DNA of 64,000 nt from IMG/VR virus record IMGVR_UViG_3300044646_001664; one strand, written 5' to 3'. How positions within the stretch are numbered: position 1 is the first letter of the stretch; each line of letters starts with the position of its first letter. Under the pieces are notes generated by a model, which was not told the origin of the DNA, ran no database searches, and was given only the letters and a program-made list of their open reading frames with translations. Source of the DNA: an uncultured virus (IMG/VR IMGVR_UViG_3300044646_001664). Its lineage: Duplodnaviria; Heunggongvirae; Uroviricota; Caudoviricetes. This document shows, in pieces, positions 1 through 64,000 of this stretch. Made by a program: the position numbers and the translations under genes.

Positions 1-32
1 GTTGCCATAGAATTCTATTCTATCACAAACAC

Positions 33-62
33 AACAAAAAACCCACCTCCGAAGAAGTGGGT
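33..62 (-). terminator. Intrinsic terminator after the major tail protein gene
   Basis: Hairpin ACCCAC...GTGGGT followed on the minus strand by a T-run, 22 nt after the stop. Confidence 0.6.
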
Positions 63-84
63 ATTTGTTTAATCTGAATTTAGA

Positions 85-717
85 TTATGATTGACCGTAT
101 GTGCGATCTACGATTTTACCGTAAGATCCTGATGTATCTTCTGGCAATAAACGGAATGATACTTCAAACATTGAAGCCTCATCACGCTTTGCTGATACAG
201 TTACGTTTTCAATTGACAAAGCACGGTATGCTGTGTAAACTCTTTCAACATCGGCTGCAGTTGCTGGGTTTCCAGTTCCTGGGCCAACAGCAACTAATCC
301 TCGCTCCAATGGAACTTCTCCAATGTCGCCAGCAGAAAGATTTAATGTTCTTCCTGTAGATGCTGCCTTGTTTCCTGAAATTTCGTCATCAGAATACGCT
401 AGAGCAAGAAGCAAGTTTTCTAAAGTTGCTTCGGCAAAGGCTGTTGCAAGATTTACCTGCATACCTTGCTTAAATAGTCTAGCAACGTCAAGAACCTGAT
501 CTACCTGGACTTCACCGAAATCTGGTTGGAACTGTAATTCAAGACCGTTCATTGTATAACCTACGTTAGTGTAGTCTGCTTCATCTGTAAGTGTATCCTT
601 AAAAGACTCACTTGCATCAAATGTTTCCAGTGTTGCTGGAGTTAAAGTTGTGTCAGCAATAAAAAGTGCTGCTGCACCAACGATAATGTTGTTCGACGTA
701 CCACGGCTATATGGCAT
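85..717 (-). CDS. Major tail (tube) protein
   Basis: VGYT..GLE, V.VDQ motifs typical of siphovirus tail tube proteins; lies after the neck genes. Confidence 0.75.
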   Translation of the reverse strand: MPYSRGTSNNIIVGAAALFIADTTLTPATLETFDASESFKDTLTDEADYTNVGYTMNGLELQFQPDFGEVQVDQVLDVARLFKQGMQVNLATAFAEATLENLLLALAYSDDEISGNKAASTGRTLNLSAGDIGEVPLERGLVAVGPGTGNPATAADVERVYTAYRALSIENVTVSAKRDEASMFEVSFRLLPEDTSGSYGKIVDRTYGQS

Positions 718-793
718 GTATTTTACCTCTTTTCATAATAGTAGATATTAAGTTGTATGGCGTTGTTTCCTCGATACTAATTATATCACCGTT

Positions 794-1372
794 TTAAGAA
801 TATCGTTTATTTGAACCTTGCACGCTTACCGTATGATAGTCATACTCAATAACTAACTTGTTTAGCCCCAAGGTTCTAGCAGAAGCCAACTCTACGATAT
901 CCCTGCTTTCATCTGCTTGATACACCTTCAAGTTATGAAAAAATACATTTTTAGGGATTACGGCACCCGCCTCATCCTCTATATCATTATTTGCTATCCA
1001 AAAGTTTAAGGCTTGGGCTGCAACATCTTCTCGATCAAGACATTCTATTATTACCCTAGTTGTATCAAATAATTTAGAAAGATTAGGGCTATAAATAAAA
1101 TATATTAACTGTTCTCTTTTATGCTTGTAAAATGGGGTAGGTCTAAATCTCATAAGTCTATCAAATATAATTACGGTAGTATCAGGATTATTTCTAATAA
1201 AAGGAATGTCATTATATATACCTTCTACACTGTCAGGTACTTGAGCGGGAAAAAATGGCTGAAATGGTTCAAGTCCAGTTGGCATTAAATCAAACTCTTG
1301 AAGTTCGCTGTGAATAAAAGCGTTAATAAATATTGGGGGAAACCCAGTTTCTTTTGATACTAAAGAGGTCAT
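794..1372 (-). CDS. Putative tail terminator/neck protein
   Basis: 192 aa, directly upstream of the tail tube gene; call rests on synteny. Confidence 0.45.
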   Translation of the reverse strand: MTSLVSKETGFPPIFINAFIHSELQEFDLMPTGLEPFQPFFPAQVPDSVEGIYNDIPFIRNNPDTTVIIFDRLMRFRPTPFYKHKREQLIYFIYSPNLSKLFDTTRVIIECLDREDVAAQALNFWIANNDIEDEAGAVIPKNVFFHNLKVYQADESRDIVELASARTLGLNKLVIEYDYHTVSVQGSNKRYS

Positions 1373-1376
1373 AATA

Positions 1377-2054
1377 CTATTCTACACCAATCTTTGCATT
1401 AACAATCCATCTAAATCCAGTATCTACACCTTTTGACTTGCCTAGTCTTGCCCCAGACTTTATTTGTTTTTTAAATATTACTGGTTTTTTAATGTAGTCA
1501 TATATACCGCTAGCACGTAAAAATGATTGTTTAAAATACCTTAAAATAAATTCGTCTATTGTTTTTTCAAAAGATCCTTGAGCCTGACTTCCTCCAGGAT
1601 TTCTAACTGTTACAGAATTTTTAGTAAATACAGTTTCACCACCTTCATTAAAAACAAGAACTGGAGATTTTACTGGTTTAATGACAACTGGAATTCCTTC
1701 TTCCATAATCTTAGCCTTATTATAGAATGGCACATTTGATTCTTTTTTTACACTTCTTGATTGTGTAAATGTTGAATTAATGCTTAGTCCTAAATTGCTA
1801 ACAGTATAATTAATGTTAAATAGTCTTGCGCTTGGACTGCCTGTTTGATACCACTCATATACGTGCTGAAGTGCTGCAGGATTTCCTCTTGCAGAAACAT
1901 CTACATATTTAGCCATTGCATCTATTGTTTCAATTCCTAAGTTTTTTAAAAAAATTGTTTTACCTTTTTGAGCACCATCTAAAAAACCAAATGCATATTG
2001 GACTATGTTGTTCATTTCTTTATTAAAACTTGCTGTGTTGGTTCTAACTATCAT
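1377..2054 (-). CDS. Putative tail completion/neck protein
   Basis: 225 aa in the head-tail joining block; synteny. Confidence 0.4.
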   Translation of the reverse strand: MIVRTNTASFNKEMNNIVQYAFGFLDGAQKGKTIFLKNLGIETIDAMAKYVDVSARGNPAALQHVYEWYQTGSPSARLFNINYTVSNLGLSINSTFTQSRSVKKESNVPFYNKAKIMEEGIPVVIKPVKSPVLVFNEGGETVFTKNSVTVRNPGGSQAQGSFEKTIDEFILRYFKQSFLRASGIYDYIKKPVIFKKQIKSGARLGKSKGVDTGFRWIVNAKIGVE

Positions 2055-2500
2055 TAGTCTTCTACTGTTTGATTTTCTGTTCTACGTAATAAAAACTTAA
2101 AATATTCTACTGATCCAAAAGGACCAGAAAATGGTTCTACTGTTGCTATCTCATAGATTGTTCCACGTCCAGACCTTGACCCTGCTGTTTCTCTATAAAT
2201 AAGTTCATCGTTAGCATTACGAATATTTGTAATTAAAATGTTTGTAATAGCATTATCTGTTTTATTTGATGATACCCTAGGATCTGATTTTGTTCTTGCT
2301 ATTAGTTTATTTTCATGTTGTAGAAATGCTTCTGGTTTGATTTGTTCAGTACCCGCTCCACCTACAGATGTAGCATTACATATAATTGTTCTATCATAAA
2401 ACCAAGTTCTGCTTGCTTGTCCGTATTGAGTTTGATTTATTATTGGATAGTATAAATCAGCCTTCATTGGATAAAGAAAGTCTGTTGTGCAGTCTTCCAT
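2054..2500 (-). CDS. Putative head closure (stopper) protein
   Basis: 148 aa beta-rich protein coupled to the adaptor gene; synteny. Confidence 0.45.
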   Translation of the reverse strand: MEDCTTDFLYPMKADLYYPIINQTQYGQASRTWFYDRTIICNATSVGGAGTEQIKPEAFLQHENKLIARTKSDPRVSSNKTDNAITNILITNIRNANDELIYRETAGSRSGRGTIYEIATVEPFSGPFGSVEYFKFLLRRTENQTVED

Positions 2501-3486
2501 TATAATACTCCTGGACGGATGATATTCTCTTTATATTTTTCTAAAATTTTATCTACTAATATATTGCCAGTGCCTTCTATTAAGCGATCATCATATTGAA
2601 TTTTATATTGATCAGTGCTAAAACTTTTAACATATCTCTTGTAATAGTCCATTTTGCCACACTTAATATCATCAATTAACATTAATGTTGCATCTTGAAT
2701 ATCATAAGGAACAACTTTATATCCAGTCTCTAACAACATAATGTAATCTGCTCCTTCTGGAAATGCAACTCCAGGAACGACAGTTTGAGTATGTCCACTA
2801 TCTTCTGTATCAAACATGCTAATAGAATCTGAGTATCCTAATGGAATACGTGCATATCTTCGTTCTGCCCGATTTATAGAATCAACTGCCTCCATTGGAT
2901 CTTTAGTAATTGCTGTTTTATCTTTAGTAATTAAAAAAGTATAGTCTAATAACTCTGGTCCGTCTGCGTTGTCTATATCATAAACTAGTTGTGCATTTTC
3001 ATATACTTTTAAAATTTTGTGAGTTCTTTTCCAAAGCGGTAAATAATCATTTCCTTGTCCAACAACTTCTAAATAAGTTCTATCATAATAAAATCCACCG
3101 ACAGCAGCATCAATAATTGCTCTTGCTAAATTTTCATAACCTGTATAAAGTGCTATGTCGGTTGCTGTGCCAGATACGGCTAAAGGTGTTGGATCTACGT
3201 ATGGTCTCATAATTTCTAAATTATCTTGTACTACAATATCACCACGTACAATGTTTGCTCCAGAAGATCCACCATCTTCATAAATTGTTAAAGCATATGA
3301 TTTATCATATTTAACAAAATCATCATCTAAAGAGTAGGTTATTTTTTTACTAGCATTAGACTCAATGGTCTCTTCAATTTCTGTTAATTCTGCAACATTT
3401 TCAATAACAATAACATAGTCAGCATTAGCATCTGGAACTGTATAGGTTACAGAAAGTGGATAGGGTGGAAGACGTAATATTTGCAT
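2500..3486 (-). CDS. Putative head-tail adaptor/connector
   Basis: AR.IID and GY..VP.DI..AT..LI.D motifs, C-terminal TGN.LVD.IL..Y; follows the capsid gene. Confidence 0.55.
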   Translation of the reverse strand: MQILRLPPYPLSVTYTVPDANADYVIVIENVAELTEIEETIESNASKKITYSLDDDFVKYDKSYALTIYEDGGSSGANIVRGDIVVQDNLEIMRPYVDPTPLAVSGTATDIALYTGYENLARAIIDAAVGGFYYDRTYLEVVGQGNDYLPLWKRTHKILKVYENAQLVYDIDNADGPELLDYTFLITKDKTAITKDPMEAVDSINRAERRYARIPLGYSDSISMFDTEDSGHTQTVVPGVAFPEGADYIMLLETGYKVVPYDIQDATLMLIDDIKCGKMDYYKRYVKSFSTDQYKIQYDDRLIEGTGNILVDKILEKYKENIIRPGVL

Positions 3487-3488
3487 TT

Positions 3489-3842
3489 TTATTTACCGTA
3501 ATATGATGCTACCTCTTCAGGTGGTGCAATTCTTACCAACCTGTGGGTTAACCATTTTTCGGATGCCTCCTTTGAGACTATGTTGTACCCTACCTTAAGA
3601 GCACCTAGGTTATCCATGTGTAGGTTTCTTTCTGAGTATAACGCTATTTTGTTTATCATACTTTTTGCTTTATCTGCTTCTTGAACTTGTTCTTCTGTTT
3701 TTTCTGGTGGAATCCAACTAGCCAAGATTTCTAAAATTTCAAGTTTAGTGGTTGATTCAAACAACTCTATATTATTTTTTTTTGCATATGCCTTTAATGC
3801 CATTACAGTTTTAGTCGATAATTCTTCTATTGTTAAACTCAT
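3489..3842 (-). CDS. Hypothetical protein with N-terminal Rho-N/HeH-like helical motif
   Basis: L..KTV.ALK.YAK..NI......K.EIL pattern. Confidence 0.4.
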   Translation of the reverse strand: MSLTIEELSTKTVMALKAYAKKNNIELFESTTKLEILEILASWIPPEKTEEQVQEADKAKSMINKIALYSERNLHMDNLGALKVGYNIVSKEASEKWLTHRLVRIAPPEEVASYYGK

Positions 3843-3884
3843 AATTCTCCTATGCTTATTTGTAATTATACCAGAATAAGAATA

Positions 3885-3913
3885 AGGCGGGTAGTTTTTA
3901 CGCTACCCGCCCT
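3885..3913 (-). terminator. Hairpin/terminator after the major capsid gene
   Basis: Inverted repeat AGGCGGGTAG...CTACCCGCC. Confidence 0.55.
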
Positions 3914-3933
3914 AATATTTGATCTTTTAGATC

Positions 3934-5085
3934 TTAGGAATCAGCGCTATCTGAGTCAACATAAGCGACTGCATCTAGTTCTTCCCATTGGATACCAAAG
4001 CGTACAAATACTGTGTACTCAATTGTATCTTTCTTTGGCTTGTATTCACGGTTTACAGTGATGTCTCTCTGGAAACCCCATACACGGTTCTGAGGGAATG
4101 TCAAATCGACATAACCTGCAGGGTAGTAAGGAACTTCTAGAACGTCTACACCAAGTACACGGGTTGTGCGTGAGTTGCCAGTTGTCTGTGCACCACCATC
4201 AAGGAATGCTTGACGATTTGCTTCAGTACTTCCTGGACGGTTAGCAAATGCTTCTGCAACTGCATCAGCAAGTGTACCGTTGTTACGAACAATACCAGCA
4301 AAAGCATCAGTACCTGCGTAGAACTTAAGGTTTGACTTAAGTGCACGATACTTACGAGGCATTGCTAATAGCAAGCCTTGCATTACTGATGTTGAGTAGT
4401 TGTTGTCTGAAACTGTTGCAGCATATTCGTGAGCGTCGTTTCCGACTGTTCCACGAGTTTGCTTAACAAAGCCAGGCATGATGGAAAGGAAGGCATCTGC
4501 GCCTGATCCTAGACCATTAATTGCAAGGTCTTCAATATCGTTAGCGAATGCATTGGTCATTAAGCGAACTAAATGATCTTCAAGTGCTCCACCTTCAATA
4601 TTGTCTTCTAGTGCTTCAGTTGATACTTCCCAATCAAGACGAATCTTTTTGGTAGTTAATTCAACCTTTGAGAATGTTGCACCAATGTTTGTGTAATCTG
4701 GTGCGCCTTGTGCGGCTGCACGGATAACACGCTCTCCAACGTTGACCTTTTCGATCTCCATTGTATTGGCACGCATTGTAACTCTACGACCATCTTTAGC
4801 GAGAACTGTTGCATCCCACACATAGTCGATGAAGCGACGTGCTTGTTCTGGTGCTAGAATACCACCTGCTGCGCCTGTTGGGTTTACTGCGTTTGCTCCA
4901 GATGTTGATCCGAATGCTGCAGTTGCAGTGTTACCAAGTTGTGATCCTACAGACGCTGCTGCAGAATCTAAACCAGTAGCACTACCTACGCCACCAGATA
5001 CGAATGAGCCTTGAGAGTTAATCTCTGCGCCTGCTCCGCCTGATCCTGGGTAGTTTTTTTCTAGGTCTTTATTTTGTTCCGACAT
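3934..5085 (-). CDS. Major capsid protein (HK97-type)
   Basis: GG.L.PEQA.RFID, EALEDNIEG, FANDIEDLAING motifs; AGGAGGTG RBS before MSEQNK (start 5085). Confidence 0.9.
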   Translation of the reverse strand: MSEQNKDLEKNYPGSGGAGAEINSQGSFVSGGVGSATGLDSAAASVGSQLGNTATAAFGSTSGANAVNPTGAAGGILAPEQARRFIDYVWDATVLAKDGRRVTMRANTMEIEKVNVGERVIRAAAQGAPDYTNIGATFSKVELTTKKIRLDWEVSTEALEDNIEGGALEDHLVRLMTNAFANDIEDLAINGLGSGADAFLSIMPGFVKQTRGTVGNDAHEYAATVSDNNYSTSVMQGLLLAMPRKYRALKSNLKFYAGTDAFAGIVRNNGTLADAVAEAFANRPGSTEANRQAFLDGGAQTTGNSRTTRVLGVDVLEVPYYPAGYVDLTFPQNRVWGFQRDITVNREYKPKKDTIEYTVFVRFGIQWEELDAVAYVDSDSADS

Positions 5086-5113
5086 TATTTTCACCTCCTA
5101 GTGATTTTGTACT

Positions 5114-5674
5114 TTAGTTAAATAGGTCGGTTGATGTGAGGAAACGACCGCCCCATAGGGATTTCTGAACTTTTGAGGGTTCAAACTGCACGATCTCGCC
5201 TAGATCGCCAGACTTGCGGAAAGCGGTGTCTTGTTCTACAAGATCTACTCGCTTACCAAACTCATTAAAAACTCCCTTTACATTTTTTACTTCATCAGAT
5301 ACGGTCTTAACCTCACCTGATACGGTGTCAAGAGACTTACTCAATGCAACAATTTGCTCGTGAAGAGACTTAACGGTTGTTGCTAAATCGCCAAAGGCAT
5401 TTGTAAGAGAATTTTTGATTTCTGTAACTGCCTCAACAATTACTTCATCAGACTTTGCTACAACAGTTTCAGTTGCAACAACTTCTCCCTCTTCTGTTTT
5501 TTCAACAGAAGAATCTGCACTACCATCGCTAGATTTAGCAAGAGCAAGTTCTTCAACTGCTGGTGCCTCCTCAGCAACTGCAACAGTTTCTTCAACTGCT
5601 ACTGGCTGTGCCTCTGGAGCGACCTTTACTTCTTCAACTGCAGTGTCAACCACTGCTTCTGTTGTTTCAGTCAT
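5114..5674 (-). CDS. Probable nested in-frame scaffold protein (MTETTEAV...)
   Basis: Internal AAGGAGG 8 nt before ATG at 5674, with TACAAT just upstream. Confidence 0.5.
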   Translation of the reverse strand: MTETTEAVVDTAVEEVKVAPEAQPVAVEETVAVAEEAPAVEELALAKSSDGSADSSVEKTEEGEVVATETVVAKSDEVIVEAVTEIKNSLTNAFGDLATTVKSLHEQIVALSKSLDTVSGEVKTVSDEVKNVKGVFNEFGKRVDLVEQDTAFRKSGDLGEIVQFEPSKVQKSLWGGRFLTSTDLFN

Positions 5675-6433
5675 AGGACTAACCTCCTTTGTAATCTTAA
5701 TTGTACTAATGCCTTTAGCACTATCAACTAAGAACTTTAGTGTTTCTGTATTATTTTTGTCTCCCTTTTCAATAAAGCCAATGTTTTGCATTGCCTTTCC
5801 TGATGTAGGGCTTGTTTCGTTTTCAGACTCTGACACCATAACGATTCCAGTTTCTGAATCCCAAAACACATTTTCAATTTCTGCCTTTGAAAGATATCCA
5901 CTAACAACATTTTTACCATCTACCTTTTCGATAGATACAATGTTTGCAAATTGGTTTGCAGGATTATCAACCAACGACAACTCAAATAAATCATATTCTT
6001 TAATTACACGTATAGTTTTGCTTAGTTCTTCGTTGTATGCGTCGTCCCAATTTTTAATGTTACCGCCAATAGAAAAACCTTTGTATGTTCCGTCTAAAAC
6101 CTTTTCCCATGCATCTTGTGCACCTTTTGAAACATATGCTGAAACATATACTCCACTATAAAACTTCTTAACTGATGGATCAAAATAACGATCTTCTTTA
6201 AATGATACAATTTTTCCAACTGCGGATGGTTGGTGCATCTCACGCAAGTTTCCTCTAAAATTTTTGAATGCTTCAACGCTTGACTCTGTTGTTACGATGT
6301 CGCCTTGCTTATCAATATTATCTAAAGTAGCAAAACCAGAAACCATACGACGCTCTATGTCTACTTTACCAATAGGCATTGATAGGCGAACGCTGTCGCC
6401 AGTAGTTTCCCAATGAGCCTTATTTATTAACAT
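5114..6433 (-). CDS. Prohead protease fused to a C-terminal scaffold region
   Basis: V.GFAT...D.QGD, LREMH, GFSIGG, ELSLVD.PAN motifs; acidic, coiled-coil C-terminus. Confidence 0.85.
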   Translation of the reverse strand: MLINKAHWETTGDSVRLSMPIGKVDIERRMVSGFATLDNIDKQGDIVTTESSVEAFKNFRGNLREMHQPSAVGKIVSFKEDRYFDPSVKKFYSGVYVSAYVSKGAQDAWEKVLDGTYKGFSIGGNIKNWDDAYNEELSKTIRVIKEYDLFELSLVDNPANQFANIVSIEKVDGKNVVSGYLSKAEIENVFWDSETGIVMVSESENETSPTSGKAMQNIGFIEKGDKNNTETLKFLVDSAKGISTIKITKEVSPMTETTEAVVDTAVEEVKVAPEAQPVAVEETVAVAEEAPAVEELALAKSSDGSADSSVEKTEEGEVVATETVVAKSDEVIVEAVTEIKNSLTNAFGDLATTVKSLHEQIVALSKSLDTVSGEVKTVSDEVKNVKGVFNEFGKRVDLVEQDTAFRKSGDLGEIVQFEPSKVQKSLWGGRFLTSTDLFN

Positions 6434-6474
6434 ATCGTTATCTATTATACCAAATATTATTACACTTATCTCAA

Positions 6475-8073
6475 TTATTGAGATGAGCGACCTTCACCCT
6501 GTGCATTACGACCAGAGATGGTTGTAGTAGAGTCAGAATTGTTATTTGTTCGTTCTGCATCTCTTTGACGATTTCCTGCCAAATTAGCCCTTGTATCAGT
6601 TGCCTGTCTTGCAGACATAACAAATGGCTCATCTCCATCGGCTCTTTGTGGAAGATCTAACTTTTCACGAGCCTCATTTGGAGTCATAACCTGTGTTTTT
6701 ACATAACGCTCAATAATTTGAGATTGAGCAATTTCATCTGTAAGTGTTAGTTCATTAAACTTAAGTTCAAGGATATCTGTTTTTTCACGAATAATTTTAT
6801 TAACAACCTTTTCAAGATGCTTTTGTGCTGGACGAGATACTTGCTCTTTAAAGGTACGATCTTGTGATAATGCCGCTGCAATTCCAGAATCTGCTCCACC
6901 AAGTTTAGAGATTGGAACCTGATGTGCAATTAGGATATCATCACGATTTTGTTTGCGATATTCTTTAAATGATCCTTCTTGAATACCGTTTTCAATTGGC
7001 TCCATCTTAAACTCAACCTTATTGTTTTCAGTATCTCCAGGAAGTGGGATATAAAGAGTTCTATGTGATTGAGATTTTAGTCCTGTTTGTAAAAATCTAA
7101 ACATCTTGTCTTCACCGTCAGATGATAATTTTGCACCCTTTAAGGTTACGATGTATCTAGGAACTGCCTTGTTTTCAAAGTAGTCAATGTTGTATTGTGA
7201 TGCTAATTGATCACCAATAAGTGATGGCATAGCAGCAACAATGTCTGGAATACCATAAAATGTATTTAATGGAGAGTATTCTTTATAGTGAATAATCTCA
7301 TTTGGACGTGCATCATTAGTCATTGGGTTTGGATTTTTAGCACCAAAGTTTCTAAAATAAACTACTGAGTTGCCAATAATTTGAACAAAGCCATCATGTA
7401 AACGACGAACACGAACAGTGGTTGCAGGTATATGACCAACGTAGCCAATTTCACCAGTTACAGTTCTACCAATTTCAATAAACCCATTACCAGTTGCTTG
7501 AACATCTGTATAAAATTTTTCCATAGTCTTAGTAAATGAATCATCATCGTTAAGGTTTTCTAGCCAATCCTTTAACTCAAGTTTCATTCTTTCAATTCTG
7601 TTACGAGCACGATCAACTGCTGCTTGATCTTCATTCATTTCAAACCTAAGCATTGTTCTATCTGCAATATCAAAACGGTATCCAAGACCAACTACGTTTT
7701 CTACCTTAGCATCAATAGCAGCATGATTAGCAAATGATGTGTCATAGAAGTTGGCTAACTCATACATGTTATATGGTGGAGTAATTACGTCAAATAGTCC
7801 GTAACCATTTCTATATACCGTGCCAGGATTAATAGCCTTTGATCCTGCATCTACTCCAGATGGTGTAGCATTAGCAGAATCTAAATATTCATTTGTTGCA
7901 AAGTTCATTGCCTTTGTAACATTTCTTGCAGTTTTTCTACGGAAATTTTGTTCTAACCCTGTAAAATCTTTTAATGTATCCCAAGTTTTATTAAATGGGT
8001 CTTGTTGTGAAAATGGATTGTCATTTTTTTCTTGTGTGTTTAATCCAACTCTTACGTATTCTTCACTCATCAT
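6475..8073 (-). CDS. Portal protein
   Basis: TGNGFIE, NEIIH, YGIP, YFEN.AVP, VMTPNEARE.L.LP motifs of phage portals. Confidence 0.9.
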   Translation of the reverse strand: MMSEEYVRVGLNTQEKNDNPFSQQDPFNKTWDTLKDFTGLEQNFRRKTARNVTKAMNFATNEYLDSANATPSGVDAGSKAINPGTVYRNGYGLFDVITPPYNMYELANFYDTSFANHAAIDAKVENVVGLGYRFDIADRTMLRFEMNEDQAAVDRARNRIERMKLELKDWLENLNDDDSFTKTMEKFYTDVQATGNGFIEIGRTVTGEIGYVGHIPATTVRVRRLHDGFVQIIGNSVVYFRNFGAKNPNPMTNDARPNEIIHYKEYSPLNTFYGIPDIVAAMPSLIGDQLASQYNIDYFENKAVPRYIVTLKGAKLSSDGEDKMFRFLQTGLKSQSHRTLYIPLPGDTENNKVEFKMEPIENGIQEGSFKEYRKQNRDDILIAHQVPISKLGGADSGIAAALSQDRTFKEQVSRPAQKHLEKVVNKIIREKTDILELKFNELTLTDEIAQSQIIERYVKTQVMTPNEAREKLDLPQRADGDEPFVMSARQATDTRANLAGNRQRDAERTNNNSDSTTTISGRNAQGEGRSSQ

Positions 8074-8434
8074 TACCATACTTATCATAGGTTTGTCGTG
8101 CTGCTACCCAAGCACCATGATCATTCATGGAAGGAATTAAGCCATTCTTCATTCTATCTAGTTGTTCAGAATGCTCTTCCTCGCTAATTCTTGTAAGTCC
8201 AGGAACAAATACTGCACTTCCTTCACCGTCATCACCGTAATGAATAGCAACTTTTTTTAATTCTGAAATTTTTGTAATATCACCACGCTCTGCTGGTATG
8301 TTTAATATGCTACCAGAGCCATCTGTAAACCATGAACCATCTGACTTTTTGTACACGTAAAGACCCCAATTGTAATCTTTTTCTATTACTTTGCGTCGGA
8401 CATTGCCAACTTTTTTAAGAATATCGTTATTCAT
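8063..8434 (-). CDS. Hypothetical phage protein
   Basis: Open ORF directly upstream of portal; TGCTATACT 7 nt before the ATG. Confidence 0.55.
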   Translation of the reverse strand: MNNDILKKVGNVRRKVIEKDYNWGLYVYKKSDGSWFTDGSGSILNIPAERGDITKISELKKVAIHYGDDGEGSAVFVPGLTRISEEEHSEQLDRMKNGLIPSMNDHGAWVAARQTYDKYGNDE

Positions 8435-8452
8435 AACCATCAGTATAGCATA

Positions 8453-11400
8453 TTATAGGGCTGAAGCGACAGTCGTTGACCAAGTTACAGCCTGATATAT
8501 TTGCATTTTGTCTGAGTCTACACTTAAACCACTTTCATCATCAAATATTATTTTATTAGTGCCTAGGTATGCTCGATAGATGTCTCCTGGATTTACTCCA
8601 TACAAGTTTGATGATCCTATAACCAATGTTTCATACCAAGTTTTATTTGTTTGCCAATAGGACCACGTAAAGTTAATGGCATCCTCTGTTTTTACCCTAA
8701 GCCAAGGTCTTGTAACTGTTCCCTGAATTTGTTGTAAATTATTTGCTTGATAGTATGCCACATTATTAAAGAGTACAGGGCCATTAATATTAATTGCTCC
8801 TAAAAATTCATCAAAATTAAGTGCGGTAGAAAAAAATATTCCAAGAACTCCCCACTCTTTAGAAGTAAGGATTGGCTCTCTAACCTCTAGACCATTCCAA
8901 TAATATTGAAAATCATCAACTATTTGACCAGTTGAAAGACTTTTTGCAAAAACTCTTGCTCTTGATCCAGTGTCACTATCTGCTACTATGTAAAATTTAA
9001 AGGTATCTTCCTTGTAAATAATTTCAAACAATTCTGTTGGAACTGGTGGAAACTCATCTTCTGAATATCTAAGCCAAAGTTGTACTGCACTAACAAGATA
9101 ATCTGAAGACAATGCCTGATTTATTGGTAAAGAAATACCACGATCTTCTAAAGAAAGAATATCTCCACGAACTTGAATTCCAGAGTCTTTTGTTAAATAA
9201 AGGTATGGCGTAGTGCCTTTATAAATAGTAAAAGGGTTTTTAGATTTATAGTCATAATAAATTCCTGAACGTTTATAGGGAAATAAGTCAACTCCAAATC
9301 TTGTTCCAACAGGATTAAACGAGTTATCATTAAATGCTTGAGAGGCAAGTTGAAGTCTATTTAATAGAATTGGTTTATTTAATATTCCCCGTACTTTAAA
9401 TTCTAAATGATAAACAATTGCGAGATCATTAAAATCTACAGTTTTACTTGGATAAACTATTGCATTATTTACAACTTCAAACTTTGTTGTTTCCCAATTT
9501 TCATATTCATCTACATCAATAATGGAGTCACGTAAAACTGGTTGAGTAATGGTAAAATCACTATCTAATAAGTTAGCACCATCTTCGATATATTGAAAAG
9601 TTAAATAACATCTAACTGCAGAATCCGTGGTGTCATATTTATAAGTTTTTACAGCATTCTGATTGGCATCTTCGTAGTTATTCCATCCAGTTAGTAGTTG
9701 ATTGTCAAATTGATAGTATGTTTGTTGAGTTGGTTGAAAATAATTTTGATATAAATCTGCGTAAGTCCAGGCTGAAACAGTTTCATTTTCTATTAAAGAG
9801 GTTGGTGACGGAACGCCTACGTTAAACTGTAAAAAATCTAAATCATAAAATTGATTGCCAACGTCATTGGTTACAAACTGAGCAAAATAAGAAAGCGGCA
9901 GATAGTCTTGCCAAGATCCAGAGACGCCTATATCTAAAAAGTAAGAATCATAATTTTCTATAGGTAGTAGGGTGTAACTTGATAAATGATTAAATAATGC
10001 AATAGCATTCTCTTCTTCTGTGATACCAGAAACAGACATGTCGTCAAAAATTGCTATACCATCAGAATTAAAATAATCAGATATAAGGGTTGTATTTTTT
10101 GTTGTAGCAAACCCAACAGAATACATTTTTCCTAAAAAGGTTTTGCTTAAAGAGCCATCTCCACCTATATAAACTTTAAGTGAATTTCGACTACCAAAAA
10201 ACGTAGAGACATTTCCGCCAAAAGTTTCTATTAATAACTCTATATTAATACCTGCAGAAAATAATTGATGGGATTCAATAACTTCAGATGTATATATTAC
10301 TTGGTTGATATCGTTATAGTATAGGTTATATGTAATTACATTTTGATCTTGTTCAATTGAAAAATAATTATTGTTTAAAGAATTATAAATTTTAAACAAG
10401 GTTTGATTAGAGTTAAGGTTGTGATTACTAAATACACCGTAAAAACAATCAACCTTAGTATTTAGAATATTAAAATTATCAAAGTTAAGGTAGCAAGTTT
10501 TTGTATTCCAAGAACTATTAGGCCTAAAGGTTATAAAGGTTTCATCATCAATTGGTCCAGAAACGCTATTTTGAATTGACTTATTATCTTCATACAGTTC
10601 GGTTAAAGTTTTATCTGATAAAAAAATTTCTGGAAGTTCGTATTCAGGAGTTCTTAAAACTTTTGTTGTTGTTGTTAAATTATCAAAAGACCCTTGTTGC
10701 CATTGAGCAAAATCTGGATAACTGTAGTTAGCGGTGTAATCTGCAAAAGAATAATCAATAAATGCAGATGTTCCTCCGTAAGAAGAGTTAATTCCTTCTG
10801 GAGAAATAACTCCTTGTCCATAAACCCATCTCCTTTTTGCTACATTTATAGGAACCTGATAAGAATAAATAGCAACACAGTCTATATCAATTGGAGTAAT
10901 ATCGTTATATGCATAAAATCCTAGCCAGTCTTGGCTTTTATTTGATTCATTACGTTCTTCTGGTAGTTCAAGGTTATCAGTTTCAATTGTTAAAGATATA
11001 ACTTCTTCTCCATTTAAAATTAAACTTGCAGCATTTCTAATTAATCTAATTTGAATAAGCATTGGCCTAAACCATTCTCCAACAAAATGAGAAGAAAAGT
11101 TTTTACCTATTACTAATGTTAAAAATCCATTATCAGCATAAAGACCATCTTCTGATGCTATTGGACCAAATATTTTTTTAGAAGTAGGAGAGTCTGAATT
11201 TATTCTTGCCCAAAACTCTACGGTGTAGTCTTTATACTGACCAACTTTATTTAAAAACCCTTTTCCTGGAACAATTAAGGATGGTTCTCCGCTAGGATTT
11301 GCTCTAAGAGTTGTTATATTTGATGCTCCATAAACTAAAGGTATGCTTGTATTTTTTGCAAAAAGACTATTATCTGAAACTATATGATAGGCATTATCAA

Positions 11401-12100
11401 GAACATTGTTTCCAGACACTCCGTAGGCTGGTGAAGGAATTACTTGATCTGAAGTTAATGCTATTTCCGCTGGCATTGATATTGGGACAACCCCAAGTGA
11501 TTGATAATTAAATTCTTCAGACCATTGACCAACGCTGACTCCATTTATATAATACAAATAGTCAGAGGATGTTGCACCACCAGTTTGAGAAGTTATTTTT
11601 ATTACAACCCTAAGTGTTGTATTTTCACTGACTATTTCTGAAGTTTGTGAAACAAAAACCCAAGAATTTTCTGTAAGATTTTCATAAGTTTTTAATTTTT
11701 GGACTACACTTGCTGTTGTTGTGTCTGTGTATTCAAAACCAATAGATATAGAGTTTATGTGTACGCTGTCAACGTATATGTGAGCACCTACACAAAATGT
11801 ACCAAGATCTGCATTTAAGTCTGAAAAGTTTACTAACTCTGGGCTGATGCAAACAATATCTGCAGTTGCTCCTGCAGGAACAGTTCCTAATAGTTTATTT
11901 ACTTTTACTGTAGAAAATGGTGCGTCTACGTCTGATGTTTCTAAAGAGGCGGTTGCTCCACTTACCGTCCAAAAACTTTGAATATCCTGATAGTTTAAAT
12001 TAAATAAACTTATATAGTCAACAGTTTGATCCAAAGCCCATAGCGCCAGAGGATGCTCAGAAAATATCTTTTCTGCATATAAGTTAGACGGGTTGGCCAT
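8453..12100 (-). CDS. Large virion structural protein, possibly with LamG/concanavalin-like domains
   Basis: 1215 aa beta-rich; P.ALW.LD and YTVEFW motifs. Confidence 0.45.
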   Translation of the reverse strand: MANPSNLYAEKIFSEHPLALWALDQTVDYISLFNLNYQDIQSFWTVSGATASLETSDVDAPFSTVKVNKLLGTVPAGATADIVCISPELVNFSDLNADLGTFCVGAHIYVDSVHINSISIGFEYTDTTTASVVQKLKTYENLTENSWVFVSQTSEIVSENTTLRVVIKITSQTGGATSSDYLYYINGVSVGQWSEEFNYQSLGVVPISMPAEIALTSDQVIPSPAYGVSGNNVLDNAYHIVSDNSLFAKNTSIPLVYGASNITTLRANPSGEPSLIVPGKGFLNKVGQYKDYTVEFWARINSDSPTSKKIFGPIASEDGLYADNGFLTLVIGKNFSSHFVGEWFRPMLIQIRLIRNAASLILNGEEVISLTIETDNLELPEERNESNKSQDWLGFYAYNDITPIDIDCVAIYSYQVPINVAKRRWVYGQGVISPEGINSSYGGTSAFIDYSFADYTANYSYPDFAQWQQGSFDNLTTTTKVLRTPEYELPEIFLSDKTLTELYEDNKSIQNSVSGPIDDETFITFRPNSSWNTKTCYLNFDNFNILNTKVDCFYGVFSNHNLNSNQTLFKIYNSLNNNYFSIEQDQNVITYNLYYNDINQVIYTSEVIESHQLFSAGINIELLIETFGGNVSTFFGSRNSLKVYIGGDGSLSKTFLGKMYSVGFATTKNTTLISDYFNSDGIAIFDDMSVSGITEEENAIALFNHLSSYTLLPIENYDSYFLDIGVSGSWQDYLPLSYFAQFVTNDVGNQFYDLDFLQFNVGVPSPTSLIENETVSAWTYADLYQNYFQPTQQTYYQFDNQLLTGWNNYEDANQNAVKTYKYDTTDSAVRCYLTFQYIEDGANLLDSDFTITQPVLRDSIIDVDEYENWETTKFEVVNNAIVYPSKTVDFNDLAIVYHLEFKVRGILNKPILLNRLQLASQAFNDNSFNPVGTRFGVDLFPYKRSGIYYDYKSKNPFTIYKGTTPYLYLTKDSGIQVRGDILSLEDRGISLPINQALSSDYLVSAVQLWLRYSEDEFPPVPTELFEIIYKEDTFKFYIVADSDTGSRARVFAKSLSTGQIVDDFQYYWNGLEVREPILTSKEWGVLGIFFSTALNFDEFLGAININGPVLFNNVAYYQANNLQQIQGTVTRPWLRVKTEDAINFTWSYWQTNKTWYETLVIGSSNLYGVNPGDIYRAYLGTNKIIFDDESGLSVDSDKMQIYQAVTWSTTVASAL

Positions 12101-12135
12101 AGTTCTCCTATCCTCTTATTATAGCAGGATGAAGG

Positions 12136-14169
12136 CTAGTATAATTTAATTTCGCAAGCGTCTGTTGAGCAATACTTTTCAGACTCTGCGTCAAGATTAT
12201 CCTTGCCATCATAGATAGCGGACCAATCAATTTTACCAATTTTTCCAACGTAAGAGTTATATTCTTCTCTTGTAATATTTGTATATGGTTGTTGAGGATA
12301 AGTTTTATTACCCATCGGCAGAAATGAAACTGCCTTTAATTGACCTTCATACATGTGTAATGCTGGAGCAATATGCTTAGTCTCAGATTCCTTGTCAAAT
12401 GATAAAGTTACAGATACTCCATTGTCAGACCAATACTTTTGAGCGGTAGCAGCCAAACCAATCTTTTCAAAAAGACTTACATCTTTTTCAGAACGAGGAT
12501 GTCCAGATGCTACTGGGAAATATACTACTGAAGTGTTTGCAGATACTACGTCATCTTCAATTTTATACCCTGCCGCTTTAAATAAATGCACCATTGGATC
12601 TGTATTGCCAAACCTTATAGCACGAAGATAGAATTCTCCTCCTGGACCCCAATGAACTCCTGGTGTTGCACCAGATAATAGGGAAACAGATCCTGAAGGT
12701 TTGACGGTAGTTACACGAATTGACTCACGTACACATAGCCATTCTGAGTATGAGTGATCGTATGCACGAATCTTTTTATACCCTTCGTCCATCCACTCAC
12801 GAATTACTGGCATACCTTTTGTGTCTGCAAATGATGCAATACCAGTTAGAGATGTTCCAATACGACGATTACGTTGCATAATTCCATTTGTGGTTTGCCA
12901 ATGTGTTGGCATAAGTGTAACGGTCTTACCATATAGATATGCAAACTTTAGTGTACGAAGAAAATCTTCTTTGTCTTCATGACGGTTTAAATGAACTTCT
13001 ACAAGTGTGCATAACTCATAACTTTCTAATGGTTGTTCAGCGCAAGGATTAAATCCCATAACACGAGAATCTTTATAGTCTGCAGGATCTGCTAGTCTTC
13101 CATAATCTCTAGCAACGTCTAGCCAAATAAATCCTGGCTCACCATTGTCTGCAATTAAATTAACATAGTCTTCATATTTTGTTCCAACCTCTGCAGCAAT
13201 AGAATTATTAGACATCCATGCCCATCCTGGATTTTCTGAATCAAATGAGTTTCTGTCTGGAAAAACCTCTGCATTTTTTAAATTAATAAAATCTTTGTCT
13301 TCTGGTAATCCTAAAGCCAAGGTAGCAGAACGACGAACATTTCCAGAAACAACACATGTACCAATAAGGTTAACAATATCTACAATTGCACGAGAATCAA
13401 GTTTTTCTCCTGCTCTACCGCCGATTACTGCGTCTATCTTGTTATGTAGTGCAATGAGTGGTGCTGGACCGCTAGCAACCCCTCCAAAGCCTTTTATAGG
13501 GGCACCTAGAGGACGGATAAGGTCGTAGTTAAACTTTTGTATAGCCTGATTAGGACGTAGGTATGAGTTTAATAACATTCTTACAGAGTCTACCCAACCT
13601 TCACGAGTATCTGGAATTTCCCATACATTTTCTGGCTCTGTAGGAGCATTAATAGTGATTTCTTTGTCTTGACCGACGGTATCAAAACCTACACCTATAC
13701 CTAACATTAAAGCATCCATAACCCAAGCAAACAATGCTCCTGGATCATTACGATCAATATCACGAGTAGACACCATTGCACAGTTTTGTAGAGAAGCAGA
13801 GTTGCGCTTTTCCATAGTCATAGGAGTTCCAAATGCCCAAAGACCTCTACCTGGCGGAGTCCATTTTAAATTAAACATACGGTCATATGCTTCTTGAGCA
13901 GATTTTTGACTCTTGTTATCGTTCCACGGTAGACGATTATCTTTAGCGTGGTTTTTTTGTACTGAGTACATTCCTTCAATTACCCGCTTACAAACCTCAT
14001 GCCATCTTTCTTTTGTTCCGTCTTCTTTCATACGAGAGTATGTGCGTATAAACGTAATTTCTCCTAATGAATTAGAGCCTGCGTCTGAGAATCCAAAGGG
14101 TGCAGGAGTTAATGAGTACTTTGTTACAAAGTCCTCTGATAGACGAAATGAGAATACGCTTTCTGACAT
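12136..14169 (-). CDS. nrdJ: Class II (adenosylcobalamin-dependent) ribonucleotide reductase, monomeric RTPR type
   Basis: PPGRGLW, VSGNVRRSA, NPCAEQ.L...ELCTL, TTVKPSG.VS, C-terminal CSTDAC. Confidence 0.95.
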   Translation of the reverse strand: MSESVFSFRLSEDFVTKYSLTPAPFGFSDAGSNSLGEITFIRTYSRMKEDGTKERWHEVCKRVIEGMYSVQKNHAKDNRLPWNDNKSQKSAQEAYDRMFNLKWTPPGRGLWAFGTPMTMEKRNSASLQNCAMVSTRDIDRNDPGALFAWVMDALMLGIGVGFDTVGQDKEITINAPTEPENVWEIPDTREGWVDSVRMLLNSYLRPNQAIQKFNYDLIRPLGAPIKGFGGVASGPAPLIALHNKIDAVIGGRAGEKLDSRAIVDIVNLIGTCVVSGNVRRSATLALGLPEDKDFINLKNAEVFPDRNSFDSENPGWAWMSNNSIAAEVGTKYEDYVNLIADNGEPGFIWLDVARDYGRLADPADYKDSRVMGFNPCAEQPLESYELCTLVEVHLNRHEDKEDFLRTLKFAYLYGKTVTLMPTHWQTTNGIMQRNRRIGTSLTGIASFADTKGMPVIREWMDEGYKKIRAYDHSYSEWLCVRESIRVTTVKPSGSVSLLSGATPGVHWGPGGEFYLRAIRFGNTDPMVHLFKAAGYKIEDDVVSANTSVVYFPVASGHPRSEKDVSLFEKIGLAATAQKYWSDNGVSVTLSFDKESETKHIAPALHMYEGQLKAVSFLPMGNKTYPQQPYTNITREEYNSYVGKIGKIDWSAIYDGKDNLDAESEKYCSTDACEIKLY

Positions 14170-14385
14170 TTATTATTTACCTTTCATAGCAAAATTGAGT
14201 GAGTACTTCTTATTTTACGAAGTGGTCTTAAGTATATCACAAATTTAAAAAGAAAAACACGCTTAAAAAAATATGTAAATCTTTTGTTGAGGGTTAGTGC
14301 TTTTGTTTTTTTAAAGTCTATATGTTATTTATAATGCTTGTTTTTATGGTATAATTATAGAAAGTTTACCACAGCGGAGGTGCCT

Positions 14386-15042
14386 ATGAATAATGTTTGG
14401 ATAGTAGTTCCAGTTATTTCTAACGATATTGATTTAACATCATATGTTGATAGACTATCTGGCGGCTATACCGCCCCAGAAACATATGAAAAAACTGTTT
14501 TTAACCCTGAAACACAAGCAAGTGAAAAAGAAGATGTGGCTCATCCATATGCTGGTCAAGTGTCACATGATTTTTCAAATAAAATTATTTTTGTAAACAA
14601 AGTAGACGGGTACGGCGAGTATGAAGGCGTAGTTCATTTGGAAGATTTTAATGATATAGGCATATATCGTTATTGGAATACTGGACTAGAGTATGCTTTT
14701 GCAAATGGGGCAGACTCAGTAATCTTAACAAATGGTGTTTTTGAATTTGATCCATTTGTAATTAAAGAAGCATATGATGAATTTTCTAAGGGTGAATCAG
14801 AGGTTATAAATATCTCTGATGGGGCTATGTTGTTAGTTTCATCATCTTCTAGCCTACGTGCTGATGAGCAATTTCAAATATGGTTTGGTGATAATGATTT
14901 TTATCGTAGAGCAGAGCCTGTATTAGGATATTCTCGTTCAGAATATTTATGGGGAGATTATTTAATTGATTCTAGTTCTACCGAATCTTTTGATAGCATT
15001 GTTGCTTCTGATCAAGTAAAATATAATGCTAAGTGGAACTAA
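14386..15042 (+). CDS. GT2-like (GT-A fold) protein, divergent
   Basis: WIVVPV, WNTGL, DEQF..WFGDND motifs; GGAGGTG RBS before ATG 14386. Confidence 0.5.
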   Translation: MNNVWIVVPVISNDIDLTSYVDRLSGGYTAPETYEKTVFNPETQASEKEDVAHPYAGQVSHDFSNKIIFVNKVDGYGEYEGVVHLEDFNDIGIYRYWNTGLEYAFANGADSVILTNGVFEFDPFVIKEAYDEFSKGESEVINISDGAMLLVSSSSSLRADEQFQIWFGDNDFYRRAEPVLGYSRSEYLWGDYLIDSSSTESFDSIVASDQVKYNAKWN

Positions 15043-16003
15043 TTTTTTCAAACAATCTATTCCACTCTTTAGACCTTAAATCCCAAGAGTAATTTTCATT
15101 ATAAAAATCTGATTGTTTTTGTAATTTACTTTGTGTTTCTATAGACCAATAATTGTCAATCTCTTCATTTAGTGTTTTTGCATATGCTGGAATAAATGTT
15201 TCTGGTACCGCTTGCATTGGCATAAGCCTTGCATATTCTGATCCAGTTTCATATAATGCACCAAGATTAGTTGTAACCATACGACATCCCGCAGCACCAG
15301 CCTCAACCATAGCCAAACAACATGTTTCTTCAAACGTACTTGGGTATGCAAATATATGAGATTCTTGTAAGGCTTTTTTAATTACATCATTTGTAGCGTA
15401 TCCCATATAATTAACGTTTTTCATATTACGGGCTATTTCAAAATGTTCTTCGTATACCCCGTTTGTATGAGCCTCATATCCAGTTCCATACATCTTTGCT
15501 GATGAATAAATATCAAGTTCAACATCATCTCTATTTAGCATTTCAAATGCTGGCAAAAGCATGTCTAATCCACGAAATGGGGCAGAAGTATAAATTAACT
15601 TTATCTTGCCATCTTTTGTCTTAGGTTTAAACTCTATTGGGTCAATAGCATTTTTAATTACATATGCATTTTCAAGAGGGATTTTAAATATCCAGCGATA
15701 CTTTTCATGTTGCCAGTGAGAAATATATACAAATGAATTTATGGCATTCATAAATAAGGGATCTGTATATCCTGATCTTAACGATTCATCACTATGAGCC
15801 AAATGCTGCCATAGCAAATTCTTTTTTGTATATTTTACATTTTTAAAATATGGATTAGATAGCAAAAGGTTAATATCTTTATGCTGTGCTATATTAGTAT
15901 ATTTATATAGTCCAGATTTTAATATTTCTGTACCGCCCATTGGGGGCAAAGATTCTTCTACCACCCCAATATCGTTTTGTGGAACCTGCTGCAACCAATC
16001 CAT
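15029..16003 (-). CDS. Glycosyltransferase, GT4-like (GT-B)
   Basis: GGTE, YTS.P.RGL, YPSTFEETCCLAMVEA..AGC motifs; start MDWL after AGGAGA. Confidence 0.85.
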   Translation of the reverse strand: MDWLQQVPQNDIGVVEESLPPMGGTEILKSGLYKYTNIAQHKDINLLLSNPYFKNVKYTKKNLLWQHLAHSDESLRSGYTDPLFMNAINSFVYISHWQHEKYRWIFKIPLENAYVIKNAIDPIEFKPKTKDGKIKLIYTSAPFRGLDMLLPAFEMLNRDDVELDIYSSAKMYGTGYEAHTNGVYEEHFEIARNMKNVNYMGYATNDVIKKALQESHIFAYPSTFEETCCLAMVEAGAAGCRMVTTNLGALYETGSEYARLMPMQAVPETFIPAYAKTLNEEIDNYWSIETQSKLQKQSDFYNENYSWDLRSKEWNRLFEKISST

Positions 16004-16011
16004 GCTATCTC

Positions 16012-16734
16012 CTAATTGTAAGTTTTTTTCTGCCAAAACTGTTGTTTATATGAACGAACTATTTTTGATTTTAATAAGAAACCATTTTTACGATTTTCTT
16101 CTTCATCAAATTCTACAACATCGCTTTTCCAGTCTTCTCTCTTAAATGGAATAACCTGACAGATAGGAGTTCCCTTTTCAAGAATAAAAACATTTTTGTC
16201 AATTATGGAATCCAATAGTTGAAATGGAAACTCAACACCAAGTTTATACATATCAGTATCCACAACACCAGAAAATGTTCTAAATGGAAGATCGTGCCTG
16301 TTTGTTGGGTGCGTAAACAGACAACTATAGCCTTTTGGAGTAATAACTCTCCATCCTGGTCTCCACTTAAGAAGACTTGAAGAGCCACCAAATGGTCCTG
16401 GTAATCCTGGTGCTTGATCTGGTCCGTGTTGTCCTATAAGATTAATATTTGTTGCCCAACGAACATTAATCATTCCTTTATCATTTTTTCTAAACTCCAT
16501 ATCAAATGGTAATTCAAACATGTAGCCTGTACTTAAAGCGTCAAGAAAAGGAGAGCATCCCTTTAATGTTAAGTTACTAACTGCAACCCCATCTTTTGAT
16601 AAACCGTCTAATTTTTCTTCATCCATTCTTGTTGGCATATCTTTATACCATTGTGGAAGAGACTGAACTGCTGGCTTTGGACTTTCAAACAAAAGTTCTG
16701 TTTCTTTATCAAATGCTTCAAATTGTAATTTCAT
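16012..16734 (-). CDS. Conserved phage protein, DUF6065-like
   Basis: K.C.PFLDA...GY, TPKGYS.LF, SGVVDTD, KGTP..Q.IP motifs; distantly similar to 32567..33283. Confidence 0.45.
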   Translation of the reverse strand: MKLQFEAFDKETELLFESPKPAVQSLPQWYKDMPTRMDEEKLDGLSKDGVAVSNLTLKGCSPFLDALSTGYMFELPFDMEFRKNDKGMINVRWATNINLIGQHGPDQAPGLPGPFGGSSSLLKWRPGWRVITPKGYSCLFTHPTNRHDLPFRTFSGVVDTDMYKLGVEFPFQLLDSIIDKNVFILEKGTPICQVIPFKREDWKSDVVEFDEEENRKNGFLLKSKIVRSYKQQFWQKKTYN

Positions 16735-17438
16735 TATTTATTTTCCTGTGGATAATTTTTTTGTAAAACATCCATCCAATGAAGTTTAAATGTTTTTTGA
16801 TGAGTTACTCTAACTTTGGGATCCGCCCAAATTTCAAAACCAGAATTAATGGCTTTTGTGCACCAAGAAAGATCTTCACCAATAAGTATAAACTCAGGAT
16901 TTGTGTCTTTGTTTTCATCTGTATTGGGTATTGCTACTGGGCCAAACCAAGGTCTTGGCATTTTTTCAAATACTCCTTGTTTAACGGCTAGGAACCCAAA
17001 TCCAGCCCCAGCAACTTTGAATGGCTCATTCTTATCAAGGAGCATTTGTTCTGGCATCATTCCGCCTCTAGGCTGATTATAAATAGGAACGTGGCGATCT
17101 TCCATTAAATAGCATCCAGAAATAATATCTTTTTCAGAATTATATAATGCAAAAAAGTCTGATGGCTCCCACTCAATATCTGAATCAATCCAAATAATTT
17201 TGTCGTAAGTCCATTCACCACTACATGGCTCTGTCATATTTATATTATTTGTATCCCAGCCACCAATTGTACACTCACGGGCCATTGCAACTAAAGATCC
17301 ACCTTGATTTAAAAAGTTCCAAGATAAGCCTTCTTCATTTAGTATGTATGTTGTTTTAAGAATACTTCTCATATATCCAGGAGTAAATCCATTTCCTGGA
17401 GTAGCGATTACTACATTAAAATGTGGCTTATTTGCCAT
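16734..17438 (-). CDS. Glycosyltransferase, GT-A fold
   Basis: IATP, WIDSDI (DxD), GFGF, GEDLSWC. Confidence 0.8.
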   Translation of the reverse strand: MANKPHFNVVIATPGNGFTPGYMRSILKTTYILNEEGLSWNFLNQGGSLVAMARECTIGGWDTNNINMTEPCSGEWTYDKIIWIDSDIEWEPSDFFALYNSEKDIISGCYLMEDRHVPIYNQPRGGMMPEQMLLDKNEPFKVAGAGFGFLAVKQGVFEKMPRPWFGPVAIPNTDENKDTNPEFILIGEDLSWCTKAINSGFEIWADPKVRVTHQKTFKLHWMDVLQKNYPQENK

Positions 17439-18099
17439 AGTTATCTAACCTTACCTTTACTTTTTTATAATGCGACAAACTTACTGTAGGATCTAAGTAT
17501 ATCTTAAATCCTGCTTTCTGTGCTTTTTTGCACCAAGAAAAATCTTCTCCGTAAGGAATAAAAATTTCTTTTTCCCCATCTTCTGAAGTCATTTTTTCAA
17601 ATACTGACTCAAACCATGGTCTTTTTATATTTTCAAATACGCCTTGTTTCATTGCTATAAAACCAAATCCTGCAGCAAAAATTTCTTCTTCCTTATTGCT
17701 TTTTAAAATTTTATCAATTTCTGTTGCTGCATCTTCTACTGCTACAGAAAACATTGGTACCATTTTTTCATTAAAATATAAACCAGAAACAATATCTTTA
17801 TCAGATTCATATATTTTCATAAAGTCTGTTATTTCCCATCCAATATCAGAATCAATCCAAAAAATTTTATCATATGTTACTTGTCCACGAACTGGGCTAT
17901 TATTAAAAGGATCGAGATATTGATCCCCCATTGCTGTTGCTTCTCTAGCGGTACTAACCATAGATGAATATTCATTTAAGAACATATATGAAATACCTAC
18001 TTGATTTAGATATGAAATAGTTTGTATTAGACTTTTTACATATTCTGCTTCCATATTTCTACCAGGAGTAGCGATAAGAATATTTACATGTGGATTCAT
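17428..18099 (-). CDS. Glycosyltransferase, GT-A fold (tandem paralog)
   Basis: IATP, WIDSDI, GFGF, GEDFSWC; TAATG-coupled to the sulfotransferase. Confidence 0.8.
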   Translation of the reverse strand: MNPHVNILIATPGRNMEAEYVKSLIQTISYLNQVGISYMFLNEYSSMVSTAREATAMGDQYLDPFNNSPVRGQVTYDKIFWIDSDIGWEITDFMKIYESDKDIVSGLYFNEKMVPMFSVAVEDAATEIDKILKSNKEEEIFAAGFGFIAMKQGVFENIKRPWFESVFEKMTSEDGEKEIFIPYGEDFSWCKKAQKAGFKIYLDPTVSLSHYKKVKVRLDNYGK

Positions 18100-18914
18100 T
18101 AGTTTCTCCAAAATTCTTGACCAGAATATTTATTTATTACATATTCAGATAATAGTTCTTGTTTATTTATATTTCGACGGGATATAGAAGATCTTACATC
18201 ATGTTGTCCTATAAGTCCATAGACATTATCATCTTCTTTAATGTTGTTTGCTATATTTGAATAATCATGGGTAAATCTTTCAATACCGTAAAAATCATAA
18301 ATCTTGTTAATTTCTTCTTCTGGATTTGCTATTAAATCATCGTATTCTACAAAATGGAAATACTTTCTGTTGTCTGGATGCATTGCAAATGCTATACCAT
18401 ATAAGCAGTTATCAATAATGCCTTTTGGTCTCATTAAACTATCACACCTAATATCATCTGCTGGACGGTAAAAATTAAATTCCTGTCTTGTCTGTATTTC
18501 AGAATCAATAAAATTATTTTTATTTGGATTTTTCTTAACTAGACTTATAAATGATGCAAGGATATCTGTTATTCCTCTTATTGGTAGTATTATTTTTGGT
18601 TCATATCCAAGATTTCTTTGCAATACCCCGAAATGTTCAGGCATTGACCATTCTCTTGATTTATCAATAATGATAGGTTTATTTGTATCAGAGTAGTATC
18701 CTTCTAATACCCCCATAATTGTATTTGGCATTACTACAGGTTTGGGATATGCAGAGTATTGTTCTGATGCCAAAATACTACGTTCTAAATTAAATATCAT
18801 TCCACACATAGGTGAATTTGCTGATGAATAAATATCAGGATTTTGATTTAATATAGATGATATTAGAGTACTACCAGATCTTGGAAGACCTGCCATAAAA
18901 TAAAAATTTTTCAT
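18099..18914 (-). CDS. Sulfotransferase family protein
   Basis: GLPRSGSTL PAPS-binding loop, IIDKSR.W, YDDL..NP. Confidence 0.85.
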   Translation of the reverse strand: MKNFYFMAGLPRSGSTLISSILNQNPDIYSSANSPMCGMIFNLERSILASEQYSAYPKPVVMPNTIMGVLEGYYSDTNKPIIIDKSREWSMPEHFGVLQRNLGYEPKIILPIRGITDILASFISLVKKNPNKNNFIDSEIQTRQEFNFYRPADDIRCDSLMRPKGIIDNCLYGIAFAMHPDNRKYFHFVEYDDLIANPEEEINKIYDFYGIERFTHDYSNIANNIKEDDNVYGLIGQHDVRSSISRRNINKQELLSEYVINKYSGQEFWRN

Positions 18915-18961
18915 ATTACCCCCGTAATATCTATTATAGCAGAGAGATATTTTTTTTCAAA

Positions 18962-21900
18962 TTATGCAAGTTCAATATCAGTTAAATTATAATTAGATAT
19001 TGGTAATGTCAATGCTTGAGTAGTCCATGTAGCACCATCAGTTGATACATATATGCCTAGGTTTTCATTTACTGTTGAGGTATTTATGTCTCCTGATCCT
19101 GAAATTGCTGTCCATAGGTTGTTGCCATAGGCTACTGAAAATATATCATTTACAAAGTTTAAGGTTTTGGTAGTCCAGGTTACTCCATCGGTTGAAGTTC
19201 TTAGGGCTCCAAAATTGCCACCTGCTACCCAAATACTGTTTCCGTAGGCTATTGATCGTATAGTTCCACTTCCAAAGTTTGAAGTTTGTGTGGTCCAGGT
19301 TGTGCCATCTGTTGAGGTACGGAGTGTGCCTGAAATTCCACCTGCTATCCAGAGGTTATTTCCGTAGGCTACTGATATTATACGTGTAGTTCCAAAGTTA
19401 GAGGTGCGTGTAGTCCAGGTTATGGCATCGGTTGAGGTGCGCAATTGGCCTCCATCCCCACCTGCTATCCAAAGGCTGTTGCCGTAGGCTGCTGACCATA
19501 TAGTGGTATTTCCAAAGTTAGAGGTTTGGGTAGTCCAGGTAGTGCCGTCTGTTGAGGTACGGAGTTGTCCTGTATAGCCAGTTGCTACCCAAAGGCTGTT
19601 GCCGTAGGCTACTCTTTGTATTTGTGTATTTCCAAAGTTAGAGGTGCGTGTGGTCCAGGTTGTTCCATCCGTTGAGGTACGTAACTGGCCTGTATTTCCA
19701 CCTGCTATCCAAAGATTGTTTCCGTAGTCTACTGAGTTTATCTGTGTATTACCAAAGTTAGAGGTGCGTGTGGTCCAGGTTGTTCCGTTTGTTGATGTAC
19801 GGACTTGTCCTGAACCACCACCTGCTACCCACAGGTTATTGCCGTAGGCTACTGATGTTATAAAAGTATTGCCAAAGTTGGAGGTTTGTGTTACCCATCT
19901 ATTTGGTGTTTTTCCATCTACATATATTGAATAAGTGTTATTATAAGAATTTACTTTTTCTACCCAACCCAAAACTCCTGTTCTAGTTGAGGCATATGTA
20001 GAATTTGATGTATTAAATGTATAAAATATTCCTTGATCTGATGCTAATATATCTGTGTTTATTGATGTAATAATTGGTGATATTGATGGGGTGTAGGAAA
20101 TTCGTAGTTGTCCTGCCTCACCACCTATTGCCCATAGGTTGTTGCCGTAGGCTACTGAGTTTATAACGGTACTTCCAAAGTTAGAGGTTTGGGTAGTCCA
20201 GGTTATGGCATCTATTGAGGTACGTAACTGGCCTGCATCTCCAACTATTGCCCAAAGGTTGTTAGCGTAGGCTACTGAGTTTATAGTTGTAGCACCAAAG
20301 TTAGAGGTGCGGGTGGTCCAAGTTATTGCATCAGTTGAGGTGCGGAGATTGCCTGCCTCACCACCTGCTACCCAGAGGTTGTTGCCGTAGATTATTTTGT
20401 TTATAAGTGAAGCACCAAAGTTTGAGGTTTGGGTGGTCCACGTTATAGCGTCTGTTGAGGTGCGGAGTTGTCCTGAATATCCACCTGCTATCCAAAGGCT
20501 ATTACTATAGACTGCTGTGCGTATACCTGAAGTTCCAAAGTTTGAGGTTTGGGTGGTCCATGTTATTGTATCTGTTGAGGTACGGAGTTGTCCTGAACCA
20601 CCAACTGCTACCCAGAGGTTATTTCCGTAGGCTATTTCGTTTATAAGTGAAGCACCAAAGTTTGAGGTTCTGGTAGTCCATGTTATTGCATCTGTTGAGG
20701 TGCGTAGTTGGCCATTAGCCCCTCCTATTACCCAAAGGTTGTTGTTATGGGCTAATGCAAATATACTGTCAACAGCAGAAAAGTTAGAGGTTTGGGTAGT
20801 CCATGTTATTGCATCTGTTGAGGTGCGTAGTGTGCTAAAGATTCCACTTGCTACCCACAGGTTATTGCCGTAGGCTATGTCTCTTATAGCAAGGTTTCCA
20901 GAAATATTTGAAGTTTGAGTAGTCCATTGCAAATTTTGAATGGTATATGAAATTAAATTATTACTAGTAACAAAATTATTATCTGCTATTAATCCAAATG
21001 CTGTATTTCCAAATGCAGATATTGACTTTATATTGTTGAATAATGGTGTTACGGTTGAGGTGCGGACTTGGCCTGCACTACCGCCTGCTACCCAAAGGCT
21101 GTTGCCGTAGGCTACTGATTGTATACGTGTATTTCCAAAGTTAGAGGTTTGGGTATCCCAGGTTGTGCCATCTGTTGAGGTACGGAGTGTGCCTGTGTAG
21201 CCAACTGCTATCCATAGGCTGTTGGCGTAGGCTATTGACTCTATGCGTGTAGTTCCAAAGTTGGAGGTGCGTGTGGCCCAGGTTATGGCATCTGTTGAGG
21301 TACGAATTCGGCCATATACTCCACCTGCTACCCAAAGGTTGTTGCCATAGGCTACTGAGAATATAGTTGTTCCAAAGTTGGAGGTGCGGGTGGCCCAGGT
21401 TATGGCATCTGTTGAGGTACGTATTTGGCTTCCAGTACCACCTGCTACCCACAGGTTATTGCCGTAGGCTATTGCATATATATTTGAGGTTCCAAAGTTG
21501 GAGGTTTGGGTGGTCCAAGTTGTGCCATCGGTTGAGGTGCGGATTTGTCCTGTATAGCCGCCTGCTACCCAAAGGCTGTTGCCGTAGGCTATTGATTGTA
21601 TCTCTGTATTACCAAAGTTAGAGGTGCGGGTGGTCCAGGTTATGGCATCTGTTGAGGTGCGGAGTTGTCCTGTATTACCACCTGCTATCCATAGGCTGTT
21701 GGCGTAGGCTACTGATTGTATAAAAGAGGTTCCAAAGTTTGAGGTACGAGTGGTCCAGGTTATGGCATCTGTTGAGGTACGGAGTGTGCCTGAACTACCA
21801 CCTACTACCCACAGGTTATTGCCGTAGGCTACTGATGTTATAAAAAAGTTTCCAAAGTTAGAGGTGCGGGTGGTCCAAAAAATTCCTGCCTGATACAAAC

Positions 21901-24127
21901 TTCTATATTGATTATATTGATCTGTATTTCTATCAGAATATAAAAGAGATCCATTTATATTTGATATTGCTTTATAGCGTTCTGTTGTTGCTATGCCGCT
22001 TGATTTTACGTTGGTATCTACAGAAGCAATAGCATTTAAAATACTAATAGTAGTCCATGATATTCTATCAGTAGACACTCTTGTATTTGTTCCTGTTGAA
22101 GATGCTACTGTTGATATATTTGGATTATATAATAAGATTGAGGTACGGAGTTGGCCTGACTCTCCACCTGCTACCCAAAGGCCGTTTCCATAGGCTACTG
22201 ATGTTATACTTGAAGTTCCAAAGTTGGAGGTTTGCGTAGTCCAAGTTATTGCATCTGTTGAGGTGCGGAGTTGGCCTGTATTTCCACCTGCTATCCAAAG
22301 ATTGTTTCCGTAGTCTACTGAGTTTATCTGTGTATTACCAAAGTTAGAGGTGCGTGTGGTCCAGGTCGTACCATCCGTTGAGGTACGTAACTGGCCTGTA
22401 TCCCCACCTATTGTCCATAGGTTGTTGCCATAGGATATTGCTCTTATGGCTGTACTTCCAAAGTTTGAGGTACGGGTAGTCCAGGTTATGGCATCTGTTG
22501 AGGTACGAAGTGTTCCTGTATAGCCGCCTGCTATCCAAAGATTGTTTCCGTAGTTTAACCTTAGTATATCCGTATTACCAAAGTTTGAAGTTTGGGTAGT
22601 CCAGGTGGTGCCGTCTGTTGATGTTCGTAGTTGTCCTCTATTTCCACCTGCTACCCAGAGGCTGTTTCCATAGGCTATTGAGTGTATAAAAGAGGTTCCA
22701 AAGTTGGAGGTACGAGTGGTCCAGGTTGTGCCATCTGTTGAGGTGCGTAGTGTTCCTGCATTACCACCTGCTATCCAAAGGTTATTGCCGTAGGCTATTG
22801 AGTATATACGTGTACTTCCAAAGTTGGAGGTGCGGGTATCCCAGGTTGTGCCATCTGTTGAAATTTGTATTTGTCCAGTATCTCCACCTGCTATCCATAG
22901 GCTGTTGCCGTAGGCTACTGAGCGTATTGTTGTGCTTCCAAAGTTAGAGGTTTGTGTATTCCAACTAGATATTGCATTATTATTTTCAGCAATTTGCACA
23001 TTATTTATATTACTTGATCCAAATCCAGCATCTATTGTTGTCCATGATATGGAGTCGGTAGAAAATAAGAGTCTATTATTGTTCCCGCCGACAATATAAT
23101 TATTTAAAGTAGGATTATATGAAATATCGTTTAAAGAATCATCTGCTGAAGTGCGGATTTGTCCTTGATTTCCACCTGCTACCCAGAGGCTGTTGCCATA
23201 GGCTACTGAGTATATATCTGAAGTTCCAAAGTTAGAGGTTTGGGTGGTCCAGGTTATGGTATCTGTTGAGGTGCGCAATTGGCCATATTGCCCACCTGCT
23301 ACCCAAAGACTGTTGCCGTAGGCTACTGAGAATATACTTGTATTACCAAGGTTTGAGGTTCTGGTAGTCCAGGTTGTGCCATCTGTTGATGTGCGTAGTT
23401 GTCCTGAATTTCCACCTGCTATCCAAAGGTTATTGCCGTAGGCTATTGAGCCTATAGATGTACCACCAAAGTTGGAGGTTTGGGTAGTCCAGGTTATGGC
23501 ATCTGTTGAGGTGCGTAAGGTGCCTGTATTTCCACCTGCTATCCAAAGACTGTTGCCGTAGGCTATTGAGCGTATTGCTGAAGTTCCAAAGTTTGAGGTT
23601 TGAGTGGTCCAAGTTGTGCCATCTGTTGAGGTGCGCAATTGGCCATATTGCCCACCTGCTACCCAAAGGCTGTTGCCGTAGGCTACTGAAAATATATTTG
23701 TATTACCAAAGTTTGAGGTTTGAGTGGTCCAAGTTGTGCCATCTGTTGAGGTGCGCAATTGGCCTGTATAGCCGCCTGCTATCCATAGGCTGTTGCCGTA
23801 GGCTACTAATCGTATATCCGTATTTCCAAAGTTGGAGGTACGAGTGGTCCAGGTTATGGTATCGGTTGAGGTGCGAAGTGTGCCAGATTGCCCACCTGCT
23901 ACCCAAAGGTTATTTCCATAGGCTACTGCTCTTATCTGTGTGTTTCCAAAGTTTGAGGTTTGTGTGGTCCAGAATGTGCCATTATTTGACGGTATATTAA
24001 TATCAAAAGTTGTTAAATCTCCAGTAGATGATCTTAATGTTCCATCAGTTCCAGTAATAAAAAGTTTTTTTAAAAAGTTGAATGTTGATACAAATACAGC
24101 GCTAGCAGTAATTCCTAAGATTGGCAT
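18962..24127 (-). CDS. Giant beta-propeller repeat protein (5 x 7 blades), probable fibre-tip receptor-binding protein
   Basis: 35 copies of a ~40-aa Asp-box-like repeat TWTT(R/Q)TSNFG...YGN.LW.AGG..G.LRTSTD; start MPILGI at 24127 by TAATG overlap. Confidence 0.75.
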   Translation of the reverse strand: MPILGITASAVFVSTFNFLKKLFITGTDGTLRSSTGDLTTFDINIPSNNGTFWTTQTSNFGNTQIRAVAYGNNLWVAGGQSGTLRTSTDTITWTTRTSNFGNTDIRLVAYGNSLWIAGGYTGQLRTSTDGTTWTTQTSNFGNTNIFSVAYGNSLWVAGGQYGQLRTSTDGTTWTTQTSNFGTSAIRSIAYGNSLWIAGGNTGTLRTSTDAITWTTQTSNFGGTSIGSIAYGNNLWIAGGNSGQLRTSTDGTTWTTRTSNLGNTSIFSVAYGNSLWVAGGQYGQLRTSTDTITWTTQTSNFGTSDIYSVAYGNSLWVAGGNQGQIRTSADDSLNDISYNPTLNNYIVGGNNNRLLFSTDSISWTTIDAGFGSSNINNVQIAENNNAISSWNTQTSNFGSTTIRSVAYGNSLWIAGGDTGQIQISTDGTTWDTRTSNFGSTRIYSIAYGNNLWIAGGNAGTLRTSTDGTTWTTRTSNFGTSFIHSIAYGNSLWVAGGNRGQLRTSTDGTTWTTQTSNFGNTDILRLNYGNNLWIAGGYTGTLRTSTDAITWTTRTSNFGSTAIRAISYGNNLWTIGGDTGQLRTSTDGTTWTTRTSNFGNTQINSVDYGNNLWIAGGNTGQLRTSTDAITWTTQTSNFGTSSITSVAYGNGLWVAGGESGQLRTSILLYNPNISTVASSTGTNTRVSTDRISWTTISILNAIASVDTNVKSSGIATTERYKAISNINGSLLYSDRNTDQYNQYRSLYQAGIFWTTRTSNFGNFFITSVAYGNNLWVVGGSSGTLRTSTDAITWTTRTSNFGTSFIQSVAYANSLWIAGGNTGQLRTSTDAITWTTRTSNFGNTEIQSIAYGNSLWVAGGYTGQIRTSTDGTTWTTQTSNFGTSNIYAIAYGNNLWVAGGTGSQIRTSTDAITWATRTSNFGTTIFSVAYGNNLWVAGGVYGRIRTSTDAITWATRTSNFGTTRIESIAYANSLWIAVGYTGTLRTSTDGTTWDTQTSNFGNTRIQSVAYGNSLWVAGGSAGQVRTSTVTPLFNNIKSISAFGNTAFGLIADNNFVTSNNLISYTIQNLQWTTQTSNISGNLAIRDIAYGNNLWVASGIFSTLRTSTDAITWTTQTSNFSAVDSIFALAHNNNLWVIGGANGQLRTSTDAITWTTRTSNFGASLINEIAYGNNLWVAVGGSGQLRTSTDTITWTTQTSNFGTSGIRTAVYSNSLWIAGGYSGQLRTSTDAITWTTQTSNFGASLINKIIYGNNLWVAGGEAGNLRTSTDAITWTTRTSNFGATTINSVAYANNLWAIVGDAGQLRTSIDAITWTTQTSNFGSTVINSVAYGNNLWAIGGEAGQLRISYTPSISPIITSINTDILASDQGIFYTFNTSNSTYASTRTGVLGWVEKVNSYNNTYSIYVDGKTPNRWVTQTSNFGNTFITSVAYGNNLWVAGGGSGQVRTSTNGTTWTTRTSNFGNTQINSVDYGNNLWIAGGNTGQLRTSTDGTTWTTRTSNFGNTQIQRVAYGNSLWVATGYTGQLRTSTDGTTWTTQTSNFGNTTIWSAAYGNSLWIAGGDGGQLRTSTDAITWTTRTSNFGTTRIISVAYGNNLWIAGGISGTLRTSTDGTTWTTQTSNFGSGTIRSIAYGNSIWVAGGNFGALRTSTDGVTWTTKTLNFVNDIFSVAYGNNLWTAISGSGDINTSTVNENLGIYVSTDGATWTTQALTLPISNYNLTDIELA

Positions 24128-26379
24128 TATGCGCTTAAATCCCCTACAGCCACCCAAGTATTTGCTGCTCTTTTAACAATTGTGGCGACAGACCATTGTC
24201 CTCTTAGTTTTAAACCAGGACTTCCATTTACTGTTGTAGTTGCTGGAGTTACCGCTGCAATTGTTATTTGTCCTGCTCCAGTTTGTAAAATATTTATTTG
24301 TGATCCTATTGCAAAATTTGCAGTAGCATCTGTTGGTATATTTAGTGTACCCGCAGTTGCTCCATTACTTAACTCAAGCCATTTATCTTTATCTGCTAGA
24401 ACTACTGTGTATGCATTTGTTGTAAATGTAGGTGTTGAAATAGTTAAAGTAGAAGAAGCAAACTCAACTGCTTGTGACACCGAATTAAGAGTGCCCCCAA
24501 CAAGAATTTTGTCATTAGTAGAATCCCAAGCAATTCTGCCATCTGTTGTAGAAGATGTAGTAGATAGAGTAAGGAGTGGTGTATCAATTGTTGGACTTGT
24601 TAAAGTTTTATTTGTAAGGGTTTCAGATACATCTTTAAGAGCAGTTCCATTCATAGAGTATGACTTACCAGAAGCAAGATTTATGTGTTCCGATGAAGTC
24701 CAAGAATCTGTAGAGTCAACCCAGTTAAAGGTTTTATCGGTTGTGCCTTTAAGTGTAATACCTCCGCCATCGGCAGTTATGTCTGTTGGAGTTTCTACAT
24801 CTCCAAGAATAATATTTTTATCTTCAACAACTAGGTTAGTTGAGTTAATATTTGTAGTTGTACCGTTTACGGTAAAGTTTCCAGATACCGTCAAAGAAGG
24901 AACTGTAAATTCTCCAGATGAAGATACATTAGCAAGGATTGTTCCGCTTGAGTTTTGCCATTCTTGCAGGTTAGCGGTTTGTGATGCTATGCCTCTAATA
25001 ACTTGTCCAATATTTGTTGTAGCAGTTGTGGTAACTTCCATTTGTGCGCCGTAGTTAGTAGTACCACCAGTACGCATTTTTCCAGTTGATGTTACAAAAG
25101 ATACACCTGTAATAAAATCTGAAACAAATGCGCCATCTGATTGAATTCTTGCCAATAGTGTACCAGCACTATCCTGCCATTGTTGAAGGTTGGCGGTTTG
25201 GGAGGTTGCACCACGAACAACTATCGGAGTAATTGCTGCCGTACCAGCAACAAAACTTCCAACGGCAGACAAAGTAAATGTTCCACCTGTACCTGCTACA
25301 TCTGTAAATCCTGAACCAAGAACCGTAAAGGTTGTTGATGTAACTGCTGTGACTGTCCAAGTTCCATTGTAAGTGCCACCACTTACTGATGCCACTGTAA
25401 CTCGCTGACCTGCTTGCACAAGTGATGTGCCACCATAGGTAAAGACTGCAACTGTCGCAGATGTATATGCAGCCGATGTGATTGCCGTAGTAGTTGAACC
25501 ATTGATGCTTGTGGTAGTCCCTGCGTATATTTGTCCAGCAGAATTAATTCCTGAAAGAACAGTTCCAGCACTACCCCTCCATTGTTGTAGGTCTGAAGTT
25601 TGAGTTGAAATACCTATTACTTGTAAAGATGGATAACTTCCTGCTGTTGATGTGACAGCAAAATAGGCAGAATTATTTCCTGATTGAAATACTAGTTGGC
25701 TTCCTCCGCCACCTACATATCCCATTGAACCTGAAATACGTAAATTACCACTTGCCTGGATTGATGCCAACGTTGTACCAGCATTATTCTGCCATTGTTG
25801 AAGGTCGTTTGATTGTGACGTTGCGCCTCTCACAACTATTCCAGTAGTAGTATTATTTATAGGAATTACTGATAATTGTGTTCCTGTTATTAAGGTTCCA
25901 AGATTTAGTGCGCCAGTATTTCTTAGGCTTGCCCTTACCGTTCCATCAAAATTGTGCCATTCTTGCAGGTTAGCGGTTTGAGATTCGGTGCCCTTTACAA
26001 TTAAACCAATAGTTTCAGCATTAGCAGTAGTAATCTGTTGCACTCCACCAGTAAAAGTATTGGCGGTAGCAAGATAAGGAACACCAGTAATTGCTGAACC
26101 TGCTGGAATTGTTACTGTGCCAGTAAAAGTGGGGGAAGCAAGTGGGGCTTTAGCATCTATCTGAGTTTGAATTGCTGAAGTTACACCATCTACATAATTT
26201 AATTCTGTAGAAGTTGCTGTAAGATCAACGTTCTCGTTAATTTTTGGGGTAGTTAAAGTTTTATTTGTAAGAGTTTGTGTATCCGATGTGGTAATAACTT
26301 GATTACCATTGACCGTAGCAGAGTTTCCTTCTACGATCAAACCATTCTTGACCCTAAAATCTTTATTTGTTGTAGTCAC
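24127..26379 (-). CDS. Tail fibre/appendage protein
   Basis: N-terminal [17 protein letters not shown] repeats, five Q(T/S)..LQ.W repeats, C-terminal ...WVAVGDLSA domain. Confidence 0.75.
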   Translation of the reverse strand: MTTTNKDFRVKNGLIVEGNSATVNGNQVITTSDTQTLTNKTLTTPKINENVDLTATSTELNYVDGVTSAIQTQIDAKAPLASPTFTGTVTIPAGSAITGVPYLATANTFTGGVQQITTANAETIGLIVKGTESQTANLQEWHNFDGTVRASLRNTGALNLGTLITGTQLSVIPINNTTTGIVVRGATSQSNDLQQWQNNAGTTLASIQASGNLRISGSMGYVGGGGSQLVFQSGNNSAYFAVTSTAGSYPSLQVIGISTQTSDLQQWRGSAGTVLSGINSAGQIYAGTTTSINGSTTTAITSAAYTSATVAVFTYGGTSLVQAGQRVTVASVSGGTYNGTWTVTAVTSTTFTVLGSGFTDVAGTGGTFTLSAVGSFVAGTAAITPIVVRGATSQTANLQQWQDSAGTLLARIQSDGAFVSDFITGVSFVTSTGKMRTGGTTNYGAQMEVTTTATTNIGQVIRGIASQTANLQEWQNSSGTILANVSSSGEFTVPSLTVSGNFTVNGTTTNINSTNLVVEDKNIILGDVETPTDITADGGGITLKGTTDKTFNWVDSTDSWTSSEHINLASGKSYSMNGTALKDVSETLTNKTLTSPTIDTPLLTLSTTSSTTDGRIAWDSTNDKILVGGTLNSVSQAVEFASSTLTISTPTFTTNAYTVVLADKDKWLELSNGATAGTLNIPTDATANFAIGSQINILQTGAGQITIAAVTPATTTVNGSPGLKLRGQWSVATIVKRAANTWVAVGDLSA

Positions 26380-26407
26380 TGAAGTTCCCTATCCCCTCAG
26401 ATACATA

Positions 26408-28789
26408 TTAGGCTTCTATAAGCGTCTTATGCACCTTTACTGTTGTCTCGTCTGATGCCGTTACAAGTAGTCTAACATTTCCGCCTGAGTAATCTGCATT
26501 AGTTGTTCCTAAAGATGCTGCTGCATTGATTACATCTGCGTATTCTGTAAGAGCAACGTTGTTGCCTCCGTCTACGTTAACAAGGATTTCTATGGTTTGA
26601 ATTTCTGTACCCTTTTTCATTTGTACTAAATATTTAGCACTTGAGTATGTGGTTGCTGACCAAGAGTCAACTACGGTTGCAGTTCCACTTGTAAGTGCTT
26701 GTGTAGCAGTTCCAATTAATGCATCTGTCAGTGTAAGCGATGTTGCAGTTGCTGCACCAATGTTTGGAGTTGTAAGTGTTGGAGAGGTGCCAAATACTAG
26801 AGCGCCAGACCCTGTTTCGTCAGAGATTACTGATGCTAGTTCTGTTGAAGTGGTTGCTGCAAAAACGTCCAATTTGTTGTTTGTAAGAGCAACAGTACCT
26901 GTAGCATCTGGAAGAGTAATTGTTCTGTCTGCAGTTGGATCAGTTACTGTAATAGTTGTTTCATGGTCGTTTGCTGTAGCACCTTCAAGAACGATACTTC
27001 CGTCTGAAAGGGTAAGTCCTGAAATTGTTGGTGATGTTAGAGTTTTGTTTGTTAAAGTGTCCGTTGAAGAGGTAGTGACAACATTAACACCTTCAACAGC
27101 AATAACACCTGCTGAAACTCTTGAAATTGTTGTGTCTGTAGCATGGCCTAACTCAACAGTTCCTACACCTAAAGCGGTGGAAGTTGAAGCAACTAATCCA
27201 CTAATCGGTAAGCCAGTTGCATTTGTTAAAGTTCCTGATGCTGGAGTTCCAAGTGCTGGAGTAGTTAGTGTTGGCGATGTGAGAGTTTTATTTGTAAGGG
27301 TTTGTGTATCTGTTAATGTTACTACAGTTGAATCAATATCAAGAGTGTTTCCAGTCTTGTCTAATCCTGTACCCGCAACAATTTGTCCAAGACCAGTAAA
27401 CTGAGTAAAGGTAAGTGCTGTAGTTCCAACTGTAATTGCACCATCGTTAGTTAATACATAACCTTGATCAGCGTTTACAGTTCCTTCTTCTACGAATACC
27501 GCAAAATTTGAAGTAAGTTCAGCACCTTCATCACAATCTTGTGCACGATCTGGATTACCAAATGGTCGAACTATATAAATACCGTTTTCTGAAGCAGTTG
27601 ATTGATTCTTAACAAGAATACGCTCATTAACAACAAGAGTTACTCCGTCAATAACATCTCCATTGTTAAGATCACTGAAAAGGTTAACGTTTGCAGTTGT
27701 TGCTGCACGTACTGATGGTTTCCAGTCAATACCTACAACTGCTGTATCAACATAACCTTTTGTTGCTGCATCTGATGAATCAGTTGGTGTACCAAGACCT
27801 GTAATCTTGTAAGTTGCCATACTGACGTTGCCAGTTGGTGCTCCAACAGCGCTTAGTGCAAACTCTGAAGGGTCTACAGAAATTGCGCCTGTTGAATCAT
27901 CATAGTCAAGACCATTTCCTACAACAGTTCCAATTGCATCTTGTGCTCTTTCGTCTGTGAAGTATTTGTTTGTTGAACCTTCTGCAATATCGTCAGATCC
28001 AAGAGTACGTGAACCACCAAGAGATGTTGATGTACCGTTAATAGTAATTGCTGAGTTTGATAGTTTATCGTTTGCAATTGATCCTGCAAGCATTGTGTTT
28101 GTTACAGAACCTGTATCTCCAGTTGTTACAACAGTTCCAGTTACGTCTGGAAGAGTAATTGTACGGTCTGCTGTAGGGTTTGTTACTGTAAGAGTTGTCT
28201 CGTTAGCATCTGCTGATGAACCTTCAAAAACAATGCTTGAATCTGAAAGTGCAAGTCCTGAAACCACTGGGCTTGTAAGAGTCTTATTTGTAAGTGTTTC
28301 AGTTCCTGCAAGAGTTGCAAAGTCTTGATCTGTTAGTGCTGTATTAAACTCTGCAATAGTTCCTGTAATTGTGTTTGTAGTTAGTGAAACCGATTTGTTT
28401 GTAAGTGTATCAGTTGTGTCTTTAAGAACTACCGTTCCAGTTGCATTTGGAAGTGTAATTGTTCTATCTTCAGTTGGATCGGTTACTTGAAGGGTAGTTT
28501 CAAAGTCATTTGCAGTTGCACCTTCAAATGAAACGCTTGCTTGAAATACTCCAACTGGTTGTGTTTCTTTCCAGGCAATTCCATTTGTTGCTTGATCGTC
28601 TGCTGTAAGCACATAGTTATTTGTTCCAACTGCTAGACGAGTTACTGCATCTGCACCAGATGCAACTAGTAAATCACCTTTTGCGTCTACTAATGCTTCT
28701 GTTAATATATCGTGGTTGTTTACAGTTGCAGTTGATCCTTCAACTACTAGTCCCGCTTTTACTCTAAAATCTTTTGTTACGGTTGCCAT
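26408..28789 (-). CDS. Tail fibre/appendage protein
   Basis: N-terminal [15 protein letters not shown] repeats, three EG..A...ETT....P..DRTITLP repeats, DAATKGYVD motif. Confidence 0.75.
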
Positions 28790-28804
28790 CTTATATCTCC
28801 TTGG

Positions 28805-29251
28805 TTAGGCCTTTAATCCCATACGCATGTAGCGTAGGGTTATAGGTGTAATTCCCCCTACTGGAACAACAGTTAGTGAAACTGTGTCTCCAGCCCTTGA
28901 AACAGAGATGGTGCCAATATTCCCATCATTGTCAATTGTTGCATACTGAGTAAAGTTAACATCTGTACCGTCAATCAGAATGCTAAGTTCTGTAGAAAAG
29001 TACTTGTTAGCCCCACCTACCACATATTTGAGTGAGATCATATATTTCATTGATCTAAACTCGCTTGCTAAAAAGTTATCAAAAACCGTTGGGTTTTCAA
29101 TTCCATTAATTGTTGACTCGTTATTACCATCTGATCCAAGATCGGTAGACCTAGCAGAAGTACTATCAATTAAGTCTATATAGTTTTGTTCCGTTGGTCT
29201 ATCACCTGTTTGAAACAGGGCTTTTACATTGGTGGTTGATATCTTTGCCAT
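28805..29251 (-). CDS. Fibre-associated structural protein
   Basis: N-terminal FQTGDRPT....DLIDS; C-terminal domain homologous to that of 26408..28789. Confidence 0.55.
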   Translation of the reverse strand: MAKISTTNVKALFQTGDRPTEQNYIDLIDSTSARSTDLGSDGNNESTINGIENPTVFDNFLASEFRSMKYMISLKYVVGGANKYFSTELSILIDGTDVNFTQYATIDNDGNIGTISVSRAGDTVSLTVVPVGGITPITLRYMRMGLKA

Positions 29252-29271
29252 AGGTCTATTATAGCATTATG

Positions 29272-29532
29272 TTAAAGAATATAGTTAGAAAAACCAATCA
29301 TCTGAACACCAATTACTGGTGGATTGTTTGGGCTATAGCCTTGAATGCCAATATTGGTTATGCTTAGTCTAAATGGAAGAATTTCTGTTAATATAACTAC
29401 CTTCGAATAATTGACTAATGCAACAGGATTTGATGCTGGCTTAATGTCTGAAATTGCTATTGTTGGAGAAATTGTTGCTGCTGAAACTAATACCGCTAAA
29501 GCAATACCTTGGGAAATCGAGGTTGTTGCCAT
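29272..29532 (-). CDS. Small structural/hypothetical protein
   Basis: 86-aa ORF coupled to its neighbour. Confidence 0.4.
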   Translation of the reverse strand: MATTSISQGIALAVLVSAATISPTIAISDIKPASNPVALVNYSKVVILTEILPFRLSITNIGIQGYSPNNPPVIGVQMIGFSNYIL

Positions 29533-29978
29533 TATGAATCCTGATCTGTTACTTCACCAAGCATAATCATTTCGCCTTGACATACTGTCCAAATACGATC
29601 ATTGTCTGTTAGTTGAATATCAAAAACATCTCCAGTTCTTAACTGTTTTGATTGTACTGCAGATACCGTTACTGTAAATTCTCCTGGATCATCAAACTCT
29701 GTTGCATAAGGATAGACTGTAAATAATAAATCATCTCCGACATCGTCTGAATACCTTCTAAAATCTCCTTTTATGTCCCAACCAGTGATATCTCCACTTT
29801 CATCATTTGTATAATCTAAAGGATTTCCTAAATCATCTTCTACGTAAATTCTAAAAGATATAGTATCTCCTATTACAGCAGTCCAGTTAATTAATGGTGG
29901 CTTATTGCCAAGGTTATATACTGAAGGTGTTGTTACATTTGTAATTGAACTTTCATCAGGGTTTCTATATGTAGCCAT
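29532..29978 (-). CDS. Ig-like virion protein (baseplate-upper-like), paralog of 37121..37462 and 37595..37996
   Basis: GDT, FDIQ, TV..G......EVT motifs shared with the two paralogs. Confidence 0.45.
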   Translation of the reverse strand: MATYRNPDESSITNVTTPSVYNLGNKPPLINWTAVIGDTISFRIYVEDDLGNPLDYTNDESGDITGWDIKGDFRRYSDDVGDDLLFTVYPYATEFDDPGEFTVTVSAVQSKQLRTGDVFDIQLTDNDRIWTVCQGEMIMLGEVTDQDS

Positions 29979-29993
29979 TATTTAATTATACCA

Positions 29994-30515
29994 TTAAGCA
30001 AGTCCATTTTTTAATGCCCCCCATGTTCCGTTGCCCTTTGGTTGACCAACAATCAATATTCCAGTAGTTGCATTAGATTTTGCTACTACTGCTACCGCTC
30101 CAGAACCAGTTGCTGGTTGTGTTGCTGTTAATCCTCCACCATCTGCTACATAAAGAACATTGCCAGCAGTAAATGAATTTGTATTTGCATCAAGGATTAC
30201 ACCAGAAATAGTAACAACGCCATCTGTATTATTTCCAATTGCAGAACTTGTTAGTCCTAATACTGGAAATGTGGCAATGTTATCAGAGTCACATTTTCCT
30301 ATTGTTGTTTTTGTATTAAATCCAGTAACAAAAACTGGTGTTGCTTTTGCAATACTTGCACCACTTACATTTCTAACCTCTATTGTATGATTTACAAGAT
30401 CAGGAAGAATTAATTCAATTTGTTCCGCTAAGTCTTGCAAATCTTCATGAATGTTTACTGGATCGCTAGAAAGCGGAAAGGGAATATCATAATTTGCGGT
30501 TGCACCAGTAGCCAT
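29994..30515 (-). CDS. Virion fibre-type structural protein
   Basis: T.NY..P.P...DP N-terminus; N.SG..I.K.TPV; G..LYV...GGLT...P. Confidence 0.45.
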   Translation of the reverse strand: MATGATANYDIPFPLSSDPVNIHEDLQDLAEQIELILPDLVNHTIEVRNVSGASIAKATPVFVTGFNTKTTIGKCDSDNIATFPVLGLTSSAIGNNTDGVVTISGVILDANTNSFTAGNVLYVADGGGLTATQPATGSGAVAVVAKSNATTGILIVGQPKGNGTWGALKNGLA

Positions 30516-30657
30516 AATCTTATTATTATACCACTTCCTAAAGCAATATTTTTAATAAATGTGCGGGTATATTGATAAAGTTGACTTTAATCCCTAAATC
30601 ATGTTATAATTAATATACTACCGAAAGGTAGTTTTTGTTTCTAAGGAGGTAACACTA

Positions 30658-31209
30658 ATGAGAAACATTGAAAAGAAGGTTTGGTTGGGGTTACTATCTA
30701 TTGTTGGTTTGGTTGCGCCTTTTAGCAATTCTGCTAATGCTTTAGATAATAATTTATTGACTAAACCCTCCGTTGAAGCCGTTCCAGCCCCTACAGGGGC
30801 TTTTCTGGTTTCTAAGGAGAGTATATTAAAAAAATATGAAAATGCTCATAAATTAACTGATAGCCAGTTAGTTGACCTATTGAAGGCTATAGGGTTTAAA
30901 GGTGATAAATTAAGAACAGCATGTGCAATTGCAAAGGCTGAATCTAATGGAAGACCTTTTGCTTTTAATGGCAACTCAGAAACTGGAGATAGTTCTTATG
31001 GAGTATTTCAAATAAATATGATAGGAAAACTGGGTCCTGATCGTAGAGAAAAATTCGATCTTGACTCTAACGTTGAATTATTTAACCCAGTTACTAATTC
31101 ACAAATAACATTTCACATGACTAAGGGTGGTAAAGATTGGTCAGCATGGAGTTCTGTGAATGGACCACGGTATCAAGAATGGTACAGCAAGTATCCTTGT
31201 AAAGTCTAA
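30658..31209 (+). CDS. Lysozyme-like lytic transglycosylase (SLT-type) with N-terminal signal/TM segment
   Basis: AIAKAES, SYGVFQIN, LFNP..N, DWSAW motifs. Confidence 0.8.
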   Translation: MRNIEKKVWLGLLSIVGLVAPFSNSANALDNNLLTKPSVEAVPAPTGAFLVSKESILKKYENAHKLTDSQLVDLLKAIGFKGDKLRTACAIAKAESNGRPFAFNGNSETGDSSYGVFQINMIGKLGPDRREKFDLDSNVELFNPVTNSQITFHMTKGGKDWSAWSSVNGPRYQEWYSKYPCKV

Positions 31210-31219
31210 TAATTAAAAT

Positions 31220-31256
31220 ACCCTCCTTGCTTTTGGCTTGGAGGGTTTTTTATTTT
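31220..31256 (+). terminator. Intrinsic terminator
   Basis: ACCCTCC...GGAGGGT followed by a T-run. Confidence 0.65.
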
Positions 31257-31292
31257 AAACATTAAACATTTTATTGTAAATATAGGTTTAGT

Positions 31293-31883
31293 CTATTCGT
31301 GTTTTTTAATACTTGCTCTAATTTCTTTTTCAAATATATTATATTTAGTAGGAATCCAAAAAGACGGAGTTGTGTATCTTACGCCTTTAGTTATTTCACG
31401 CACACCATGTATGTACATAGTATTTGATGGGAAAAAAACTAATGTTCCAGCCTTGGGCTTAAACTCTAGTTTGTGATCTGGAAAATATATTTCTCCACCT
31501 TCATAGTCATCATTTAAATATATAACAGCCCCATAATCAACTATAAATGCTTCATTTGGATGCCCCTCTGGATCTTCTCCATCTGCATGTAATGGTTGAT
31601 ACTCTCCTACATCCCATCTTCTTATTCCAGCAGAATTAGTTTCAAGTGGTCTGCCAAAATGAAACTCAATCTCTTTTTGTACCCTATTAATTGCATTTAA
31701 TAAAATTTTATGAATCTCTGGTTTTTCTTTATGAAGTTTTTCTGTAACTTTGTCTGGTATGCCAGCCATTGAATTAGATCCCCAAGAAATTGAATCATCA
31801 ATTGAAGATAAAATCAAGTCTAAGTCTTCTTTAGAAATAAAGTTTTCTTTAATAACTATATTTTTTGTTGATCCTATTTTCAT
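31293..31883 (-). CDS. 2OG-Fe(II) oxygenase, prolyl-4-hydroxylase-like
   Basis: HAD...YLNDDYEGGE.YF...HGV.....G.RY. Confidence 0.9.
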   Translation of the reverse strand: MKIGSTKNIVIKENFISKEDLDLILSSIDDSISWGSNSMAGIPDKVTEKLHKEKPEIHKILLNAINRVQKEIEFHFGRPLETNSAGIRRWDVGEYQPLHADGEDPEGHPNEAFIVDYGAVIYLNDDYEGGEIYFPDHKLEFKPKAGTLVFFPSNTMYIHGVREITKGVRYTTPSFWIPTKYNIFEKEIRASIKKHE

Positions 31884-31894
31884 TATATTTCTCC

Positions 31895-32053
31895 TTAGTT
31901 AGGTAATTTATATTGTTCTGCTATTTCTTTTGCTTTGTCAAAATTTGATACATCAATCATTGAATATAAAACATAGCACAACCATTGGTAAGATGATTTC
32001 TCACAATACCCTTTTGATTGCATTGTTTTAGCAATGTCTTCTATAATTTCCAT
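31895..32053 (-). CDS. Small hypothetical protein (52 aa, not in ORF track)
   Basis: MEIIEDIAK...KLPN, TAATG-coupled to the upstream oxygenase. Confidence 0.45.
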   Translation of the reverse strand: MEIIEDIAKTMQSKGYCEKSSYQWLCYVLYSMIDVSNFDKAKEIAEQYKLPN

Positions 32054-32574
32054 TATTTATATTCCATAAACAAATTAATGGCATATCTAGTTCCTGAAAT
32101 AACACTATGTGCTACGTGTGCATATGGGTAGTTAGAAGGAAATAAAACCATTGAATTTTTTATTGGTTTTTCTTTAATTCCAAAATTAACAAACTCTATT
32201 TCTCCGCCCTCATAACTATCGTTTAAATAAATAACACAACTTGTTACCCTATTTGATACATGTTTAGATCCATCATCATAATGCATAACATATTTTTGAT
32301 TAGGCTCATACTTTAATGCCTCTATTGTAAAGTATGTTAATTCTGGTAAATAATACATATTCCTATATTGTCCTAAAAATTTATCTATTCCGCTTTGTAC
32401 AATATTAAAAATTTTTTCATACTTTTCTTTATCGTTAAAATATATAACAGAGTTAGACCTATCTTCTACTTTAACATTTTCTGGCTTAGACCATTCATAC
32501 TTATTTATTTCTTCTATTAGCATTTCTGGATTTTCTAAAACATCATAATAAAATTCTATACCATTTTTAGACAT
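32053..32574 (-). CDS. 2OG-Fe(II) oxygenase, prolyl-4-hydroxylase-like
   Basis: HYD...YLNDSYEGGE...FPSNYPYAH.......GTRY; likely start MSKNG. Confidence 0.9.
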   Translation of the reverse strand: MSKNGIEFYYDVLENPEMLIEEINKYEWSKPENVKVEDRSNSVIYFNDKEKYEKIFNIVQSGIDKFLGQYRNMYYLPELTYFTIEALKYEPNQKYVMHYDDGSKHVSNRVTSCVIYLNDSYEGGEIEFVNFGIKEKPIKNSMVLFPSNYPYAHVAHSVISGTRYAINLFMEYK

Positions 32575-33283
32575 TGCTATGCCTTTCGTCTTTTGTATAA
32601 AGTTTAATTTTTTTAACTTCATGTTCTCCAATTTTATTACCATATTGATCGGTGGCACTTCTATAAAAATCAGACCATTTTGGAATTTTATTGTTTTCTA
32701 AAATAACATTTCCATAATTTGTTAAATTTTTGTGATATTCATTTATATCGTATGGATTGTTATTTAAAGTCATTGTAGATTCATTTAAGTTAAAAAGAGA
32801 TATTGGCATTACTGCCATAAAAGGTTCGTTTGCCTTAAAGGTTATTGAAACATTTGGCTTTGTAATTTTCCAAGAAACTGGTATTGGAGAATTCCAAAAA
32901 CTTGTACTAATAATATTAGTTAGTGGCGATGCTCCGTCAATAACTAGGTTTGGTGGTCCAAAAAACAAAAGACTAACATTTGGATCTGTTTTAAAAAACC
33001 ACCCAATATTAAAAATTAAGGTTGCAGTTCCTCTATTTGTATCAACAAACTCTTGTCCCTCTAAAACCTTTATATGATTTCCTTCTTCTGTGTCGTTTCC
33101 ATCCCATATTACGGTTATATCTTTTGGAAATGAGAATCCCCAACCCATTTGATTGGTTAGGGATAATGGAAAACAGCGATATGCATGACCATCAAATGTT
33201 TTATCCATCCACTCTCTTTTTACTGGAAGTTGCTCTATCTTTGCTGCTCCCTGAAAAATTTCGTATGCTTCAATATTATACAT
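32567..33283 (-). CDS. DUF6065-like protein
   Basis: REWMD.T...HAYRCFPL...N..GW motif. Confidence 0.65.
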   Translation of the reverse strand: MYNIEAYEIFQGAAKIEQLPVKREWMDKTFDGHAYRCFPLSLTNQMGWGFSFPKDITVIWDGNDTEEGNHIKVLEGQEFVDTNRGTATLIFNIGWFFKTDPNVSLLFFGPPNLVIDGASPLTNIISTSFWNSPIPVSWKITKPNVSITFKANEPFMAVMPISLFNLNESTMTLNNNPYDINEYHKNLTNYGNVILENNKIPKWSDFYRSATDQYGNKIGEHEVKKIKLYTKDERHSNV

Positions 33284-33949
33284 TTATGCTGTTGTTCTAT
33301 TTTTTAAAATTTCATTTGCTCCGTGTGCTCGATCATTATAATCAAACATTGTCACTGCTGAATATTTTAATCCTTCTTCTACTGGAAGCGCTGCATGTGA
33401 ATAAATAAAGGTAGATGGAAACAAAACAATATCTCCTTCTTCTGGTTGATAAGTATAATTTAGGTATGGGAAAAATAATCCACCACCAACAAAGTTATCA
33501 TTTAAATACATGACTGTTGAAACTGTACAAATATAACTAAAACCATGATCTGAGTGAACTCCAAAATGGTGCCCTGGTCCATACTTTACAAAATTAACTG
33601 CTTCTTGATATCTCATTTGAATGTTATACATAGAACAATAATGGCTTAAGCATGATTGCAACCTAACATCGATATCTTCATAAATATTTTTTAAATCTGA
33701 ATTGGCTACAGATGGATTATTGGTTATATCATATTTTCTAACTTTAAAGTCTACACAATCTCGGTAATCTTTCATTGTTTGATAGTCGCCTACTTGTGCT
33801 TCAGACCACTTAAAAAATGTATCTTTATCTTTATTATTATCGATTACACTTTCTAATCTTTCTACCAAGTTTAATGATTTATTTAAACTATTTTTGTAAA
33901 TAAAAACACCATTTGCTGGATTTAAAATTTCAATATTTGTTGCTTCCAT
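33284..33949 (-). CDS. 2OG-Fe(II) oxygenase, prolyl-4-hydroxylase-like
   Basis: HSD...YLND...GG.L.F...FPS.FIYSH...PV..G.KY. Confidence 0.9.
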   Translation of the reverse strand: MEATNIEILNPANGVFIYKNSLNKSLNLVERLESVIDNNKDKDTFFKWSEAQVGDYQTMKDYRDCVDFKVRKYDITNNPSVANSDLKNIYEDIDVRLQSCLSHYCSMYNIQMRYQEAVNFVKYGPGHHFGVHSDHGFSYICTVSTVMYLNDNFVGGGLFFPYLNYTYQPEEGDIVLFPSTFIYSHAALPVEEGLKYSAVTMFDYNDRAHGANEILKNRTTA

Positions 33950-34021
33950 AGCAGACCCCTTTTCGTTATTTTAATTATACACCATATAGAGTTTTATACG
34001 CTACTATGGTAAAATATATAG

Positions 34022-34618
34022 ATGATCAATAAAAAATCTATAATCCCGTCTGGATATTATGGCAACTCTAAAGAAAATATAGTAATTATTAATAATTTTA
34101 TATCTCATGATGATATAAAAAAAATAAAAATATTTTGCTCAGAATTAAATACCTTTATGTCTATTCCTGGAGACAATTGGGATAATCGTGTTTGCAATAA
34201 CTCAATCCTTAAAGAAATTGCTCCTGATATTGAACAAATATTATCTACTTATCAAAAAAAACATAAAAAAATTATAGAAGATTTTTTTAGTATTGAATTA
34301 AAAGATAATGTGCCAAGCGTTGTTATATGGAGACAGGGTGATCTTCAACCACCACATGCAGATAAAGAAAATCTTGATGGAAGCCCAAACCTATATCCTG
34401 AAAACGACATTGCTTCCTTGTTCTATCTTAATAATGAGTATATTGGCGGAGAAATTTATTTTCCAACACAAGGATTACAATTTAAATTAAATGCTGGAGA
34501 TGCGGTATTTTTTCCAGGAGATGTTAACTATCAACATGGTGTTACTGAGGTAACTGAAGGAAAAAGATTTACCTGTCCAGCATTTTGGAATGTTATAAAA
34601 AATAATAAAAATATTTAA
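34022..34618 (+). CDS. 2OG-Fe(II) oxygenase, prolyl-4-hydroxylase-like
   Basis: HAD...YLN..Y.GGEIYF...HGV.EV..G.RF. Confidence 0.9.
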   Translation: MINKKSIIPSGYYGNSKENIVIINNFISHDDIKKIKIFCSELNTFMSIPGDNWDNRVCNNSILKEIAPDIEQILSTYQKKHKKIIEDFFSIELKDNVPSVVIWRQGDLQPPHADKENLDGSPNLYPENDIASLFYLNNEYIGGEIYFPTQGLQFKLNAGDAVFFPGDVNYQHGVTEVTEGKRFTCPAFWNVIKNNKNI

Positions 34619-34630
34619 TATTTTATTAAA

Positions 34631-34864
34631 TTATTCTGGTAGTGTAAAAGTATCTGTTTCTGAATTATAAATAACTCCTGCTTGAACAATTCCACCTTCT
34701 ATAGCAGTTTGACCAGTAACATCTTTAATTATAGGATTACTCATCATCATTGCATAAAATTTTTCACTTGCTGTAATTACCTGAACAACCTCATTGTCAA
34801 TTATTAAAGCAATATAAAACAAGTTATCTGGCAATGCTGGAACTTCACTATCTTCTATAGCCAT
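34631..34864 (-). CDS. Small fibre-associated hypothetical protein
   Basis: A.IIDNEVV...G..Y....DTF..P pattern, common next to phage fibre genes. Confidence 0.4.
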   Translation of the reverse strand: MAIEDSEVPALPDNLFYIALIIDNEVVQVITASEKFYAMMMSNPIIKDVTGQTAIEGGIVQAGVIYNSETDTFTLPE

Positions 34865-34913
34865 TTTTTCTCTTTTCTGTTATATTAATTATAGCACTTA
34901 TGACGCAAAGGCT

Positions 34914-35147
34914 TTACCATTTTCCAATCGGACATTTTGAAGCCTCTAGTCTTGTTTTTATTTCCATAAAACAGCCACATTTTTTACATGTTTTTGTTAA
35001 TTGTATTAATTCTGGGCAAGATATGCATATGTCTAACCTTTTATTTTTAATTTCAATATCAACCGACTTTGTATTTGGATTTAACAAGTCAAAAGGCGTA
35101 GTTCCATATTTTTCTTTATATTGTTGCCATTTATTTTTTTCTGACAT
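34914..35147 (-). CDS. Cys-rich DUF6171-like protein
   Basis: RL.IC..C.......C..CGCFM..K.......CP..KW. Confidence 0.7.
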   Translation of the reverse strand: MSEKNKWQQYKEKYGTTPFDLLNPNTKSVDIEIKNKRLDICISCPELIQLTKTCKKCGCFMEIKTRLEASKCPIGKW

Positions 35148-35165
35148 TTTTCCCCCTTTATTTTA

Positions 35166-35765
35166 TTACAAACAGAATAGGAACGTTGTACTTGTACAGA
35201 CACATTGATAATCAGATGAACCGCTAGTGTATACTCCGTCAAAGTAACAATTTCCAAATACATTCAAGCATCCGCCTCCAGCAATAGCACATGGTTGTGG
35301 AGAAGGTGGTGGGAATGGTGGTGGGAATGGTGGTGGGAATGGTGGTGGGAATGGAGGTGGGAATGGAGGTGGGAATGGAGGTGGTGCTGGGAATGGCGGT
35401 GGGAATGGTGGTGGGAATGAAGGTCCAAATGATGGTGGGAATGAAGGTGCTGGTGCTGCTGGTGTAACTGAACTAGTAGGTGATGAAAAATCAGAGTCTA
35501 AAATAGTATTATTTAACTTTACTGTAAATGTATATGCAGTTCCATTTGATAATCCAGTTACTACTATTGGTGAACTAGATCCAGTTTGTGAAATTGAACT
35601 AGGTGATGAAACAACTGTATAAGTTAAAGAAGAATCTGGTTTACCTAAATATGTTGGTACTGTAAATGTTACAGACGCTTGACCGTTACCAGCGGTTGCA
35701 GTTCCAATTGTTGGTGTTCCTGGTGTACGACCAGCAGAAGATAATACGGGTCCTAGTCTTGACAT
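35166..35765 (-). CDS. FN3-domain protein with polyproline (FPPP)n stalk and Cys-rich C-terminus
   Basis: P..PTIGTAT.G..ASV.FT and GLSNGTAYTFTV FN3 motifs; start MSRLGP at 35765 by TAATG overlap. Confidence 0.75.
   Translation of the reverse strand: MSRLGPVLSSAGRTPGTPTIGTATAGNGQASVTFTVPTYLGKPDSSLTYTVVSSPSSISQTGSSSPIVVTGLSNGTAYTFTVKLNNTILDSDFSSPTSSVTPAAPAPSFPPSFGPSFPPPFPPPFPAPPPFPPPFPPPFPPPFPPPFPPPFPPPSPQPCAIAGGGCLNVFGNCYFDGVYTSGSSDYQCVCTSTTFLFCL
35305..35450. repeat. 12-bp coding tandem repeat GG(T/A)GGTGGGAAT encoding FPPP units
   Basis: About a dozen perfect or degenerate units read directly. Confidence 0.9.
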
Positions 35766-36493
35766 TATGCAACTAAGTCTCCAAGAACAACCCAAGAGTC
35801 AGTAGCACGTTTAATACATACGGCAGATGACCATTGTGCTCTTAATTTTAATCCTGGAGTTCCGTCTACAGTTGTAGTTCCTGGAGTAGTTGCTGCAATA
35901 GTTACCTGTCCCGTGCCTGTTTGTAAAATTGTAATTTGTGCACCTGTTGCAAATGCTTGGTTGGCGTTTGTTGGAATTGACAAGGTAACTGCAGAAGCAC
36001 TTGACACCTCAACCATTTTTCCATTATCGGCAAGAACAAGTTCATAAGCAACTGTTTGTGGGTTAATTGAAAGATTTATAACTGGAGCAGTTAAAGTTTT
36101 ATTGGTTAGTGTTGCGCTATTAGTAAGTGTAACATCTGGTGTTGTCCAGGCTAGTCCTGATGCCGTTGCAGAGTTGGCTGTTAAAACGGTTCCATTACTT
36201 CCAACAGATAAAATAGATAATGTGTCATTTGCTGAAGCAGAAAGTAGGTCACCTTTTGCTGCAAAATCTGTTTTTAATAGTGCAGTTGAAAGATCAATTG
36301 CAGTTATTTGAGTTTGTAAACTATTAAGTGTATAAGCAATAGATGGACTTACAAGGTTTGCTGCATTAGAGTTTGCCGAATTATAATTTTCGTCTCCATA
36401 GTGATATAAACGAAATGCTGCCTGTATGTCGGCAGGATCTGATAATCCTGGAATTTTAGTTGGTATTAACGTACCTATTGATTCTGCTGCCAT
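35765..36493 (-). CDS. Short fibre/appendage protein
   Basis: AKGDLL..., TLTNKTLT; C-terminal domain homologous to that of 24127..26379. Confidence 0.7.
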   Translation of the reverse strand: MAAESIGTLIPTKIPGLSDPADIQAAFRLYHYGDENYNSANSNAANLVSPSIAYTLNSLQTQITAIDLSTALLKTDFAAKGDLLSASANDTLSILSVGSNGTVLTANSATASGLAWTTPDVTLTNSATLTNKTLTAPVINLSINPQTVAYELVLADNGKMVEVSSASAVTLSIPTNANQAFATGAQITILQTGTGQVTIAATTPGTTTVDGTPGLKLRAQWSSAVCIKRATDSWVVLGDLVA

Positions 36494-36530
36494 ATATCAC
36501 CTCATTAGAATTATATCATAAAGATATAGA

Positions 36531-37121
36531 CTAAGACTCCTCATCTTCTAAAATTGTTATAAATAAATGTGTTGTTACTTGCCCCTCTAAAACCGCCCAA
36601 TCTCCATATGGGCCAGAATCTACATCTGTTCTATGCTCAACTGCTTTAAAGTTTATAACTAAATTTTGATTGTTTCCAGCAAGAGCGGGTATGCTCATAG
36701 AGGCTGCAATTGGATTATCATTTACAATACTAAATTGAACACTAAAGTTACTAGAAGTTAGTGATGTTAAAGAGGTAATATTTGAAATAGGAATCACAAT
36801 TTGTGCAATTCCATTGGTGTAGGTTGTTGTGTGATTAACTGAATAAATTGTTGGATTTAACTCTAGCACCTCAATCCAGGTATTTGCTCCAGGTTGAGAT
36901 ACGTATTGATATAGATATCCATAATCTGTACCTGGAGAGGTATTAATATATAGATCATTAAGAAGTGGGGTTTGACCAACTCCCTCTGTATTTGGATTTC
37001 CTGCGCCAACAAAAACTTGACTTCCACGAGTTCCTGTTGGTCCAATATCTACTAAAAGTTCTACAACTTCTGGGGGACCAAGAACTGTAATGTCATCGTT
37101 GTCTAATAAAACATCAGGCAT
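36531..37121 (-). CDS. Virion structural protein
   Basis: GP.G.RGS..F.G.G.P, DLYINT motifs typical of fibre proteins. Confidence 0.45.
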   Translation of the reverse strand: MPDVLLDNDDITVLGPPEVVELLVDIGPTGTRGSQVFVGAGNPNTEGVGQTPLLNDLYINTSPGTDYGYLYQYVSQPGANTWIEVLELNPTIYSVNHTTTYTNGIAQIVIPISNITSLTSLTSSNFSVQFSIVNDNPIAASMSIPALAGNNQNLVINFKAVEHRTDVDSGPYGDWAVLEGQVTTHLFITILEDEES

Positions 37122-37462
37122 TATACTGCACCTGTTACGTCATCTACTACTGATACTTCTCCTGTAAGAAGTGTATAAATTTGTGTTCCGTCTGTAATCT
37201 GAACATCATAAACATAAGTAGCAGCAGCAAGAGTTCTACCAACTGCTGGTGTTATTGTACATGTAACAATATCTGTTGTTGCATTCACTACTGCAGAGGC
37301 AACGGTCTGTACTCCAGCAGAACCTCTTACGGTTGAAATTGTAAAAGCAGCGCTATAACCTGCTAAATCAAAAGTCCCGCCATTTGCTGTCTTTGGACGA
37401 ATTACAAATTGAGATGTGTCACCACGGTAATACAAAAAGTTATAAAATCCTGGAAATGCCAT
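37121..37462 (-). CDS. Ig-like virion protein (baseplate-upper-like)
   Basis: RGDT, DL.GY, YVYDVQ, TLLTG.V.V..DVT. Confidence 0.5.
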   Translation of the reverse strand: MAFPGFYNFLYYRGDTSQFVIRPKTANGGTFDLAGYSAAFTISTVRGSAGVQTVASAVVNATTDIVTCTITPAVGRTLAAATYVYDVQITDGTQIYTLLTGEVSVVDDVTGAV

Positions 37463-37594
37463 TATTCCTCCTAACTTATTATACCATTAAGAATTAACTC
37501 TGGTAGAATTATTTTTTTACTTTAAATACTTTTTTACCAATTTTAATAATTGGTGGAAGATTATCCTTTTTCGCTGATATTTTTACTATTGGCA

Positions 37595-37996
37595 TTATAG
37601 ACCTGGAGTTACATCACCTAGCACGCATATGGTTCCAATTACTGGAGTCCATACTGTGTCTGCGTTTGCACCGCTACCGCCTTCAATTATTACTTGTAAA
37701 TCAAACTGTAGTTCGGCAACAATTGAGCGGTATTTAGTACCACCCCAATTTTCAGTAATGTTTGCTGGAGCAAAAATTTCAACATACCCATTACCATCGG
37801 TAGTAATAAGTTCATCTAAAACATCTCCATTGGAATCATAAGATGTAGCGCTATATGTCCAGTCTGAGGTGTCGTATGGTGTGGTTTCGTCATCTTCAAA
37901 AAACTCTACCTTTAGGGTTGCACTATCTCCACGGACTACTGTCCACTGTATGTTGGCTGGTGTTGCGCCATATTTTTCAATTGTAGATACGCACAT
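37595..37996 (-). CDS. Ig-like virion protein (baseplate-upper-like)
   Basis: RGDS, FDLQ, T...GTI.V..DVT. Confidence 0.5.
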   Translation of the reverse strand: MCVSTIEKYGATPANIQWTVVRGDSATLKVEFFEDDETTPYDTSDWTYSATSYDSNGDVLDELITTDGNGYVEIFAPANITENWGGTKYRSIVAELQFDLQVIIEGGSGANADTVWTPVIGTICVLGDVTPGL

Positions 37997-38268
37997 AATA
38001 TTTGATTATACCATAAAATATGCTAACCCCTAGGCGCAGTGGGGGGGGTGGGGGCAACCTAGGGGCAGCACTAAAATTATAACATTATATATTAATAGAC
38101 ATTATATTTGTAACAAAACGTTATAAACCAGATATATAAAAATTGTTATTGAACCGTTATAAAGGTTTGGCATAAAGTTCGAAAAATCCAGGAGTTATGG
38201 TGTATACTTAAAATATATAAAGAAAAGAATATACTGTAAATAGGTTTTTAAGATATCTTTATATATAG

Positions 38269-38493
38269 TTACTTAGAATGATCTTTTAAATGTTCGATCA
38301 TTAAGTCAAAAATTTTTTCAGTCTTCTCTTCTAATCTTGTAATTTGGTCCTTCATCGAGGATCCATTATTGGGCTTCATTTCGTAAACAATATCTTCTAC
38401 GTATTTTTTAACAATCCATCTTACGCCCATTCCAACAATTGCAAGTATGGACAATAAAGTTAAAATCATTCCTGCCCAGTCTTGAGTTGTCAT
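38269..38493 (-). CDS. Small membrane protein (possible holin/lysis-associated)
   Basis: N-terminal TM helix followed by PN.GSSMKD...RLE coiled coil, a pattern seen in actinophages. Confidence 0.5.
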   Translation of the reverse strand: MTTQDWAGMILTLLSILAIVGMGVRWIVKKYVEDIVYEMKPNNGSSMKDQITRLEEKTEKIFDLMIEHLKDHSK

Positions 38494-39406
38494 GAATCCA
38501 ATTATAACATTATTTATTTTAAATTTCGGCGGGAATTAACGAAGCCGAAAAATAGAGATAACAAACCTTCCACCACCTAATATGTATGACACATACACTA
38601 TGGTGTAATATATGTCAAACCTTCTATGCGGCTATATGCTCTATATGAGGTTTGTTATTTAAAGTGTTTATTGACCAGAGAAACGATAATTGTTATACCT
38701 GCCAAAATTGCAAGAATTAACAAACCTCTATCTGAGTGATCATAACTTCCGCTACAACCAACCCATTCTTGATCTACGTAGCAGTCTTTAAACATACCTG
38801 CATATTGATTATTCTTCAAATGAGGTTTGAGATTCCAGGAGATTATTAACTACCGTGGTTTTGCAAGAACAATGATTACAAACCTCTTCTTCAAAAACTT
38901 TTAATGCCAAACCATTGTTTATAACTTTTTCGTTATTAGAGTGTGGGTCATAGCCTTTAGGGGTTTGTCTACTCCAGGATTCTGGATATGAAGGATTATC
39001 TATGTTATCTAGTATAGCCATGTGATTATTATATACTATATTGACCACCAGGTATTGGTGTTGTAGAAATACCCGACTTTTTCCTTGTACTCGAAATATT
39101 TTTTATTTACCTGGTTCCAGTCAGGATCGTTAGTTGACAAACCACAATATCCGCATAGCCCAGAACCTGTGTATCTATATACGTGTTGGCACATATATTG
39201 ATTATACCCTATACCCTGGAAATCTGAAAAAATTTTCATTTTGACAAAATCTGAATATTTTTATCAGATGTACGATACATGTTTAAAAAAAATAAAATAT
39301 AAAAAATTAGTGAGCACACTACTCTGGGTAGTGCGCCCTATCATAGTCTGCAAGGCTGCCACCATTGTCTAGGTGCGCCTTGCGTCTTAGTTGTTCAGCA
39401 GAATAC

Positions 39407-39592
39407 TCAGACACTTTTGCGTCCTTGTATCCAACCTGAATGAATACCAACTAGCGGTGCGTCAATGTTTACTGCTGTGCCAATTGGTAATGCGTTAGAG
39501 TATTGATCAATAAACTCTAGTATTTTTTCTTTGCTTGTAAATGGCATGTCTGCCACCGAGCCGTTAACTGTTGTTAGTTTTACTGGTATCAC
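39407..39592 (-). CDS. Small early protein, paralog of 41806..41991
   Basis: VKL.T.NG.V...FI..Y.N.LP.G..V.I shared. Confidence 0.6.
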   Translation of the reverse strand: MIPVKLTTVNGSVADMPFTSKEKILEFIDQYSNALPIGTAVNIDAPLVGIHSGWIQGRKSV

Positions 39593-39726
39593 TTGTCTCT
39601 CCTAATCAATTTAATTGAATAAATGAACGCAATAGTGCCAACCAACAACCATGTTGGTATCTCTACTGCTAAGGCAATGCTCTCGGCATATAAACCAAAA
39701 CCATCTAAGTCTAAAAATAGTTCCAT
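39589..39726 (-). CDS. Small membrane peptide (45 aa)
   Basis: GAGGAGG RBS; hydrophobic C-terminal half; coupled to its neighbour. Confidence 0.45.
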   Translation of the reverse strand: MELFLDLDGFGLYAESIALAVEIPTWLLVGTIAFIYSIKLIRRDK

Positions 39727-39728
39727 AA

Positions 39729-39884
39729 CTACTTAACCTCCTCATCTAAATTGTATTGAGCAGATAGATAAGCGTTAGCCTGACTTAGTGCGTCAAGCAA
39801 GGACTTATCCTCTCTATCATAGCGAGCCTGTTGGGCTTTTCTAATATCCGCAATAAGGTTATTGTTAGGGTTATTCTTTATCAT
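39729..39884 (-). CDS. Small early protein (51 aa)
   Basis: GAAAGGA RBS; first gene after the leftward promoter. Confidence 0.5.
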   Translation of the reverse strand: MIKNNPNNNLIADIRKAQQARYDREDKSLLDALSQANAYLSAQYNLDEEVK

Positions 39885-39926
39885 TTTAGTTTATCCTTTC
39901 GTTAGATAACTTTCTTTATACCTGCA

Positions 39927-39948
39927 ATTCTAGCAGGGGGGTCTGACA
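39927..39948 (-). promoter_or_regulatory. RecA-NDp/PafBC-type promoter
   Basis: TGTCAG-ACCCCCCTGC-TAGAAT. Confidence 0.7.
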
Positions 39949-39976
39949 ATTTAGGGGGGTTATTTGCTAGGCTCAC

Positions 39977-39992
39977 TGTGATTTGTCTCACA
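39977..39992. promoter_or_regulatory. CRP/GlxR-type site, perfect consensus
   Basis: TGTGA-TTTGTC-TCACA. Confidence 0.75.
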
Positions 39993-40048
39993 TTTACTTG
40001 CTAGGCTCACGCCCCTAAATAATTCTATATTTAATTTTCTATAATGGA

Positions 40049-40077
40049 ATTATAGCAGGGATAAGCCCAAAAGTCAA
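40049..40077 (-). promoter_or_regulatory. Housekeeping-sigma promoter, leftward
   Basis: TTGACT-N17-TATAAT with extended TG. Confidence 0.75.
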
Positions 40078-40181
40078 CACGACACGCCGTTAATAACACG
40101 CATGTAATTAGTGATATGCACCACACGACATATCGGACATATCGGACATGCAGCCCGGCTCGGTCGGGTGTGTCTGAGAGG

Positions 40182-40247
40182 GTTATCCACATGACGTAGA
40201 TCACATACCTATTTCACGCTCAAGTTATCCACATGACCTACATCACA
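40182..40247 (+). promoter_or_regulatory. Two DnaA boxes, each fused to a CRP-like site (24-bp direct repeat, 42-bp period)
   Basis: GTTATCCACATGACGTAGATCACA and GTTATCCACATGACCTACATCACA. Confidence 0.7.
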
Positions 40248-40287
40248 AGACACAATGTCCGTTTTGTACTACTTACTGGTGAGTAAA

Positions 40288-40309
40288 TGTCAGTGGTCGC
40301 TGTTATACT
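40288..40309 (+). promoter_or_regulatory. RecA-NDp/PafBC-type promoter
   Basis: TGTCAGTG-GTCGCTGT-TATACT. Confidence 0.75.
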
Positions 40310-40357
40310 TCTAGTATAAAGAAAGTTAAATAAAGGTTATTTAACAGAAAGGACAAA

Positions 40358-40465
40358 ATGAAAGATTTTGTTAAAAAGTTAGAATTAGAAAACTATCTTG
40401 ATGAAAGTCAAGATGAGTTAAGTCTAAGACTAGATGAGTTAATCGCTCTTGGTTCATATAACTAA
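40358..40465 (+). CDS. Acidic micro-protein (35 aa)
   Basis: GAAAGGA RBS, MKDFVKKLELENYLDESQDEL... Confidence 0.5.
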   Translation: MKDFVKKLELENYLDESQDELSLRLDELIALGSYN

Positions 40466-40569
40466 ATATAAAAAAAATCCTAGTGAGCCTTACTAAAAAA
40501 GTAAGCAAATAATCTAGGTCAAGGAAAAAGATAAACACAAGGTTTATCGCTTAAAGAAAGGAATTCAAA

Positions 40570-40743
40570 ATGAATTCACTAAAAAATAAAGTGTGTAAGC
40601 ATACACCTAATAAAAATGCTATCTCTATCCATCAGGATATGAAATATACTTTCTGTGAGAATTGCGAAAGCAATATCTACTCTCACTATATTGAGGACAA
40701 TGACTTAATGTCTTATTGGTCTTCATGGAAGGTAGGTAAATAA
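40570..40743 (+). CDS. Small putative Zn-binding protein (57 aa)
   Basis: GAAAGGA RBS; CxH...CxxC. Confidence 0.5.
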   Translation: MNSLKNKVCKHTPNKNAISIHQDMKYTFCENCESNIYSHYIEDNDLMSYWSSWKVGK

Positions 40744-40848
40744 ATGTTTTCTACAATAAAACTAAATTGTCGCATATGTGATGAACCTATTTATAGCGTT
40801 CATTTTGATACGCAAGACATAATCACTTGCTCAAATTGTTGGGAGTAA
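40744..40848 (+). CDS. Zn-ribbon micro-protein (34 aa)
   Basis: CRIC...CSNC. Confidence 0.45.
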   Translation: MFSTIKLNCRICDEPIYSVHFDTQDIITCSNCWE

Positions 40849-40849
40849 A

Positions 40850-40972
40850 ATGCTTAACGAAATAAAAAATAAAATAATTCGTATTCAAGAATTGCGCCGT
40901 AGTAATGCGGCAACACCAATTCCAAATAAAAAAAAATATAGTAGAAAGGTAAAACATAAAAATGCAAAATGA
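40850..40972 (+). CDS. Basic micro-protein (40 aa) with KKKYSRKVKHK motif
   Basis: GGAG RBS; translated by hand. Confidence 0.5.
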   Translation: MLNEIKNKIIRIQELRRSNAATPIPNKKKYSRKVKHKNAK

Positions 40973-41127
40973 AAATATAACTAAGCAATTTGAAAACGCA
41001 GTTGAATTAACTAATTTAACCGAAGCGCAATTAGAAATTGTTAAACAAATTTTATTAGATAAATTTAACTAATAAAAAATTTTTGCAGAAATAAAAACTC
41101 TGCAAAAAACCCGGCTCCCCTGGCGTG

Positions 41128-41160
41128 TCGTCCACAGCCTGTGGATAAACCTGTGGATAA
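41128..41160 (-). promoter_or_regulatory. DnaA box cluster
   Basis: TGTGGATAA at 41140 and 41152, plus an inverted 7/9 box TCGTCCACA at 41128. Confidence 0.75.
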
Positions 41161-41171
41161 CTTACGTACGA

Positions 41172-41187
41172 TGTGATTTTTCTCACA
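41172..41187. promoter_or_regulatory. CRP/GlxR-type site, perfect consensus
   Basis: TGTGA-TTTTTC-TCACA. Confidence 0.75.
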
Positions 41188-41235
41188 CAGTTTGAGCGTC
41201 TTATTATTTGAGATTACTGGCTAGTAGGTTGTAAA

Positions 41236-41257
41236 TGTCTGCTAATTCTGCTAAACT
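41236..41257 (+). promoter_or_regulatory. RecA-NDp/PafBC-like promoter (variant)
   Basis: TGTCTG-N10-TAAACT; also TTGTAA at the -35 position. Confidence 0.55.
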
Positions 41258-41299
41258 TACAGAGTAAGAAAATAACAAAAAAGAAAGTAGGTAGCAAAA

Positions 41300-41497
41300 A
41301 TGGCTAACCTTTACACAATAGAAAACCTTTTACAAGGTAAACAATATCGCTCTAATTCTCTTAATGGAGAAATTATTAGCGGTGAAAAAACCGACCATTG
41401 GTTTGGTAATGATAGAGAAGCGTATCGTGTTTTAATTCGCACACCGCATTCTTATACAGACCACTATCGCATAATTGCGGTTAAGGTAGGTGAATAA
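41300..41497 (+). CDS. Small early protein
   Basis: 65-aa ORF after promoter and RBS. Confidence 0.55.
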   Translation: MANLYTIENLLQGKQYRSNSLNGEIISGEKTDHWFGNDREAYRVLIRTPHSYTDHYRIIAVKVGE

Positions 41498-41706
41498 ATG
41501 ATAAAACTTTGTGGTATTTGTGGTATCAATTCCGCTCATGTATCTAAGCATGGCATTCCCCCAATGTGTGATGAATGTATTGCTAAGAATTGGAGGAGGG
41601 TCAATGTCTGATTATCTTAACTCTCTAGATGAGGTCTATACCGACCTAGTAGCCGAGTATGGCGAGGAGATAACCCTTGCTTATCATCAGGCTAATATAA
41701 AGGAGA

Positions 41707-41722
41707 TGTGAGGCAACTCACA
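41707..41722. promoter_or_regulatory. CRP/GlxR-type site, perfect consensus
   Basis: TGTGA-GGCAAC-TCACA. Confidence 0.75.
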
Positions 41723-41750
41723 CTCCAACACACCCCCTATAATTGGAAAA

Positions 41751-41772
41751 TGTCAGCGATAACTGATAGAAT
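41751..41772 (+). promoter_or_regulatory. RecA-NDp/PafBC-type promoter
   Basis: TGTCAG-CGATAACTGA-TAGAAT. Confidence 0.7.
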
Positions 41773-41805
41773 AATAACTCAAACAAAAACGAAAGGTGGT
41801 CAGAA

Positions 41806-41991
41806 ATGACTTATACTGTAAAACTAGAAACCTTTAATGGTGCTGTAAAAAATATCAACCTACCTTCTCAGGGTGCGGTTGCTCAATTCATAAACACTTA
41901 CCCAAACCAATTACCTGTTGGCGTATCTGTAAAAATTGCTTGTGATGTGTTAGGTGTTCGTGGCACACTTAGGGGAAAGGCGTTAGCATAA
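41806..41991 (+). CDS. Small early protein, paralog of 39407..39592
   Basis: GAAAGGTGG RBS; shared motif. Confidence 0.6.
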   Translation: MTYTVKLETFNGAVKNINLPSQGAVAQFINTYPNQLPVGVSVKIACDVLGVRGTLRGKALA

Positions 41992-42140
41992 TGATAAGTA
42001 GCGTAATGACTTTTAAATGCGACCAATGCAATAATGCAGGTTATATCTTTTGGGGAGATAACCTTGACTATGATGTAGAAAAATGCCAATGCGAAAATTT
42101 TGCCCTTGGAACTTTATTTACTAGCGGGGAGGCTGACTAA
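41991..42140 (+). CDS. Zn-finger micro-protein (49 aa), paralog of 42907..43071
   Basis: CDQC...G.I.WG...DYDVE.C.C. Confidence 0.5.
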   Translation: MISSVMTFKCDQCNNAGYIFWGDNLDYDVEKCQCENFALGTLFTSGEAD

Positions 42141-42349
42141 TGAAAACAATTAAACACTACATAACACTAGAAACTGAAATTCTTAACGAAAACGATATAA
42201 CTGCTAAGGCTCTTTTATCTTTACCTAAAGAAACACAACAAATTAGACTAACTGAATTAGCCTATATTGCTTTATCTGAAACAATAGAAAAAGAGTTAAT
42301 AAAGTTAAATAAAAACAATTCTTTTGCTGTCTTAAAGTTGGTTAAATAA
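42140..42349 (+). CDS. Hypothetical early protein
   Basis: GGAGG RBS, TAATG coupling. Confidence 0.55.
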   Translation: MKTIKHYITLETEILNENDITAKALLSLPKETQQIRLTELAYIALSETIEKELIKLNKNNSFAVLKLVK

Positions 42350-42561
42350 TGATGACTAGAAAATCTTATATCCAAACCGCAAACATCTTAAAAGGATTTG
42401 TAGATGAAATTCCACAAAATACTTATGAGGATTTAGTTCAAGAATTTGCTGAGTGGTTTAAATCAGATAATGAAAACTTTGACTACGCAAGATTTGAAAA
42501 GGCTTGCGGAATTGATGAAATTGGTTTAATTCCTGTTGGTTCTGAAATGTGGAAGGGGTAA
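42349..42561 (+). CDS. Hypothetical early protein
   Basis: MTRK.Y...A.IL...F..DN.NFD..RF..AC pattern, seen in phage early regions. Confidence 0.55.
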   Translation: MMTRKSYIQTANILKGFVDEIPQNTYEDLVQEFAEWFKSDNENFDYARFEKACGIDEIGLIPVGSEMWKG

Positions 42562-42718
42562 AACAATGATAACTAATTTAGATTTAATTGCAATAATTAT
42601 TGCGCTAAGTGGTTCAATGTTGGTAATGTTTTTATTTTATAAACAAAATGTTGCACAACAAAAAGAAATTCGCAGATTGCGAAATGAATTGCGTAAAGCA
42701 TTTAAAGTATAAATAAAA

Positions 42719-42746
42719 ATTCCTGAGCAAGAATAAAAACTGCTCA
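42719..42746 (+). ncRNA. 3' H-type pseudoknot motif, copy 1
   Basis: ATTC-C-TGAGCA-A-GAAT-AAAAAC-TGCTCA. Confidence 0.65.
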
Positions 42747-42759
42747 AACATTTGTTCGA
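42744..42759. promoter_or_regulatory. Actinobacterial LexA (SOS) box
   Basis: TCAAAC-ATTT-GTTCGA; one mismatch to TCGAAC-N4-GTTCGA. Confidence 0.5.
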
Positions 42760-42859
42760 AAAACCCGGCGCAGGCGGCGTGTCGCAATCTATACATGACC
42801 TTTACGTGTGGTTAAGATCACACCCTAAATTCCCCAGATTAAGGCGTCTAATTGGATTT

Positions 42860-42881
42860 TGTCAGTTGTATCTGCTAGGAT
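42860..42881 (+). promoter_or_regulatory. RecA-NDp/PafBC-type promoter
   Basis: TGTCAG-TTGTATCTGC-TAGGAT; 9/10 CRP site upstream at 42807-42822. Confidence 0.7.
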
Positions 42882-42906
42882 AAAGATATAAAGAAAGAAG
42901 GAACAA

Positions 42907-43071
42907 ATGGGTAAAGTAAAAGAAGCACTAATGGATATATTAGAGCATGACCTATGCTATGGCTATGGTTGGTTATATCAAGGAAATAATGTAGACTTTG
43001 ATAGTGAGGTTTGCGAGTGTAATCCTTACGCTATATCTGCTGATGAAATAATGGAATGGAAAGGACTATAA
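42907..43071 (+). CDS. Zn-finger micro-protein (54 aa)
   Basis: AAGGA RBS; HDLC.G.GWLY.G...DFD.E.CEC. Confidence 0.5.
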   Translation: MGKVKEALMDILEHDLCYGYGWLYQGNNVDFDSEVCECNPYAISADEIMEWKGL

Positions 43072-43286
43072 TGGATAAAGAATATACTTATTCACTTACT
43101 ACTTCATATGATGGAGAGTTAATAAATACCCTGCGAGTTAGCGATATGCTAGAAGCAGTTAGGGCTTGGGATAAATGCGTGGACTATGGCTTTGCTAAAG
43201 AATACGCAACCTATAACTTGTCTGACCCAACAGGTAAGATGTATACTAAAACCTTCTACACTAACGGAGAGGTCGTAATTAAATAA
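43071..43286 (+). CDS. Hypothetical early protein
   Basis: MDKEYTY start by TAATG overlap, GAAAGGA RBS. Confidence 0.55.
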   Translation: MDKEYTYSLTTSYDGELINTLRVSDMLEAVRAWDKCVDYGFAKEYATYNLSDPTGKMYTKTFYTNGEVVIK

Positions 43287-43582
43287 TGGGAAGCATAACA
43301 GCAATAGGTTTAGCAGATACAACGCTAGACCTAGAAACACAATTAAAGTATCACCTGCAAGGTAATCATTATCCACCAATACCAACAGTAATGGTTCAGC
43401 CATGTATTGAGGCTATTGACGCATACTATGAGGAGGATTATTCTCGTAGAATAGAATTACCAGTTGTAGATGGATTTCAAATTAGTTGGAAAGGCAACAC
43501 TTGGACTACCGCCAGCGCATTGGTATCACACGCACACCTAGAGTGGTTCATTGAGCCAGCAGATGAGGACTTATATGAGTAA
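43286..43582 (+). CDS. Hypothetical early protein
   Basis: HL..NHYPP.P...C.EAI motif, seen in phage proteins. Confidence 0.6.
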   Translation: MGSITAIGLADTTLDLETQLKYHLQGNHYPPIPTVMVQPCIEAIDAYYEEDYSRRIELPVVDGFQISWKGNTWTTASALVSHAHLEWFIEPADEDLYE

Positions 43583-43667
43583 AGACTTGCAAGATAAGTT
43601 AGACGCAGTTGCTAAAATTTTAGAACCTATCCTATGGGAAACATTAGCAGAAATTGAGGCTGAATAA

Positions 43668-43901
43668 ATGGCTGCTACAATGATGAACATGGAATTAAAG
43701 AAAATAGATATTCTCAAACCTTCTATGATGATGGTTGGAGATTTTATTAGATACAATGATGAGGTAGTTGAAATACTTTCTCTTGAATCTGATCCTGACC
43801 AATACTTTTGGTATGCAGAATATCAAAATGAGTTTGGTGAAAAAGATACCGCTCAGTTAGTTGATAATGAATACTATGATTGGTATATTCACTTAGAATA
43901 A
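43668..43901 (+). CDS. Hypothetical early protein (SH3/KOW-like)
   Basis: VGDFI....V.I pattern. Confidence 0.45.
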   Translation: MAATMMNMELKKIDILKPSMMMVGDFIRYNDEVVEILSLESDPDQYFWYAEYQNEFGEKDTAQLVDNEYYDWYIHLE

Positions 43902-44004
43902 TTTTTCTGCACTTCCCCGCAGAAAAACCCGGCCCTGCCCGATTTGTCCGTTTTGTACCTTACGTACACTTGATATTTTCTCCACATTCTGCTAAAATAT
44001 TTAT

Positions 44005-44733
44005 ATGACAACATCACAATTAAAAAGATCATTTGACAGAAAGGTTGCTAATCTTGTCACAAAAAATGGAAAGCAAGCCGCAATTGCAAACACGTTCGGT
44101 CTTCCCGCTGGAAAGAATTATTCATGCCCTGGTGCCACTAGTGTTTGTGAAAGTGTTTGCTACGCAGGAAAACTTGAAAAACTCTACAAAGCCGTAAAGG
44201 CAAACCTAATACATAATTGGGAATTATTAAAAGACGCTGACGAATCGACTATGATTGATCTATTGCAGAATATGATTAATGATTTTAAAAAAGATTGTGA
44301 AAAGAAAAATGCGTCATTGTTATTTCGTATTCATTGGGACGGTGATTTCTTTAATGACACGTACACCAAAGCATGGAAACAAATCATCCTTAACAATACA
44401 GATATAAAATTCTGGGTATATACAAGGGTACAGCCTGCAGCGGTAATGCTAAAGGATATTCCTAATCTATCCTTATACTATTCAACAGACAGCGAGAATA
44501 AGCAGATAGGCGTTAGTTTAAAGAAAGATCATGGGGTACGCCTTGCATACCTTGCACAGAATTTTGCAATAGGTCAGGCAGATATGAAGGAGTTATTTAA
44601 TCGACCTGGTGCTAAGTGCCCTGAAAACCTAAAAGCCATTCCACTTATCTCAAGCGCTGGCTCGGCTTGCGTATCTTGCGGTTTGTGTGTATACTCTAAG
44701 AGCGACATAGTCTTTTCATCATCTAAGAAATAA
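44005..44733 (+). CDS. Gp88-like Fe-S/radical-SAM-related phage protein
   Basis: SCPGAT..C...CYA, FRIHWDGDF, FWVYTR, C-terminal CP...CxxCxxC. Confidence 0.65.
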   Translation: MTTSQLKRSFDRKVANLVTKNGKQAAIANTFGLPAGKNYSCPGATSVCESVCYAGKLEKLYKAVKANLIHNWELLKDADESTMIDLLQNMINDFKKDCEKKNASLLFRIHWDGDFFNDTYTKAWKQIILNNTDIKFWVYTRVQPAAVMLKDIPNLSLYYSTDSENKQIGVSLKKDHGVRLAYLAQNFAIGQADMKELFNRPGAKCPENLKAIPLISSAGSACVSCGLCVYSKSDIVFSSSKK

Positions 44734-44806
44734 GGGGCATATGGAGATACTAATAGTATTATCACTTATATTCTTATATATCCTATTCTCAGGCATGGGG
44801 CATTAG

Positions 44807-44822
44807 TGTGATGTATCTCACA
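44807..44822. promoter_or_regulatory. CRP/GlxR-type site, perfect consensus
   Basis: TGTGA-TGTATC-TCACA, abutting TCTCA-N5-TGAGA. Confidence 0.75.
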
Positions 44823-44917
44823 TCTCAATATATGAGATTATCCATGAGATAATTTGTATTTTTGACCAAAAAATGTTAGACTTATACAGTAAGCAAAAAC
44901 CAACAAGAAGGAGAACC

Positions 44918-45088
44918 ATGTCCGTATCAAACGCAACATACAAGGTAGGCGACACCTACACATCACAAAAATCAAAGGTAGTAGGAACTATTACCGAAAT
45001 TGTGCCAACTAACAAAAACACAGTTAGAGTTAAGTTAGATGTTAATGGCTCAACTCGCTGGACAACTTGGACAGCAAAGAACGCTTAA
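44918..45088 (+). CDS. Small SH3/KOW-like protein, paralog of 45678..45848
   Basis: AAGGAG RBS; TY..GD..T..K..V.G.I....P......RV.L...GS.R. Confidence 0.6.
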   Translation: MSVSNATYKVGDTYTSQKSKVVGTITEIVPTNKNTVRVKLDVNGSTRWTTWTAKNA

Positions 45089-45107
45089 TCTTAGCCTAGT
45101 GGCTAAA

Positions 45108-45134
45108 GTCCTGAGCATGACGAGAAACTGCTCA
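45108..45134 (+). ncRNA. 3' H-type pseudoknot motif, copy 2
   Basis: GTC-C-TGAGCA-T-GAC-GAGAAAC-TGCTCA. Confidence 0.6.
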
Positions 45135-45173
45135 ACTCAAAAGCCCCACTAACAGAAATGGAAACCCATCACA

Positions 45174-45596
45174 ATGGCAAGAAGCAAACCCATCAGCGTA
45201 AAAATCGCTACTGCTAAGGTTATTACAGCCTTAGAAAATAGATTAGCAGAGTTAGAGGCTAACTATAAAACACAAGACGAGAACGAAGCAAAGTTCCAAG
45301 TCGCAATAGAGGCTTGGAAAAAAGAACTATTTGCTTTTGCTATCGCTAATGTTTCTAAGGCAGAAAACCTACGCACTAACTATCGTCAATGGTCAAGCAA
45401 CCTTAATGTTGATTTTGATTTAACAGTTAAGGAAGGCGAGTTCCCTGCTGAGCCTCAAAGAGAGTTTGAGCAACTCCATGCTCATACCTATCGTGAGCAG
45501 AAAGAGGAAATGGAAAACGCTATCCGTATCCTCAAAATGACCGACGAGGAAACAGTTAATACTAGCACATATAACGCTATCGCAAGATACTTGTAA
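45174..45596 (+). CDS. Hypothetical coiled-coil early protein
   Basis: 140-aa ORF with highly-expressed-type codon usage. Confidence 0.65.
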   Translation: MARSKPISVKIATAKVITALENRLAELEANYKTQDENEAKFQVAIEAWKKELFAFAIANVSKAENLRTNYRQWSSNLNVDFDLTVKEGEFPAEPQREFEQLHAHTYREQKEEMENAIRILKMTDEETVNTSTYNAIARYL

Positions 45597-45677
45597 TAGT
45601 TTGGGGGTATTTGACTATGCCCCCAAAATATGTTAGACTAAATAAGTAAGCAACCACCACAACAGAAAAGGAAAATC

Positions 45678-45848
45678 ATGACACTAGGCGGATACACATA
45701 CCAACTAGGTGATTTATTCACCACTAGTAAAACAGGCGTAACTGGTAGAATTGTAAAGTTCTCACCACTTAACTCTAAACTTACTAGAGTATCACTACAA
45801 TTAGCAAACGGCTCTCGTCGTCTTGCTATGGTAAGCACAACTAAATAA
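45678..45848 (+). CDS. Small SH3/KOW-like protein (56 aa, not in ORF track)
   Basis: TTGACT-N17-TAGACT promoter, AAGGA RBS, MTLGGYTYQLGDLFTTSK... Confidence 0.6.
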   Translation: MTLGGYTYQLGDLFTTSKTGVTGRIVKFSPLNSKLTRVSLQLANGSRRLAMVSTTK

Positions 45849-45954
45849 ATAATCTTGGGGTAGGTTTGTAACGTGTAATCACTTAAGTCCCTGCCCCAAC
45901 CATATTTATCTCTGATAAGCACTTGGCTTAATTGCTAAGTTATTCCTGAGATAA

Positions 45955-45984
45955 GACTCCTGAGCATGAGTTCTAAACTGCTCA
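45955..45984 (+). ncRNA. 3' H-type pseudoknot motif, copy 3
   Basis: GACTC-C-TGAGCA-T-GAGTT-CTAAAC-TGCTCA. Confidence 0.65.
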
Positions 45985-46119
45985 TCTTTTAATTGCCCCC
46001 GCAAAAATCCGGGGCAGCGTGATTTAAATCACATCTCATTATGTGAGACTAATTAAGAACTGAACTTGCATTTCCACAATCTTGATGATATTATTGTATT
46101 AACAGAAAAGGAACCCCTA

Positions 46120-46587
46120 ATGAGCGAAGTAATGACACAGGAGCAGTTATCTGTTCCATACAATCCTAACCTACTTGTTACGTACAAGTATGTTCCAGAA
46201 ACATATGCAGCACCTGAAAGCCCTACATTCATGACTGATAAGGTTACTCAGATTGAATGGGACCTACATAACGGTCGTACTACTCAAAAACAATTAGCAG
46301 AGAGACGCTTAGATATAAGTTGGTTAGAGGAACAAATTGTAGAATGGTATGACCCTAACTATACTAAAGAAGAAGTGTTGCAAGCAATCATAGAACACTT
46401 TGGGTTTAATCCAACTAAGCAAATTGAAGTTCAAGGTACCGTATCGTTCAGCGGAACGATTAATATTCCACTGTCAGAGATTGAAGACTTTGACCTTAGC
46501 AATGTAACAATTGATGTTGATCTAAGTTCATATGAGTATGACGCAGATCTTAATGTGGACGAAGTATCTTTGGAGGACCACTACTAA
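46120..46587 (+). CDS. Acidic hypothetical early protein
   Basis: AAGGA RBS before MSEV; D/E-rich C-terminus. Confidence 0.6.
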   Translation: MSEVMTQEQLSVPYNPNLLVTYKYVPETYAAPESPTFMTDKVTQIEWDLHNGRTTQKQLAERRLDISWLEEQIVEWYDPNYTKEEVLQAIIEHFGFNPTKQIEVQGTVSFSGTINIPLSEIEDFDLSNVTIDVDLSSYEYDADLNVDEVSLEDHY

Positions 46588-46606
46588 ATTTGATAGGGGG
46601 CTATCA

Positions 46607-46636
46607 ACGTCGTGGGCCAAGACGTAAAACTGGCCC
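46607..46636 (+). ncRNA. 3' H-type pseudoknot motif, copy 4 (compensated variant)
   Basis: ACGTC-GT-GGGCCA-A-GACGT-AAAAC-TGGCCC. Confidence 0.65.
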
Positions 46637-46712
46637 TAACAAAAACCCGGCCCCGCCCTAAATGTCCGATTTGTACCAATTAAGAAGATTAAACCATTTT
46701 CCCCAATCCTAG

Positions 46713-46741
46713 TTGACATTGTCAGCCATGACTGCTAAACT
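46713..46741 (+). promoter_or_regulatory. Dual promoter: canonical -35 plus RecA-NDp/PafBC element
   Basis: TTGACA-t-TGTCAG-CCATGACTGC-TAAACT. Confidence 0.75.
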
Positions 46742-46767
46742 TAGTTAAAACAACCGAAAGGATAAAA

Positions 46768-47784
46768 ATGGCTCATGATTTAGAAACTCAAAATGGCGTA
46801 GCAAGTTTTGCATCATTTAGAGAGCCTGCATGGCACAATCTTGGTACTGTATTTGATACTGAGAAAAATACAAGTGAAATGCTTGTTGCTGCTAATCTTA
46901 ATAATTGGAATGTTAGACTAGAGGATTTAGAAATCCCATCTAGTTTAGTATCTGACAAACAATATCAATATGTTGTTCGTACAAATCCTACTGATAAATC
47001 TCAAACTGATGTTTTGGGAATTGTTGGGCAGCGTTATGTTCCACTACAAAATGAGGATTTATTTGCCTTTGGCGATAACATTCTTGATGGTGGTGGGCGT
47101 TGGGAAACCGCTGGCTCAATTAGTGGTGGGCGTGTAGTATTTGGCTCATTAGCATTAGAGCGTGAAACTGTATTAGACCCTAATGGCGTTGCTGATGTTG
47201 TAAAGACTTATTTACTCATCAACACTTCACATGATGGTTCAATCGCTATTCAAGCAAGCATAACACCTGTTCGTGTTGTGTGTGCTAATACTCTTAATGT
47301 TGCACTAAACCGCACTAAGAAAAAAGATGGCGTAAAGCAATCTTTCAAAATCCGTCATACCCAAACTGCTGAGGGCAAAATTGCTATTGCTCGTCAGGCA
47401 CTAGGCATGGCTAACGCTTACATGACTGAGTTCGATAAGATGGCTCATGCTATGATAGCAAAAGAAATCTCAGCACAAGATTTCAATAACATTATTCTTG
47501 CTGCTTATCCTAAGCCTGAATTAGATACTAAGGGCGCAGTAAAGAAATGGGAAAACAAGGTAGATATGATTAACGATATCTATACTGGTGAATTTAACGG
47601 AATGATTGCTGGTAATGCGTGGGGTGCGTTCAATGCGCTAACTGAGCGTTTAGACTGGTATCGTTCATCTCGTAGTGCAAATGGCGAAAGCATGTTTGCT
47701 GCTGCTTCTGGATTTGACCCTGCTACCAATGCAGAAAAAAATCGTTTGCTAAGTATTGTTCAAAATACTTTACAAATAGTTTAA
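46768..47784 (+). CDS. DUF932 (phage/plasmid-like TIGR03299) family protein
   Basis: PAWH.LG, LG.VG..Y..LQN, ETAG...GG..VF, SHDGS, TPVRVVCANTL, AWGAFNA.TE. Confidence 0.85.
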   Translation: MAHDLETQNGVASFASFREPAWHNLGTVFDTEKNTSEMLVAANLNNWNVRLEDLEIPSSLVSDKQYQYVVRTNPTDKSQTDVLGIVGQRYVPLQNEDLFAFGDNILDGGGRWETAGSISGGRVVFGSLALERETVLDPNGVADVVKTYLLINTSHDGSIAIQASITPVRVVCANTLNVALNRTKKKDGVKQSFKIRHTQTAEGKIAIARQALGMANAYMTEFDKMAHAMIAKEISAQDFNNIILAAYPKPELDTKGAVKKWENKVDMINDIYTGEFNGMIAGNAWGAFNALTERLDWYRSSRSANGESMFAAASGFDPATNAEKNRLLSIVQNTLQIV

Positions 47785-47789
47785 CAATA

Positions 47790-47818
47790 AAATCCTGAGC
47801 AAGATTTAAAACTGCTCA
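47790..47818 (+). ncRNA. 3' H-type pseudoknot motif, copy 5
   Basis: AAATC-C-TGAGCA-A-GATTT-AAAAC-TGCTCA. Confidence 0.65.
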
Positions 47819-47823
47819 TCATT

Positions 47824-47897
47824 GGTTCTGTAGCATAGTTGGTTAATGCGCTACCCTGTCACGGTAGAGATCGTGGGTTCAAGTCCCATCAGAGCCG
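47824..47897 (+). tRNA. tRNA-Asp(GTC), CCA not encoded
   Basis: Acceptor GGTTCTG/CAGAGCC, anticodon arm CTACC-CTGTCAC-GGTAG, T arm GTGGG-TTCAAGT-CCCAT, discriminator G. Confidence 0.92.
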
Positions 47898-48539
47898 CCC
47901 CGGGTTTTCTTTCTTTAAATAATAACACATGATTGCTTCATTAAGAAAGATTGACTTTTTCCCCAGTTTCCTGTAAAATATTAACATGACCACAATTAAC
48001 AAACCACTAACCATAGACGGCCTAATAATGAATATATATGAGGACAACTCTGAACATTTTGACTTTATATATAGCATGAATAATGGAGACTGCGATTGTT
48101 GTCTTCACTTTGCAATGAATTTGATTAAGGAGTATGATAGATAATGTTAGGTTATACATATAAAGATATACAGGCCTTTGGTAATAGTTTAACTTGGGCT
48201 ATTGATACCGCCAAAAACCAGGGGGATGAACAAAACTATAAACAATTACTAATAGTATGGGACTTCTTTGAGGGACTACTAGCAGAAGGTTACATAGATG
48301 AGAACACATACTATGGATAATGGCGAGATCTTAGATAAGATTATAGAACTTATAAACACAGACGGAGAGATCATGTCTGATGAAGAGGTTGTTAATAATA
48401 TTAGGGGACTTCTTGAGACTAACCCTCAAACCTATTGGGGAGCAAGCCAAAGCAGTGTGATGTAGATCACCTTACGATATCTTGTAATTTTTCCCAGTTC
48501 GTAGTAAAATTGTATTAAGAACCTAAAGAAAGAGACCCA

Positions 48540-48863
48540 ATGCCAAACCTTATACAACTTACAGAGGATGAATGGTTTGAACAGTTCAAGCCTATCCCAA
48601 ACCATTTAGACGAGAATGCCTCATTCAATGACGGTGAGCACGGCTATATGTTTGAGACATATGGTGATGAAGTAGAGTTTGTTAGGGACCATGTGTTCTT
48701 ACATCCCAACACTGTATGGACTTACTATGACGGAGATAACGGTGGTACGTATATCTCTGACGGTATGCATATGGTTAATAGGATTGGTTACTTTGTAACT
48801 ACCGTTCCCTATGATGACAGCCAGTATTATCAGATACAACTAATTGCAGGAAAGGACGACTAA
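48540..48863 (+). CDS. Hypothetical early protein
   Basis: FETYG.E...V...VWT...G.H.VNR.GY..T..P motif, seen in phage proteins. Confidence 0.65.
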   Translation: MPNLIQLTEDEWFEQFKPIPNHLDENASFNDGEHGYMFETYGDEVEFVRDHVFLHPNTVWTYYDGDNGGTYISDGMHMVNRIGYFVTTVPYDDSQYYQIQLIAGKDD

Positions 48864-49420
48864 TGCATACCCTACACTATATAGCAGTTGAAGCAGATAA
48901 CAAGCAAGAGGCTTTTGACAAAGTTGTTGTAAGCCTACAAACAAACGAAGACGGATACCGCATAGGCGATTGGTCAGATTGGCACGTCGTTGGCGGAGGA
49001 AGGTGGAGCACTAATGCACAAAAATCTAAAGACTTTATGGACGGTTATAACCATGACAGTACTGATGTTATTGGCTATGCTAAAAATAAAGAAAAGTTCC
49101 AAGAAGTAATTAAGGACATCTTACGCTTTCGCTCTCAGAGTATGAACAGGAACATAGTAGAGATTAAGACTGATAAGTTTATTAGTCAAATGGTCGACTA
49201 TGCTTCAGAGGGTGGGAGAGGTCCCTGGAATGGGGATACTCTAATGAATGTTTATTCTATCAAACAGGCAGCAGAAATGCTAATGGGTTCTTGGACATGT
49301 GATAGTGGGTTTTACGATCTTGAAGAACATGTCTCCGAATTTGAGTATTTAAATGAGCGACTTGACAAACCTGATCGAGCCGTGAGACAATATCTAGTAC
49401 CAGTTGACTTCCACTTCTAA
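48863..49420 (+). CDS. Hypothetical early protein
   Basis: WSDW.VVGGGRWS, C-terminal VDFH. Confidence 0.65.
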   Translation: MHTLHYIAVEADNKQEAFDKVVVSLQTNEDGYRIGDWSDWHVVGGGRWSTNAQKSKDFMDGYNHDSTDVIGYAKNKEKFQEVIKDILRFRSQSMNRNIVEIKTDKFISQMVDYASEGGRGPWNGDTLMNVYSIKQAAEMLMGSWTCDSGFYDLEEHVSEFEYLNERLDKPDRAVRQYLVPVDFHF

Positions 49421-49429
49421 GGAGACCTA

Positions 49430-49747
49430 ATGATAAAAACAAAAGATTTAATCTTAGCAGGACATTTTGCAGTTGATAGCGGTCAGGCCATGGTAGGCGA
49501 CCCATGCTATATTGATAATTGGGATACCAACAAAAATGATGATTGGAATATTGACGGCAAAGAAGGTCAATACTCTTATCATGGTGCTAGTGCTACTACC
49601 CTTGCTAATTCATATGGCGAGTTAGGTAATGGCACGGCAGTAGTATTTAATACAGGTTATGGCGATGGCCTATATCCAGTATATGTCCAGATGAACGATG
49701 ACGGCAGAGTTTCTAAAGTTGTAATCGATTTCGAAGGGGACCTATAA
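49430..49747 (+). CDS. DUF4241-like protein
   Basis: VDSGQ....DP and TGYGDG.YPVY motifs. Confidence 0.7.
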   Translation: MIKTKDLILAGHFAVDSGQAMVGDPCYIDNWDTNKNDDWNIDGKEGQYSYHGASATTLANSYGELGNGTAVVFNTGYGDGLYPVYVQMNDDGRVSKVVIDFEGDL

Positions 49748-49892
49748 TGGCTACATGGGATGTTGAAATAATCTTTGAACCCACAGGTACTTATATGAAT
49801 TTTGAATATGAGACTGACACCGAAGACGAGAACGATATTTTTAATGAGATAACAAACCAAATATCAATCATACCTGAAAGGACGGATGCATA

Positions 49893-50291
49893 ATGGGAGC
49901 ACGTTGTACATTCATATTTAAACAATCAGAGGATCTAGCAGTAGCGCTGTATAGCCATTGGGGTGAAGACAGCATGTATGTGGATCTTGCTAAGGCCCTT
50001 CAGCATGCGACGGTACGTAAAGGTGATACAGAATACTATACCCGCATGGCTATTAGTTATCTATTGCAAGACTCTATCTTGGATGAAACAGGGTTTGGTA
50101 TCTATGCCTGCAATCCTAATGACTTAGGGTTTGCGGACCACCCAATATTAATCGATCTCACAGATAATACTATTAGTCATGATGGTGTAGACCACAAAGA
50201 CATTGATAGTTTTATTACTTATAATTTGCCCAGCAGTGCTCTCTCCACTGTGGGGGCTTCATCAGCGGAGGTTGGGGTCACCTCTCGCTAG
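49893..50291 (+). CDS. Hypothetical early protein
   Basis: MGAR...LYSHWG motif. Confidence 0.6.
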   Translation: MGARCTFIFKQSEDLAVALYSHWGEDSMYVDLAKALQHATVRKGDTEYYTRMAISYLLQDSILDETGFGIYACNPNDLGFADHPILIDLTDNTISHDGVDHKDIDSFITYNLPSSALSTVGASSAEVGVTSR

Positions 50292-50365
50292 CAATATGGG
50301 GAGGGCGTTAACTGTGGTGGGTTGCGCTTTCCCTTTTCCTTTGGTATAATTTAGATAGGGGTTTC

Positions 50366-50599
50366 ATGTATCGTATTAACAGAGTAAAGCGACAGACCAA
50401 TGAGGAAAAGGTTGCGGTTGGAATTGGCAAATTGCTATCTGACTTTTACCTTGACTTAGAAAAGGTTGGCTATTACTTGGCTACAGCAACTCCTTATTTA
50501 ATTTATCGCAGGTCATTAGAAGTATTAGAAAGCGCACAGTTCCAAGAGGACAAGATAGAGCAAAACAGATTGGGGTATGATAGTGACCGACTTCCGTAA
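50366..50599 (+). CDS. Hypothetical protein
   Basis: ORF after TGGTATAAT. Confidence 0.55.
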   Translation: MYRINRVKRQTNEEKVAVGIGKLLSDFYLDLEKVGYYLATATPYLIYRRSLEVLESAQFQEDKIEQNRLGYDSDRLP

Positions 50600-50861
50600 T
50601 GTATGTGAGATTTTAGGAAAACTTTATTCCGTATATAAAGATGATGAAGAGTTTAAAGACTTCATAGAGTTTAATGACTTAGGGCTACCGCTTGCTTACT
50701 TTGTTTCTGAGAACCTTTGTGAGGTAGCAGATGACGGGGCACGGTATATAACAGAAACATGGGCACTATTCTTAGCAGGGTTAAACCTAGAGGATACTGG
50801 CTTCTCTGATTTAGATGAGGTCTTTGAGAGTGCAGAGGAGAAGAACAATGGAACTGAGTAA
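50577..50861 (+). CDS. Acidic hypothetical protein
   Basis: F..FNDLGLPLAY motif. Confidence 0.55.
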   Translation: MIVTDFRNVCEILGKLYSVYKDDEEFKDFIEFNDLGLPLAYFVSENLCEVADDGARYITETWALFLAGLNLEDTGFSDLDEVFESAEEKNNGTE

Positions 50862-51419
50862 TAACTATTTAGATGAACAGTTACTTAAAGCCCAACAGTT
50901 GCTATGGTCTGGCTCTCTACATGAAGTGGACCAGGCACACAACATCATTGCTAACTTAATTAAAGATCGCCTACCAGCATAGGAAAAACCCGGTATCAAT
51001 TACCAAACCTTCAAACCTTATTTACGAAAAAGACATTAAGAACCCAATTCAAAAAATCCCAGAAAGTTTGACAAACCTTCAAACCTTTATATTTAAAGAT
51101 AGTATAATATATATATGAGTCCTCGTAACTACTATAGTAAGAATCGTATTGATAGATATAATATGAGTCCTTCTTTTGTATCTACCGCTTCAGGTATGGC
51201 AGAGAAAAAGGTAGAGAGGTTTGTTACTAGGGTATTACGATCCATCTTTAAGTCCCGCCGTCGCAATAAATCATAGTACTAATAGACATTACGAAGCGGG
51301 AAAAAAAATCCCAGAAATATACAGATTATTCCCATAATTACCAAACCTTTCTAGATTTTTTCTGGGGTTTTTCCTACATTTTCCTACATTTTCTGGGCAT
51401 TTTTATAGGGGTTTTTTAC

Positions 51420-51448
51420 TTGACAAACCATGGTATTGGGGGTATAAT
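51420..51448 (+). promoter_or_regulatory. Perfect consensus promoter with no protein gene directly downstream
   Basis: TTGACA-N17-TATAAT. Confidence 0.8.
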
Positions 51449-51454
51449 GCATGC

Positions 51455-51652
51455 CGCATATGGGGATAGGAAGGTTTGGGATAGGGAGGTTTGGCCGCCA
51501 GAGGATTACGACGCCATCTATAAAATCGCCCAATCCCCCACTATGCTCCACTTTCCTCCATTCTAACCCAATCTAAAAAATGTCAGTAAGGATTATCTTT
51601 CATACCAAACCTCCAAACCACCTATTTAAAAGCCTTCCAAGCCCTATTTGCG
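51455..51652 (+). ncRNA. Candidate ~200-nt structured non-coding RNA
   Basis: Starts at the predicted +1; 5' and 3' arms pair in four colinear helices. Confidence 0.55.
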
Positions 51653-51796
51653 ACGGTATTTAACCATCTCGCTGGTTCCCAAACCAGACATATCTGGCTA
51701 TCTGAGATATGGGGATAGGGGGATATAAGGTTTGTTATTACACTGGGGATTATGATACTCCTTCTGTACCCGCCAAAAATAGGATACAATAAGTTT

Positions 51797-52411
51797 ATGT
51801 CTAATACTGGTTGGCTGGGATCAAGGTTTGGTAAAGGGCATTACCCAAATTGGTTTGAAGCATCAGGTCAATATAACTTTGAAGAATTCTTGTCTGAGTA
51901 TAAAGATAAACCTAACTTAAACTATCTTCAATTAGGTGTCTTTACTGGAGATACAAGTTACTGGCTAATGAATCATGTATTAACCCATGAAACCTCACAT
52001 TTAACGGATGTTGATACTTGGCTAGGATCATCTGCTGAAAGCGATGTTCATGATAATTATGACTTTGAAGATGTCTATCAATTATATTTAAGTAGGATGC
52101 AACCATTTTCTCCTCGTGTTCATAGTGAAAGATCTACAACCTTTGATTTTTTAAATGCTGAAAAAAACAACACCTATGATTTTATTTACATTGATGCAGA
52201 TCATGTTGCCAGTAACGTATTAAGTGATGCCGAACTGTCTTGGCCATTATTAAAGACTGGTGGAATTCTTGCATTTGATGACTACTCTTGGGGTGATGAA
52301 AAACCTGCTCACCTAAGACCTAAAACTGCTATTTTGTCATTTGTTGAAAAATACAAAAATGAAATAGAAACAATGGCTATGAACCATCAATATTGGATTA
52401 AAAAAATATAA
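51797..52411 (+). CDS. Class I SAM-dependent methyltransferase (Methyltransf_24-like)
   Basis: LQLGVFTG, VDTW.GS, YDFIYIDADH, LKTGGILAFDDY. Confidence 0.85.
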   Translation: MSNTGWLGSRFGKGHYPNWFEASGQYNFEEFLSEYKDKPNLNYLQLGVFTGDTSYWLMNHVLTHETSHLTDVDTWLGSSAESDVHDNYDFEDVYQLYLSRMQPFSPRVHSERSTTFDFLNAEKNNTYDFIYIDADHVASNVLSDAELSWPLLKTGGILAFDDYSWGDEKPAHLRPKTAILSFVEKYKNEIETMAMNHQYWIKKI

Positions 52412-52646
52412 CTGTTTACTATCTATGGTATTACGATCTTTCTTGCTATTCCCGCCGATTTATGGTATGCTTAATGTAAACAGAAGGGAAAATTATGACA
52501 ACAGAAATGATACATGAAATAATGCAAGAAATGTTTAGCAATGAAAAATCAGGTGGACTTTTCTATATTGAAAGCGACAAAGTTAATAAAATAATTCAAA
52601 GTTACTTTCCAAAGGCTTTTGAATCATTTGAACCTGCTTACTAATA

Positions 52647-53015
52647 ATGAAATCTAAAAAAGAAATAGATTGGTCTGAAGCAGAAGAACGAGCAAGGGCT
52701 AGCCTTAATAGAAATAAATCCGCTATTGAGGCTACTGCCTTTGGGACACCTGCTAACTGGTCTAGACCTGTTTATAACAAACCTTTAATTGCTCCAGATC
52801 CTAGCGCTCCTGACACTCATGTCAAAACTCATAAATTAAATAAAAAACAACGTAAAAAATATAACAAAACCTTTGTACCCAAACAAAAAGCAAAGGCTAG
52901 AAAATCAGATGAAAGTGGTGGTTTACCAGTGGTCAATAAAAATGTTAATCTTTGGGTTGAATTAAATGAACAAGATAAAGGTTTTATATCAAATTGGAAG
53001 TGGCACAATGGGTAA
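52647..53015 (+). CDS. Basic hypothetical protein
   Basis: 122-aa ORF. Confidence 0.45.
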   Translation: MKSKKEIDWSEAEERARASLNRNKSAIEATAFGTPANWSRPVYNKPLIAPDPSAPDTHVKTHKLNKKQRKKYNKTFVPKQKAKARKSDESGGLPVVNKNVNLWVELNEQDKGFISNWKWHNG

Positions 53016-53803
53016 TGTAGATTATGACAAACCAATTAACCAGTATATCTTTCAATCTTGTATTAATTGCGGAAGGTTTATTAGGACAAAAGACAAGGTT
53101 AGATTAACCCTATTTATGTACGATCATTATGGGGAAAAGGGTATTAGACGTTGTTCTAATAAGTGGTACGGAGAGTTTGTTTATACCCTGCTAAACTGGA
53201 GGTATCGAAATGCATGAATCAATGGATACAAACCTTACTTGGGATGACGGGGATATTTGGAAAGGCTGGACATATAGCATTGAAAACAATCGTTATTACT
53301 TTGATGATATTGGAGATGAGTCTTTAGATACCCTTTGGAATAGTGAGTTCTTGATGCGGGGTAATTAGAGATACTAACCGCTATTGCCCTCTTAGGGCAG
53401 GGGAAGGTTTGTTACCTCCTATTTTGCCGCCGAACTCAAACCGTGATACACTTATAATATGAAAAAAAACAATGCGATTATTTCCCAGAAAAAACTTAGA
53501 CGGTATGCCAAAAACAAAAAGCGTATGTCTAACAAACCATATCACAGCATGTCCAAATTTGAAAGAAGCCAGGAAGATGTTAGGCAGCGTATCATAGCCC
53601 AATCCTTGGCAAATGCATCAAGGTCTTAAAGTTTAATATCAAAACTTTCGTTACATTTTTTACAATATGAGGTAGGATCATGCTTGGTATGATAAGTGGT
53701 TGATACTAAAAATACCAAACCCTGCTTATGCATATCTACATACTTGGGGTTAGCGTATCCGTATAATATTGGAATTAACGGGGTATTGCAATGCGGACAC
53801 ATA

Positions 53804-54142
53804 TCAAGGTCTTATCCTATATGAGTATGTATTAAGGGGATCGTAGTTGGTTCCACCAGTACTTTTGTTATACCGTGCCGCAAGTGAGTTATATCTATTA
53901 ACAATATCATCAATTACGGAGTTTGCGTTATCTACCGTCCGACTATGGGCGTCTTGTTCTCTTATTAAATCAAGACGGCTGCTTGCAATAATATCACTTG
54001 TGTATCTTATGCAGTAATTGCTTTGATCTAGACTCATCTTACGAGAGTGCTTTAGGTCCCCCCCCAAAAATAACAAGGCAGTAGATAGTATTACGATTAG
54101 AAAAATTTGTACCCAAACCAAGGTTTTCATCTTTATACTCAT
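53804..54142 (-). CDS. Membrane-anchored coiled-coil protein
   Basis: N-terminal TM helix. Confidence 0.5.
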   Translation of the reverse strand: MSIKMKTLVWVQIFLIVILSTALLFLGGDLKHSRKMSLDQSNYCIRYTSDIIASSRLDLIREQDAHSRTVDNANSVIDDIVNRYNSLAARYNKSTGGTNYDPLNTYSYRIRP

Positions 54143-54216
54143 ACCCTACAATTATAGCGTATCTTGATAGTATGGGCAAACTTTACAAATTGGTAGATCT
54201 TTGCTATACTGGAATT

Positions 54217-54318
54217 ATGGCTCATATAATTGTTTGTCCAGTATGTAAAAAACAAATAGAGTCTAGGTCTAGCATGGCTTCGCAAACCTTAACTAACCAC
54301 ATGAAGGAGCATAAATGA
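54217..54318 (+). CDS. C2H2 zinc-finger micro-protein (33 aa)
   Basis: CPVC...LTNHMKEH; leaderless TGCTATACT-N6-ATG. Confidence 0.55.
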   Translation: MAHIIVCPVCKKQIESRSSMASQTLTNHMKEHK

Positions 54319-54855
54319 ACTATGAGGATATAGTCCAGATGGCTGTTACTATGACTGAGATGGATAATGGGGTTTCTTTAAATCCCGCCGAAAGACAGGC
54401 TATGGTAAATAGAATTTTGGGCAAGGTAGAAAAAGAATTAGGTGTATAATAAAAATATGAAAAAATTTATTAAAAAACAAAAGACCAATAACCTAGTATT
54501 AAGATTCATAGGAAATGTTTCTGGATCAATCTTTACCTTTTTTCTTATTAGAGAGATTAGGGCTGAGGATAAAAATCATATTATAAGAGCAAAAATGTTT
54601 GCTAAAATATGTAATCCTTTTGGTAAAGCACAAAATAAATGGGCTACTTACTATATCTAAGATAGTTTGATATACTAGATATATGGGGAAACTACTTAGT
54701 ATATTTATTGCATTTTTAATTTCCCTTGGTCTTTGGAAATTATGGACAAAGGTAGTTGATTCTTTTTATGAATGATTATTGCAATAGTTGTAACAATAAA
54801 TTAATTAATGGTGATTGTGGATTTTGTTTAAATAATTCTAATGCATTAAGGGAGT

Positions 54856-55080
54856 TTGAAGAAGAAAATGAGTAACTGGACCGAAGAACTATCAGATGAA
54901 CACAAAGAACAAATTTGGCATTTTATTGTGGAGACTGTTAAAGAAATTCGTGAACAGATTGCTCAAGACATTGAAGGTACCAGTGACCTATGGAAGGCTA
55001 AGGGTCTTAATAAGTCTCGTCGTACAACAAAAGCATTTGAAATATCTGCAGCCATAGCAAGAGGACAAAATGAAATTTAA
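54856..55080 (+). CDS. Hypothetical protein
   Basis: IREQIA.DIE...A.IARG motif. Confidence 0.5.
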   Translation: MKKKMSNWTEELSDEHKEQIWHFIVETVKEIREQIAQDIEGTSDLWKAKGLNKSRRTTKAFEISAAIARGQNEI

Positions 55081-55158
55081 TGATTTTATCAAGAACATTT
55101 TAATTTCTGTTGTTATAATTTTTATTGCAGCAATATTTTTTAGTACTAAGGATTAATT

Positions 55159-55428
55159 ATGAATGCAGAAGAAATAATCCAAACCATAAAAGACCAGTAT
55201 TACCTTTGCCCCAACATAGACGATGATGTTTGCTATACATGGTGGAAACATGATGAGTGTGAAACATTACGATCACTTCTTTATACCGTCACAAAAGATC
55301 TAAGGTATGTAGAACCATTAAGTAAGTTAAGACCAAATGTAAAAGAGGCTATTGAAGAAATGTTAAGTGATCCAGAGAGCCAAGCATTAATGGAACGATT
55401 AAAGTATATGGAAGATAATGGAATCTAA
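55159..55428 (+). CDS. Hypothetical protein
   Basis: 89-aa ORF. Confidence 0.45.
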   Translation: MNAEEIIQTIKDQYYLCPNIDDDVCYTWWKHDECETLRSLLYTVTKDLRYVEPLSKLRPNVKEAIEEMLSDPESQALMERLKYMEDNGI

Positions 55429-56200
55429 TTTAAAAACCAGCATATTAGATACGTTAGAATATTCTAAACAATTAATTATTTCTCCTGATATTGATGGATT
55501 TATGACTGCTAAGTTAATTAATCGATACAATGGGTCAGTTGTTGTTGGAGCATACGATAAAAACATTTTAACTATTGCTGATGGAATTAATCCAGAAGAT
55601 TGTCTTTTTGTGGATTGTGATATGAATACGCCAGAGTTTGTCTCTATTGGTAACCATATGCGGTTGCCTTCTGACAACATTTCTATTAATTCTTTTAATC
55701 CAAACCTACACTTTGAAGTAATAAAGTATACAGATAAATTTCCTTATGCTACTTGTTTTTTAATAACATTTGCAACTGGTGTAACTACCTCTGATCTTGA
55801 TAAGAATTTTATGGCTTACGCAGATTCCACATACAAGAATTTAATAAATTATGAAAGAAATATGAAGAGTTGGTCTACAAGAATATATCACAATGAAGTA
55901 GAAAGAGTGTTAAATCCAAAACCTTCTGATCATAACGAAAGACTATGGATAGAAAAAACATATCCAAAACAATCATTTCTTTCAAAACAGTTTGGCAAAA
56001 CTAGATATATACAAGCACTAAATAATTCATTGGCATCAGAAAATATAGAACATTTGCCAATTATGCATGGTAAAAAATATAAAACAGGCTTAGTAGATAA
56101 GAATACTGTGACACGATATAACAAAGATATGATCTCATATGCAGAAATATACTCTGGAGAATACTCTGTTACGTATAATCAGATAGCCGATTGGGAGTAG
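55418..56200 (+). CDS. Divergent DHH-like phosphoesterase-fold protein
   Basis: SPDIDG and FVDCD motifs; NH where DHH is expected. Confidence 0.4.
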   Translation: MESNLKTSILDTLEYSKQLIISPDIDGFMTAKLINRYNGSVVVGAYDKNILTIADGINPEDCLFVDCDMNTPEFVSIGNHMRLPSDNISINSFNPNLHFEVIKYTDKFPYATCFLITFATGVTTSDLDKNFMAYADSTYKNLINYERNMKSWSTRIYHNEVERVLNPKPSDHNERLWIEKTYPKQSFLSKQFGKTRYIQALNNSLASENIEHLPIMHGKKYKTGLVDKNTVTRYNKDMISYAEIYSGEYSVTYNQIADWE

Positions 56201-56202
56201 GA

Positions 56203-56895
56203 TTACTGTTCGTAAGGGCTAGGGTTTGTTAGTAATTCTTTAAATATATTATCAACCATTATAGTTAAACCTGTATCTTCTGTTGATAAATAAATAGAAT
56301 TTTTAGTTATTTGTGCTGATCTTGCAGCATGCCTTTTGTTTTTATATACTTTAACATCTTCCATTTGACTACCCCCAACATTAAATAAATTACCATACAT
56401 TGATCTCCATAAACATTCTGGATATTGGTTTAATATATAAAGTAATCCCGCTTTATGCATTGGCATTGGTACGTGTAACTCATAGTCTAATGGTTTTGTA
56501 AACCCCAACTTGTTTAATTTATTGTTTGTTGTTATAAGTTTTCTAATATACATTGATGATCCAGTAATCTTTGTAAACTTATCTATTTTTTCAGACAACA
56601 GCCCATTGTAAAATTGTTCTATTGTTTCTATTTTTTTAATAATAAAAAAATCATCATTCATTAATATAAAATTATCAGATATATCTGAGGTATCGCAAAC
56701 AGCCTTTAAATTATTTACAGCATTAGCATATTTGTTATCATTTTGTTCTAAAAAAACATGATTGCCAGAATACCATTTTGGCTTTCCACCTACGACCCAA
56801 ACCTTTGCCTCTGGAAAACTAAGCAAGACAGACCTAATGGAGTATCTTAACTCTTCATTTTCTCCATCACGACAAATATAAACAAAATCCATCAA
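56203..56895 (-). CDS. Stealth-like hexose-phosphotransferase
   Basis: DFVY, ELRYSIRS, FILMNDDFF, HVP.P motifs. Confidence 0.7.
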   Translation of the reverse strand: MMDFVYICRDGENEELRYSIRSVLLSFPEAKVWVVGGKPKWYSGNHVFLEQNDNKYANAVNNLKAVCDTSDISDNFILMNDDFFIIKKIETIEQFYNGLLSEKIDKFTKITGSSMYIRKLITTNNKLNKLGFTKPLDYELHVPMPMHKAGLLYILNQYPECLWRSMYGNLFNVGGSQMEDVKVYKNKRHAARSAQITKNSIYLSTEDTGLTIMVDNIFKELLTNPSPYEQ

Positions 56896-56954
56896 ATACC
56901 CCGCTTTCTTATAAGTATATCAGAATCTGGTATACTGTTATAAACACAGAATGG

Positions 56955-57923
56955 GTGGGATCCTTGGCTAATATAGTATTTCTAGGCAACTTTGAAGTGC
57001 CTTATAGTAGTGAGAATCATCATGCTAAGTCTTTGGAATCTCTTGGCCATACCGTGCAAAAACTGCAAGAAAAAAAAGCAGGTAGCACAGAAATATTAAA
57101 CGCAGCATTAAACTCTGATCTATTTATCTGGGTACACACACATAGATGGCAGACTCCAGGATCTAGATCTATGACTGATGTACTAAAAGAATTAAAGGCT
57201 GCTGGCATACCAACTATGACTTATCACTTGGATTTGTGGTTTGGAATTGAGCGTGAAAAAGATTTAAAGAATGATGACTTCTACACAAACATAGGTCATT
57301 TTTTTGCTACAGATAAGTTAATGTGTGATTGGTTTAATAAAAATACAGAAGTTAAAGGACACTTCTTGCCTGCTGGTGTGTATGATAAAGAATGCTACGT
57401 TCATCAAGATTACGATCCACACAACTTTGAACATGACATAATTTTTGTTGGTAGCAGAGGGTATCACCATGAGCATAAATACCGTCCACAACTAATAGAT
57501 TTCTTACGAAAAACATACGGTAAAAGATTCCTACATGTTGGTGGCGATGGAGATACTGGAACTGTGCGTGGAGAAGCGCTTAATCGCATCTATGCAAGAA
57601 GCAAAGTAGCCATAGGTGATAGTTTAAACATTAACTTTAACTATCCGTACTACACAAGCGATAGACTATTTGAAAGCACTGGTCGTGGTGGTTTTACTAT
57701 CTATCCTCGCATCAAGGGGCTTGATGAATATTTTGAAGATGGTAAAGAAATTATATTTTATGAACATGGTAATCTTGAAGATCTTAAACAAAAAATAGAT
57801 TACTACATCTTAGATGGATTAACCAGGGAAGAAATAAGGATTGCTGGTCATGAACGGACTAAAAAAGAACATACATATGTTCATAGATGGGCAAGCATAT
57901 TAGAAACTTTAAACATAAAATGA
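56955..57923 (+). CDS. Glycosyltransferase (CgeB/Glyco_trans_1_2-like)
   Basis: DIIFVGS, SDRLFE..G.G, HTY.HR. Confidence 0.8.
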   Translation: MGSLANIVFLGNFEVPYSSENHHAKSLESLGHTVQKLQEKKAGSTEILNAALNSDLFIWVHTHRWQTPGSRSMTDVLKELKAAGIPTMTYHLDLWFGIEREKDLKNDDFYTNIGHFFATDKLMCDWFNKNTEVKGHFLPAGVYDKECYVHQDYDPHNFEHDIIFVGSRGYHHEHKYRPQLIDFLRKTYGKRFLHVGGDGDTGTVRGEALNRIYARSKVAIGDSLNINFNYPYYTSDRLFESTGRGGFTIYPRIKGLDEYFEDGKEIIFYEHGNLEDLKQKIDYYILDGLTREEIRIAGHERTKKEHTYVHRWASILETLNIK

Positions 57924-58807
57924 AATATTTAGTTACTGGTGGTGCTGGTTTTATTGGATCAAACCTTGTTGATAAGTTAATTAGTCTTGGTCACGAGGTT
58001 ATTTGTATTGATGATGAGTCTGCAGAATGTCATGAGCAGTTCTATTGGAATAATAAAGCACAAAATTATAAGCATGACATTTGTGATTATGACCTAATTG
58101 CACCACTCTTTAAAGATGTTGACTGCGTATTTCACGTAGCATCTGATGCAAGAATACAGCCAGCAATATTAAATCCAAAAAAATCTATTCAATCAAACGC
58201 AGTAGGAACAGCCAATGTTCTTGAACTCTGTAGGGTTAACAAGGTAGGTAGACTAATCTATTCAAGCACATCCTCTTCTTATGGTAAAAAGGCTTTGCTT
58301 CCAAACCAAGAAACACAATCCCCTGATCCACTAACCCCATACTCTGCTGCTAAAGTTTTTGGTGAAAACCTTGCAAGAGTTTACTACAACCTTTATGGAT
58401 TAAAGACTATATCCCTTAGATATTTTAATGTTTATGGAGATAGACAACCATTAAAGGGGCAGTATGCACCAGTAATAGGATTATTTTTAAAACAACATCA
58501 TGAGTCAAAGCCACTAACAGTAGTTGGCGATGGCTCTCAACGTAGAGATTTTACTCACATATCAGACGTAATAGAAGCAAACATCCTTGCATCTGAGGTT
58601 GAAAATGGATTTGGTGAAGTGTATAACATTGGGTATGGAAGTAACTACGCTATACTTGATATTGCTAATATGATTTCAAATGATATTAAATTTATACCGC
58701 CAAGAATTGGTGAGGTGCAAGAAACTCTTGCCTCTAACGCCAAGTTTAAAGATCTAACTGGATGGATACCAAAAGTATCATTAGTAGAGTGGATACAGAA
58801 TGACTGA
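57920..58807 (+). CDS. NAD-dependent nucleotide-sugar epimerase/dehydratase
   Basis: TGGAGFIGS, YSAAK, LRYFNVYG, GDGSQRRDF. Confidence 0.92.
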   Translation: MKYLVTGGAGFIGSNLVDKLISLGHEVICIDDESAECHEQFYWNNKAQNYKHDICDYDLIAPLFKDVDCVFHVASDARIQPAILNPKKSIQSNAVGTANVLELCRVNKVGRLIYSSTSSSYGKKALLPNQETQSPDPLTPYSAAKVFGENLARVYYNLYGLKTISLRYFNVYGDRQPLKGQYAPVIGLFLKQHHESKPLTVVGDGSQRRDFTHISDVIEANILASEVENGFGEVYNIGYGSNYAILDIANMISNDIKFIPPRIGEVQETLASNAKFKDLTGWIPKVSLVEWIQND

Positions 58808-59513
58808 AATGATTAAGGCTACTGTTAACGGGGAATTTGAAATAATGTTACCAAAGCATCGTGCAGATAGACCAGAATGGTATCAACCACATGGTTGGGA
58901 AAAAATTAGATTAAAATCAATGCATGAAAATATTGGTAAAGGCGATGTTGTTTACTATGTTGGAGCAGAAGAAGGAGAGATGCCTGCCCTATGTCAAATG
59001 TGGGGAGCAGAAGTTGTTTTATTTGAACCTAATCCAAAGGTTTGGTCACACTTTCCTTTGCTTTGGAGTGCTAATAATTTAGAAAAACCAATTGCATGTA
59101 TTCCTGGGTTTGCATCAGATAAAGATAATAAACTTGCACGTATTTATTATGGCGAGTTTCCACCAGAAGCAGATGCTCCTATTGAGGCTGCTCATGGATT
59201 TAAAGAACTGCAGTATGAAGCAGATAAATATGGTCAAACAAAAATTGATACGCTTGTATATGAAAAAAGAATGAAGCCGCCTACTGCAATTTCTCTTGAT
59301 GTTGAGGGTAGTGAATGGAGGGTCCTAGGAGGGGCTGAAAGGGTCCTTAGAGAGCACAAACCTAAGATTTGGCTATCTGGACACCCAGAATTTATGATGA
59401 TCTATTGGAAAGAATATTTGCATGATTTAAGACAGTTTATTAAGGGTATTGGCTACAAAGAAACATTGCTTGACTATCAACATGAAGTACACTTATATTA
59501 TGAGCGATCTTAA
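58800..59513 (+). CDS. FkbM-family methyltransferase
   Basis: VGA..G, FEPNP, LDVEGSE..VL.G. Confidence 0.8.
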   Translation: MTEMIKATVNGEFEIMLPKHRADRPEWYQPHGWEKIRLKSMHENIGKGDVVYYVGAEEGEMPALCQMWGAEVVLFEPNPKVWSHFPLLWSANNLEKPIACIPGFASDKDNKLARIYYGEFPPEADAPIEAAHGFKELQYEADKYGQTKIDTLVYEKRMKPPTAISLDVEGSEWRVLGGAERVLREHKPKIWLSGHPEFMMIYWKEYLHDLRQFIKGIGYKETLLDYQHEVHLYYERS

Positions 59514-60354
59514 AGCATATCTTTATTCAGTTAAACAAGAAGATTGTGCTGCTGATAAATGGGATTACGGTTTATTAAAACAATTTTTTAATAAAAATAA
59601 TATTAAACCAGATAAGGTAACAATTTTACCTAACACAGATAGAGCCTTTGTTGTTATTCCTGGACCACAAAATGTAGACTATGAAGATAAAATATCTGAA
59701 GAGTTAAACAAGATAGGTAGAGTAGTTTTGTTTATTACTGGAGATGAAAGTGCTACATTTAAAGTTGATAAGATAAAGCATAAAAATATTGAAATTTGGA
59801 TTCAATACCCACACAGAAAACATTCACAATATAATAAATTAGCATTGGGTGTGCCAAGAGATTTACACAAAAATTTGCCAAAGTATCAAGATAAGTTATA
59901 TGATGTATTTTTTTCAGGGCAGATAACTCATCAAAGAAGACAAGAACTTGCAACTGTTATGCCTAACATACCCAATTCTTTTTATAATCCAACTACTGGT
60001 TTTGCAGAAGGACTAAAACCAAAACAATACTATGACAAAATGTCTTTATCAAAGATTGTTCCTTGCCCTAGCGGGGCGATGGTCATTGATTCATTTAGAT
60101 TTTATGAAGCAATTGAAATGCTTTGCTTGCCAATAGGAGACAAGTTAGACTCAAAAATGCAAAATACAGATTTTTTTAATTTTGTATTTGAAGATAATCA
60201 TTCAGTAAAAACTGTTGATAATTGGAATCACTTGGTTGACTTGTTACCTGAACTATTAAATAATTATACATCTGAAATGCATCAGATTGTTTGTTGGTGG
60301 ATTAAATATAAAAGAGATCTTTTTATTAAGTTAATGAGGCAAGTAAATGCATAA
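59500..60354 (+). CDS. Exostosin/GT47-like glycosyltransferase
   Basis: FFSGQ, Y...M..SK..PCP.G...DSFRFYEA. Confidence 0.7.
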   Translation: MSDLKAYLYSVKQEDCAADKWDYGLLKQFFNKNNIKPDKVTILPNTDRAFVVIPGPQNVDYEDKISEELNKIGRVVLFITGDESATFKVDKIKHKNIEIWIQYPHRKHSQYNKLALGVPRDLHKNLPKYQDKLYDVFFSGQITHQRRQELATVMPNIPNSFYNPTTGFAEGLKPKQYYDKMSLSKIVPCPSGAMVIDSFRFYEAIEMLCLPIGDKLDSKMQNTDFFNFVFEDNHSVKTVDNWNHLVDLLPELLNNYTSEMHQIVCWWIKYKRDLFIKLMRQVNA

Positions 60355-61108
60355 AAGGGATATAACAATTGTCATGGCTACATCTGTAGTTTTAGATCAT
60401 CCAAACACAAAAATGATAGATCAAACCATTAGTGATATTCGTGTTCATTTTCCAGACAACGAAATTATTATGCAAATAGATGGTCTTAGAGAAGAACAAC
60501 AAGATCGTAAAAAAGATTACGATGAATACAAAAATCGTATTTTATGGAAATGTTTACATGAAGATAAAAACATATTACCTTTTATATTTAAAGAGCATAG
60601 CCATCAAACCAACATGATGCGTCAAACAATCAATGAAATTAAAACACCACTATTACTTTATATTGAAGGAGATGCTCCTTTAACTCCAGACACACCTATA
60701 GACTGGGATAAGTGCTTAGATATGTTTGAATACAATAAAGCAAATACTATTCGTTTTCATTTTGAAGCATTTATACCAAAAGATCACGAACACCTTATGT
60801 TTGGTTTAGAAGATGGGTTTATGAAAACTATACAATGGAGTCAACGACCACATCTAAGTAGAAAACAATATTATAAAGACATTGTGCTTCCAAGATGTAA
60901 AGATAAATTTTTTATAGAAGATACATTTCATGGAGCAATTCAAGATGATATATCTCCATATGGGGAATTTAATAAAGAAGGTTGGGAAACTCACAAACTT
61001 TGGATTTATCATCCTGAAGGAAACATTAAACGTTCTTATCATTTAGATGGTCGTCAAGGCGGAAGAAAGTATACTTCAGATGATGAAACTTGGGGGTACA
61101 AAGAATGA
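60347..61108 (+). CDS. GT-A-like glycosyltransferase
   Basis: ITIV..TS, TPLLLYIEGD, WS.RPH, HLDGR. Confidence 0.55.
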   Translation: MHKRDITIVMATSVVLDHPNTKMIDQTISDIRVHFPDNEIIMQIDGLREEQQDRKKDYDEYKNRILWKCLHEDKNILPFIFKEHSHQTNMMRQTINEIKTPLLLYIEGDAPLTPDTPIDWDKCLDMFEYNKANTIRFHFEAFIPKDHEHLMFGLEDGFMKTIQWSQRPHLSRKQYYKDIVLPRCKDKFFIEDTFHGAIQDDISPYGEFNKEGWETHKLWIYHPEGNIKRSYHLDGRQGGRKYTSDDETWGYKE

Positions 61109-62142
61109 GACTAGGAATCATAGCAAGATCAGACAACACTGGTCTTGGCAATCAGACTAGAGAGTTAGTTAATATGCTTAATCCTAATAAGATTCTTTTA
61201 ATTAACTCTGCCCCGTTTAATAATAATAAACAAAATCCCGATTGGTATAAAGATTACAACGTTTACTCAACCAAAAACGGTATGCCAACAAGAAAAGAAA
61301 TTGTTTGGTTTTTAAAAGATGTTGATGTAGTAATTAGTTGTGAAACCTTTTATCATTTAGACCTTGTAGATCTTGCTAGGCAACAAGGAACAAAGACTAT
61401 TCTTCAATACAACTACGAACTTTTTGGTAACTTAACAAACCCTAACTGGTCATTACCAGATGTATTGCTGTCTCCTAGTCTTTGGAATATAGAGATAGTA
61501 AAAGAAAAGTTTGGCTCTGTGTGTGATGTAATTCACTTGCCACCACCAACAAATGAGTCTTTATTTAATAAAGCAAAAGACAATAATCTTTCAAAAGATC
61601 ACAACCGCATACTTCATATTGCTGGTAAAAAGGCTGCAAAAGATAGAAATGGAACTGAAAGTATTTTTGAAATGATCAAGCACTCTAAAGAAGATTACGA
61701 ATTAGTAATTAAATCTCAAACCCCACTTAATCCAAACTGTAAAGATTCTAGGGTAAAGATTGAAATAGGTAATCCAGCCAGTAGGGAAGACATGTATGAT
61801 GGCTTTGATGCAATGATTCTTCCTAGAAGGTATGCTGGTCTTTGTTTACCTATGAATGAGGCTCTTATGAGTGCCCTGCCAGTTTTTATGACTAATGTAT
61901 CTCCGAATAATAAAATATTGCCTGAAGATTGGTTAGTAGAATCAACAAAGATAGGATCATTTAGAACAAAGTCAATGGTTGATATTTATGATATTGCTCC
62001 AGATAAATTTGCAAATATAGTTGATGGATATATTAAGAATAATAATAAAAAAGAATTTAAAGAAAAAGCATTATCGATTGGTTTAGAAAACTTTTCTATA
62101 GATAAATTAAAACAAAAATACTTAGAAATTATAAACAAATAA
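61105..62142 (+). CDS. Glycosyltransferase, GT4-like
   Basis: TGLG.QT, LPRRYAGLCLP..EAL...LPV. Confidence 0.75.
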   Translation: MRLGIIARSDNTGLGNQTRELVNMLNPNKILLINSAPFNNNKQNPDWYKDYNVYSTKNGMPTRKEIVWFLKDVDVVISCETFYHLDLVDLARQQGTKTILQYNYELFGNLTNPNWSLPDVLLSPSLWNIEIVKEKFGSVCDVIHLPPPTNESLFNKAKDNNLSKDHNRILHIAGKKAAKDRNGTESIFEMIKHSKEDYELVIKSQTPLNPNCKDSRVKIEIGNPASREDMYDGFDAMILPRRYAGLCLPMNEALMSALPVFMTNVSPNNKILPEDWLVESTKIGSFRTKSMVDIYDIAPDKFANIVDGYIKNNNKKEFKEKALSIGLENFSIDKLKQKYLEIINK

Positions 62143-62169
62143 AAAAGCCAGCCTATCTCTAGACTGGCT
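62141..62169 (-). terminator. Intrinsic terminator between convergent genes
   Basis: AGCCAG...CTGGCT with a minus-strand T-run. Confidence 0.6.
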
Positions 62170-62186
62170 ATCTTATAGAAGATTAT

Positions 62187-62453
62187 TTACTTCTTTTTAG
62201 CAGCCTTTTTTGCTGGTGCTTTTGCAGCCTTTAAAGCCTTTGCAACCTCAGCAGCATCAGGCAAAATACCAAATGCCTTATCTGCAGGATTGAGCGCTCT
62301 CAATGCAACGGGCGCTATAGCAGCAACAAGTGCAGCCCATAGATCCTTTGGATCTGTTACGCCTGCCATGTATAGTGCAAGACCTGATGCAAGAACTGAG
62401 CGACCATATGACGCTAGCATTGCCTTTGTCTTATCATTAATTAAGTTATTCAT
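62187..62453 (-). CDS. Small two-TM protein (holin-like) with Ala/Lys tail
   Basis: SYGRS.LA...P..LRALNP.D.AFG; AGGAGG RBS before MNNL. Confidence 0.5.
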   Translation of the reverse strand: MNNLINDKTKAMLASYGRSVLASGLALYMAGVTDPKDLWAALVAAIAPVALRALNPADKAFGILPDAAEVAKALKAAKAPAKKAAKKK

Positions 62454-62461
62454 TATTCCTC

Positions 62462-62620
62462 CTAGGATATAATTTGTGTCATTGTTGTAAAGCCAATCCA
62501 AATCCCAATAATTCCTGCGACTCCCGCAAAAACTGGTGGTGCTGGTACTGGCAATTTGAATGCAGCAAACACGAGACCGCACCCAAAACCTGTTAATACT
62601 GAAAGTAATATATCTCTCAT
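62462..62620 (-). CDS. XapX/DUF1427-like membrane protein (52 aa, not in ORF track)
   Basis: G..F...KLPVPAPP..AG..GI.G.W.G. Confidence 0.7.
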   Translation of the reverse strand: MRDILLSVLTGFGCGLVFAAFKLPVPAPPVFAGVAGIIGIWIGFTTMTQIIS

Positions 62621-63048
62621 GTATTTTTTATTTCTGATTCACTTGGCAAAAACTTTTTTAAATCTTTATATGCAGAAGATATTTTTTTCATACCCACGTT
62701 TAAAGGATTGCCTTCTTGTATAGAACTAAAATCATCAAAATAACTAATAGTTGGATCAACCTCTTCAACAAATTTGGTCAAACCTTTTTGAACATCCTCA
62801 ATGTATGTAAAAGCCCAGTCACGAGAGTCTGATAGAAATTTAATAAAGTTTTCTCTGTGTATGTCATTATCAGTTAACTCTTGATTTGCTTTAATAGATT
62901 CAGCATCTTGATTAAGTTTAAAGTTTTCTAAAAATAATTGAGCGGAAGTTAGACTAAGTTTTTTTAATTTATGCAATATCGCTAAATACGATATAGCAAA
63001 AGAAACAGACAACACTATAAAAAATATCAACAAACCATTTTGCATCAT
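62617..63048 (-). CDS. Membrane-anchored hypothetical protein
   Basis: N-terminal TM helix; FLSDSRDWAF.YIE.VQ. Confidence 0.55.
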   Translation of the reverse strand: MMQNGLLIFFIVLSVSFAISYLAILHKLKKLSLTSAQLFLENFKLNQDAESIKANQELTDNDIHRENFIKFLSDSRDWAFTYIEDVQKGLTKFVEEVDPTISYFDDFSSIQEGNPLNVGMKKISSAYKDLKKFLPSESEIKNT

Positions 63049-63539
63049 ACTACCCCCAATAAACTCTTCTCAATATGCGTTGCCCAATAGTATAAACATT
63101 TATCACAACAAGGTCTATTATACTCGTTCTTAGTGTCCATGTAAAACTCAGCATAGTAGATAGGGTCCTTACGATATAAGTTAGCCCTGTGAGTGATATT
63201 TACACGGTTTATGTGAGAAGGCTTGTTCCAGACTGGCTTACCAGTACCCCAAATCTGCCCACAAACAGCCTCTAGAGCCTCTATATTGGCTTCGTTCTTA
63301 TCTGTCCTTATACCCCTTGCCTTGGCCTCTTTAATCATGACCTTAGCATAGTTACGTAATGACCATTCAGCATTTTTCCACATCAATACCGCTGGATGAT
63401 TGCGCCATGCCCCTGATGGGGACTTTCCAGACAAAACCTTAAGTATCTGATAGGCTTCTAATATCTGTTTATTTAATCTTTTATTGTCTAATATTTCTGC
63501 ACACTGATCATAATCTTTATAAGGTAGGAAGGTTTGCAT
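63045..63539 (-). CDS. Pyrimidine-dimer DNA glycosylase-like protein (MSMEG_6728 family)
   Basis: MQTFLPY, LD.KRL.KQ..E..QIL, W.NHPAV.MW, HR.NL.RKDP.YY. Confidence 0.85.
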   Translation of the reverse strand: MQTFLPYKDYDQCAEILDNKRLNKQILEAYQILKVLSGKSPSGAWRNHPAVLMWKNAEWSLRNYAKVMIKEAKARGIRTDKNEANIEALEAVCGQIWGTGKPVWNKPSHINRVNITHRANLYRKDPIYYAEFYMDTKNEYNRPCCDKCLYYWATHIEKSLLGVV

Positions 63540-63799
63540 TACCTAATAGCCTCCCTAGTAATCATTACGATTGCCCCATTATCCTCTAAAGCCTTTTTTA
63601 CTCTTACCATATATTCTACAGCATGTCGCTTCTCTGTGTCAAATAGACGCATAAACATATCCTCATTAGCCTTAATGGTTATAAAATGTTCGTTATCAAT
63701 AATTTCTACCTTGAAATTTTTAGGGGCTGGAATAGAATGAAATGCCATTTTCATTTTATCTGTATACATTATTTTCTTCCCCATTGGATATAGTTCCAA
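63539..63799 (-). CDS. Hypothetical protein
   Basis: ORF coupled to its neighbours; real start probably MYTD. Confidence 0.5.
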   Translation of the reverse strand: MELYPMGKKIMYTDKMKMAFHSIPAPKNFKVEIIDNEHFITIKANEDMFMRLFDTEKRHAVEYMVRVKKALEDNGAIVMITREAIR

Positions 63800-63972
63800 C
63801 CACGCTCATGTGCGTAGTATATAAATATTTTAACAACCGTTTCCCAAAACGCAATTGTTACAGAAAGAGCAGCGTTTTTTGTTATAACATAGGCAACAAC
63901 AACAGATGAAAGAGTTCCCCATATGCGATAACTTACTGCTTTCGCAAATGATCTTGCTCTAGTTACTTTCAT
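63769..63972 (-). CDS. DUF2061-like membrane protein
   Basis: RS..KA.SYR...YY.HER.W..I.WG. Confidence 0.75.
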   Translation of the reverse strand: MKVTRARSFAKAVSYRIWGTLSSVVVAYVITKNAALSVTIAFWETVVKIFIYYAHERGWNYIQWGRK

Positions 63973-64000
63973 TATCTATATCTTCCTTAAACATACTTTT

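Follow-up and report, generated by a model that had tools for sequence, protein, structure and literature searches.

Phage tail fibres determine which bacteria are infected, and in uncultured phages the majority of the fibre genes lack annotation. In phages of the T2/S16 type, gp38 is a separate adhesin encoded immediately downstream of the fibre gene, and its N-terminal part mounts on the C-terminal tip of gp37. Tail-fibre assembly proteins are also encoded directly downstream of fibre genes. The long tail fibre of T4 is mounted coaxially on gp9's C-terminal domain (PMC3004832). In the complexes of CBA120, G7C and T4 gp10, the domains to which docking is assigned, XD2 and XD3, lie towards the N-terminus of the carrier protein, which gives branches (PMC8825819).

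The window analysed is a stretch of 64,000 nucleotides from an uncultured virus (IMG/VR IMGVR_UViG_3300044646_001664, Caudoviricetes). A preliminary description placed six genes of a fibre cluster here, and read two C-terminal domain types, X and Y, as sockets that bind an N-terminal peptide (plug) of the protein encoded next. The six genes are present at the positions it gave, all on the minus strand, and the socket and plug reading is partly supported. The cluster probably encodes two orthogonal, non-covalent end-to-end joints with exchangeable tips. A count of profile matches and gene starts shows the whole window to have exactly two X domains, two Y domains, two starts of the KDF type (the plug that follows X) and two overlapped plug starts (those that follow Y).

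The 148-aa adaptor, here also termed mini-gp9 (28805..29251, minus strand), has a short helical N-terminus followed by domain X (residues 36–148, DNA 28808..29146). The 793-aa fibre (26408..28789, minus strand) displays a KDF-type plug (residues 1–30, DNA 28700..28789; plug profile E = 3.7e-19), a repeat shaft and a C-terminal domain X (residues ~700–793, DNA 26411..26692; X profile E = 1.1e-55), and it matches tail-fibre PHROGs. The two X sequences show a weak likeness by BLAST (E = 0.33 and 4.5). However, profiles made from relatives match with 97% probability (E = 1.2e-10, 75 columns), and thus X is a real domain common to the ends of the two proteins, as the preliminary description had it.

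The AF2 model of the 148-aa protein has a mean pLDDT of 73. X is an eight-stranded jelly-roll that superposes on residues 169–284 of T4 gp9 (1qex_A) with Z = 14.2 and rmsd 2.0 Å; 108 residues are aligned with 18% identity (VIA-align). Phage KP1 provides the next fold match, a gp9-like chain (Z = 12.1, VIA-align), and a Foldseek search gives the gp9 C-terminal domain of T4 with E = 2.3e-5. By its predicted model, X is a structural homologue of the T4 gp9 C-terminal domain. The same fold is also seen in distal domains, at the C-termini of Acinetobacter tailspikes (Z = 10.0–10.5) and of Klebsiella phage Kp9 gp42 (Z = 9.1). In sequence searches the 148-aa protein matches phrog_967, “baseplate wedge tail fiber protein connector” (E = 8.1e-6), at residues 45–118 only, and gives no Pfam match; its N-terminus weakly resembles that of the AfpX13 tail fibre (E = 0.015). 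Pfam has no model for X. Against PDB sequences, an alignment of X (A2) gave no significant match and a further alignment (A1) gave a weak N-terminal match only.

The gene next to that of the 793-aa fibre encodes a 750-aa fibre (24127..26379, minus strand, GTG start), which has a KDF-type plug (DNA 26290..26379; plug profile E = 4.9e-20) and a C-terminal domain Y (residues 656–750, DNA 24130..24414; Y profile E = 5.3e-43). The 793-aa and 750-aa proteins are identical at 18 of the 30 N-terminal residues (E = 5e-8) and have little else in common. The consensus of this module of about 30 residues is M-A-T-x-x-K-D-F-R-V-K-x-G-L-x-V-E-G... The X junctions have spacers of 15 and 28 bases with Shine-Dalgarno-like sequences.

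A 242-aa protein, either a short fibre or an adaptor (35765..36493, minus strand), ends in the second Y domain (residues 148–242, DNA 35768..36052). The C-terminus of this protein resembles phrog_8780, “minor tail protein” (E = 1.9e-15). The proposal that Y is common to the ends of the 750-aa and 242-aa proteins is borne out by an identity of 59 of 95 residues (62%, E = 2e-33). Public data contain some 32,600 clusters of the Y family, which lacks a Pfam model, and among PDB sequences no match to it is significant, the best being an antibody fragment (E = 0.034).

Y is a beta-sandwich knob of ~95 residues, with a pLDDT of 89–96 over Y in the AF2 model of the 242-aa protein. Its best structural match comes from Pseudomonas phage Pa223: the capsid spike gp52, whose C-terminal knob is a free end (Z = 12.0, rmsd 1.8 Å, 86 residues). 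At moderate Z values it also aligns to the XD1 fold: CBA120 TSP4 residues 81–184 (Z = 8.0), gp9 residues 68–165 (Z = 7.1), T4 gp10 residues 56–150 (Z = 6.9), CpaA (Z = 7.3) and StcE (Z = 5.5). These five are the set given for XD1 in the TSP4 paper, which describes the function of XD1 as incompletely understood and points out that glycan-binding modules of CpaA and StcE have this fold too (PMC8825819). Among the matches listed, the Y alignments fall on XD1 and not on XD2 or XD3. The Y fold is not a known docking fold.

Both genes that follow Y start within the stop codon of the Y gene. The 1721-aa multi-propeller tip protein (18962..24127, minus strand) begins with the plug MPILGITAS (DNA 24101..24127), and its ATG at 24127 has one base in common with the upstream TAA. 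The 199-aa tip protein (35166..35765, minus strand) begins with the divergent plug MSRLGPVLSS (DNA 35736..35765), whose ATG likewise overlaps a TAA. Both junctions are therefore of the TAATG type, as first described (sequence GCATAATG, where ATG and TAA have one base in common). Overlaps of this type are found at 14 junctions in the whole window, thus coupling alone is not special there. The pattern M..LG, which had been offered for the plug, is not informative enough. The consensus is in fact MPILGI-hydrophobic-AS; MSRLGPVLSS does belong with it as a divergent member, tied to it via homologous pairs, e.g. at locus L159. Homologous plug-FN3 proteins in relatives are also found downstream of Y.

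The cargo behind the two plugs is of the kinds described earlier, multi-propeller and FN3-polyproline. The 1721-aa protein matches the Pfam models DUF6242 (E = 9.6e-19) and Kelch_6 (E = 4.4e-16). In the 199-aa protein the plug precedes an FN3-like domain, a polyproline tract (PPPF) and a tail rich in Cys; its fn3 match is under the Pfam cut-off (E = 0.0022, 18.6 bits vs 25).

A fusion of the two proteins by read-through or frameshift at TAATG was considered and rejected: the frame after TAA closes within four codons, and a conserved ATG is present. In-frame fusions of Y with downstream cargo were sought in a representative library, and among 10 sequences with internal Y copies no Y-plug fusion was found. 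The internal copies are tandem Y repeats or, once, belong to a cellular protein. Tandem arrays of Y can reach 22 stretches in one protein.

The adjacency of X to the KDF-type start, and of Y to its plug, had been put forward as a check across phage genomes. In viral metagenome contigs the adjacency is strong in both directions and for both pairs, and there is no cross-type junction (X to MP, 0/118; Y to KDF, 0/81). X is C-terminal in 120 of 120 matches, from 80 IMG/VR loci. A KDF-type start follows X within 120 bases in 118 of the 118 matches that have at least 90 bases downstream, and 128 of 135 KDF-start genes (79 loci found via the plug) come after an X-ended open reading frame, though these X/KDF counts are not independent events, since all the loci are from one broad clade with conserved synteny. 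The remaining seven KDF-start genes comprise four at a locus edge and three without resolution.

Y is C-terminal in 83 of 83 matches, at the exact end in 79 and three residues or less from it in four; it is also at the exact C-terminus in most single-copy matches of the representative library. When Y sequences are clustered at 85% identity, 22 of 32 clusters have a downstream gene that overlaps by 1 or 4 bases, and 10 have no coupled downstream gene. Fourteen of the 22 coupled genes start with MP and eight match MP[ILV][ILVP]G. A collection-wide scan for the start MPI[L/F]GI.A yielded at least 120 loci; among the matches listed, the upstream open reading frame ends in Y at 110 of 120, and 105 of those 110 display a one-base stop/start overlap. 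In 95 unique junctions the third-codon positions of the plug vary (1.2–1.8 bits), thus selection is on the plug peptide and not on the DNA.

In cultured phages, a megablast search with the fibre region gave no match, and a tblastn search with X yielded cyanophage S-SM2 as the only match. Here some 60 kb separates the gene of the X-ended fibre from that of the KDF type. An unrelated gene comes after the X-ended SSM2_107, and the KDF-type SSM2_032 is preceded by a glycine-rich protein that shows no match to X profiles (best E = 0.065). Because of this separation, gene order would encode the chain in the clade of the window, but not universally.

That tips can be swapped, as had been suggested, is seen directly. 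Proteins with the MP plug carry varied cargo of adhesin-like character (fn3, Gly_rich_2, a DUF5122 propeller, Hint, PASTA), and one Y cluster pairs with a 177-aa tip and also with a 450-aa tip. Propeller cargo is found with either plug: in the window it follows a Y-fibre and has the MPILG plug, and in a related locus (L033) it follows an X-fibre and has a KDF-type plug. The propeller repeats of the 1721-aa protein and of this relative are 71–79% identical in the listed alignments.

The Y joint is also found in cultured phages of Gordonia terrae, where the gene after a Y-ended minor tail protein lies close to it or overlaps it: there is a TGATG overlap between gp39 and gp40 of MelBins, a 4-base overlap between gp40 and gp41 of RiverRaider and a 3-base gap between gp35 and gp36 of Wizard. 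In Wizard and MelBins the annotation of the gene after Y is minor tail protein, in RiverRaider hypothetical protein; RiverRaider gp41 matches phrog_7114, “minor tail protein”.

In the proposed assembly, the KDF-type module of ~30 residues would dock onto the X domain of the preceding protein, and the hydrophobic nonamer of the MPILGI type would bind Y, possibly as an added strand. One fibre would then run from the virion through the 148-aa, 793-aa and 750-aa proteins to the 1721-aa propeller tip, and a second one from the virion through the 242-aa protein to the 199-aa FN3-polyproline tip. From these homologies, folds and adjacencies we infer physical binding, a trimer stoichiometry and a serial, not parallel, mounting. 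Fibre architecture may thus be partly readable from gene order. It is possible, if rather doubtful, that X/KDF and Y/MPILG form a general assembly code for the fibres of uncultured phages, in which any cargo with the nonamer fits any Y, and any fibre with the KDF-type module fits any X.

A different arrangement, with the fibres mounted in parallel, would make X and Y distal receptor-binding or structural knobs; the conserved N-termini would dock at a common tail site or at the 148-aa adaptor, and adjacency would reflect cassettes inherited and transferred together. Several observations are consistent with this. The X fold matches distal tailspike domains, the matches of Y include a free knob and a fold with a role in glycan binding, and tandem Y arrays exist; 10 of the 32 Y clusters are uncoupled, S-SM2 has the genes without adjacency, and synteny is conserved within the clade. 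Parallel mounting is nevertheless unlikely, given that socket and plug agree one to one in number and order, that cross-type junctions are absent (0/118 and 0/81), and that the propeller cargo switches its plug type along with the upstream socket type. In addition, the shafts upstream and the cargo downstream vary, and the Y-plus-plug junction alone is constant.

The position of the plug gene immediately downstream of Y, its translational coupling and the small size of many of the downstream proteins (175–200 aa) are also what might be expected if they were assembly chaperones or transient folding partners of the fibre tip, rather than permanent distal segments. This explanation seems improbable for proteins that extend up to 1721 aa and have adhesin-type domains. 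The minor tail protein labels in Wizard, MelBins and RiverRaider gp41 (phrog_7114), which are annotation only, also argue against it, as does the ~180-aa tip family, which shows no match to a chaperone family in PHROGs or the PDB and no significant PDB sequence match. Lastly, the point of cargo exchange coincides with the junction, and the junction might be a DNA-level recombination linker that promotes exchange of tip cassettes and encodes a functionless peptide. Yet the amino acids of the plug are fixed and its third-codon positions are nearly free (1.2–1.8 bits, in junctions chosen by peptide pattern), and conservation ends about 10 codons into the gene. The DNA linker is thus highly improbable and was dropped on the codon evidence.

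If the two serial joints are real, they provide a rule for which fibre proteins assemble, and in which order, from sequence alone. They would also explain what a very large domain family absent from Pfam does, and what the families of small tip proteins behind it do. The plug would be a natural cut point for the exchange of receptor-binding tips, usable in laboratory phages for host-range determinants; the Y joint is open to bench work since cultured Gordonia phages carry it. Should the general code also hold, the set of receptor-binding tips of a virion could be read from gene order, and the transfer of a plug, 9 to 30 residues long, could rewire fibres.

Among known systems, the gp9/gp34 joint of T4 resembles joint X in that X superposes on the gp9 socket domain and a fibre gene with a conserved N-terminus comes next. 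Unlike gp9, the 148-aa adaptor consists of two short helices and X, without the middle domain and without the long coiled coil. A further difference is that the socket domain is used again at the far end of a fibre, and therefore serial extension would be possible. The KDF-type module was considered as a detectable homologue of the gp34 N-terminus and this was dropped: the plug profile gave no match to the T4 record, an hmmsearch forced on the gp34 N-terminus gave 1.4 bits away from the motif, and the alignment likeness is by eye only. The T4 series gp34-gp35-gp36-gp37 is similar to the proposed chain in having proteins end to end and genes in assembly order; here, however, the joints use other domains (X and Y), and the same joint type recurs within one chain.

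CBA120 TSP1-4, G7C gp66/gp63.1 and T4 gp10 also use small beta-sandwiches of the gp9/gp10 fold as mounts for trimeric proteins, according to PMC8825819. In contrast to these complexes, Y matches the XD1 range and lies at the very C-terminal end, so that the joint would be linear. The gp52 knob of Pa223, the best structural match of Y, is likewise a trimeric C-terminal knob, but it is a free distal end for which the preprint passages cited describe no partner (10.1101/2025.06.11.659172). In a limited term search of papers, neither a gp9-type socket at the C-terminus of fibres nor the Y/MPILG junction was found described. By position and description only, the Y joint can be likened to the gp37-gp38 pair, as the tip gene is directly downstream and coupled and encodes adhesin-type domains. 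It differs from that pair in its attachment element, which is a conserved nonamer common to at least five unrelated cargo families.

The window is phage DNA. Its minus strand carries a portal gene (6475..8088), a head protease gene and the gene of a major capsid protein with about 44% identity to its counterparts in large Streptomyces siphophages; the window also encodes a ribonucleotide reductase, along with many glycosyltransferases. The fibre region has no match to cultured phages at the DNA level, and among the IMG/VR viral contigs near-identical as well as related ones are common. Near the portal gene, and separated from it by a 125-aa open reading frame (8063..8440), is a 1215-aa open reading frame (8453..12100) with no PHROG or Pfam match. 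A single tRNA gene, tRNA-Asp (GTC), is present at 47823..47900 on the plus strand.

The genes considered here are all on the minus strand and form two modules. Module B consists, in order, of genes for proteins of 173 aa, 148 aa (29532..29978), 86 aa, again 148 aa (28805..29251), 793 aa (26408..28789), 750 aa (24127..26379) and 1721 aa (18962..24127). The second 148-aa protein ends in domain X, a putative socket. The 793-aa protein has a KDF-type start (an N-terminal module of about 30 residues, the putative plug) and an X end; the 750-aa protein has a KDF-type start and ends in domain Y, a putative second socket of about 95 residues; the 1721-aa protein has propeller repeats. Module A encodes proteins of 133 aa (37595..37996), 113 aa (37121..37462), 196 aa, 242 aa (35765..36493, Y end) and 199 aa (35166..35765). 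The 199-aa protein has an FN3-like domain, followed by PPPF/PFPP repeats over about 55 residues and by a Cys-rich tail whose final 35 residues contain 6 Cys. Three paralogues of phrog_1084, a family of unknown function, lie upstream of the fibre modules, i.e. the 133-aa, 113-aa and first 148-aa proteins (E = 1.8e-7, 1e-17 and 1.8e-10); after two of them comes a small gene whose start overlaps.

Between the modules is a cassette (31293..34618) of four 2OG-Fe(II) oxygenase genes and one DUF6065 gene. This cassette adjoins the gene of the 199-aa protein, and thus the PPPF tract is a candidate substrate for proline hydroxylation. The sole plus-strand gene near module B (30658..31209) encodes a 183-aa protein whose N-terminus resembles a signal peptide and which has an SLT_3 lysozyme-like domain (E = 2.5e-15). 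Directly after the 1721-aa gene, on the same strand (15029..18914), are a sulfotransferase gene (PF13469, E = 7.5e-13) and a glycosyltransferase-like run.

The preliminary description had assigned two X ends and two Y ends to these genes, and both assignments hold. The Y copies of the 750-aa and 242-aa proteins are identical at 59 of 95 residues (E = 2e-33). The two X copies display a BLAST likeness that is barely there, and were compared through profiles of their relatives (14 and 13 aligned sequences), which match with 97% probability (E = 1.2e-10). Of the first 30 residues, 18 are the same in the 793-aa and 750-aa proteins, which diverge beyond. Both genes that follow Y are coupled by a stop/start overlap, as had been described, and both junctions read GCATAATG; the X junctions have short spacers bearing ribosome-binding-like sequences. 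Each element (X, Y, the KDF-type start and the overlapped plug start) is found exactly twice in the window. It should be noted that there are 14 stop/start overlaps of the Y-junction type in the window, so the overlap by itself is not distinctive.

A search of IMG/VR with X yielded 120 matches at 80 loci, all C-terminal. A KDF-type start is found within 120 bases after X in every match with at least 90 bases of downstream sequence (118/118). In the reverse direction, a search with the plug alignment gave 135 KDF-start genes at 79 loci, the plug being N-terminal in each; the upstream open reading frame ends in X for 128, 4 others are at a locus edge, and 3 have no assigned upstream X. The usual order is a 145-aa X protein, a 372–862-aa fibre with both plug and X, and a third plug-bearing protein of about 86 to more than 988 aa. 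The adjacency proposed earlier is thus present across loci, which all come from a single broad clade whose synteny is conserved, so these counts are not independent events. A case outside this clade is cyanophage S-SM2, in which the gene after that of the X-ended fibre-like protein SSM2_107 (E = 1.2e-22 with the profile of 13 X relatives) is unrelated. In a search of the whole record, SSM2_032 was found as a KDF-type fibre (E = 2.8e-5). The gene before it encodes a glycine-rich protein that the X profiles do not match (best E = 0.065). SSM2_107 and SSM2_032 are about 60 kb apart; socket and plug thus occur in this genome non-adjacently.

Y was found in 83 IMG/VR matches at 80 loci, in all 83 at the C-terminus, on proteins of 162 to more than 1000 aa with many unrelated N-termini. 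Grouping at 85% identity gave 32 clusters. In 22 of these the next gene overlaps the Y stop by 1 or 4 bases, and 14 of the 22 start with MP, 8 with MP[ILV][ILVP]G. The other 10 clusters have no coupled gene; one has an MP-type start one base past the stop. Uncoupled Y genes are followed, about 200 bases on, by open reading frames of 75–95 aa with FFPPYFPP-type polyproline runs at five loci (L096, L114, L122–L124). A reverse scan of the whole collection with a degenerate DNA pattern for the plug MPI[L/F]GI.A gave at least 120 loci. Among the 120 matches listed, the upstream open reading frame ends in Y in 110, with a one-base overlap in 105, and one further Y is cut by the locus end; the expected association of Y with this start is therefore borne out. 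At three loci (L269, L276 and L334) an MPILGIMAS-start gene follows an open reading frame with another, common C-terminus, ...RYLKSAV(A) or ...HYKKSEVA; this end may be a third type of socket that takes the same plug. The remaining matches listed appear to be chance matches or locus edges.

In three cultured Gordonia phages, RiverRaider, Wizard and MelBins, the gene of a Y-ended minor tail protein is closely followed by a gene for 196–199 aa. This gene starts with a 4-base overlap in RiverRaider, a 1-base overlap (TGATG) in MelBins, and 3 bases past the stop in Wizard. Its product has a short hydrophobic N-terminus, MVLP in Wizard and MelBins and VIPGV, with a GTG start, in RiverRaider.

Among the sequences carried behind the MP plug are FN3 arrays, a Gly_rich_2 domain, a DUF5122 propeller, Hint-like domains and a PASTA domain. 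A further family found there, of about 180 aa, matches nothing in PHROGs or the PDB. Two plug-FN3 tips (L159:3285-4232 and L163:3282-4190) show weak Hint/intein-splicing matches (E = 0.0035 and 0.0032). The tips were predicted to be swappable, and the pairings agree with this: one Y cluster pairs with 177-aa and 450-aa tips, another with 173-aa and 328–366-aa tips. The most telling swap is that of the propeller. The 493-aa propeller protein of locus L033 has a KDF-type plug and lies behind an X-ended fibre; the propeller protein of the window, with repeats 71–79% identical to it in the alignments listed, bears the MPILG plug and lies behind a fibre that ends in Y. A screen for more plug-swapped pairs yielded only this one. 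Cross-type junctions were not found, either of X with MP (0/118) or of Y with KDF (0/81).

The AlphaFold2 model of the X-ended 148-aa protein has a mean pLDDT of 73, and 80–89 across most of X. The X model aligns to T4 gp9 residues 169–284 (Z = 14.2, rmsd 2.0 Å, 108 residues; Foldseek E = 2.3e-5), part of the domain on which the T4 long tail fibre is coaxially mounted (PMC3004832), and X is therefore the T4 socket domain by predicted fold. The next match is a gp9-like chain from the baseplate of Klebsiella phage KP1 (Z = 12.1). By this model the 148-aa protein is a minimal gp9 that lacks the middle domain.

For Y, the 242-aa model has a pLDDT of 89–96 over residues 151–242. Y is structurally closest to the knob at the C-terminus of the Pa223 capsid spike (Z = 12.0, rmsd 1.8 Å), followed by a KP1 baseplate chain (Z = 8.7), CBA120 TSP4 residues 81–184 (8.0), CpaA (7.3), the T4 gp9 middle domain (7.1), T4 gp10 residues 56–150 (6.9) and StcE (5.5); scores below this fall to 3.6. 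The list is the one given for the XD1 domain in the TSP4 structure paper (PMC8825819). According to that paper, XD1 function is not fully understood, docking is by XD2 and XD3, and in CpaA and StcE the fold of XD1 serves to bind glycans. The modelled fold of Y, with its matches to XD1-type domains and a free knob, thus assigns Y to the phage fibre/baseplate toolkit, yet the fold alone does not mark it as a socket. Pfam has no model for Y, and the PDB holds no relative of it by sequence. Its profile matches 32,638 of 1.84 billion representative proteins at E ≤ 0.001 (16,618 at E ≤ 1e-10), in most single-copy matches listed at the exact C-terminus. A few have tandem arrays, with up to 22 stretches in P0009 (3206 aa) and 16 in P0010 (2401 aa), and P0078, a signal-peptide protein, has two internal copies; Y is thus not limited to fibre ends. 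In a predicted viral structure library 322 proteins match at E ≤ 0.001, the best 50 being mostly unnamed proteins of uncultured phages, plus Gordonia phage minor tail proteins.

Two orthogonal joints offer the simplest account, and probably the correct one. The main rival, to which we give a small share of the likelihood, is that the proteins are parallel alternative fibres with X and Y as distal knobs. The X fold also ends several Acinetobacter tailspikes (Z = 10.0–10.5) and Kp9 gp42 (Z = 9.1), where it is distal; the modelled fold of X is therefore suggestive, a hint at function that does not settle it. The Pa223 knob is likewise a free distal end, according to its report (10.1101/2025.06.11.659172). 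A chaperone role for the downstream gene is rather unlikely. In the Gordonia phages this gene is assigned as a minor tail protein by annotation in Wizard and MelBins and as a hypothetical protein in RiverRaider, where the product matches phrog_7114 "minor tail protein". A linker acting at the DNA level is highly improbable. Among 95 unique Y junctions (TAA stop in 93), third codon positions of the plug have 1.2–1.8 bits of entropy while its residues are fixed, so it is the peptide that is under selection; conservation stops about 10 codons in.

With two joints, a gp9-type socket would be used twice at the first, once on a small adaptor and again at a fibre's far end, which would permit serial extension. 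At the second, the MPILG-type plug, a nonamer, would mount exchangeable adhesin-like tips on the C-terminal Y knob, and translational coupling would favour matched amounts of both proteins. The proteins of the window would be linked in series as 148, 793, 750 and 1721 aa, with 242 and 199 aa as a separate series.

A non-exhaustive literature search yielded no account of a C-terminal gp9-type fibre socket or of an XD1-knob/nonamer joint. That fibre proteins can be joined by dedicated domains at their ends is established in T4 and in branched tailspike complexes (PMC3004832, PMC8825819). The proposed joints differ from these in that the gp9-type socket is at the fibre C-terminus, and in that the second joint would consist of an XD1-type knob and a nonamer, a combination that is broad among uncultured phages.

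Follow-up and report, generated by a model that had tools for sequence, protein, structure and literature searches.

The window, meaning the whole stretch of 64,000 nt analyzed here, has a GC content of 35%, originates from lake samples and comes from a tailed phage with a genome of roughly 105-116 kb. Its island of interest is the small-gene arm of a lytic actinophage from lakes, and presumably early; early timing of the genes is assumed, and the RNA-library contigs that span the island, in which DNA carry-over is possible, lack the power to show starts. Many island proteins are 34-98 aa long and without a family match, several of them with paired CxxC motifs, and at least four small Cys-rich proteins of unassigned function are candidate binders of the boxes listed below. 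With the exception of one DnaA box, the motif copies in the window are confined to 39.9-51.0 kb; the end at 48510 set by the earlier note is too early, since the island extends to about 51.1 kb. The complete relative G002 (109,757 bp) concentrates its motif copies in a single 11-kb island, the exceptions being a DnaA box and a loose TGTCRG-N10-TANNNT match. The features of the island are given by position in the window and strand.

39927-39948 (-): leftward -26-type promoter TGTCAG-N7-cTGcTAGAAT; orthologues conserved in relatives
39977-39992 (no strand): perfect CRP/GlxR-type palindrome centred at about -64.5, 52.5 nt away from where the leftward -10 begins
40049-40088 (-): leftward composite of GGCGTGTCG (40080-40088), 2 nt and TTGACT-N17-TGcTATAAT; gap always 2 nt in relatives
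40183-40233 (+): two DnaA boxes TTATCCACA (40183, 40225), each within a 24-nt direct repeat
40256-40269 (+): TGTCCGTTTTGTAC box (ATGTCCGWWTTG family), conserved in relatives
40288-40309 (+): rightward -26-type promoter TGTCAGTGGTCGCTGTTATACT, the form nearest host recA promoters
41079-41104 (+): pseudoknot copy 1, ATTT/AAAT and TGCAG/CTGCA
41106-41130 (+): A-tract and GC-rich block (AAAACCCGG...) ending in GGCGTGTCG (41122-41130)
41128-41160 (no strand): DnaA-box cluster, TCGTCCACA (+) and two perfect TTATCCACA on the minus strand (41140, 41152), 12 nt apart
41172-41187 (no strand): perfect CRP/GlxR-type palindrome centred at about -84.5, 72.5 nt away from the -10
41236-41257 (+): -26-type promoter, TGTCTG variant, -10 TAAACT
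41707-41772 (+): -26-type promoter (41751-41772) preceded by a perfect palindrome (41707-41722) that overlaps a gene end and is centred 52.5 nt from the -10
42719-42746 (+): pseudoknot copy 2, ATTC/GAAT and TGAGCA/TGCTCA
42744-42759 (no strand): LexA-like box TCAAACATTTGTTCGA, one mismatch from TCGAAC-N4-GTTCGA; some orthologous boxes in relatives perfect
42760-42784 (+): A-tract and GC block with GGCGTGTCG (42776-42784), whose reverse complement extends to CGACACGCCG
42808-42881 (+): imperfect palindrome GTGGTTAAGATCAC (42808-42821) and -26-type promoter (42860-42881)
43924-43998 (+): AAAACCCGG, TGTCCGTTTTGTAC box (43945-43958) and promoter TTGATA-N17-TAAAAT; ATG 6 nt downstream of the -10, as for a leaderless gene
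44807-44882 (+): perfect palindrome (44807-44822), second palindrome and ATGTTAGACT-type promoter (44873-44882)
45108-45134 (+): pseudoknot copy 3
45611-45639 (+): promoter TTGACT-N17-TAGACT (ATGTTAGACT type)
45956-46050 (+): pseudoknot copy 4 (45956-45984), imperfect palindrome GTGATTTAAATCAC (46019-46032) and ATGTGAGACT
46592-46741 (+): full cassette before DUF932, with GATAGGGGGCTATC hairpin, pseudoknot copy 5 (46608-46636), AAAACCCGG block, TGTCCGATTTGTAC (46663-46676), and TTGACA with TGTCAG-N7-cTGcTAAACT (46713-46741)
47791-47979 (+): pseudoknot copy 6 (47791-47818), tRNA-Asp (47823-47900) and promoter TTGACT-N17-TAAAAT; ATG 6 nt after the -10
48457-48510 (+): imperfect palindrome GTGATGTAGATCAC and promoter TTGTAA-N17-TAAAAT
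50985-50993 (+): last AAAACCCGG copy, past the end set earlier

The spacer parts recur far above chance. Compared with 200 dinucleotide shuffles of the window, AAACCCGG occurs 6 times (0.64 in shuffles), GGCGTGTCG 3 times (0.03), TGTCRG-N7-TGNTANNNT 5 times (0.06) and TGTCCGWTTTGTAC 3 times (0); exact matches to TGTGA-N6-TCACA (4 vs 0.10) and to the DnaA box TTATCCACA (5 vs 0.97, four of the five within about 1 kb) sustain the CRP/GlxR and DnaA assignments of the earlier note, and a generic sigma-70 scan of the window gave no enrichment (54 vs 51.0 +/- 6.9). The suggested comparison with shuffled controls and related phages found the motifs both enriched and recurrent: among 62 non-redundant related loci from lake phages, 57 hold the palindrome, 54 the DnaA box, 41 GGCGTGTCG and 57 a -26-type promoter; of 237 promoter sites, 217 share the strand of the genes. 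AAACCCGG was found in only 16 of 80 related loci, and AAAACCCGG is a mere local variant of the GC-rich block. That nearly every spacer holds the parts was an overstatement, as only two of the 14 spacers read (41073-41299 and 42713-42906) combine most of them; six have the pseudoknot, five AAAACCCGG on the plus strand, three GGCGTGTCG, four a perfect and three an imperfect palindrome, and two DnaA boxes. The roughly constant order of parts is borne out by their centres relative to the estimated TSS: GGCGTGTCG at about -40, the ATGTCCG box at -45 to -80, the palindrome at -65/-75/-85, DnaA boxes at -85 to -130, the LexA-like box at -120 to -140 and the pseudoknot farthest upstream.

The host is an actinobacterium, as had been supposed, since WhiB scores above the Pfam cut-off in all five complete relatives; in agreement with this, two promoters have the leaderless-gene arrangement, their ATG following the -10 by 6 nt. 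M. smegmatis, the species named for reporter assays, does not fit a window of 35% GC from lake samples. An actinobacterial MAG whose bin includes a phage contig led to a candidate host order, represented by 31 streamlined actinobacterial genomes (1.2-2.2 Mb). A tandem WYL pair is encoded in 30 of the 31 genomes, and a CRP-family protein in five of five. The absence of a cognate regulator gene held up in searches of early-region proteins with Pfam (42 proteins) and PHROGs (45 proteins), neither of which returned a regulator match. WYL and Sigma70_r2 were each found in none of the five complete relatives, no CRP or DnaA family was detected among 45 further G002 proteins, and no WhiB gene was found inside the window, although the relatives do carry WhiB.

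In the -26-type promoters, TGTCAG lies at -28 to -23, a fixed 10 nt ahead of an extended -10. The consensus from 302 unique promoter contexts is TTnGAAAw-TGTCAG-N7-cTGnTAnaaT, and 50 unique versions of one spacer keep TGTCAG and the -10 with the intervening 7 nt variable. According to the available text of PMC8635444, the PafB HTH touches -23 to -28, with a conserved GTC, beside a canonical -10, and the -26 element of PafBC promoters is located at -28 to -23; the proposed PafBC match therefore extends to position. Like the PafBC/RecA-NDp promoters of Actinobacteria (PMC8635444, PMC11804915 and PMC6789036, as far as accessible), the phage promoters have TGTC(A/G)G with its conserved GTC at the same place, 10 nt from a TANNNT -10, in the form of candidate-host recA promoters. 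Unlike these, they are phage-borne and putative in their dependence on PafBC, with 5-14 copies per early arm; the GTG after TGTCRG, typical of host sites, is weakly kept, and many, indeed most, copies add a -35-like hexamer (TTGACA, TTGnAA) to the extended -10. According to the available part of PMC8635444, PafBC promoters have no -35; phage promoters that do have one may fire without PafBC. In candidate hosts, TGTC[AG]GTG-N8-TANNNT lies upstream of recA in four of five genomes, the fifth recA locus being without it, and exceeds control matches genome-wide in two genomes (8 vs 0 and 5 vs 0), with recA, radA, carD and DUF6504 genes downstream; in a third (G039) it is not above control (1 vs 3). 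PafBC is activated by ssDNA, with local sources deemed more plausible in the accessible text of PMC11804915.

A second promoter flavour carries GGCGTGTCG, the reverse complement of the mycobacterial WhiA/WhiB2 motif CGACACGCC, which the available text of PMC13473873 gives as 8-10 bp, GACACGCC / CGACACGCCGn. This match makes a stronger case for WhiA sites than the GACAC core on which they had been proposed, which alone is not enriched in the window (50 vs 72 in shuffles). Of 131 unique contexts, which like all spacing counts across relatives are not phylogenetically independent, 27 place GGCGTGTCG exactly 2 nt upstream of TTGAC[AT]-N16-18-TANNNT and 11 further ones just upstream of a -26 promoter. 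As at S. venezuelae sepX (PMC10243135) and in the M. tuberculosis regulon (PMC13473873), both as described in the parts available, the exact CGACACGCC(G) stands just upstream of the -35 and a WhiB-family protein is at hand, here encoded by the phage group itself. At sepX, WhiB contacts about 7 bp between motif and -35 (PMC10243135, available text), whereas the phage motif, on the template strand, is separated from the -35 by only 2 nt; a further difference is that CGACACGCC is not enriched in the candidate host genomes (14 vs 37 control matches).

Among the upstream boxes, the palindrome has the profile TGTGAt.TA.aTCACA, the CRP/GlxR form. It lies most often 52.5 (25 contexts), 62.5 (5) or 72.5/73.5 nt (18) from the -10, and 106 of 177 palindrome contexts are without a -26-type promoter inside 150 nt. 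In candidate hosts, TTATCCACA is clustered at the ends of the chromosome, in part as tandem pairs with a spacing of 10-11 nt, and the TGTCCGTTTTGTAC box has 10 vs 0 control matches in candidate host genomes. Support for a LexA site in the window is weak: exact TCGAAC-N4-GTTCGA is absent (0 in the window), and the single imperfect box, perfect in some relatives only, lies at -120 to -140, far upstream and not over the promoter.

The 3' hairpin of the earlier note is an H-type pseudoknot with covariation, without an entry in Rfam. The cassettes would also serve as joints for gene shuffling. In the available text of PMC4122927, the PeSLs of T4-type phages are composite terminator/promoter motifs of plastic early regions; the phage likewise has short terminator-plus-promoter units between small early genes, coinciding with gene-replacement breakpoints, and differs from PeSLs in its covarying pseudoknot, variable set of host-regulator-like boxes, Gram-positive host and promoter type. 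The alignment to a relative of 94% identity is interrupted at cassettes, as at 40322/40765 and 41323/41603 of the window, and RNA-library contigs link pseudoknot copies (42746 to 47822, 47752 to 42715). That the repeats are kept for modular shuffling alone, with host-site matches arising by chance, is nevertheless very improbable, because shuffling leaves the exact letters of TTATCCACA, CGACACGCC and TGTGA-N6-TCACA, TGTCAG at -26 and the phasing unexplained, and a cultured Streptomyces phage with a homologous small-gene arm lacks the motifs apart from a single CGACACGCC, which falls within an annotated gene. Shuffling and regulation are mutually compatible. The DnaA-box clusters near 40.2 and 41.1 kb might instead mark a replication origin where host DnaA loads a phage DnaB-type helicase, the other boxes being ordinary promoter furniture. 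Four perfect DnaA boxes within 1 kb, as two oppositely oriented pairs flanking a divergent promoter region, tandem spacing resembling candidate host chromosome ends, and a complete relative with DnaB-type helicase, Pol III alpha and RecA but no DnaA family match among scanned proteins would suit this. We consider it unlikely, given that in relatives the boxes shift between spacers at set promoter distances (-85 to -130), the GC skew does not reach its minimum at 40 kb, and there is another origin candidate at 51.0-51.75 kb, where a 475-nt non-coding stretch carries iteron-like ACCAAACC repeats.

The boxes could also serve small, unannotated early proteins of the phage itself as operators, in the manner of stoperators or Cro-type sites, their host likeness reflecting convergence or competitive mimicry that shuts out host regulators. 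The many short proteins without family match, the perfect palindrome (4 in 11 kb of phage vs a single occurrence across the 7.3 Mb of five candidate host genomes), the unenriched CGACACGCC in candidate hosts, and an ATGTCCG box and GC block without a named binder all fit. Yet four boxes equal the published host consensus letter for letter, the -26 element in position too; the same -26 promoter is found at recA of candidate hosts, and the DnaA box at their chromosome ends; and the first promoters cannot need proteins not yet made, unless these are virion-packaged. On balance, this explanation is possible though rather unlikely. It seems quite improbable that the boxes are mainly decoys, by which replicating phage DNA titrates DnaA, PafBC, LexA, CRP and WhiA, so that host replication initiation stalls and damage or defence responses are weakened. 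Consensus-perfect sites reach 9 TTATCCACA, 8 palindromes and 14 TGTCRG-N10-TANNNT in one related locus (<=17 kb), and about half of the palindrome contexts do not adjoin a -26 promoter. However, the boxes keep a fixed order and fixed, helically phased promoter distances and are confined to one 11-kb arm, features that cis-regulation predicts and that a sink does not need.

Compared letter by letter, four parts are exactly published host sites: PafBC -26, WhiA/WhiB2, DnaA and CRP/GlxR. Since the phage group encodes no such regulator except WhiB, host RNA polymerase with host regulators is most likely, and we favour, with modest confidence, a host-regulator cassette model as a whole. A reshuffled regulatory cassette would divide the arm into a dozen short transcription units, each with 3' RNA pseudoknot, A-tract and GC-rich block, optional operator boxes and a promoter of host sigma-A type with extended -10. 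Two promoter flavours would carry host-identical activator elements: TGTCAG at -28 to -23, a putative PafBC -26 element read by sigma adaptation, and CGACACGCC abutting the -35. Transcription would be by host RNA polymerase with two activators, namely host PafBC, responding to single-stranded DNA, and host WhiA, partnered by a WhiB from phage or host; DnaA, CRP and LexA would modulate through the predicted DnaA box, CRP/GlxR palindrome and, in one spacer, LexA-type box. We infer binder identity, sign of effect and timing.

Phages are known to borrow one host regulator, as with LexA at GIL01 and CTXphi or DnaA at lambda pR, and CRP affects phage lysogeny as a host global regulator acting on phage control. 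In these cases host global regulators bind phage control DNA, as proposed here, but mostly in temperate phages and with one regulator at one or two promoters, whereas four or five site types extend across a lytic arm here. Mycobacteriophages have the stoperators of cluster A and the start-associated sequences of cluster K, short conserved motifs likewise scattered through actinophage intergenic DNA; these are read by phage repressors or have no assigned binder and, unlike the parts described here, are not known to equal host consensus sites. If bound by host proteins, the boxes may allow the phage to read or drain the DNA-damage, replication and growth signals of its host.

The spacers of the small-gene island carry a repeated set of parts that resemble the binding sites of host regulators. 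The earlier note had made this claim and had set motif enrichment over background and conservation in related phages as its check. The claim holds in substance, and the two lines agree: most of the parts exceed their shuffled counts in the window, the WhiA-type box CGACACGCC among them (3 copies against 0.03 expected), and the parts recur in 62 non-redundant related loci.

Motif counts in the window against the mean of 200 dinucleotide shuffles of the window
AAACCCGG: 6 in the window, 0.64 in shuffles
GGCGTGTCG: 3 in the window, 0.03 in shuffles
TGTGA-N6-TCACA: 4 in the window, 0.10 in shuffles
TGTCRG-N7-TGNTANNNT: 5 in the window, 0.06 in shuffles
TGTCCGWTTTGTAC: 3 in the window, 0 in shuffles
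TTATCCACA: 5 in the window (4 within ~1 kb), 0.97 in shuffles
TCGAAC-N4-GTTCGA: 0 in the window, 0 in shuffles
GACAC: 50 in the window, 72 in shuffles

In IMG/VR, 494 contigs encode a relative, and the best 80 of these (82-100% identity) were taken with 8-kb flanks. Across the 62 related loci (858 kb), the DnaA box is present in 54 (213 sites), the CRP/GlxR-like palindrome in 57 (187 sites), the WhiA-type box CGACACGCC/GGCGTGTCG in 41 (148 sites) and the -26-type promoter in 57, with 217 of 237 promoter sites oriented along the gene strand; AAACCCGG is confined to 16 of the best 80 loci. For each motif, about half of its sites or more (49-60%) fall within the 19% of the DNA that the mask leaves non-coding, and these shares are underestimates because the crude mask (ORFs of at least 35 aa) over-calls coding DNA. 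The non-coding share of GACAC, at 23%, equals background. In the complete relative G002, one 11-kb arm holds nearly all sites; elsewhere there are one DnaA box and one loose match to TGTCRG-N10-TANNNT.

That nearly every spacer is built alike was too strong a statement, as most parts occur in only 2 of the 14 spacers read, but the fixed order is real. An alignment of the spacer that precedes the DUF932 gene, in 50 unique versions, gives the following anatomy.

Order of parts in the DUF932 spacer
Part 1: stop codon, then the GATAGGGGGCTATC hairpin
Part 2: pseudoknot
Part 3: A-tract and a variable GC-rich block of 12-14 nt
Part 4: optional palindromes, DnaA boxes or CGACACGCC, gained and lost among lineages
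Part 5: AATGTCCGWTTTG box
Part 6: promoter TTGACAT-TGTCAG-N7-cTGnTAnAcT, then Shine-Dalgarno and ATG

Relative to the estimated start site, GGCGTGTCG lies at about -40 in the relatives, ATGTCCG boxes at -45, -55 and -80, palindromes at -65, -75 and -85, DnaA boxes at -85 to -130 and the LexA-like core at -120 to -140, with the pseudoknot most distal upstream. AAAACCCGG, considered as a conserved box, proved to be just the local form of the A-tract and GC-rich block, and the block itself fitted neither a hairpin, nor a rut site, nor an opposite-strand terminator.

The upstream end of the cassette is formed by an H-type pseudoknot, of which the window holds six copies.

H-type pseudoknots at the 3' ends of small operons
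41079-41104, plus strand
42719-42746, plus strand
45108-45134, plus strand
45956-45984, plus strand
46608-46636, plus strand
47791-47818, plus strand

All six share one geometry (S1 3-4 bp, L1 1-2 nt, S2 5-6 bp, L2 0-1 nt, L3 6-7 nt), and L3 mostly ends in AAAC. Among 41 unique copies from relatives, selected by stem 2 and the end of the loop alone, the 100% pairing of stem 2 is circular; stem 1, which lay outside the selection, is 85.4% paired, and both sides change in 4/4 of its pairs, one of them reading AU 16, UA 12, CG 5 and GC 4. Taken over both stems, 94.1% of positions pair, a level reached by 0/500 shuffles; slid registers give 29-34%. No Rfam family matches the pseudoknot at E <= 1. 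A preQ1-I riboswitch was set aside on that result and on its loop lengths, which we take to be different from those of the phage element. The pseudoknot is a candidate terminator, 3'-end protector or protein site. Breaks in the alignment to G002 were seen at cassettes, and some RNA-library contigs from lakes run from one copy of the pseudoknot directly into a different one. A counterpart may be the PeSL cassettes of T4-type phages (PMC4122927); like these, the phage spacers place a 3' structure and a presumed early promoter between small genes. The tRNA-Asp at 47823-47900 sits inside a cassette, 4 nt past a pseudoknot, and its 3' flank is the reverse complement of AAAACCCGG.

Up to 39884 the minus strand carries genes for a portal protein, a prohead protease, a class II ribonucleotide reductase, 2OG-Fe(II) oxygenases, glycosyltransferases, sulfotransferases and tail proteins, and the run of small plus-strand genes, with a GP88-family protein, a DUF932 protein and the tRNA-Asp, begins at 40358. 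The minus-strand gene at 18962-24157 encodes 1731 aa with matches to Kelch and DUF6242, and many repeats of ~0.4-0.8 kb, 76-83% identical, lie inside it. Among cultured phages, near and distant DNA searches matched only the tRNA and one 120-nt stretch and gave no close relative; in large Streptomyces phages the proteins most like the DUF932 protein reach 53.5% identity. Window bases 1-60966 are identical to record G001, and G002 is a complete 109,757-bp genome with terminal repeats, ~94% identical, that encodes a DnaB-type helicase, Pol III alpha, RecA, a Cas4-like nuclease, Hsp20 and a CHAP lysin. WhiB scores above the Pfam cut-off in 5/5 complete relatives, with none seen in the window; WYL domains and sigma-70 region 2 are absent from all five. 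The host is therefore an actinobacterium, probably of a low-GC freshwater lineage. M. smegmatis, the species the earlier note had turned to for reporter work, is not borne out as host given the low GC (27-46%, ~35% overall) and the lake samples from which the window comes. A cyanophage or enterobacterial host, prompted by low GC, 2OG oxygenases and tRNA-Asp matches, was discarded in view of WhiB in the five relatives.

The ribonucleotide reductase did not lead to the host, its 79-88% matches being contigs of phage DNA that ended up in the MAGs of many phyla. Loci L145-L157, in this identity range, are filed in Chitinophagaceae, Bifidobacterium, Luteolibacter, Flavobacterium, Paceibacteria and other MAGs and are evidently phage DNA mis-binned into bacterial genomes; the nearest bacterial-looking matches reach 56%, in Georgenia and Ruaniaceae MAGs. 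A candidate host order of streamlined genomes was reached with G007 as handle, by way of an actinobacterial MAG that contains a phage-like contig, and 31 genomes of 1.2-2.2 Mb were sampled.

One correspondence concerns the -26-type promoters, of which the window holds five with TGTCAG and one with TGTCTG. Their consensus over 302 unique contexts in relatives is TTnGAAAw-TGTCAG-tSS-N3-cTGnTAnaaT, and orthologous spacers retain TGTCAG and the -10 but vary freely in the 7 nt between them. According to PMC8635444, the helix-turn-helix of PafB touches -23 to -28 and reads a conserved GTC, and PafBC works with a canonical -10 in promoters that lack a -35. In TGTCAG-N10-TANNNT the hexamer falls exactly at -28..-23, the contact position given there, so that the phage promoters share with PafBC-dependent (RecA-NDp) promoters both the placement of GTC and the fixed distance to TANNNT. 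Unlike those promoters, which have no -35 consensus, the phage copies carry TTnGAAAw before TGTCAG, and promoter 46713 has a perfect TTGACA 17 nt from its -10. Because many copies bear a -35-like hexamer and an extended -10, PafBC is possibly dispensable, and promoters with such a hexamer may be independent of it.

The candidate host genomes supply a further comparison. Tandem WYL genes of ~300-350 aa each occur in 30/31 of these genomes, which serve as stand-ins for the true host, and the fragmentary MAG G007 gave one weak WYL match. In 4/5 candidate genomes recA is preceded by TGTC[AG]GTG-N8-TANNNT, adjoining or just upstream of a LexA box; one host recA promoter reads TGTCAGTGGCGCCTGCTACCTT, against TGTCAGTGGTCGCTGTTATACT in the phage. 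Genome-wide the pattern exceeds control matches in two genomes (8 vs 0 and 5 vs 0), and in a third the count is 1 vs 3. Genes downstream include recA, a radA-like gene, carD and a DUF6504 gene, and 5/14 host promoters of this type have the start codon 6-7 nt after the -10. From the control-beating counts and these genes we conclude that the pattern is the signal of a small specialised regulon in plausible hosts, not a generic promoter. The PafBC-type boxes proposed in the earlier note are thus well supported in form, by position, GTC and -10 and by the same pattern at candidate host recA; their function we infer.

A second promoter class carries the WhiA-type box. The phage box GGCGTGTCG is the exact reverse complement of GACACGCC, the 8-bp motif that ChIP-seq and IDAP-seq gave for WhiA and WhiB2 of M. 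tuberculosis in PMC13473873, next to CGACACGCCGn from an older data set quoted there; 2/3 window copies extend to CGACACGCCG. The phage sites thus match the extended GACAC motif of WhiA/WhiB co-activated promoters as given in that source. Among 131 unique contexts in relatives, the box lies exactly 2 nt upstream of TTGAC[AT]-N16-18-TANNNT in 27, and the leftward window promoter at 40049-40088 has this same spacing to its -35; another 11 of the 131 place it just upstream of a -26 promoter. PMC10243135 describes WhiA as binding upstream of the -35 while WhiB links it to sigma region 4, and the strand and spacing of the motif as differing among promoters. A box upstream of a sigma-A-type -35 is likewise the phage arrangement, and a possible WhiB partner is encoded by the phage group itself, in 5/5 complete relatives. 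Candidate host genomes show no enrichment of the box (14 vs 37 control matches). In five of these genomes every one of the 14 CGACACGCC sites falls on the reverse strand of its record, with 0 forward. The proposal of WhiA sites stands for the extended box, well supported in form, but not for GACAC alone, which is not enriched (50 vs 72).

About 40 nt after WhiA-type-box promoters, at 39964-40009 (minus strand), at ~40480-40512 (plus strand) and in many relatives, there is an element TGAGCC...GCAAATAA whose middle is either CTAG or an inserted hairpin with arms covarying among relatives; a short structured RNA or a leader is a possible reading.

DnaA boxes of the consensus TTATCCACA are paired in the window at 40183/40225 (42 nt apart) and 41140/41152 (12 nt apart), and thus resemble DnaA-box clusters in having at least two boxes close together. 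The same box clusters at the start and end of the single-contig chromosomes of candidate hosts, with tandem boxes 10-11 nt apart among them, positions which we take by convention to be the location of dnaA and the origin. The DnaA assignment is well supported in form. The palindrome, with 4 perfect and 3 near-perfect sites in the window and the profile TGTGAt.TA.aTCACA over 177 unique contexts, is set at one-helical-turn steps, its centre 52.5 nt (25 contexts), 62.5 nt (5) or 72.5/73.5 nt (18) from the -10; this places peaks at ~-64.5, -74.5 and -84.5, 10 nt apart, relative to an estimated start site and on non-independent counts. In 106/177 contexts no -26 promoter is nearby. A CRP-family protein is encoded in 5/5 candidate host genomes, which hold one perfect palindrome between them (perfect sites only scored), and the CRP/GlxR assignment is fair in form but finds little echo in these genomes. 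The palindrome is not an RNA hairpin: its letters are kept, not just its pairing, and imperfect copies are uncompensated.

The LexA assignment fares weakly overall. The only LexA-like site in the window is TCAAACATTTGTTCGA at 42744, with no exact TCGAAC-N4-GTTCGA, and the boxes do not overlap a promoter, their centres lying 120-140 nt upstream of the estimated start site. Orthologous spacers in relatives hold intact LexA-like cores and four perfect boxes, and one of the latter, TCGAACAGATGTTCGA, equals the recA box of two candidate host genomes (L175, L176) in 16/16 bases.

Other forms complete the island. Promoters of the form TTGAyW-N17-TAAAAT have the ATG (44005 and 47986) 6 nt after the -10, a layout shared with the 5/14 candidate host promoters mentioned above, and a ATGTTAGACT-type promoter is a further form.

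Leaderless-layout promoters in the window
43993-44007
47974-47988

Paralogous 56-aa genes at 44918-45088 and 45678-45848 (both plus strand) each follow a ATGTTAGACT-type promoter and show the deepest cover by lake RNA-library contigs in 3/4 runs. Such contigs from 4 runs of 4 studies cover 21-27 of 30 island bins, a measure blind to starts, strand and level and possibly reflecting DNA. A 9-nt tandem repeat, ACATATCGG x2 at 40128-40145, lies in the divergent region between its leftward and its rightward promoters; it was the only repeat noted that might belong to a BldC-type array. At 50998-51751 lies a separate repeat family: at least 10 copies of ACCAAACC(T)T, pointing either way, accompany repeats of AAAAAATCCCAGAAA/TTTCTGGGGTTTTT and a promoter-like TTGACA-17-TATAAT without mismatch (51420-51448), all within a 475-nt non-coding stretch. 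It is a candidate iteron-like origin, alternative to the DnaA-box clusters, or a further operator array. The ATGTCCG-family box ATGTCCGWWTTG gives 10 vs 0 control matches in candidate hosts G012, G014, G015 and G021 (L193-L202), directly before -35-like TTG hexamers in apparently syntenic intergenic positions; the neighbouring host genes revealed no binder.

The earlier note recognised no cognate regulator gene, and this stands: Pfam searches of 42 and PHROGs searches of 45 early-region proteins matched no regulator family, while the relatives do encode WhiB. The boxes may instead be read by phage-encoded proteins, a possibility that arises because several early-region proteins are small, Cys-rich and without assigned function. 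The kit belongs to the lake phage group and does not travel with the gene set, since the homologous small-gene arm (11.4 kb) of a cultured Streptomyces phage has as its sole motif one CGACACGCC inside an annotated gene. Sites for host regulators are the reading we prefer; judged by motif form, they are well supported for PafBC, WhiA and DnaA, fair for CRP and weak for LexA, and what they do we infer.

Put together, the parts suggest a scheme that we offer tentatively and consider rather improbable as a whole. A lytic actinophage would run its early programme through host master regulators. Its promoters would be PafBC sigma-adaptation sites, switched on by ssDNA from entry or replication; in PMC11804915, ssDNA activates PafBC and its source is argued to be local. 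Host WhiA together with phage WhiB would drive a second promoter class, DnaA, CRP and LexA boxes would feed in the replication, cAMP and SOS state, and all inputs would be packed in mobile cassettes ending in a new 3' pseudoknot RNA class. A full-text literature search, with subscription-only papers outside its cover, found no description of phage promoters of PafBC type or of a multi-regulator array.

Both PafBC sigma adaptation and WhiA/WhiB co-activation were discovered recently and are known from host genes only. If the scheme were true, it would give the first known case of a phage that exploits sigma adaptation, and a natural 'sensor panel' with multiple inputs. Separately, the covarying 3' pseudoknot is a candidate RNA family. 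The PafBC and WhiA/WhiB mechanisms could be dissected with dozens of natural promoter variants, and compact, combinable regulatory parts for actinobacterial engineering would follow. A phage family that copies PafBC, WhiA/WhiB, DnaA, CRP and LexA sites would show how the timing of infection is tied to host state in viruses of the most abundant freshwater bacteria.

Follow-up and report, generated by a model that had tools for sequence, protein, structure and literature searches.

A compact pseudoknot recurring behind phage genes belongs to a widespread RNA family and may mark transcript 3' ends

What is the small structured element that recurs behind genes of a phage genome, with one arm pair almost constant and the other different in each copy? 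This question is raised by a 64,000-nucleotide stretch of an uncultured virus (IMG/VR IMGVR_UViG_3300044646_001664), hereafter the window, in which an earlier note had described five copies of a compact H-type pseudoknot, built as P1-L1-P2-L2-P1'-L3-P2'. All five are present on the + strand, as had been described (Table 1). P1 differs from copy to copy and yet always pairs, and P2 reads TGAGCA/TGCTCA four times and once the compensated GGGCCA/TGGCCC. Measured from program ORF ends, the copies follow their stop codons by 6, 19, 106, 19 and 5 nt, which agrees with the proposed four within about 20 nt and one at about 105 nt. Most copies indeed lack a U-tract: only copy 3 runs into a T-rich tail (tcttttaatt), which a GC-rich hairpin accompanies, and none of the five was called as a terminator by a consensus scan. 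They are scattered one by one, 650–2400 nt apart, and form no tandem array. Copies 2 and 4 are preceded by an accessory hairpin, P0, which at sites orthologous to copy 2 occurs in covarying versions (TTCCT/AGGAA, TTAGC/GCTAA). The arrangement of pseudoknot and tRNA-Asp seen at copy 5 is also found at eight loci of related contigs. Downstream of several window copies there are palindromes and a repeated AAAACCCGG element.

Table 1. Pseudoknot copies and neighbouring features in the window (loops in lower case)
Feature	Position	Strand	Sequence	Parts	Setting
Stop codon before copy 1	42710-42712				copy 1 begins 6 nt later
Copy 1	42719-42746	+	ATTC c TGAGCA a GAAT aaaaac TGCTCA	P1 42719-42722/42731-42734; L1 C 42723; P2 42724-42729/42741-42746; L2 A 42730; L3 AAAAAC 42735-42740	
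Stop codon before copy 2	45086-45088				
P0 of copy 2	45091-45106	+	TTAGCC-tagt-GGCTAA		between stop codon and pseudoknot
Copy 2	45108-45134	+	GTC c TGAGCA t GAC gagaaac TGCTCA	P1 45108-45110/45119-45121; L1 C 45111; P2 45112-45117/45129-45134; L3 GAGAAAC	
ORF after copy 2	start 45174				
Copy 3	45955-45984	+	GACTC c TGAGCA t GAGTT ctaaac TGCTCA	P1 45955-45959/45968-45972, with one G-U pair; L1 C 45960; P2 45961-45966/45979-45984	
Stop codon before copy 4	46585-46587				
P0 of copy 4	46592-46605	+	GATAG-gggg-CTATC		directly 3' of stop codon
Copy 4	46607-46636	+	ACGTC gt GGGCCA a GACGT aaaac TGGCCC	P1 46607-46611/46621-46625; L1 GT; compensated P2 46614-46619/46631-46636	
Stop codon before copy 5	47782-47784				copy 5 begins 5 nt later
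Copy 5	47790-47818	+	AAATC c TGAGCA a GATTT aaaac TGCTCA	P1 47790-47794/47803-47807; L1 C 47795; P2 47796-47801/47813-47818	end 4 nt from tRNA-Asp
tRNA-Asp (GTC)	47823-47900	+			4 nt 3' of copy 5

Such a recurrence is far beyond chance, since TGAGCA-N6-20-TGCTCA is matched five times in the window against 0.03 expected, and none of 100 shuffles reached five. Four of these matches are the TGAGCA copies; the fifth, at 45467-45484, is an unrelated hairpin with a 6-nt loop, inside an ORF. The covariance model called for by the earlier note was built on 121 family members, including the four TGAGCA copies, and it retrieves these training members at E about 1e-10, with nothing else above E 0.8 over the 64 kb. 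Copy 4, with its different P2 sequence, was detected by the structure descriptor only. A degenerate sixth copy, suspected at 41079-41104, had to be given up: this segment is a plain 10-bp hairpin (TTTTTGCAGA / TCTGCAAAAA) with A/T flanks, lacking both the L1 C and the P1-closing C-G pair, and it scored as terminator-like on the - strand.

The element is a roughly 27–30-nt H-type pseudoknot formed in the sense transcript. Its P1 helix has 3–7 bp of free sequence, the closing pair being always C-G; L1 is a single C crossing the groove of the 6-bp P2 (consensus UGRGYA/UGCYCA); L2 is one junction nucleotide of variable identity (T 53, A 32, C 13 of 116), and L3 is rich in A and finishes with WAAAC. 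It is at the helix junction that most of the conservation is found, a pattern shared with compact triple-helical pseudoknots such as the luteovirus frameshift knots, the T2 gene 32 knot and the preQ1-I aptamer. When IMG/VR was scanned without any P1 requirement, 113 of the 122 matches had a P1 of at least 3 bp. Among 98 unique sites picked by P2 and AAAC only, P1 reached at least 4 bp at 73, whereas permuted upstream segments averaged 12.7 such sites and never exceeded 26, and 24 distinct junction-proximal P1 4-mers were represented. Where P2 pairing was not required, all six P2 positions paired in 26 of 398 rows with non-canonical loops (in which one element can recur at several P1 lengths), against 4 of 1194 slid partners. 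P2 variants include TGGGCA/TGCCCA, TAAGCA/TGCTTA, TGGATA/TATCCA, TGAACA/TGTTCA and TGGCCA/TGGCCA. In the 121 aligned members, 97.9% of cells are paired versus 21–40% with slid partners, a partly circular comparison as members were selected for pairing. That both helices covary is strengthened in this larger set, and the pseudoknot RNA anticipated from the window alone is borne out by this covariation and by co-orientation with genes. The latter, together with 16 U-G wobbles in P2 among the aligned members, points to the sense RNA. In the four TGAGCA copies the hairpins are weak when taken singly (P1 -0.1 to -2.9, P2 about -5.5 kcal/mol), so only the knot can account for what is conserved.

This motif is a widespread RNA family of phages infecting many unrelated bacteria, with hosts from several phyla. 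Arthrobacter phage Amigo and Roseophage SIO1 carry one copy each, and so do Bacillus phage vB_BceM_WH1, a Christensenellales phage and two crAss-like phages; the four named phages scanned whole all have a single copy. Comparison at BLAST level of seven carriers (Amigo, SIO1, cr7_1, G003, G004, G006 and the window's phage) revealed no protein family common to more than four of them; the sole protein that tied a named phage to the window's group was RNR, in SIO1. Across four genomes, about two in three copies keep the UGAGCA/UGCUCA sequence, as do copies in unrelated named phages. No described family was matched in Rfam 15, even at E up to 10, nor at E up to 0.1 for 20 further loci, and a literature search retrieved no description of the motif. 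The knot is, accordingly, an RNA fold in none of the RNA catalogues searched.

As for genomic context, 108 sites share the strand of their nearest upstream ORF and 20 lie opposite to it. Of 147 unique sites, 78 separate two co-directional genes; the upstream stop codon is then a median of 25 nt away and never nearer than 4 nt. A same-strand tRNA begins 3–7 nt downstream at 10 of 148 family sites (Asp eight times, Leu, Glu); with window copy 5 and Amigo, where the knot stands 2 nt before tRNA-Gly, 12 knots are found 2–7 nt before tRNA 5' ends. U-rich tails follow 26 of the 147 sites, compared with a background of 2.9%. Few sites (9/147) have a canonical terminator-like hairpin in the next 100 nt, which means that nothing else would protect these ends. 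A Shine-Dalgarno sequence with a start codon within 80 nt downstream is found at 53/147 sites, against 15% of background, which leaves room for a role towards the downstream gene. A promoter-like TATAAT box is located just upstream of a few copies (L061, L073), which may sit in 5' leaders.

The earlier note had proposed a block to 3' exonucleases, a mark for processing or termination, or a decoy. Overall this interpretation is partly supported, and the context data fit end-marking and protection best, because of the position after stop codons, the 12 knots before tRNAs and the enriched U-rich tails. We tentatively favour the possibility, given somewhat less than an even chance, that the knot is a self-sufficient module defining and protecting RNA 3' ends. 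It would act in cis, with no need for a phage protein, as a portable mark that punctuates the borders between cistrons, setting and shielding the 3' end of the upstream message. We infer a nuclease block: 3'-to-5' exonucleases entering from a downstream cut or termination point would halt at the knot, leaving the ORF intact with its stop codon. RNase P would make the cut where a tRNA follows after 2–7 nt; at copy 5, cleavage at the tRNA-Asp 5' end would leave the pseudoknot 3'-terminal on the upstream RNA. Where a U-tract follows, the end could arise by termination instead, and the rigid fold may, in addition, insulate the leader that follows. The RNA data are metatranscriptome contigs, which cannot show RNA ends. 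Several observations count against such a 3'-end module: a pure roadblock needs no conserved P2 sequence, yet UGAGCA/UGCUCA is kept; a general stabiliser would hardly be expected at one copy per genome, as it is in the four named phages scanned whole; convergent gene ends are not enriched (11 sites for 206 junctions versus 78 for 1154 co-directional ones, with crude gene calls); a few copies may belong to 5' leaders; and the excess of Shine-Dalgarno sequences downstream would fit a role for the next gene.

The same surroundings could also reflect an effect on transcription itself. Folding in the RNA exit channel, the knot would pause RNA polymerase and, with a U-rich hybrid, lead to partial intrinsic termination, or attenuation, between cistrons. 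In the first 10 nt 3' of P2', about the length of the RNA–DNA hybrid, G is scarce (7.9% versus 20% overall) and pyrimidines prevail, with normal composition from +10; besides the stop codons ahead of the sites and the excess of U-rich tails, a strong promoter-like -10 box is present within 54 nt downstream at 19/147 sites (6% in the background), 11 of the 19 at one distance, +10 nt. Pseudoknot-stabilised pausing has a precedent in the preQ1-I knot, as described in PMC11625349. This explanation looks nevertheless rather unlikely, since 121 of the 147 sites and all window copies except copy 3 lack the tail, the knots before tRNAs need read-through transcription, convergent junctions are not enriched, and the carriers, from crAss-like phages to phages of several host phyla, differ in terminator rules. 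Constancy of the P2 sequence, L1 C, closing C-G and AAAC across unrelated hosts, with a free P1, would suit a specific ligand on abundant phage transcripts, acting either as decoy or sponge towards a universal host factor or as a minimal small-molecule aptamer; one copy per genome appears enough in the four named phages, and no protein family is common to all seven compared carriers. We consider it quite unlikely: flanking genes fall into 27 upstream and 32 downstream clusters without common theme, L2 is variable, no pocket is obvious in P2, a full 6-bp helix, an expression platform is lacking, and the junction-clustered conservation is explicable by the fold's own tertiary contacts.

The tight tRNA linkage, including one knot (L337) directly abutting a tRNA-Met 3' end, also evokes a processing signal, namely a mimic of a tRNA arm that RNase P (or RNase Z) would cut, or a tiny self-cleaving RNA splitting polycistronic transcripts. 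The P2 and P1 stack of about 10–12 bp would be about as long as an acceptor and T arm together, and the distribution is independent of phage proteins, as for ribozymes. Such a signal is improbable: no CCA-like tail is present (the first base 3' of P2' is C 64, A 29, T 22, G 1 of 116), ARAGORN and Rfam gave nothing tRNA-like or ribozyme-like at knots, 28 nt is far under all known natural self-cleaving classes, and a surrogate tRNA mark would be redundant beside a real tRNA. A DNA-level signal (operator, promoter element or structure-forming single-stranded DNA site) might be evoked by the promoter-like sequences abutting some copies and by the AAAACCCGG element and palindromes beyond several window copies. 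It is hardly credible, as two interleaved covarying helices are impossible in duplex DNA, U-G wobbles become A-C mismatches on the other strand, the spacing between P2 arms is not fixed (11 to 19 nt), and the strand tracks gene orientation.

How does an end-marking and protective knot compare with known systems? Given the dimensions of the BWYV and T2 knots, the element, at about 28 nt, is in the size class of the luteovirus (BWYV-type) knots and the T2/T4 gene 32 leader knot, with which it shares two coaxial stems, a 1-nt loop spanning the groove of a 6–7-bp stem 2 and a second, A-rich loop that runs in the minor groove of stem 1. The gene 32 knot likewise belongs to a phage mRNA (PMC3014915). 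In contrast to both, the element follows the stops of many unrelated genes rather than lying in or ahead of a specific one, does not serve an SSB gene as its operator, recurs within the window's phage and is present across phage lineages; with 1 of 147 sites within a same-strand ORF, there is no frameshift setting. The preQ1-I riboswitch aptamer (RF00522) has the same P1-L1-P2-L2-P1'-L3-P2' topology, with an A-rich L3 also ending in AAAC, and the P1 G-C pair, L3 adenines and L1 pyrimidine of the element recall its "quintuple base motif" (PMC11625349). The element differs by an L1 of 1 nt instead of about 3, a P2 of 6 bp instead of 3–4 and a variable L2 without specificity cytosine, and no link to queuosine genes was seen among its flanking genes.

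Type III antitoxin RNAs (ToxI, CptI, TenpI) and phage pseudo-ToxI, an RNA mimic that phages reportedly carry (PMC3475682), are pseudoknots of similar size. The likeness drawn in the earlier note does not hold further: these antitoxins are tandem 36–45-nt repeats adjoining a toxin gene, whereas the element occurs as dispersed single units, hypervariable in P1, single-copy in the phages scanned whole. The xrRNAs of flaviviruses and plant viruses are likewise small viral pseudoknotted folds, comparable to the proposed roadblock to a processive RNase. They are about 70-nt ring-like folds round a three-way junction, blocking the 5'-to-3' enzyme Xrn1, and have no sequence or secondary-structure similarity to the element, which gave no Rfam hit. 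In MALAT1 and MEN-beta, a triple helix precedes a downstream tRNA-like mascRNA, and viral ENE elements are related cases; RNase P cuts MALAT1 just downstream of the A-rich triple helix, leaving a nuclease-resistant 3' end. The 12 knots before real tRNAs resemble this layout. The element is nevertheless from bacteria and phages and 28 nt long, versus about 60 nt with an A-tract clamped by U-rich stems; a tRNA adjoins only a minority of copies, and protection is only proposed here. Finally, unlike intrinsic terminators and REP-type stabiliser hairpins, the element is a knot and not a GC-rich hairpin, most copies lack a U-tract, and P2 of the four TGAGCA copies is weak alone and closes an 11–14-nt loop. 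It shares with them its position just after stops, an enrichment in U-rich tails and the expected effect on upstream cistron stability.

The element of about 28 nt that recurs in the window is an H-type pseudoknot RNA, referred to here as the knot, in which two interleaved helices (order P1-L1-P2-L2-P1'-L3-P2') both covary, with compensatory changes in each. The earlier note had described five copies, each with a different P1; their positions and pairings are all borne out, on the plus strand, and so is their closeness to the preceding stop codons (see Table). The P2 inverted repeat alone occurs five times in the window, compared with 0.03 expected; one of the five is the small hairpin at 45467-45484, which is no knot. 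A sixth copy had been proposed at 41079-41104. This is a plain hairpin of 10 bp, flanked by A/T, and is not counted as a family member, since it lacks the L1 cytosine and the closing C-G pair.

The P1 covariation claimed from these few copies holds in a far larger set. When IMG/VR was scanned for the P2 arms and the AAAC, P1 not being required, at least 122 matches were obtained; among the matches listed, 113 have a P1 of at least 3 bp in the expected register, its sequence taking many forms. P1 reaches at least 4 bp in 73 of 98 unique sites, whereas permutation of the upstream segments among sites gives a mean of 12.7 and a maximum of 26. A pattern somewhat stricter than this one, applied to 185,579 prokaryote species with one genome per species, served as a natural control. 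It yielded 75 matches, of which 52 have a P1 of at most 2 bp and are chance occurrences, mostly in coding sequence (e.g., sigma-54 activator genes). The 23 with a P1 of at least 3 bp lie mostly on short MAG contigs, several of which share flanks with IMG/VR sites.

Evidence for P2 comes from variants found in three related whole genomes (G003, G004, G006) and in the 10-kb flanks of the IMG/VR sites: TGGGCA/TGCCCA, TGGGTA/TGCCCA, TAAGCA/TGCTTA, TGAGTA/TACTCA, TGGATA/TATCCA, TGAACA/TGTTCA and TGGCCA/TGGCCA, in addition to copy 4 of the window. In a test whose sole requirement was a P1 hairpin, its loop 8 nt long, and then ...AAAC, all six positions pair with the next six bases in 26 of 398 rows with a non-canonical loop, compared with 4 of 1194 for slid partners, the 398 rows including the same element repeated at several P1 lengths. 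In a 121-member alignment, 97.9% of cells pair against 21-40% when slid; its members were chosen for pairing, so the permutation and slid-partner tests are fairer. The pair table of these members contains 16 U-G wobbles in P2 which, together with the co-orientation with genes, place the fold on the sense RNA. The isolated helices are unstable in the four TGAGCA copies (P1 -0.1 to -2.9 and P2 about -5.5 kcal/mol). Used by itself, a loose descriptor of the structure gives 86 matches versus 101 in the reversed sequence, which is not significant; the signature descriptor, with 142 matches versus 8, is the only version that separates.

The anatomy of the family was derived from 116 distinct cores, unless the 121 aligned members are mentioned. 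P1 comprises 3-7 bp; its first pair is C-G in every core, as the descriptor demanded, its second is A-U or U-A in 106 and its third G-C or C-G in 87. L1 consists of one C in 110 cores. P2 is always 6 bp long, with the consensus UGRGYA/UGCYCA and a junction A-U pair that is invariant (121/121 aligned members). The single nucleotide of L2 varies (T 53, A 32, C 13, G 2), and L3, of 4-13 nt and 58% A, ends in WAAAC. Conservation is thus concentrated at the helix junction, since the conserved positions are the P1 closing pair, L1, the P2 junction and the end of L3. The tertiary contacts of compact triple-helical knots are made at this junction. The pattern appears comparable with the "quintuple base motif" of the preQ1 riboswitch which, according to a review (PMC11625349), combines a G-C pair, L3 adenines and an L1 pyrimidine. 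An accessory hairpin (P0, stem of at least 5 bp) precedes 51 of 140 sites, against 18% at random positions; this enrichment is about twofold and not universal.

Co-directional genes flank 78 of the 147 unique sites; a further 11 are at convergent junctions and 8 at divergent ones, and no enrichment at convergent gene junctions is seen. The knot follows the upstream stop at a median of 25 nt (minimum 4), the next called gene being farther away, and the neighbouring genes fall into 27 clusters upstream and 32 unrelated clusters downstream. A same-strand tRNA begins 3-7 nt downstream in 10 of 148 sites (Asp in eight orthologous cases, Leu and Glu once each); including the window and Arthrobacter phage Amigo, there are 12 such knot-tRNA sites in at least three lineages. 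The first 10 nt past the knot are G-poor (7.9%) and pyrimidine-rich. A U-rich tail (at least six T in the next 9 nt) is present in 26 of 147 sites against a 2.9% background, and absent from 121; nearby canonical terminator hairpins are rare (9/147). A Shine-Dalgarno sequence with a start codon is found within 80 nt downstream in 53 of 147, and a promoter-like -10 in 19 of 147 (6% background), 11 of these 19 at one shared distance.

Grouping of the 10-kb flanks by shared proteins gave 41 groups, the largest being a freshwater super-group of 59 loci that includes the relatives of the window. Outside this super-group, one knot was found in each named phage listed in the Table, and the four scanned whole have a single copy each; the BLAST route to the named phages favours the canonical P2. 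BLAST matches in Prevotella phage Lak-A1 and a Flavobacterium phage are not knots. We take the hosts of the carrier phages to belong to Actinomycetota, Alphaproteobacteria, Bacteroidota and Bacillota; knots are also found on contigs binned with Methanobrevibacter, Saccharibacteria and Nanopelagicaceae. Well-formed knots on contigs binned with a Methanobrevibacter MAG (L132, L138), Saccharibacteria (L137, L143) and Poseidonia (L184, 504 nt) are followed by U-tracts or by an apparent tRNA gene start; these contigs may be viruses of archaeal or CPR hosts, or binning errors. No protein family is common to the seven whole genomes compared (Amigo, SIO1, cr7_1, G003, G004, G006 and the window phage), among which ribonucleotide reductase, in SIO1, is the only family joining a named phage to the window's group. 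The commonest protein family within 10 kb of the sites occurs at 26 of about 100 loci.

The window itself has about 36% G+C; its structural genes occupy the minus strand as far as about 37 kb, and from about 40 kb there are many small genes on the plus strand. The portal protein shares only about 45% identity with its counterparts in Streptomyces phages, and a near-identity search of the knot region against cultured phages gave no match. The nearest record compared (G001, 86 kb) carries the same four canonical copies, and the stretch is present in many lake-water metagenome runs. Four lake metatranscriptome runs (X19-X22) contain contigs that match parts of 42000-48500, and much of the early region, at 90-99% likeness, DNA carry-over being possible; since these data are assembled contigs, the starts, ends and strand of the RNA cannot be read from them. 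At copy 2, some of these contigs have a different P1 (loose end at 45121). Joints between knot copies, such as those linking copies 1 and 5 (42746 to 47822), are probably jumps made by the assembler over the repeat.

Positions of the knots and of nearby elements in the window and in other records
Feature	Record	Position	Strand	Setting
Knot copy 1	Window	42719..42746	+	P2 TGAGCA/TGCTCA; 6 nt past stop; 13 nt before AAAACCCGG element
Knot copy 2	Window	45108..45134	+	P2 TGAGCA/TGCTCA; 19 nt past stop; small hairpin P0 just before
Knot copy 3	Window	45955..45984	+	P2 TGAGCA/TGCTCA; 106 nt past stop
Knot copy 4	Window	46607..46636	+	P2 GGGCCA/TGGCCC; 19 nt past stop; small hairpin P0 just before; 5 nt before AAAACCCGG element
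Knot copy 5	Window	47790..47818	+	P2 TGAGCA/TGCTCA; 5 nt past stop; ends 4 nt before tRNA-Asp
Plain hairpin	Window	41079-41108		TTTTTGCAGA...TCTGCAAAAA; directly before AAAACCCGG element; scored as a minus-strand terminator-like site
Plain hairpin	Window	~43905-43923		TCTGC-acttcccc-GCAGA; directly before AAAACCCGG element
AAAACCCGG element	Window	41106, 42760, 43924, 46642	+	Intergenic; followed by GC-rich stretch
Sigma-70-like promoters	Window	43970-43998, 46713-46741		Downstream of two AAAACCCGG copies
DnaA-box-like nonamers	Window	41140-41148, 41153-41161		Two perfect tandem copies (TGTGGATAA); head of plus-strand gene block
CRP-like palindrome	Window	41173-41188		TGTGA-N6-TCACA; head of plus-strand gene block
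Hairpin	Window	45467-45484		TGAGCA-aactcc-(a)TGCTCA; P2-like arms, 6-nt loop, no P1; within ORF 45174-45596
140-aa protein gene	Window	45174-45596		MARxKxISVK...
140-aa protein gene, relative	L225	13314-13736
tRNA-Met, then P2-variant knot	L337	238-326		Knot GGAACA/TGTTCT directly after tRNA; canonical knot 59 nt past tRNA
Knot	Arthrobacter phage Amigo			7 nt past SSB stop, 2 nt before tRNA-Gly
Knot	Roseophage SIO1			After ribonucleotide reductase gene
Knot	crAss-like cr7_1			Before primase gene
Knot	crAss-like phage cr8_1 (L363)	65695-65723		Annotated stop of upstream gene within P2 5' arm (TGAGTAA)
Knot	Bacillus phage vB_BceM_WH1			One knot
Knot	Christensenellales phage NatCom_6392			One knot
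Knot	Faecal phage contig			One knot

Several other elements accompany the knots. The two plain hairpins of the window occupy places where knots sit elsewhere, and the AAAACCCGG element, the second repeated intergenic element, may be an operator or regulatory module; in two of its copies a conserved TGTCCG(A/T)TTTGTACC comes next. DnaA boxes similar to those of the window, and GTGAT...ATCAC palindromes, follow knots in six related contigs (L009, L033, L068, L085, L088, L099). The hairpin inside the 140-aa protein gene is not a knot, and is probably a chance occurrence or a relic. This gene has knots on both sides in its relatives, at 35-72 nt upstream (13 loci) and 5-61 nt downstream (also 13 loci); its product has no PHROG or Pfam match and none in cultured phages. 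In an IMG/VR group of about 20 contigs (including L005, L020 and L277), a near-identical knot with P1 ATAGAC/GTCTAT and a 3-nt L2 lies in the 3' part of a gene for a small heat-shock protein (Hsp20-like), with an extended -10 promoter (TGcTATAAT) 10 nt past P2'.

The independence of the knot from host lineage and from phage proteins, its unrelated neighbours and its conserved junction with a free P1 together suggest a self-contained cis element, or one that uses only universal machinery. The reading that fits best is a module defining and shielding the 3' end of the upstream cistron, because of the place behind stop codons, the tightness to tRNA 5' ends and the enriched U-tails; it is put forward tentatively, as a little short of probable. 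After cleavage by RNase P, or after termination, no more than a few unpaired bases would remain behind the rigid knot, too short a stretch for a 3' exonuclease, an enzyme that needs enough unpaired bases to engage. In cr8_1, where the stop codon is inside P2, each terminating ribosome must open the knot. A more ambitious form, in which phages of many bacterial phyla share a triple-helical "end cap" of 28 nt, host- and protein-independent, that stops processive RNases, RNase P making the protected 3' end in the knot-tRNA arrangement, appears doubtful. The 3'-end reading is weakened by the conserved P2 sequence, by the single copies in several phages and by the lack of enrichment at convergent gene ends.

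An action on RNA polymerase, through a knot-stabilised pause or partial termination, is rather unlikely. An intrinsic terminator is a GC-rich hairpin with an immediate U-tract; a terminator scan calls none at the five window copies, and U-tails are enriched in the family though absent from most sites. The conserved P2 and the single copies speak for a decoy or aptamer of a universal factor, which we judge unlikelier still. A processing signal or ribozyme seems improbable. The tRNA genes close behind some knots speak for it; hammerhead, twister, pistol, hatchet and HDV-like ribozymes gave no Rfam match, and the 5'-arm CUGA is lost in P2 variants (CUAAGCA, CUGGAUA, CUGGCCA). No CCA pattern follows P2', and ARAGORN and the Rfam tRNA-clan models miss the knots, whereas a tRNA-like structure or RNase P substrate would have an acceptor-like helix with an NCCA-like tail and a recognisable tRNA-like fold. 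A site acting at the DNA level is very hard to reconcile with the wobble pairs and the orientation.

Rfam 15 offers no family match even at permissive thresholds: only tRNA for the whole window at the gathering threshold, tRNA and chance matches away from the knots for 42600-47900 with E up to 10, and only tRNAs for twenty IMG/VR loci with E up to 0.1. Literature searches by motif strings and by concept found the motif described nowhere. An IMG/VR structured-RNA catalogue (PMC10690425) may contain the family; DNAVirus_1850, its candidate near tRNA-Asp, is a marine motif of 66 nt. While the type of fold is a classical one, we found no description, in the literature or Rfam 15, of this family, of how widely it occurs or of where it is placed. 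The preQ1-I marks given in PMC11625349, namely an L2 specificity cytosine, an L1 of 2-3 nt with a conserved U, and a P2 that is short, differ from the variable L2, the single-C L1 and the 6-bp P2 of the knot. Moreover, preQ1-I belongs to the 5' leaders of genes for the queuosine pathway or for transporters and comes with an expression platform, whereas the genes downstream of knots are unrelated and the knot is nearer to the upstream stop than to the downstream start. The likeness to type III antitoxin RNAs suggested in the earlier note is not supported, these being tandem repeats and the knots dispersed, 650-2400 nt apart in the window and single in four named phages; PHROGs and Pfam scans name no ToxN, CptN or TenpN family among the neighbouring ORFs. 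A -1 frameshift stimulator lies inside overlapping coding sequence, 5-9 nt past a slippery heptamer, whereas knots follow stop codons and only 1 of 147 is inside a same-strand ORF. Hammerhead-like, CRISPR-repeat-like (…ACUAAAAC) and tRNA D-stem-like resemblances were set aside, since the letters concerned are lost in the variants.

Phage RNA elements are usually lineage-specific, and a sequence-conserved 28-nt fold across several host phyla is rare among them. The knot makes a clear-cut new candidate RNA family either way, and culturable model phages exist. Binding of a universal host factor or ligand, if that is its role, would make it a minimal aptamer or decoy of a new kind. Were it instead to protect or insulate RNA ends by itself, gene-dense phage operons would have a protein-free means of tuning the stability of individual cistrons, phage tRNA genes would be tied to mRNA 3'-end formation, and a very small portable part would be available for synthetic operons. 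Should the end-cap reading be true, the knot would be the smallest natural nuclease-resistant fold known, and prokaryotes would have a counterpart of the MALAT1 triple helix/mascRNA pathway as well as of the xrRNA and ENE elements of viruses.
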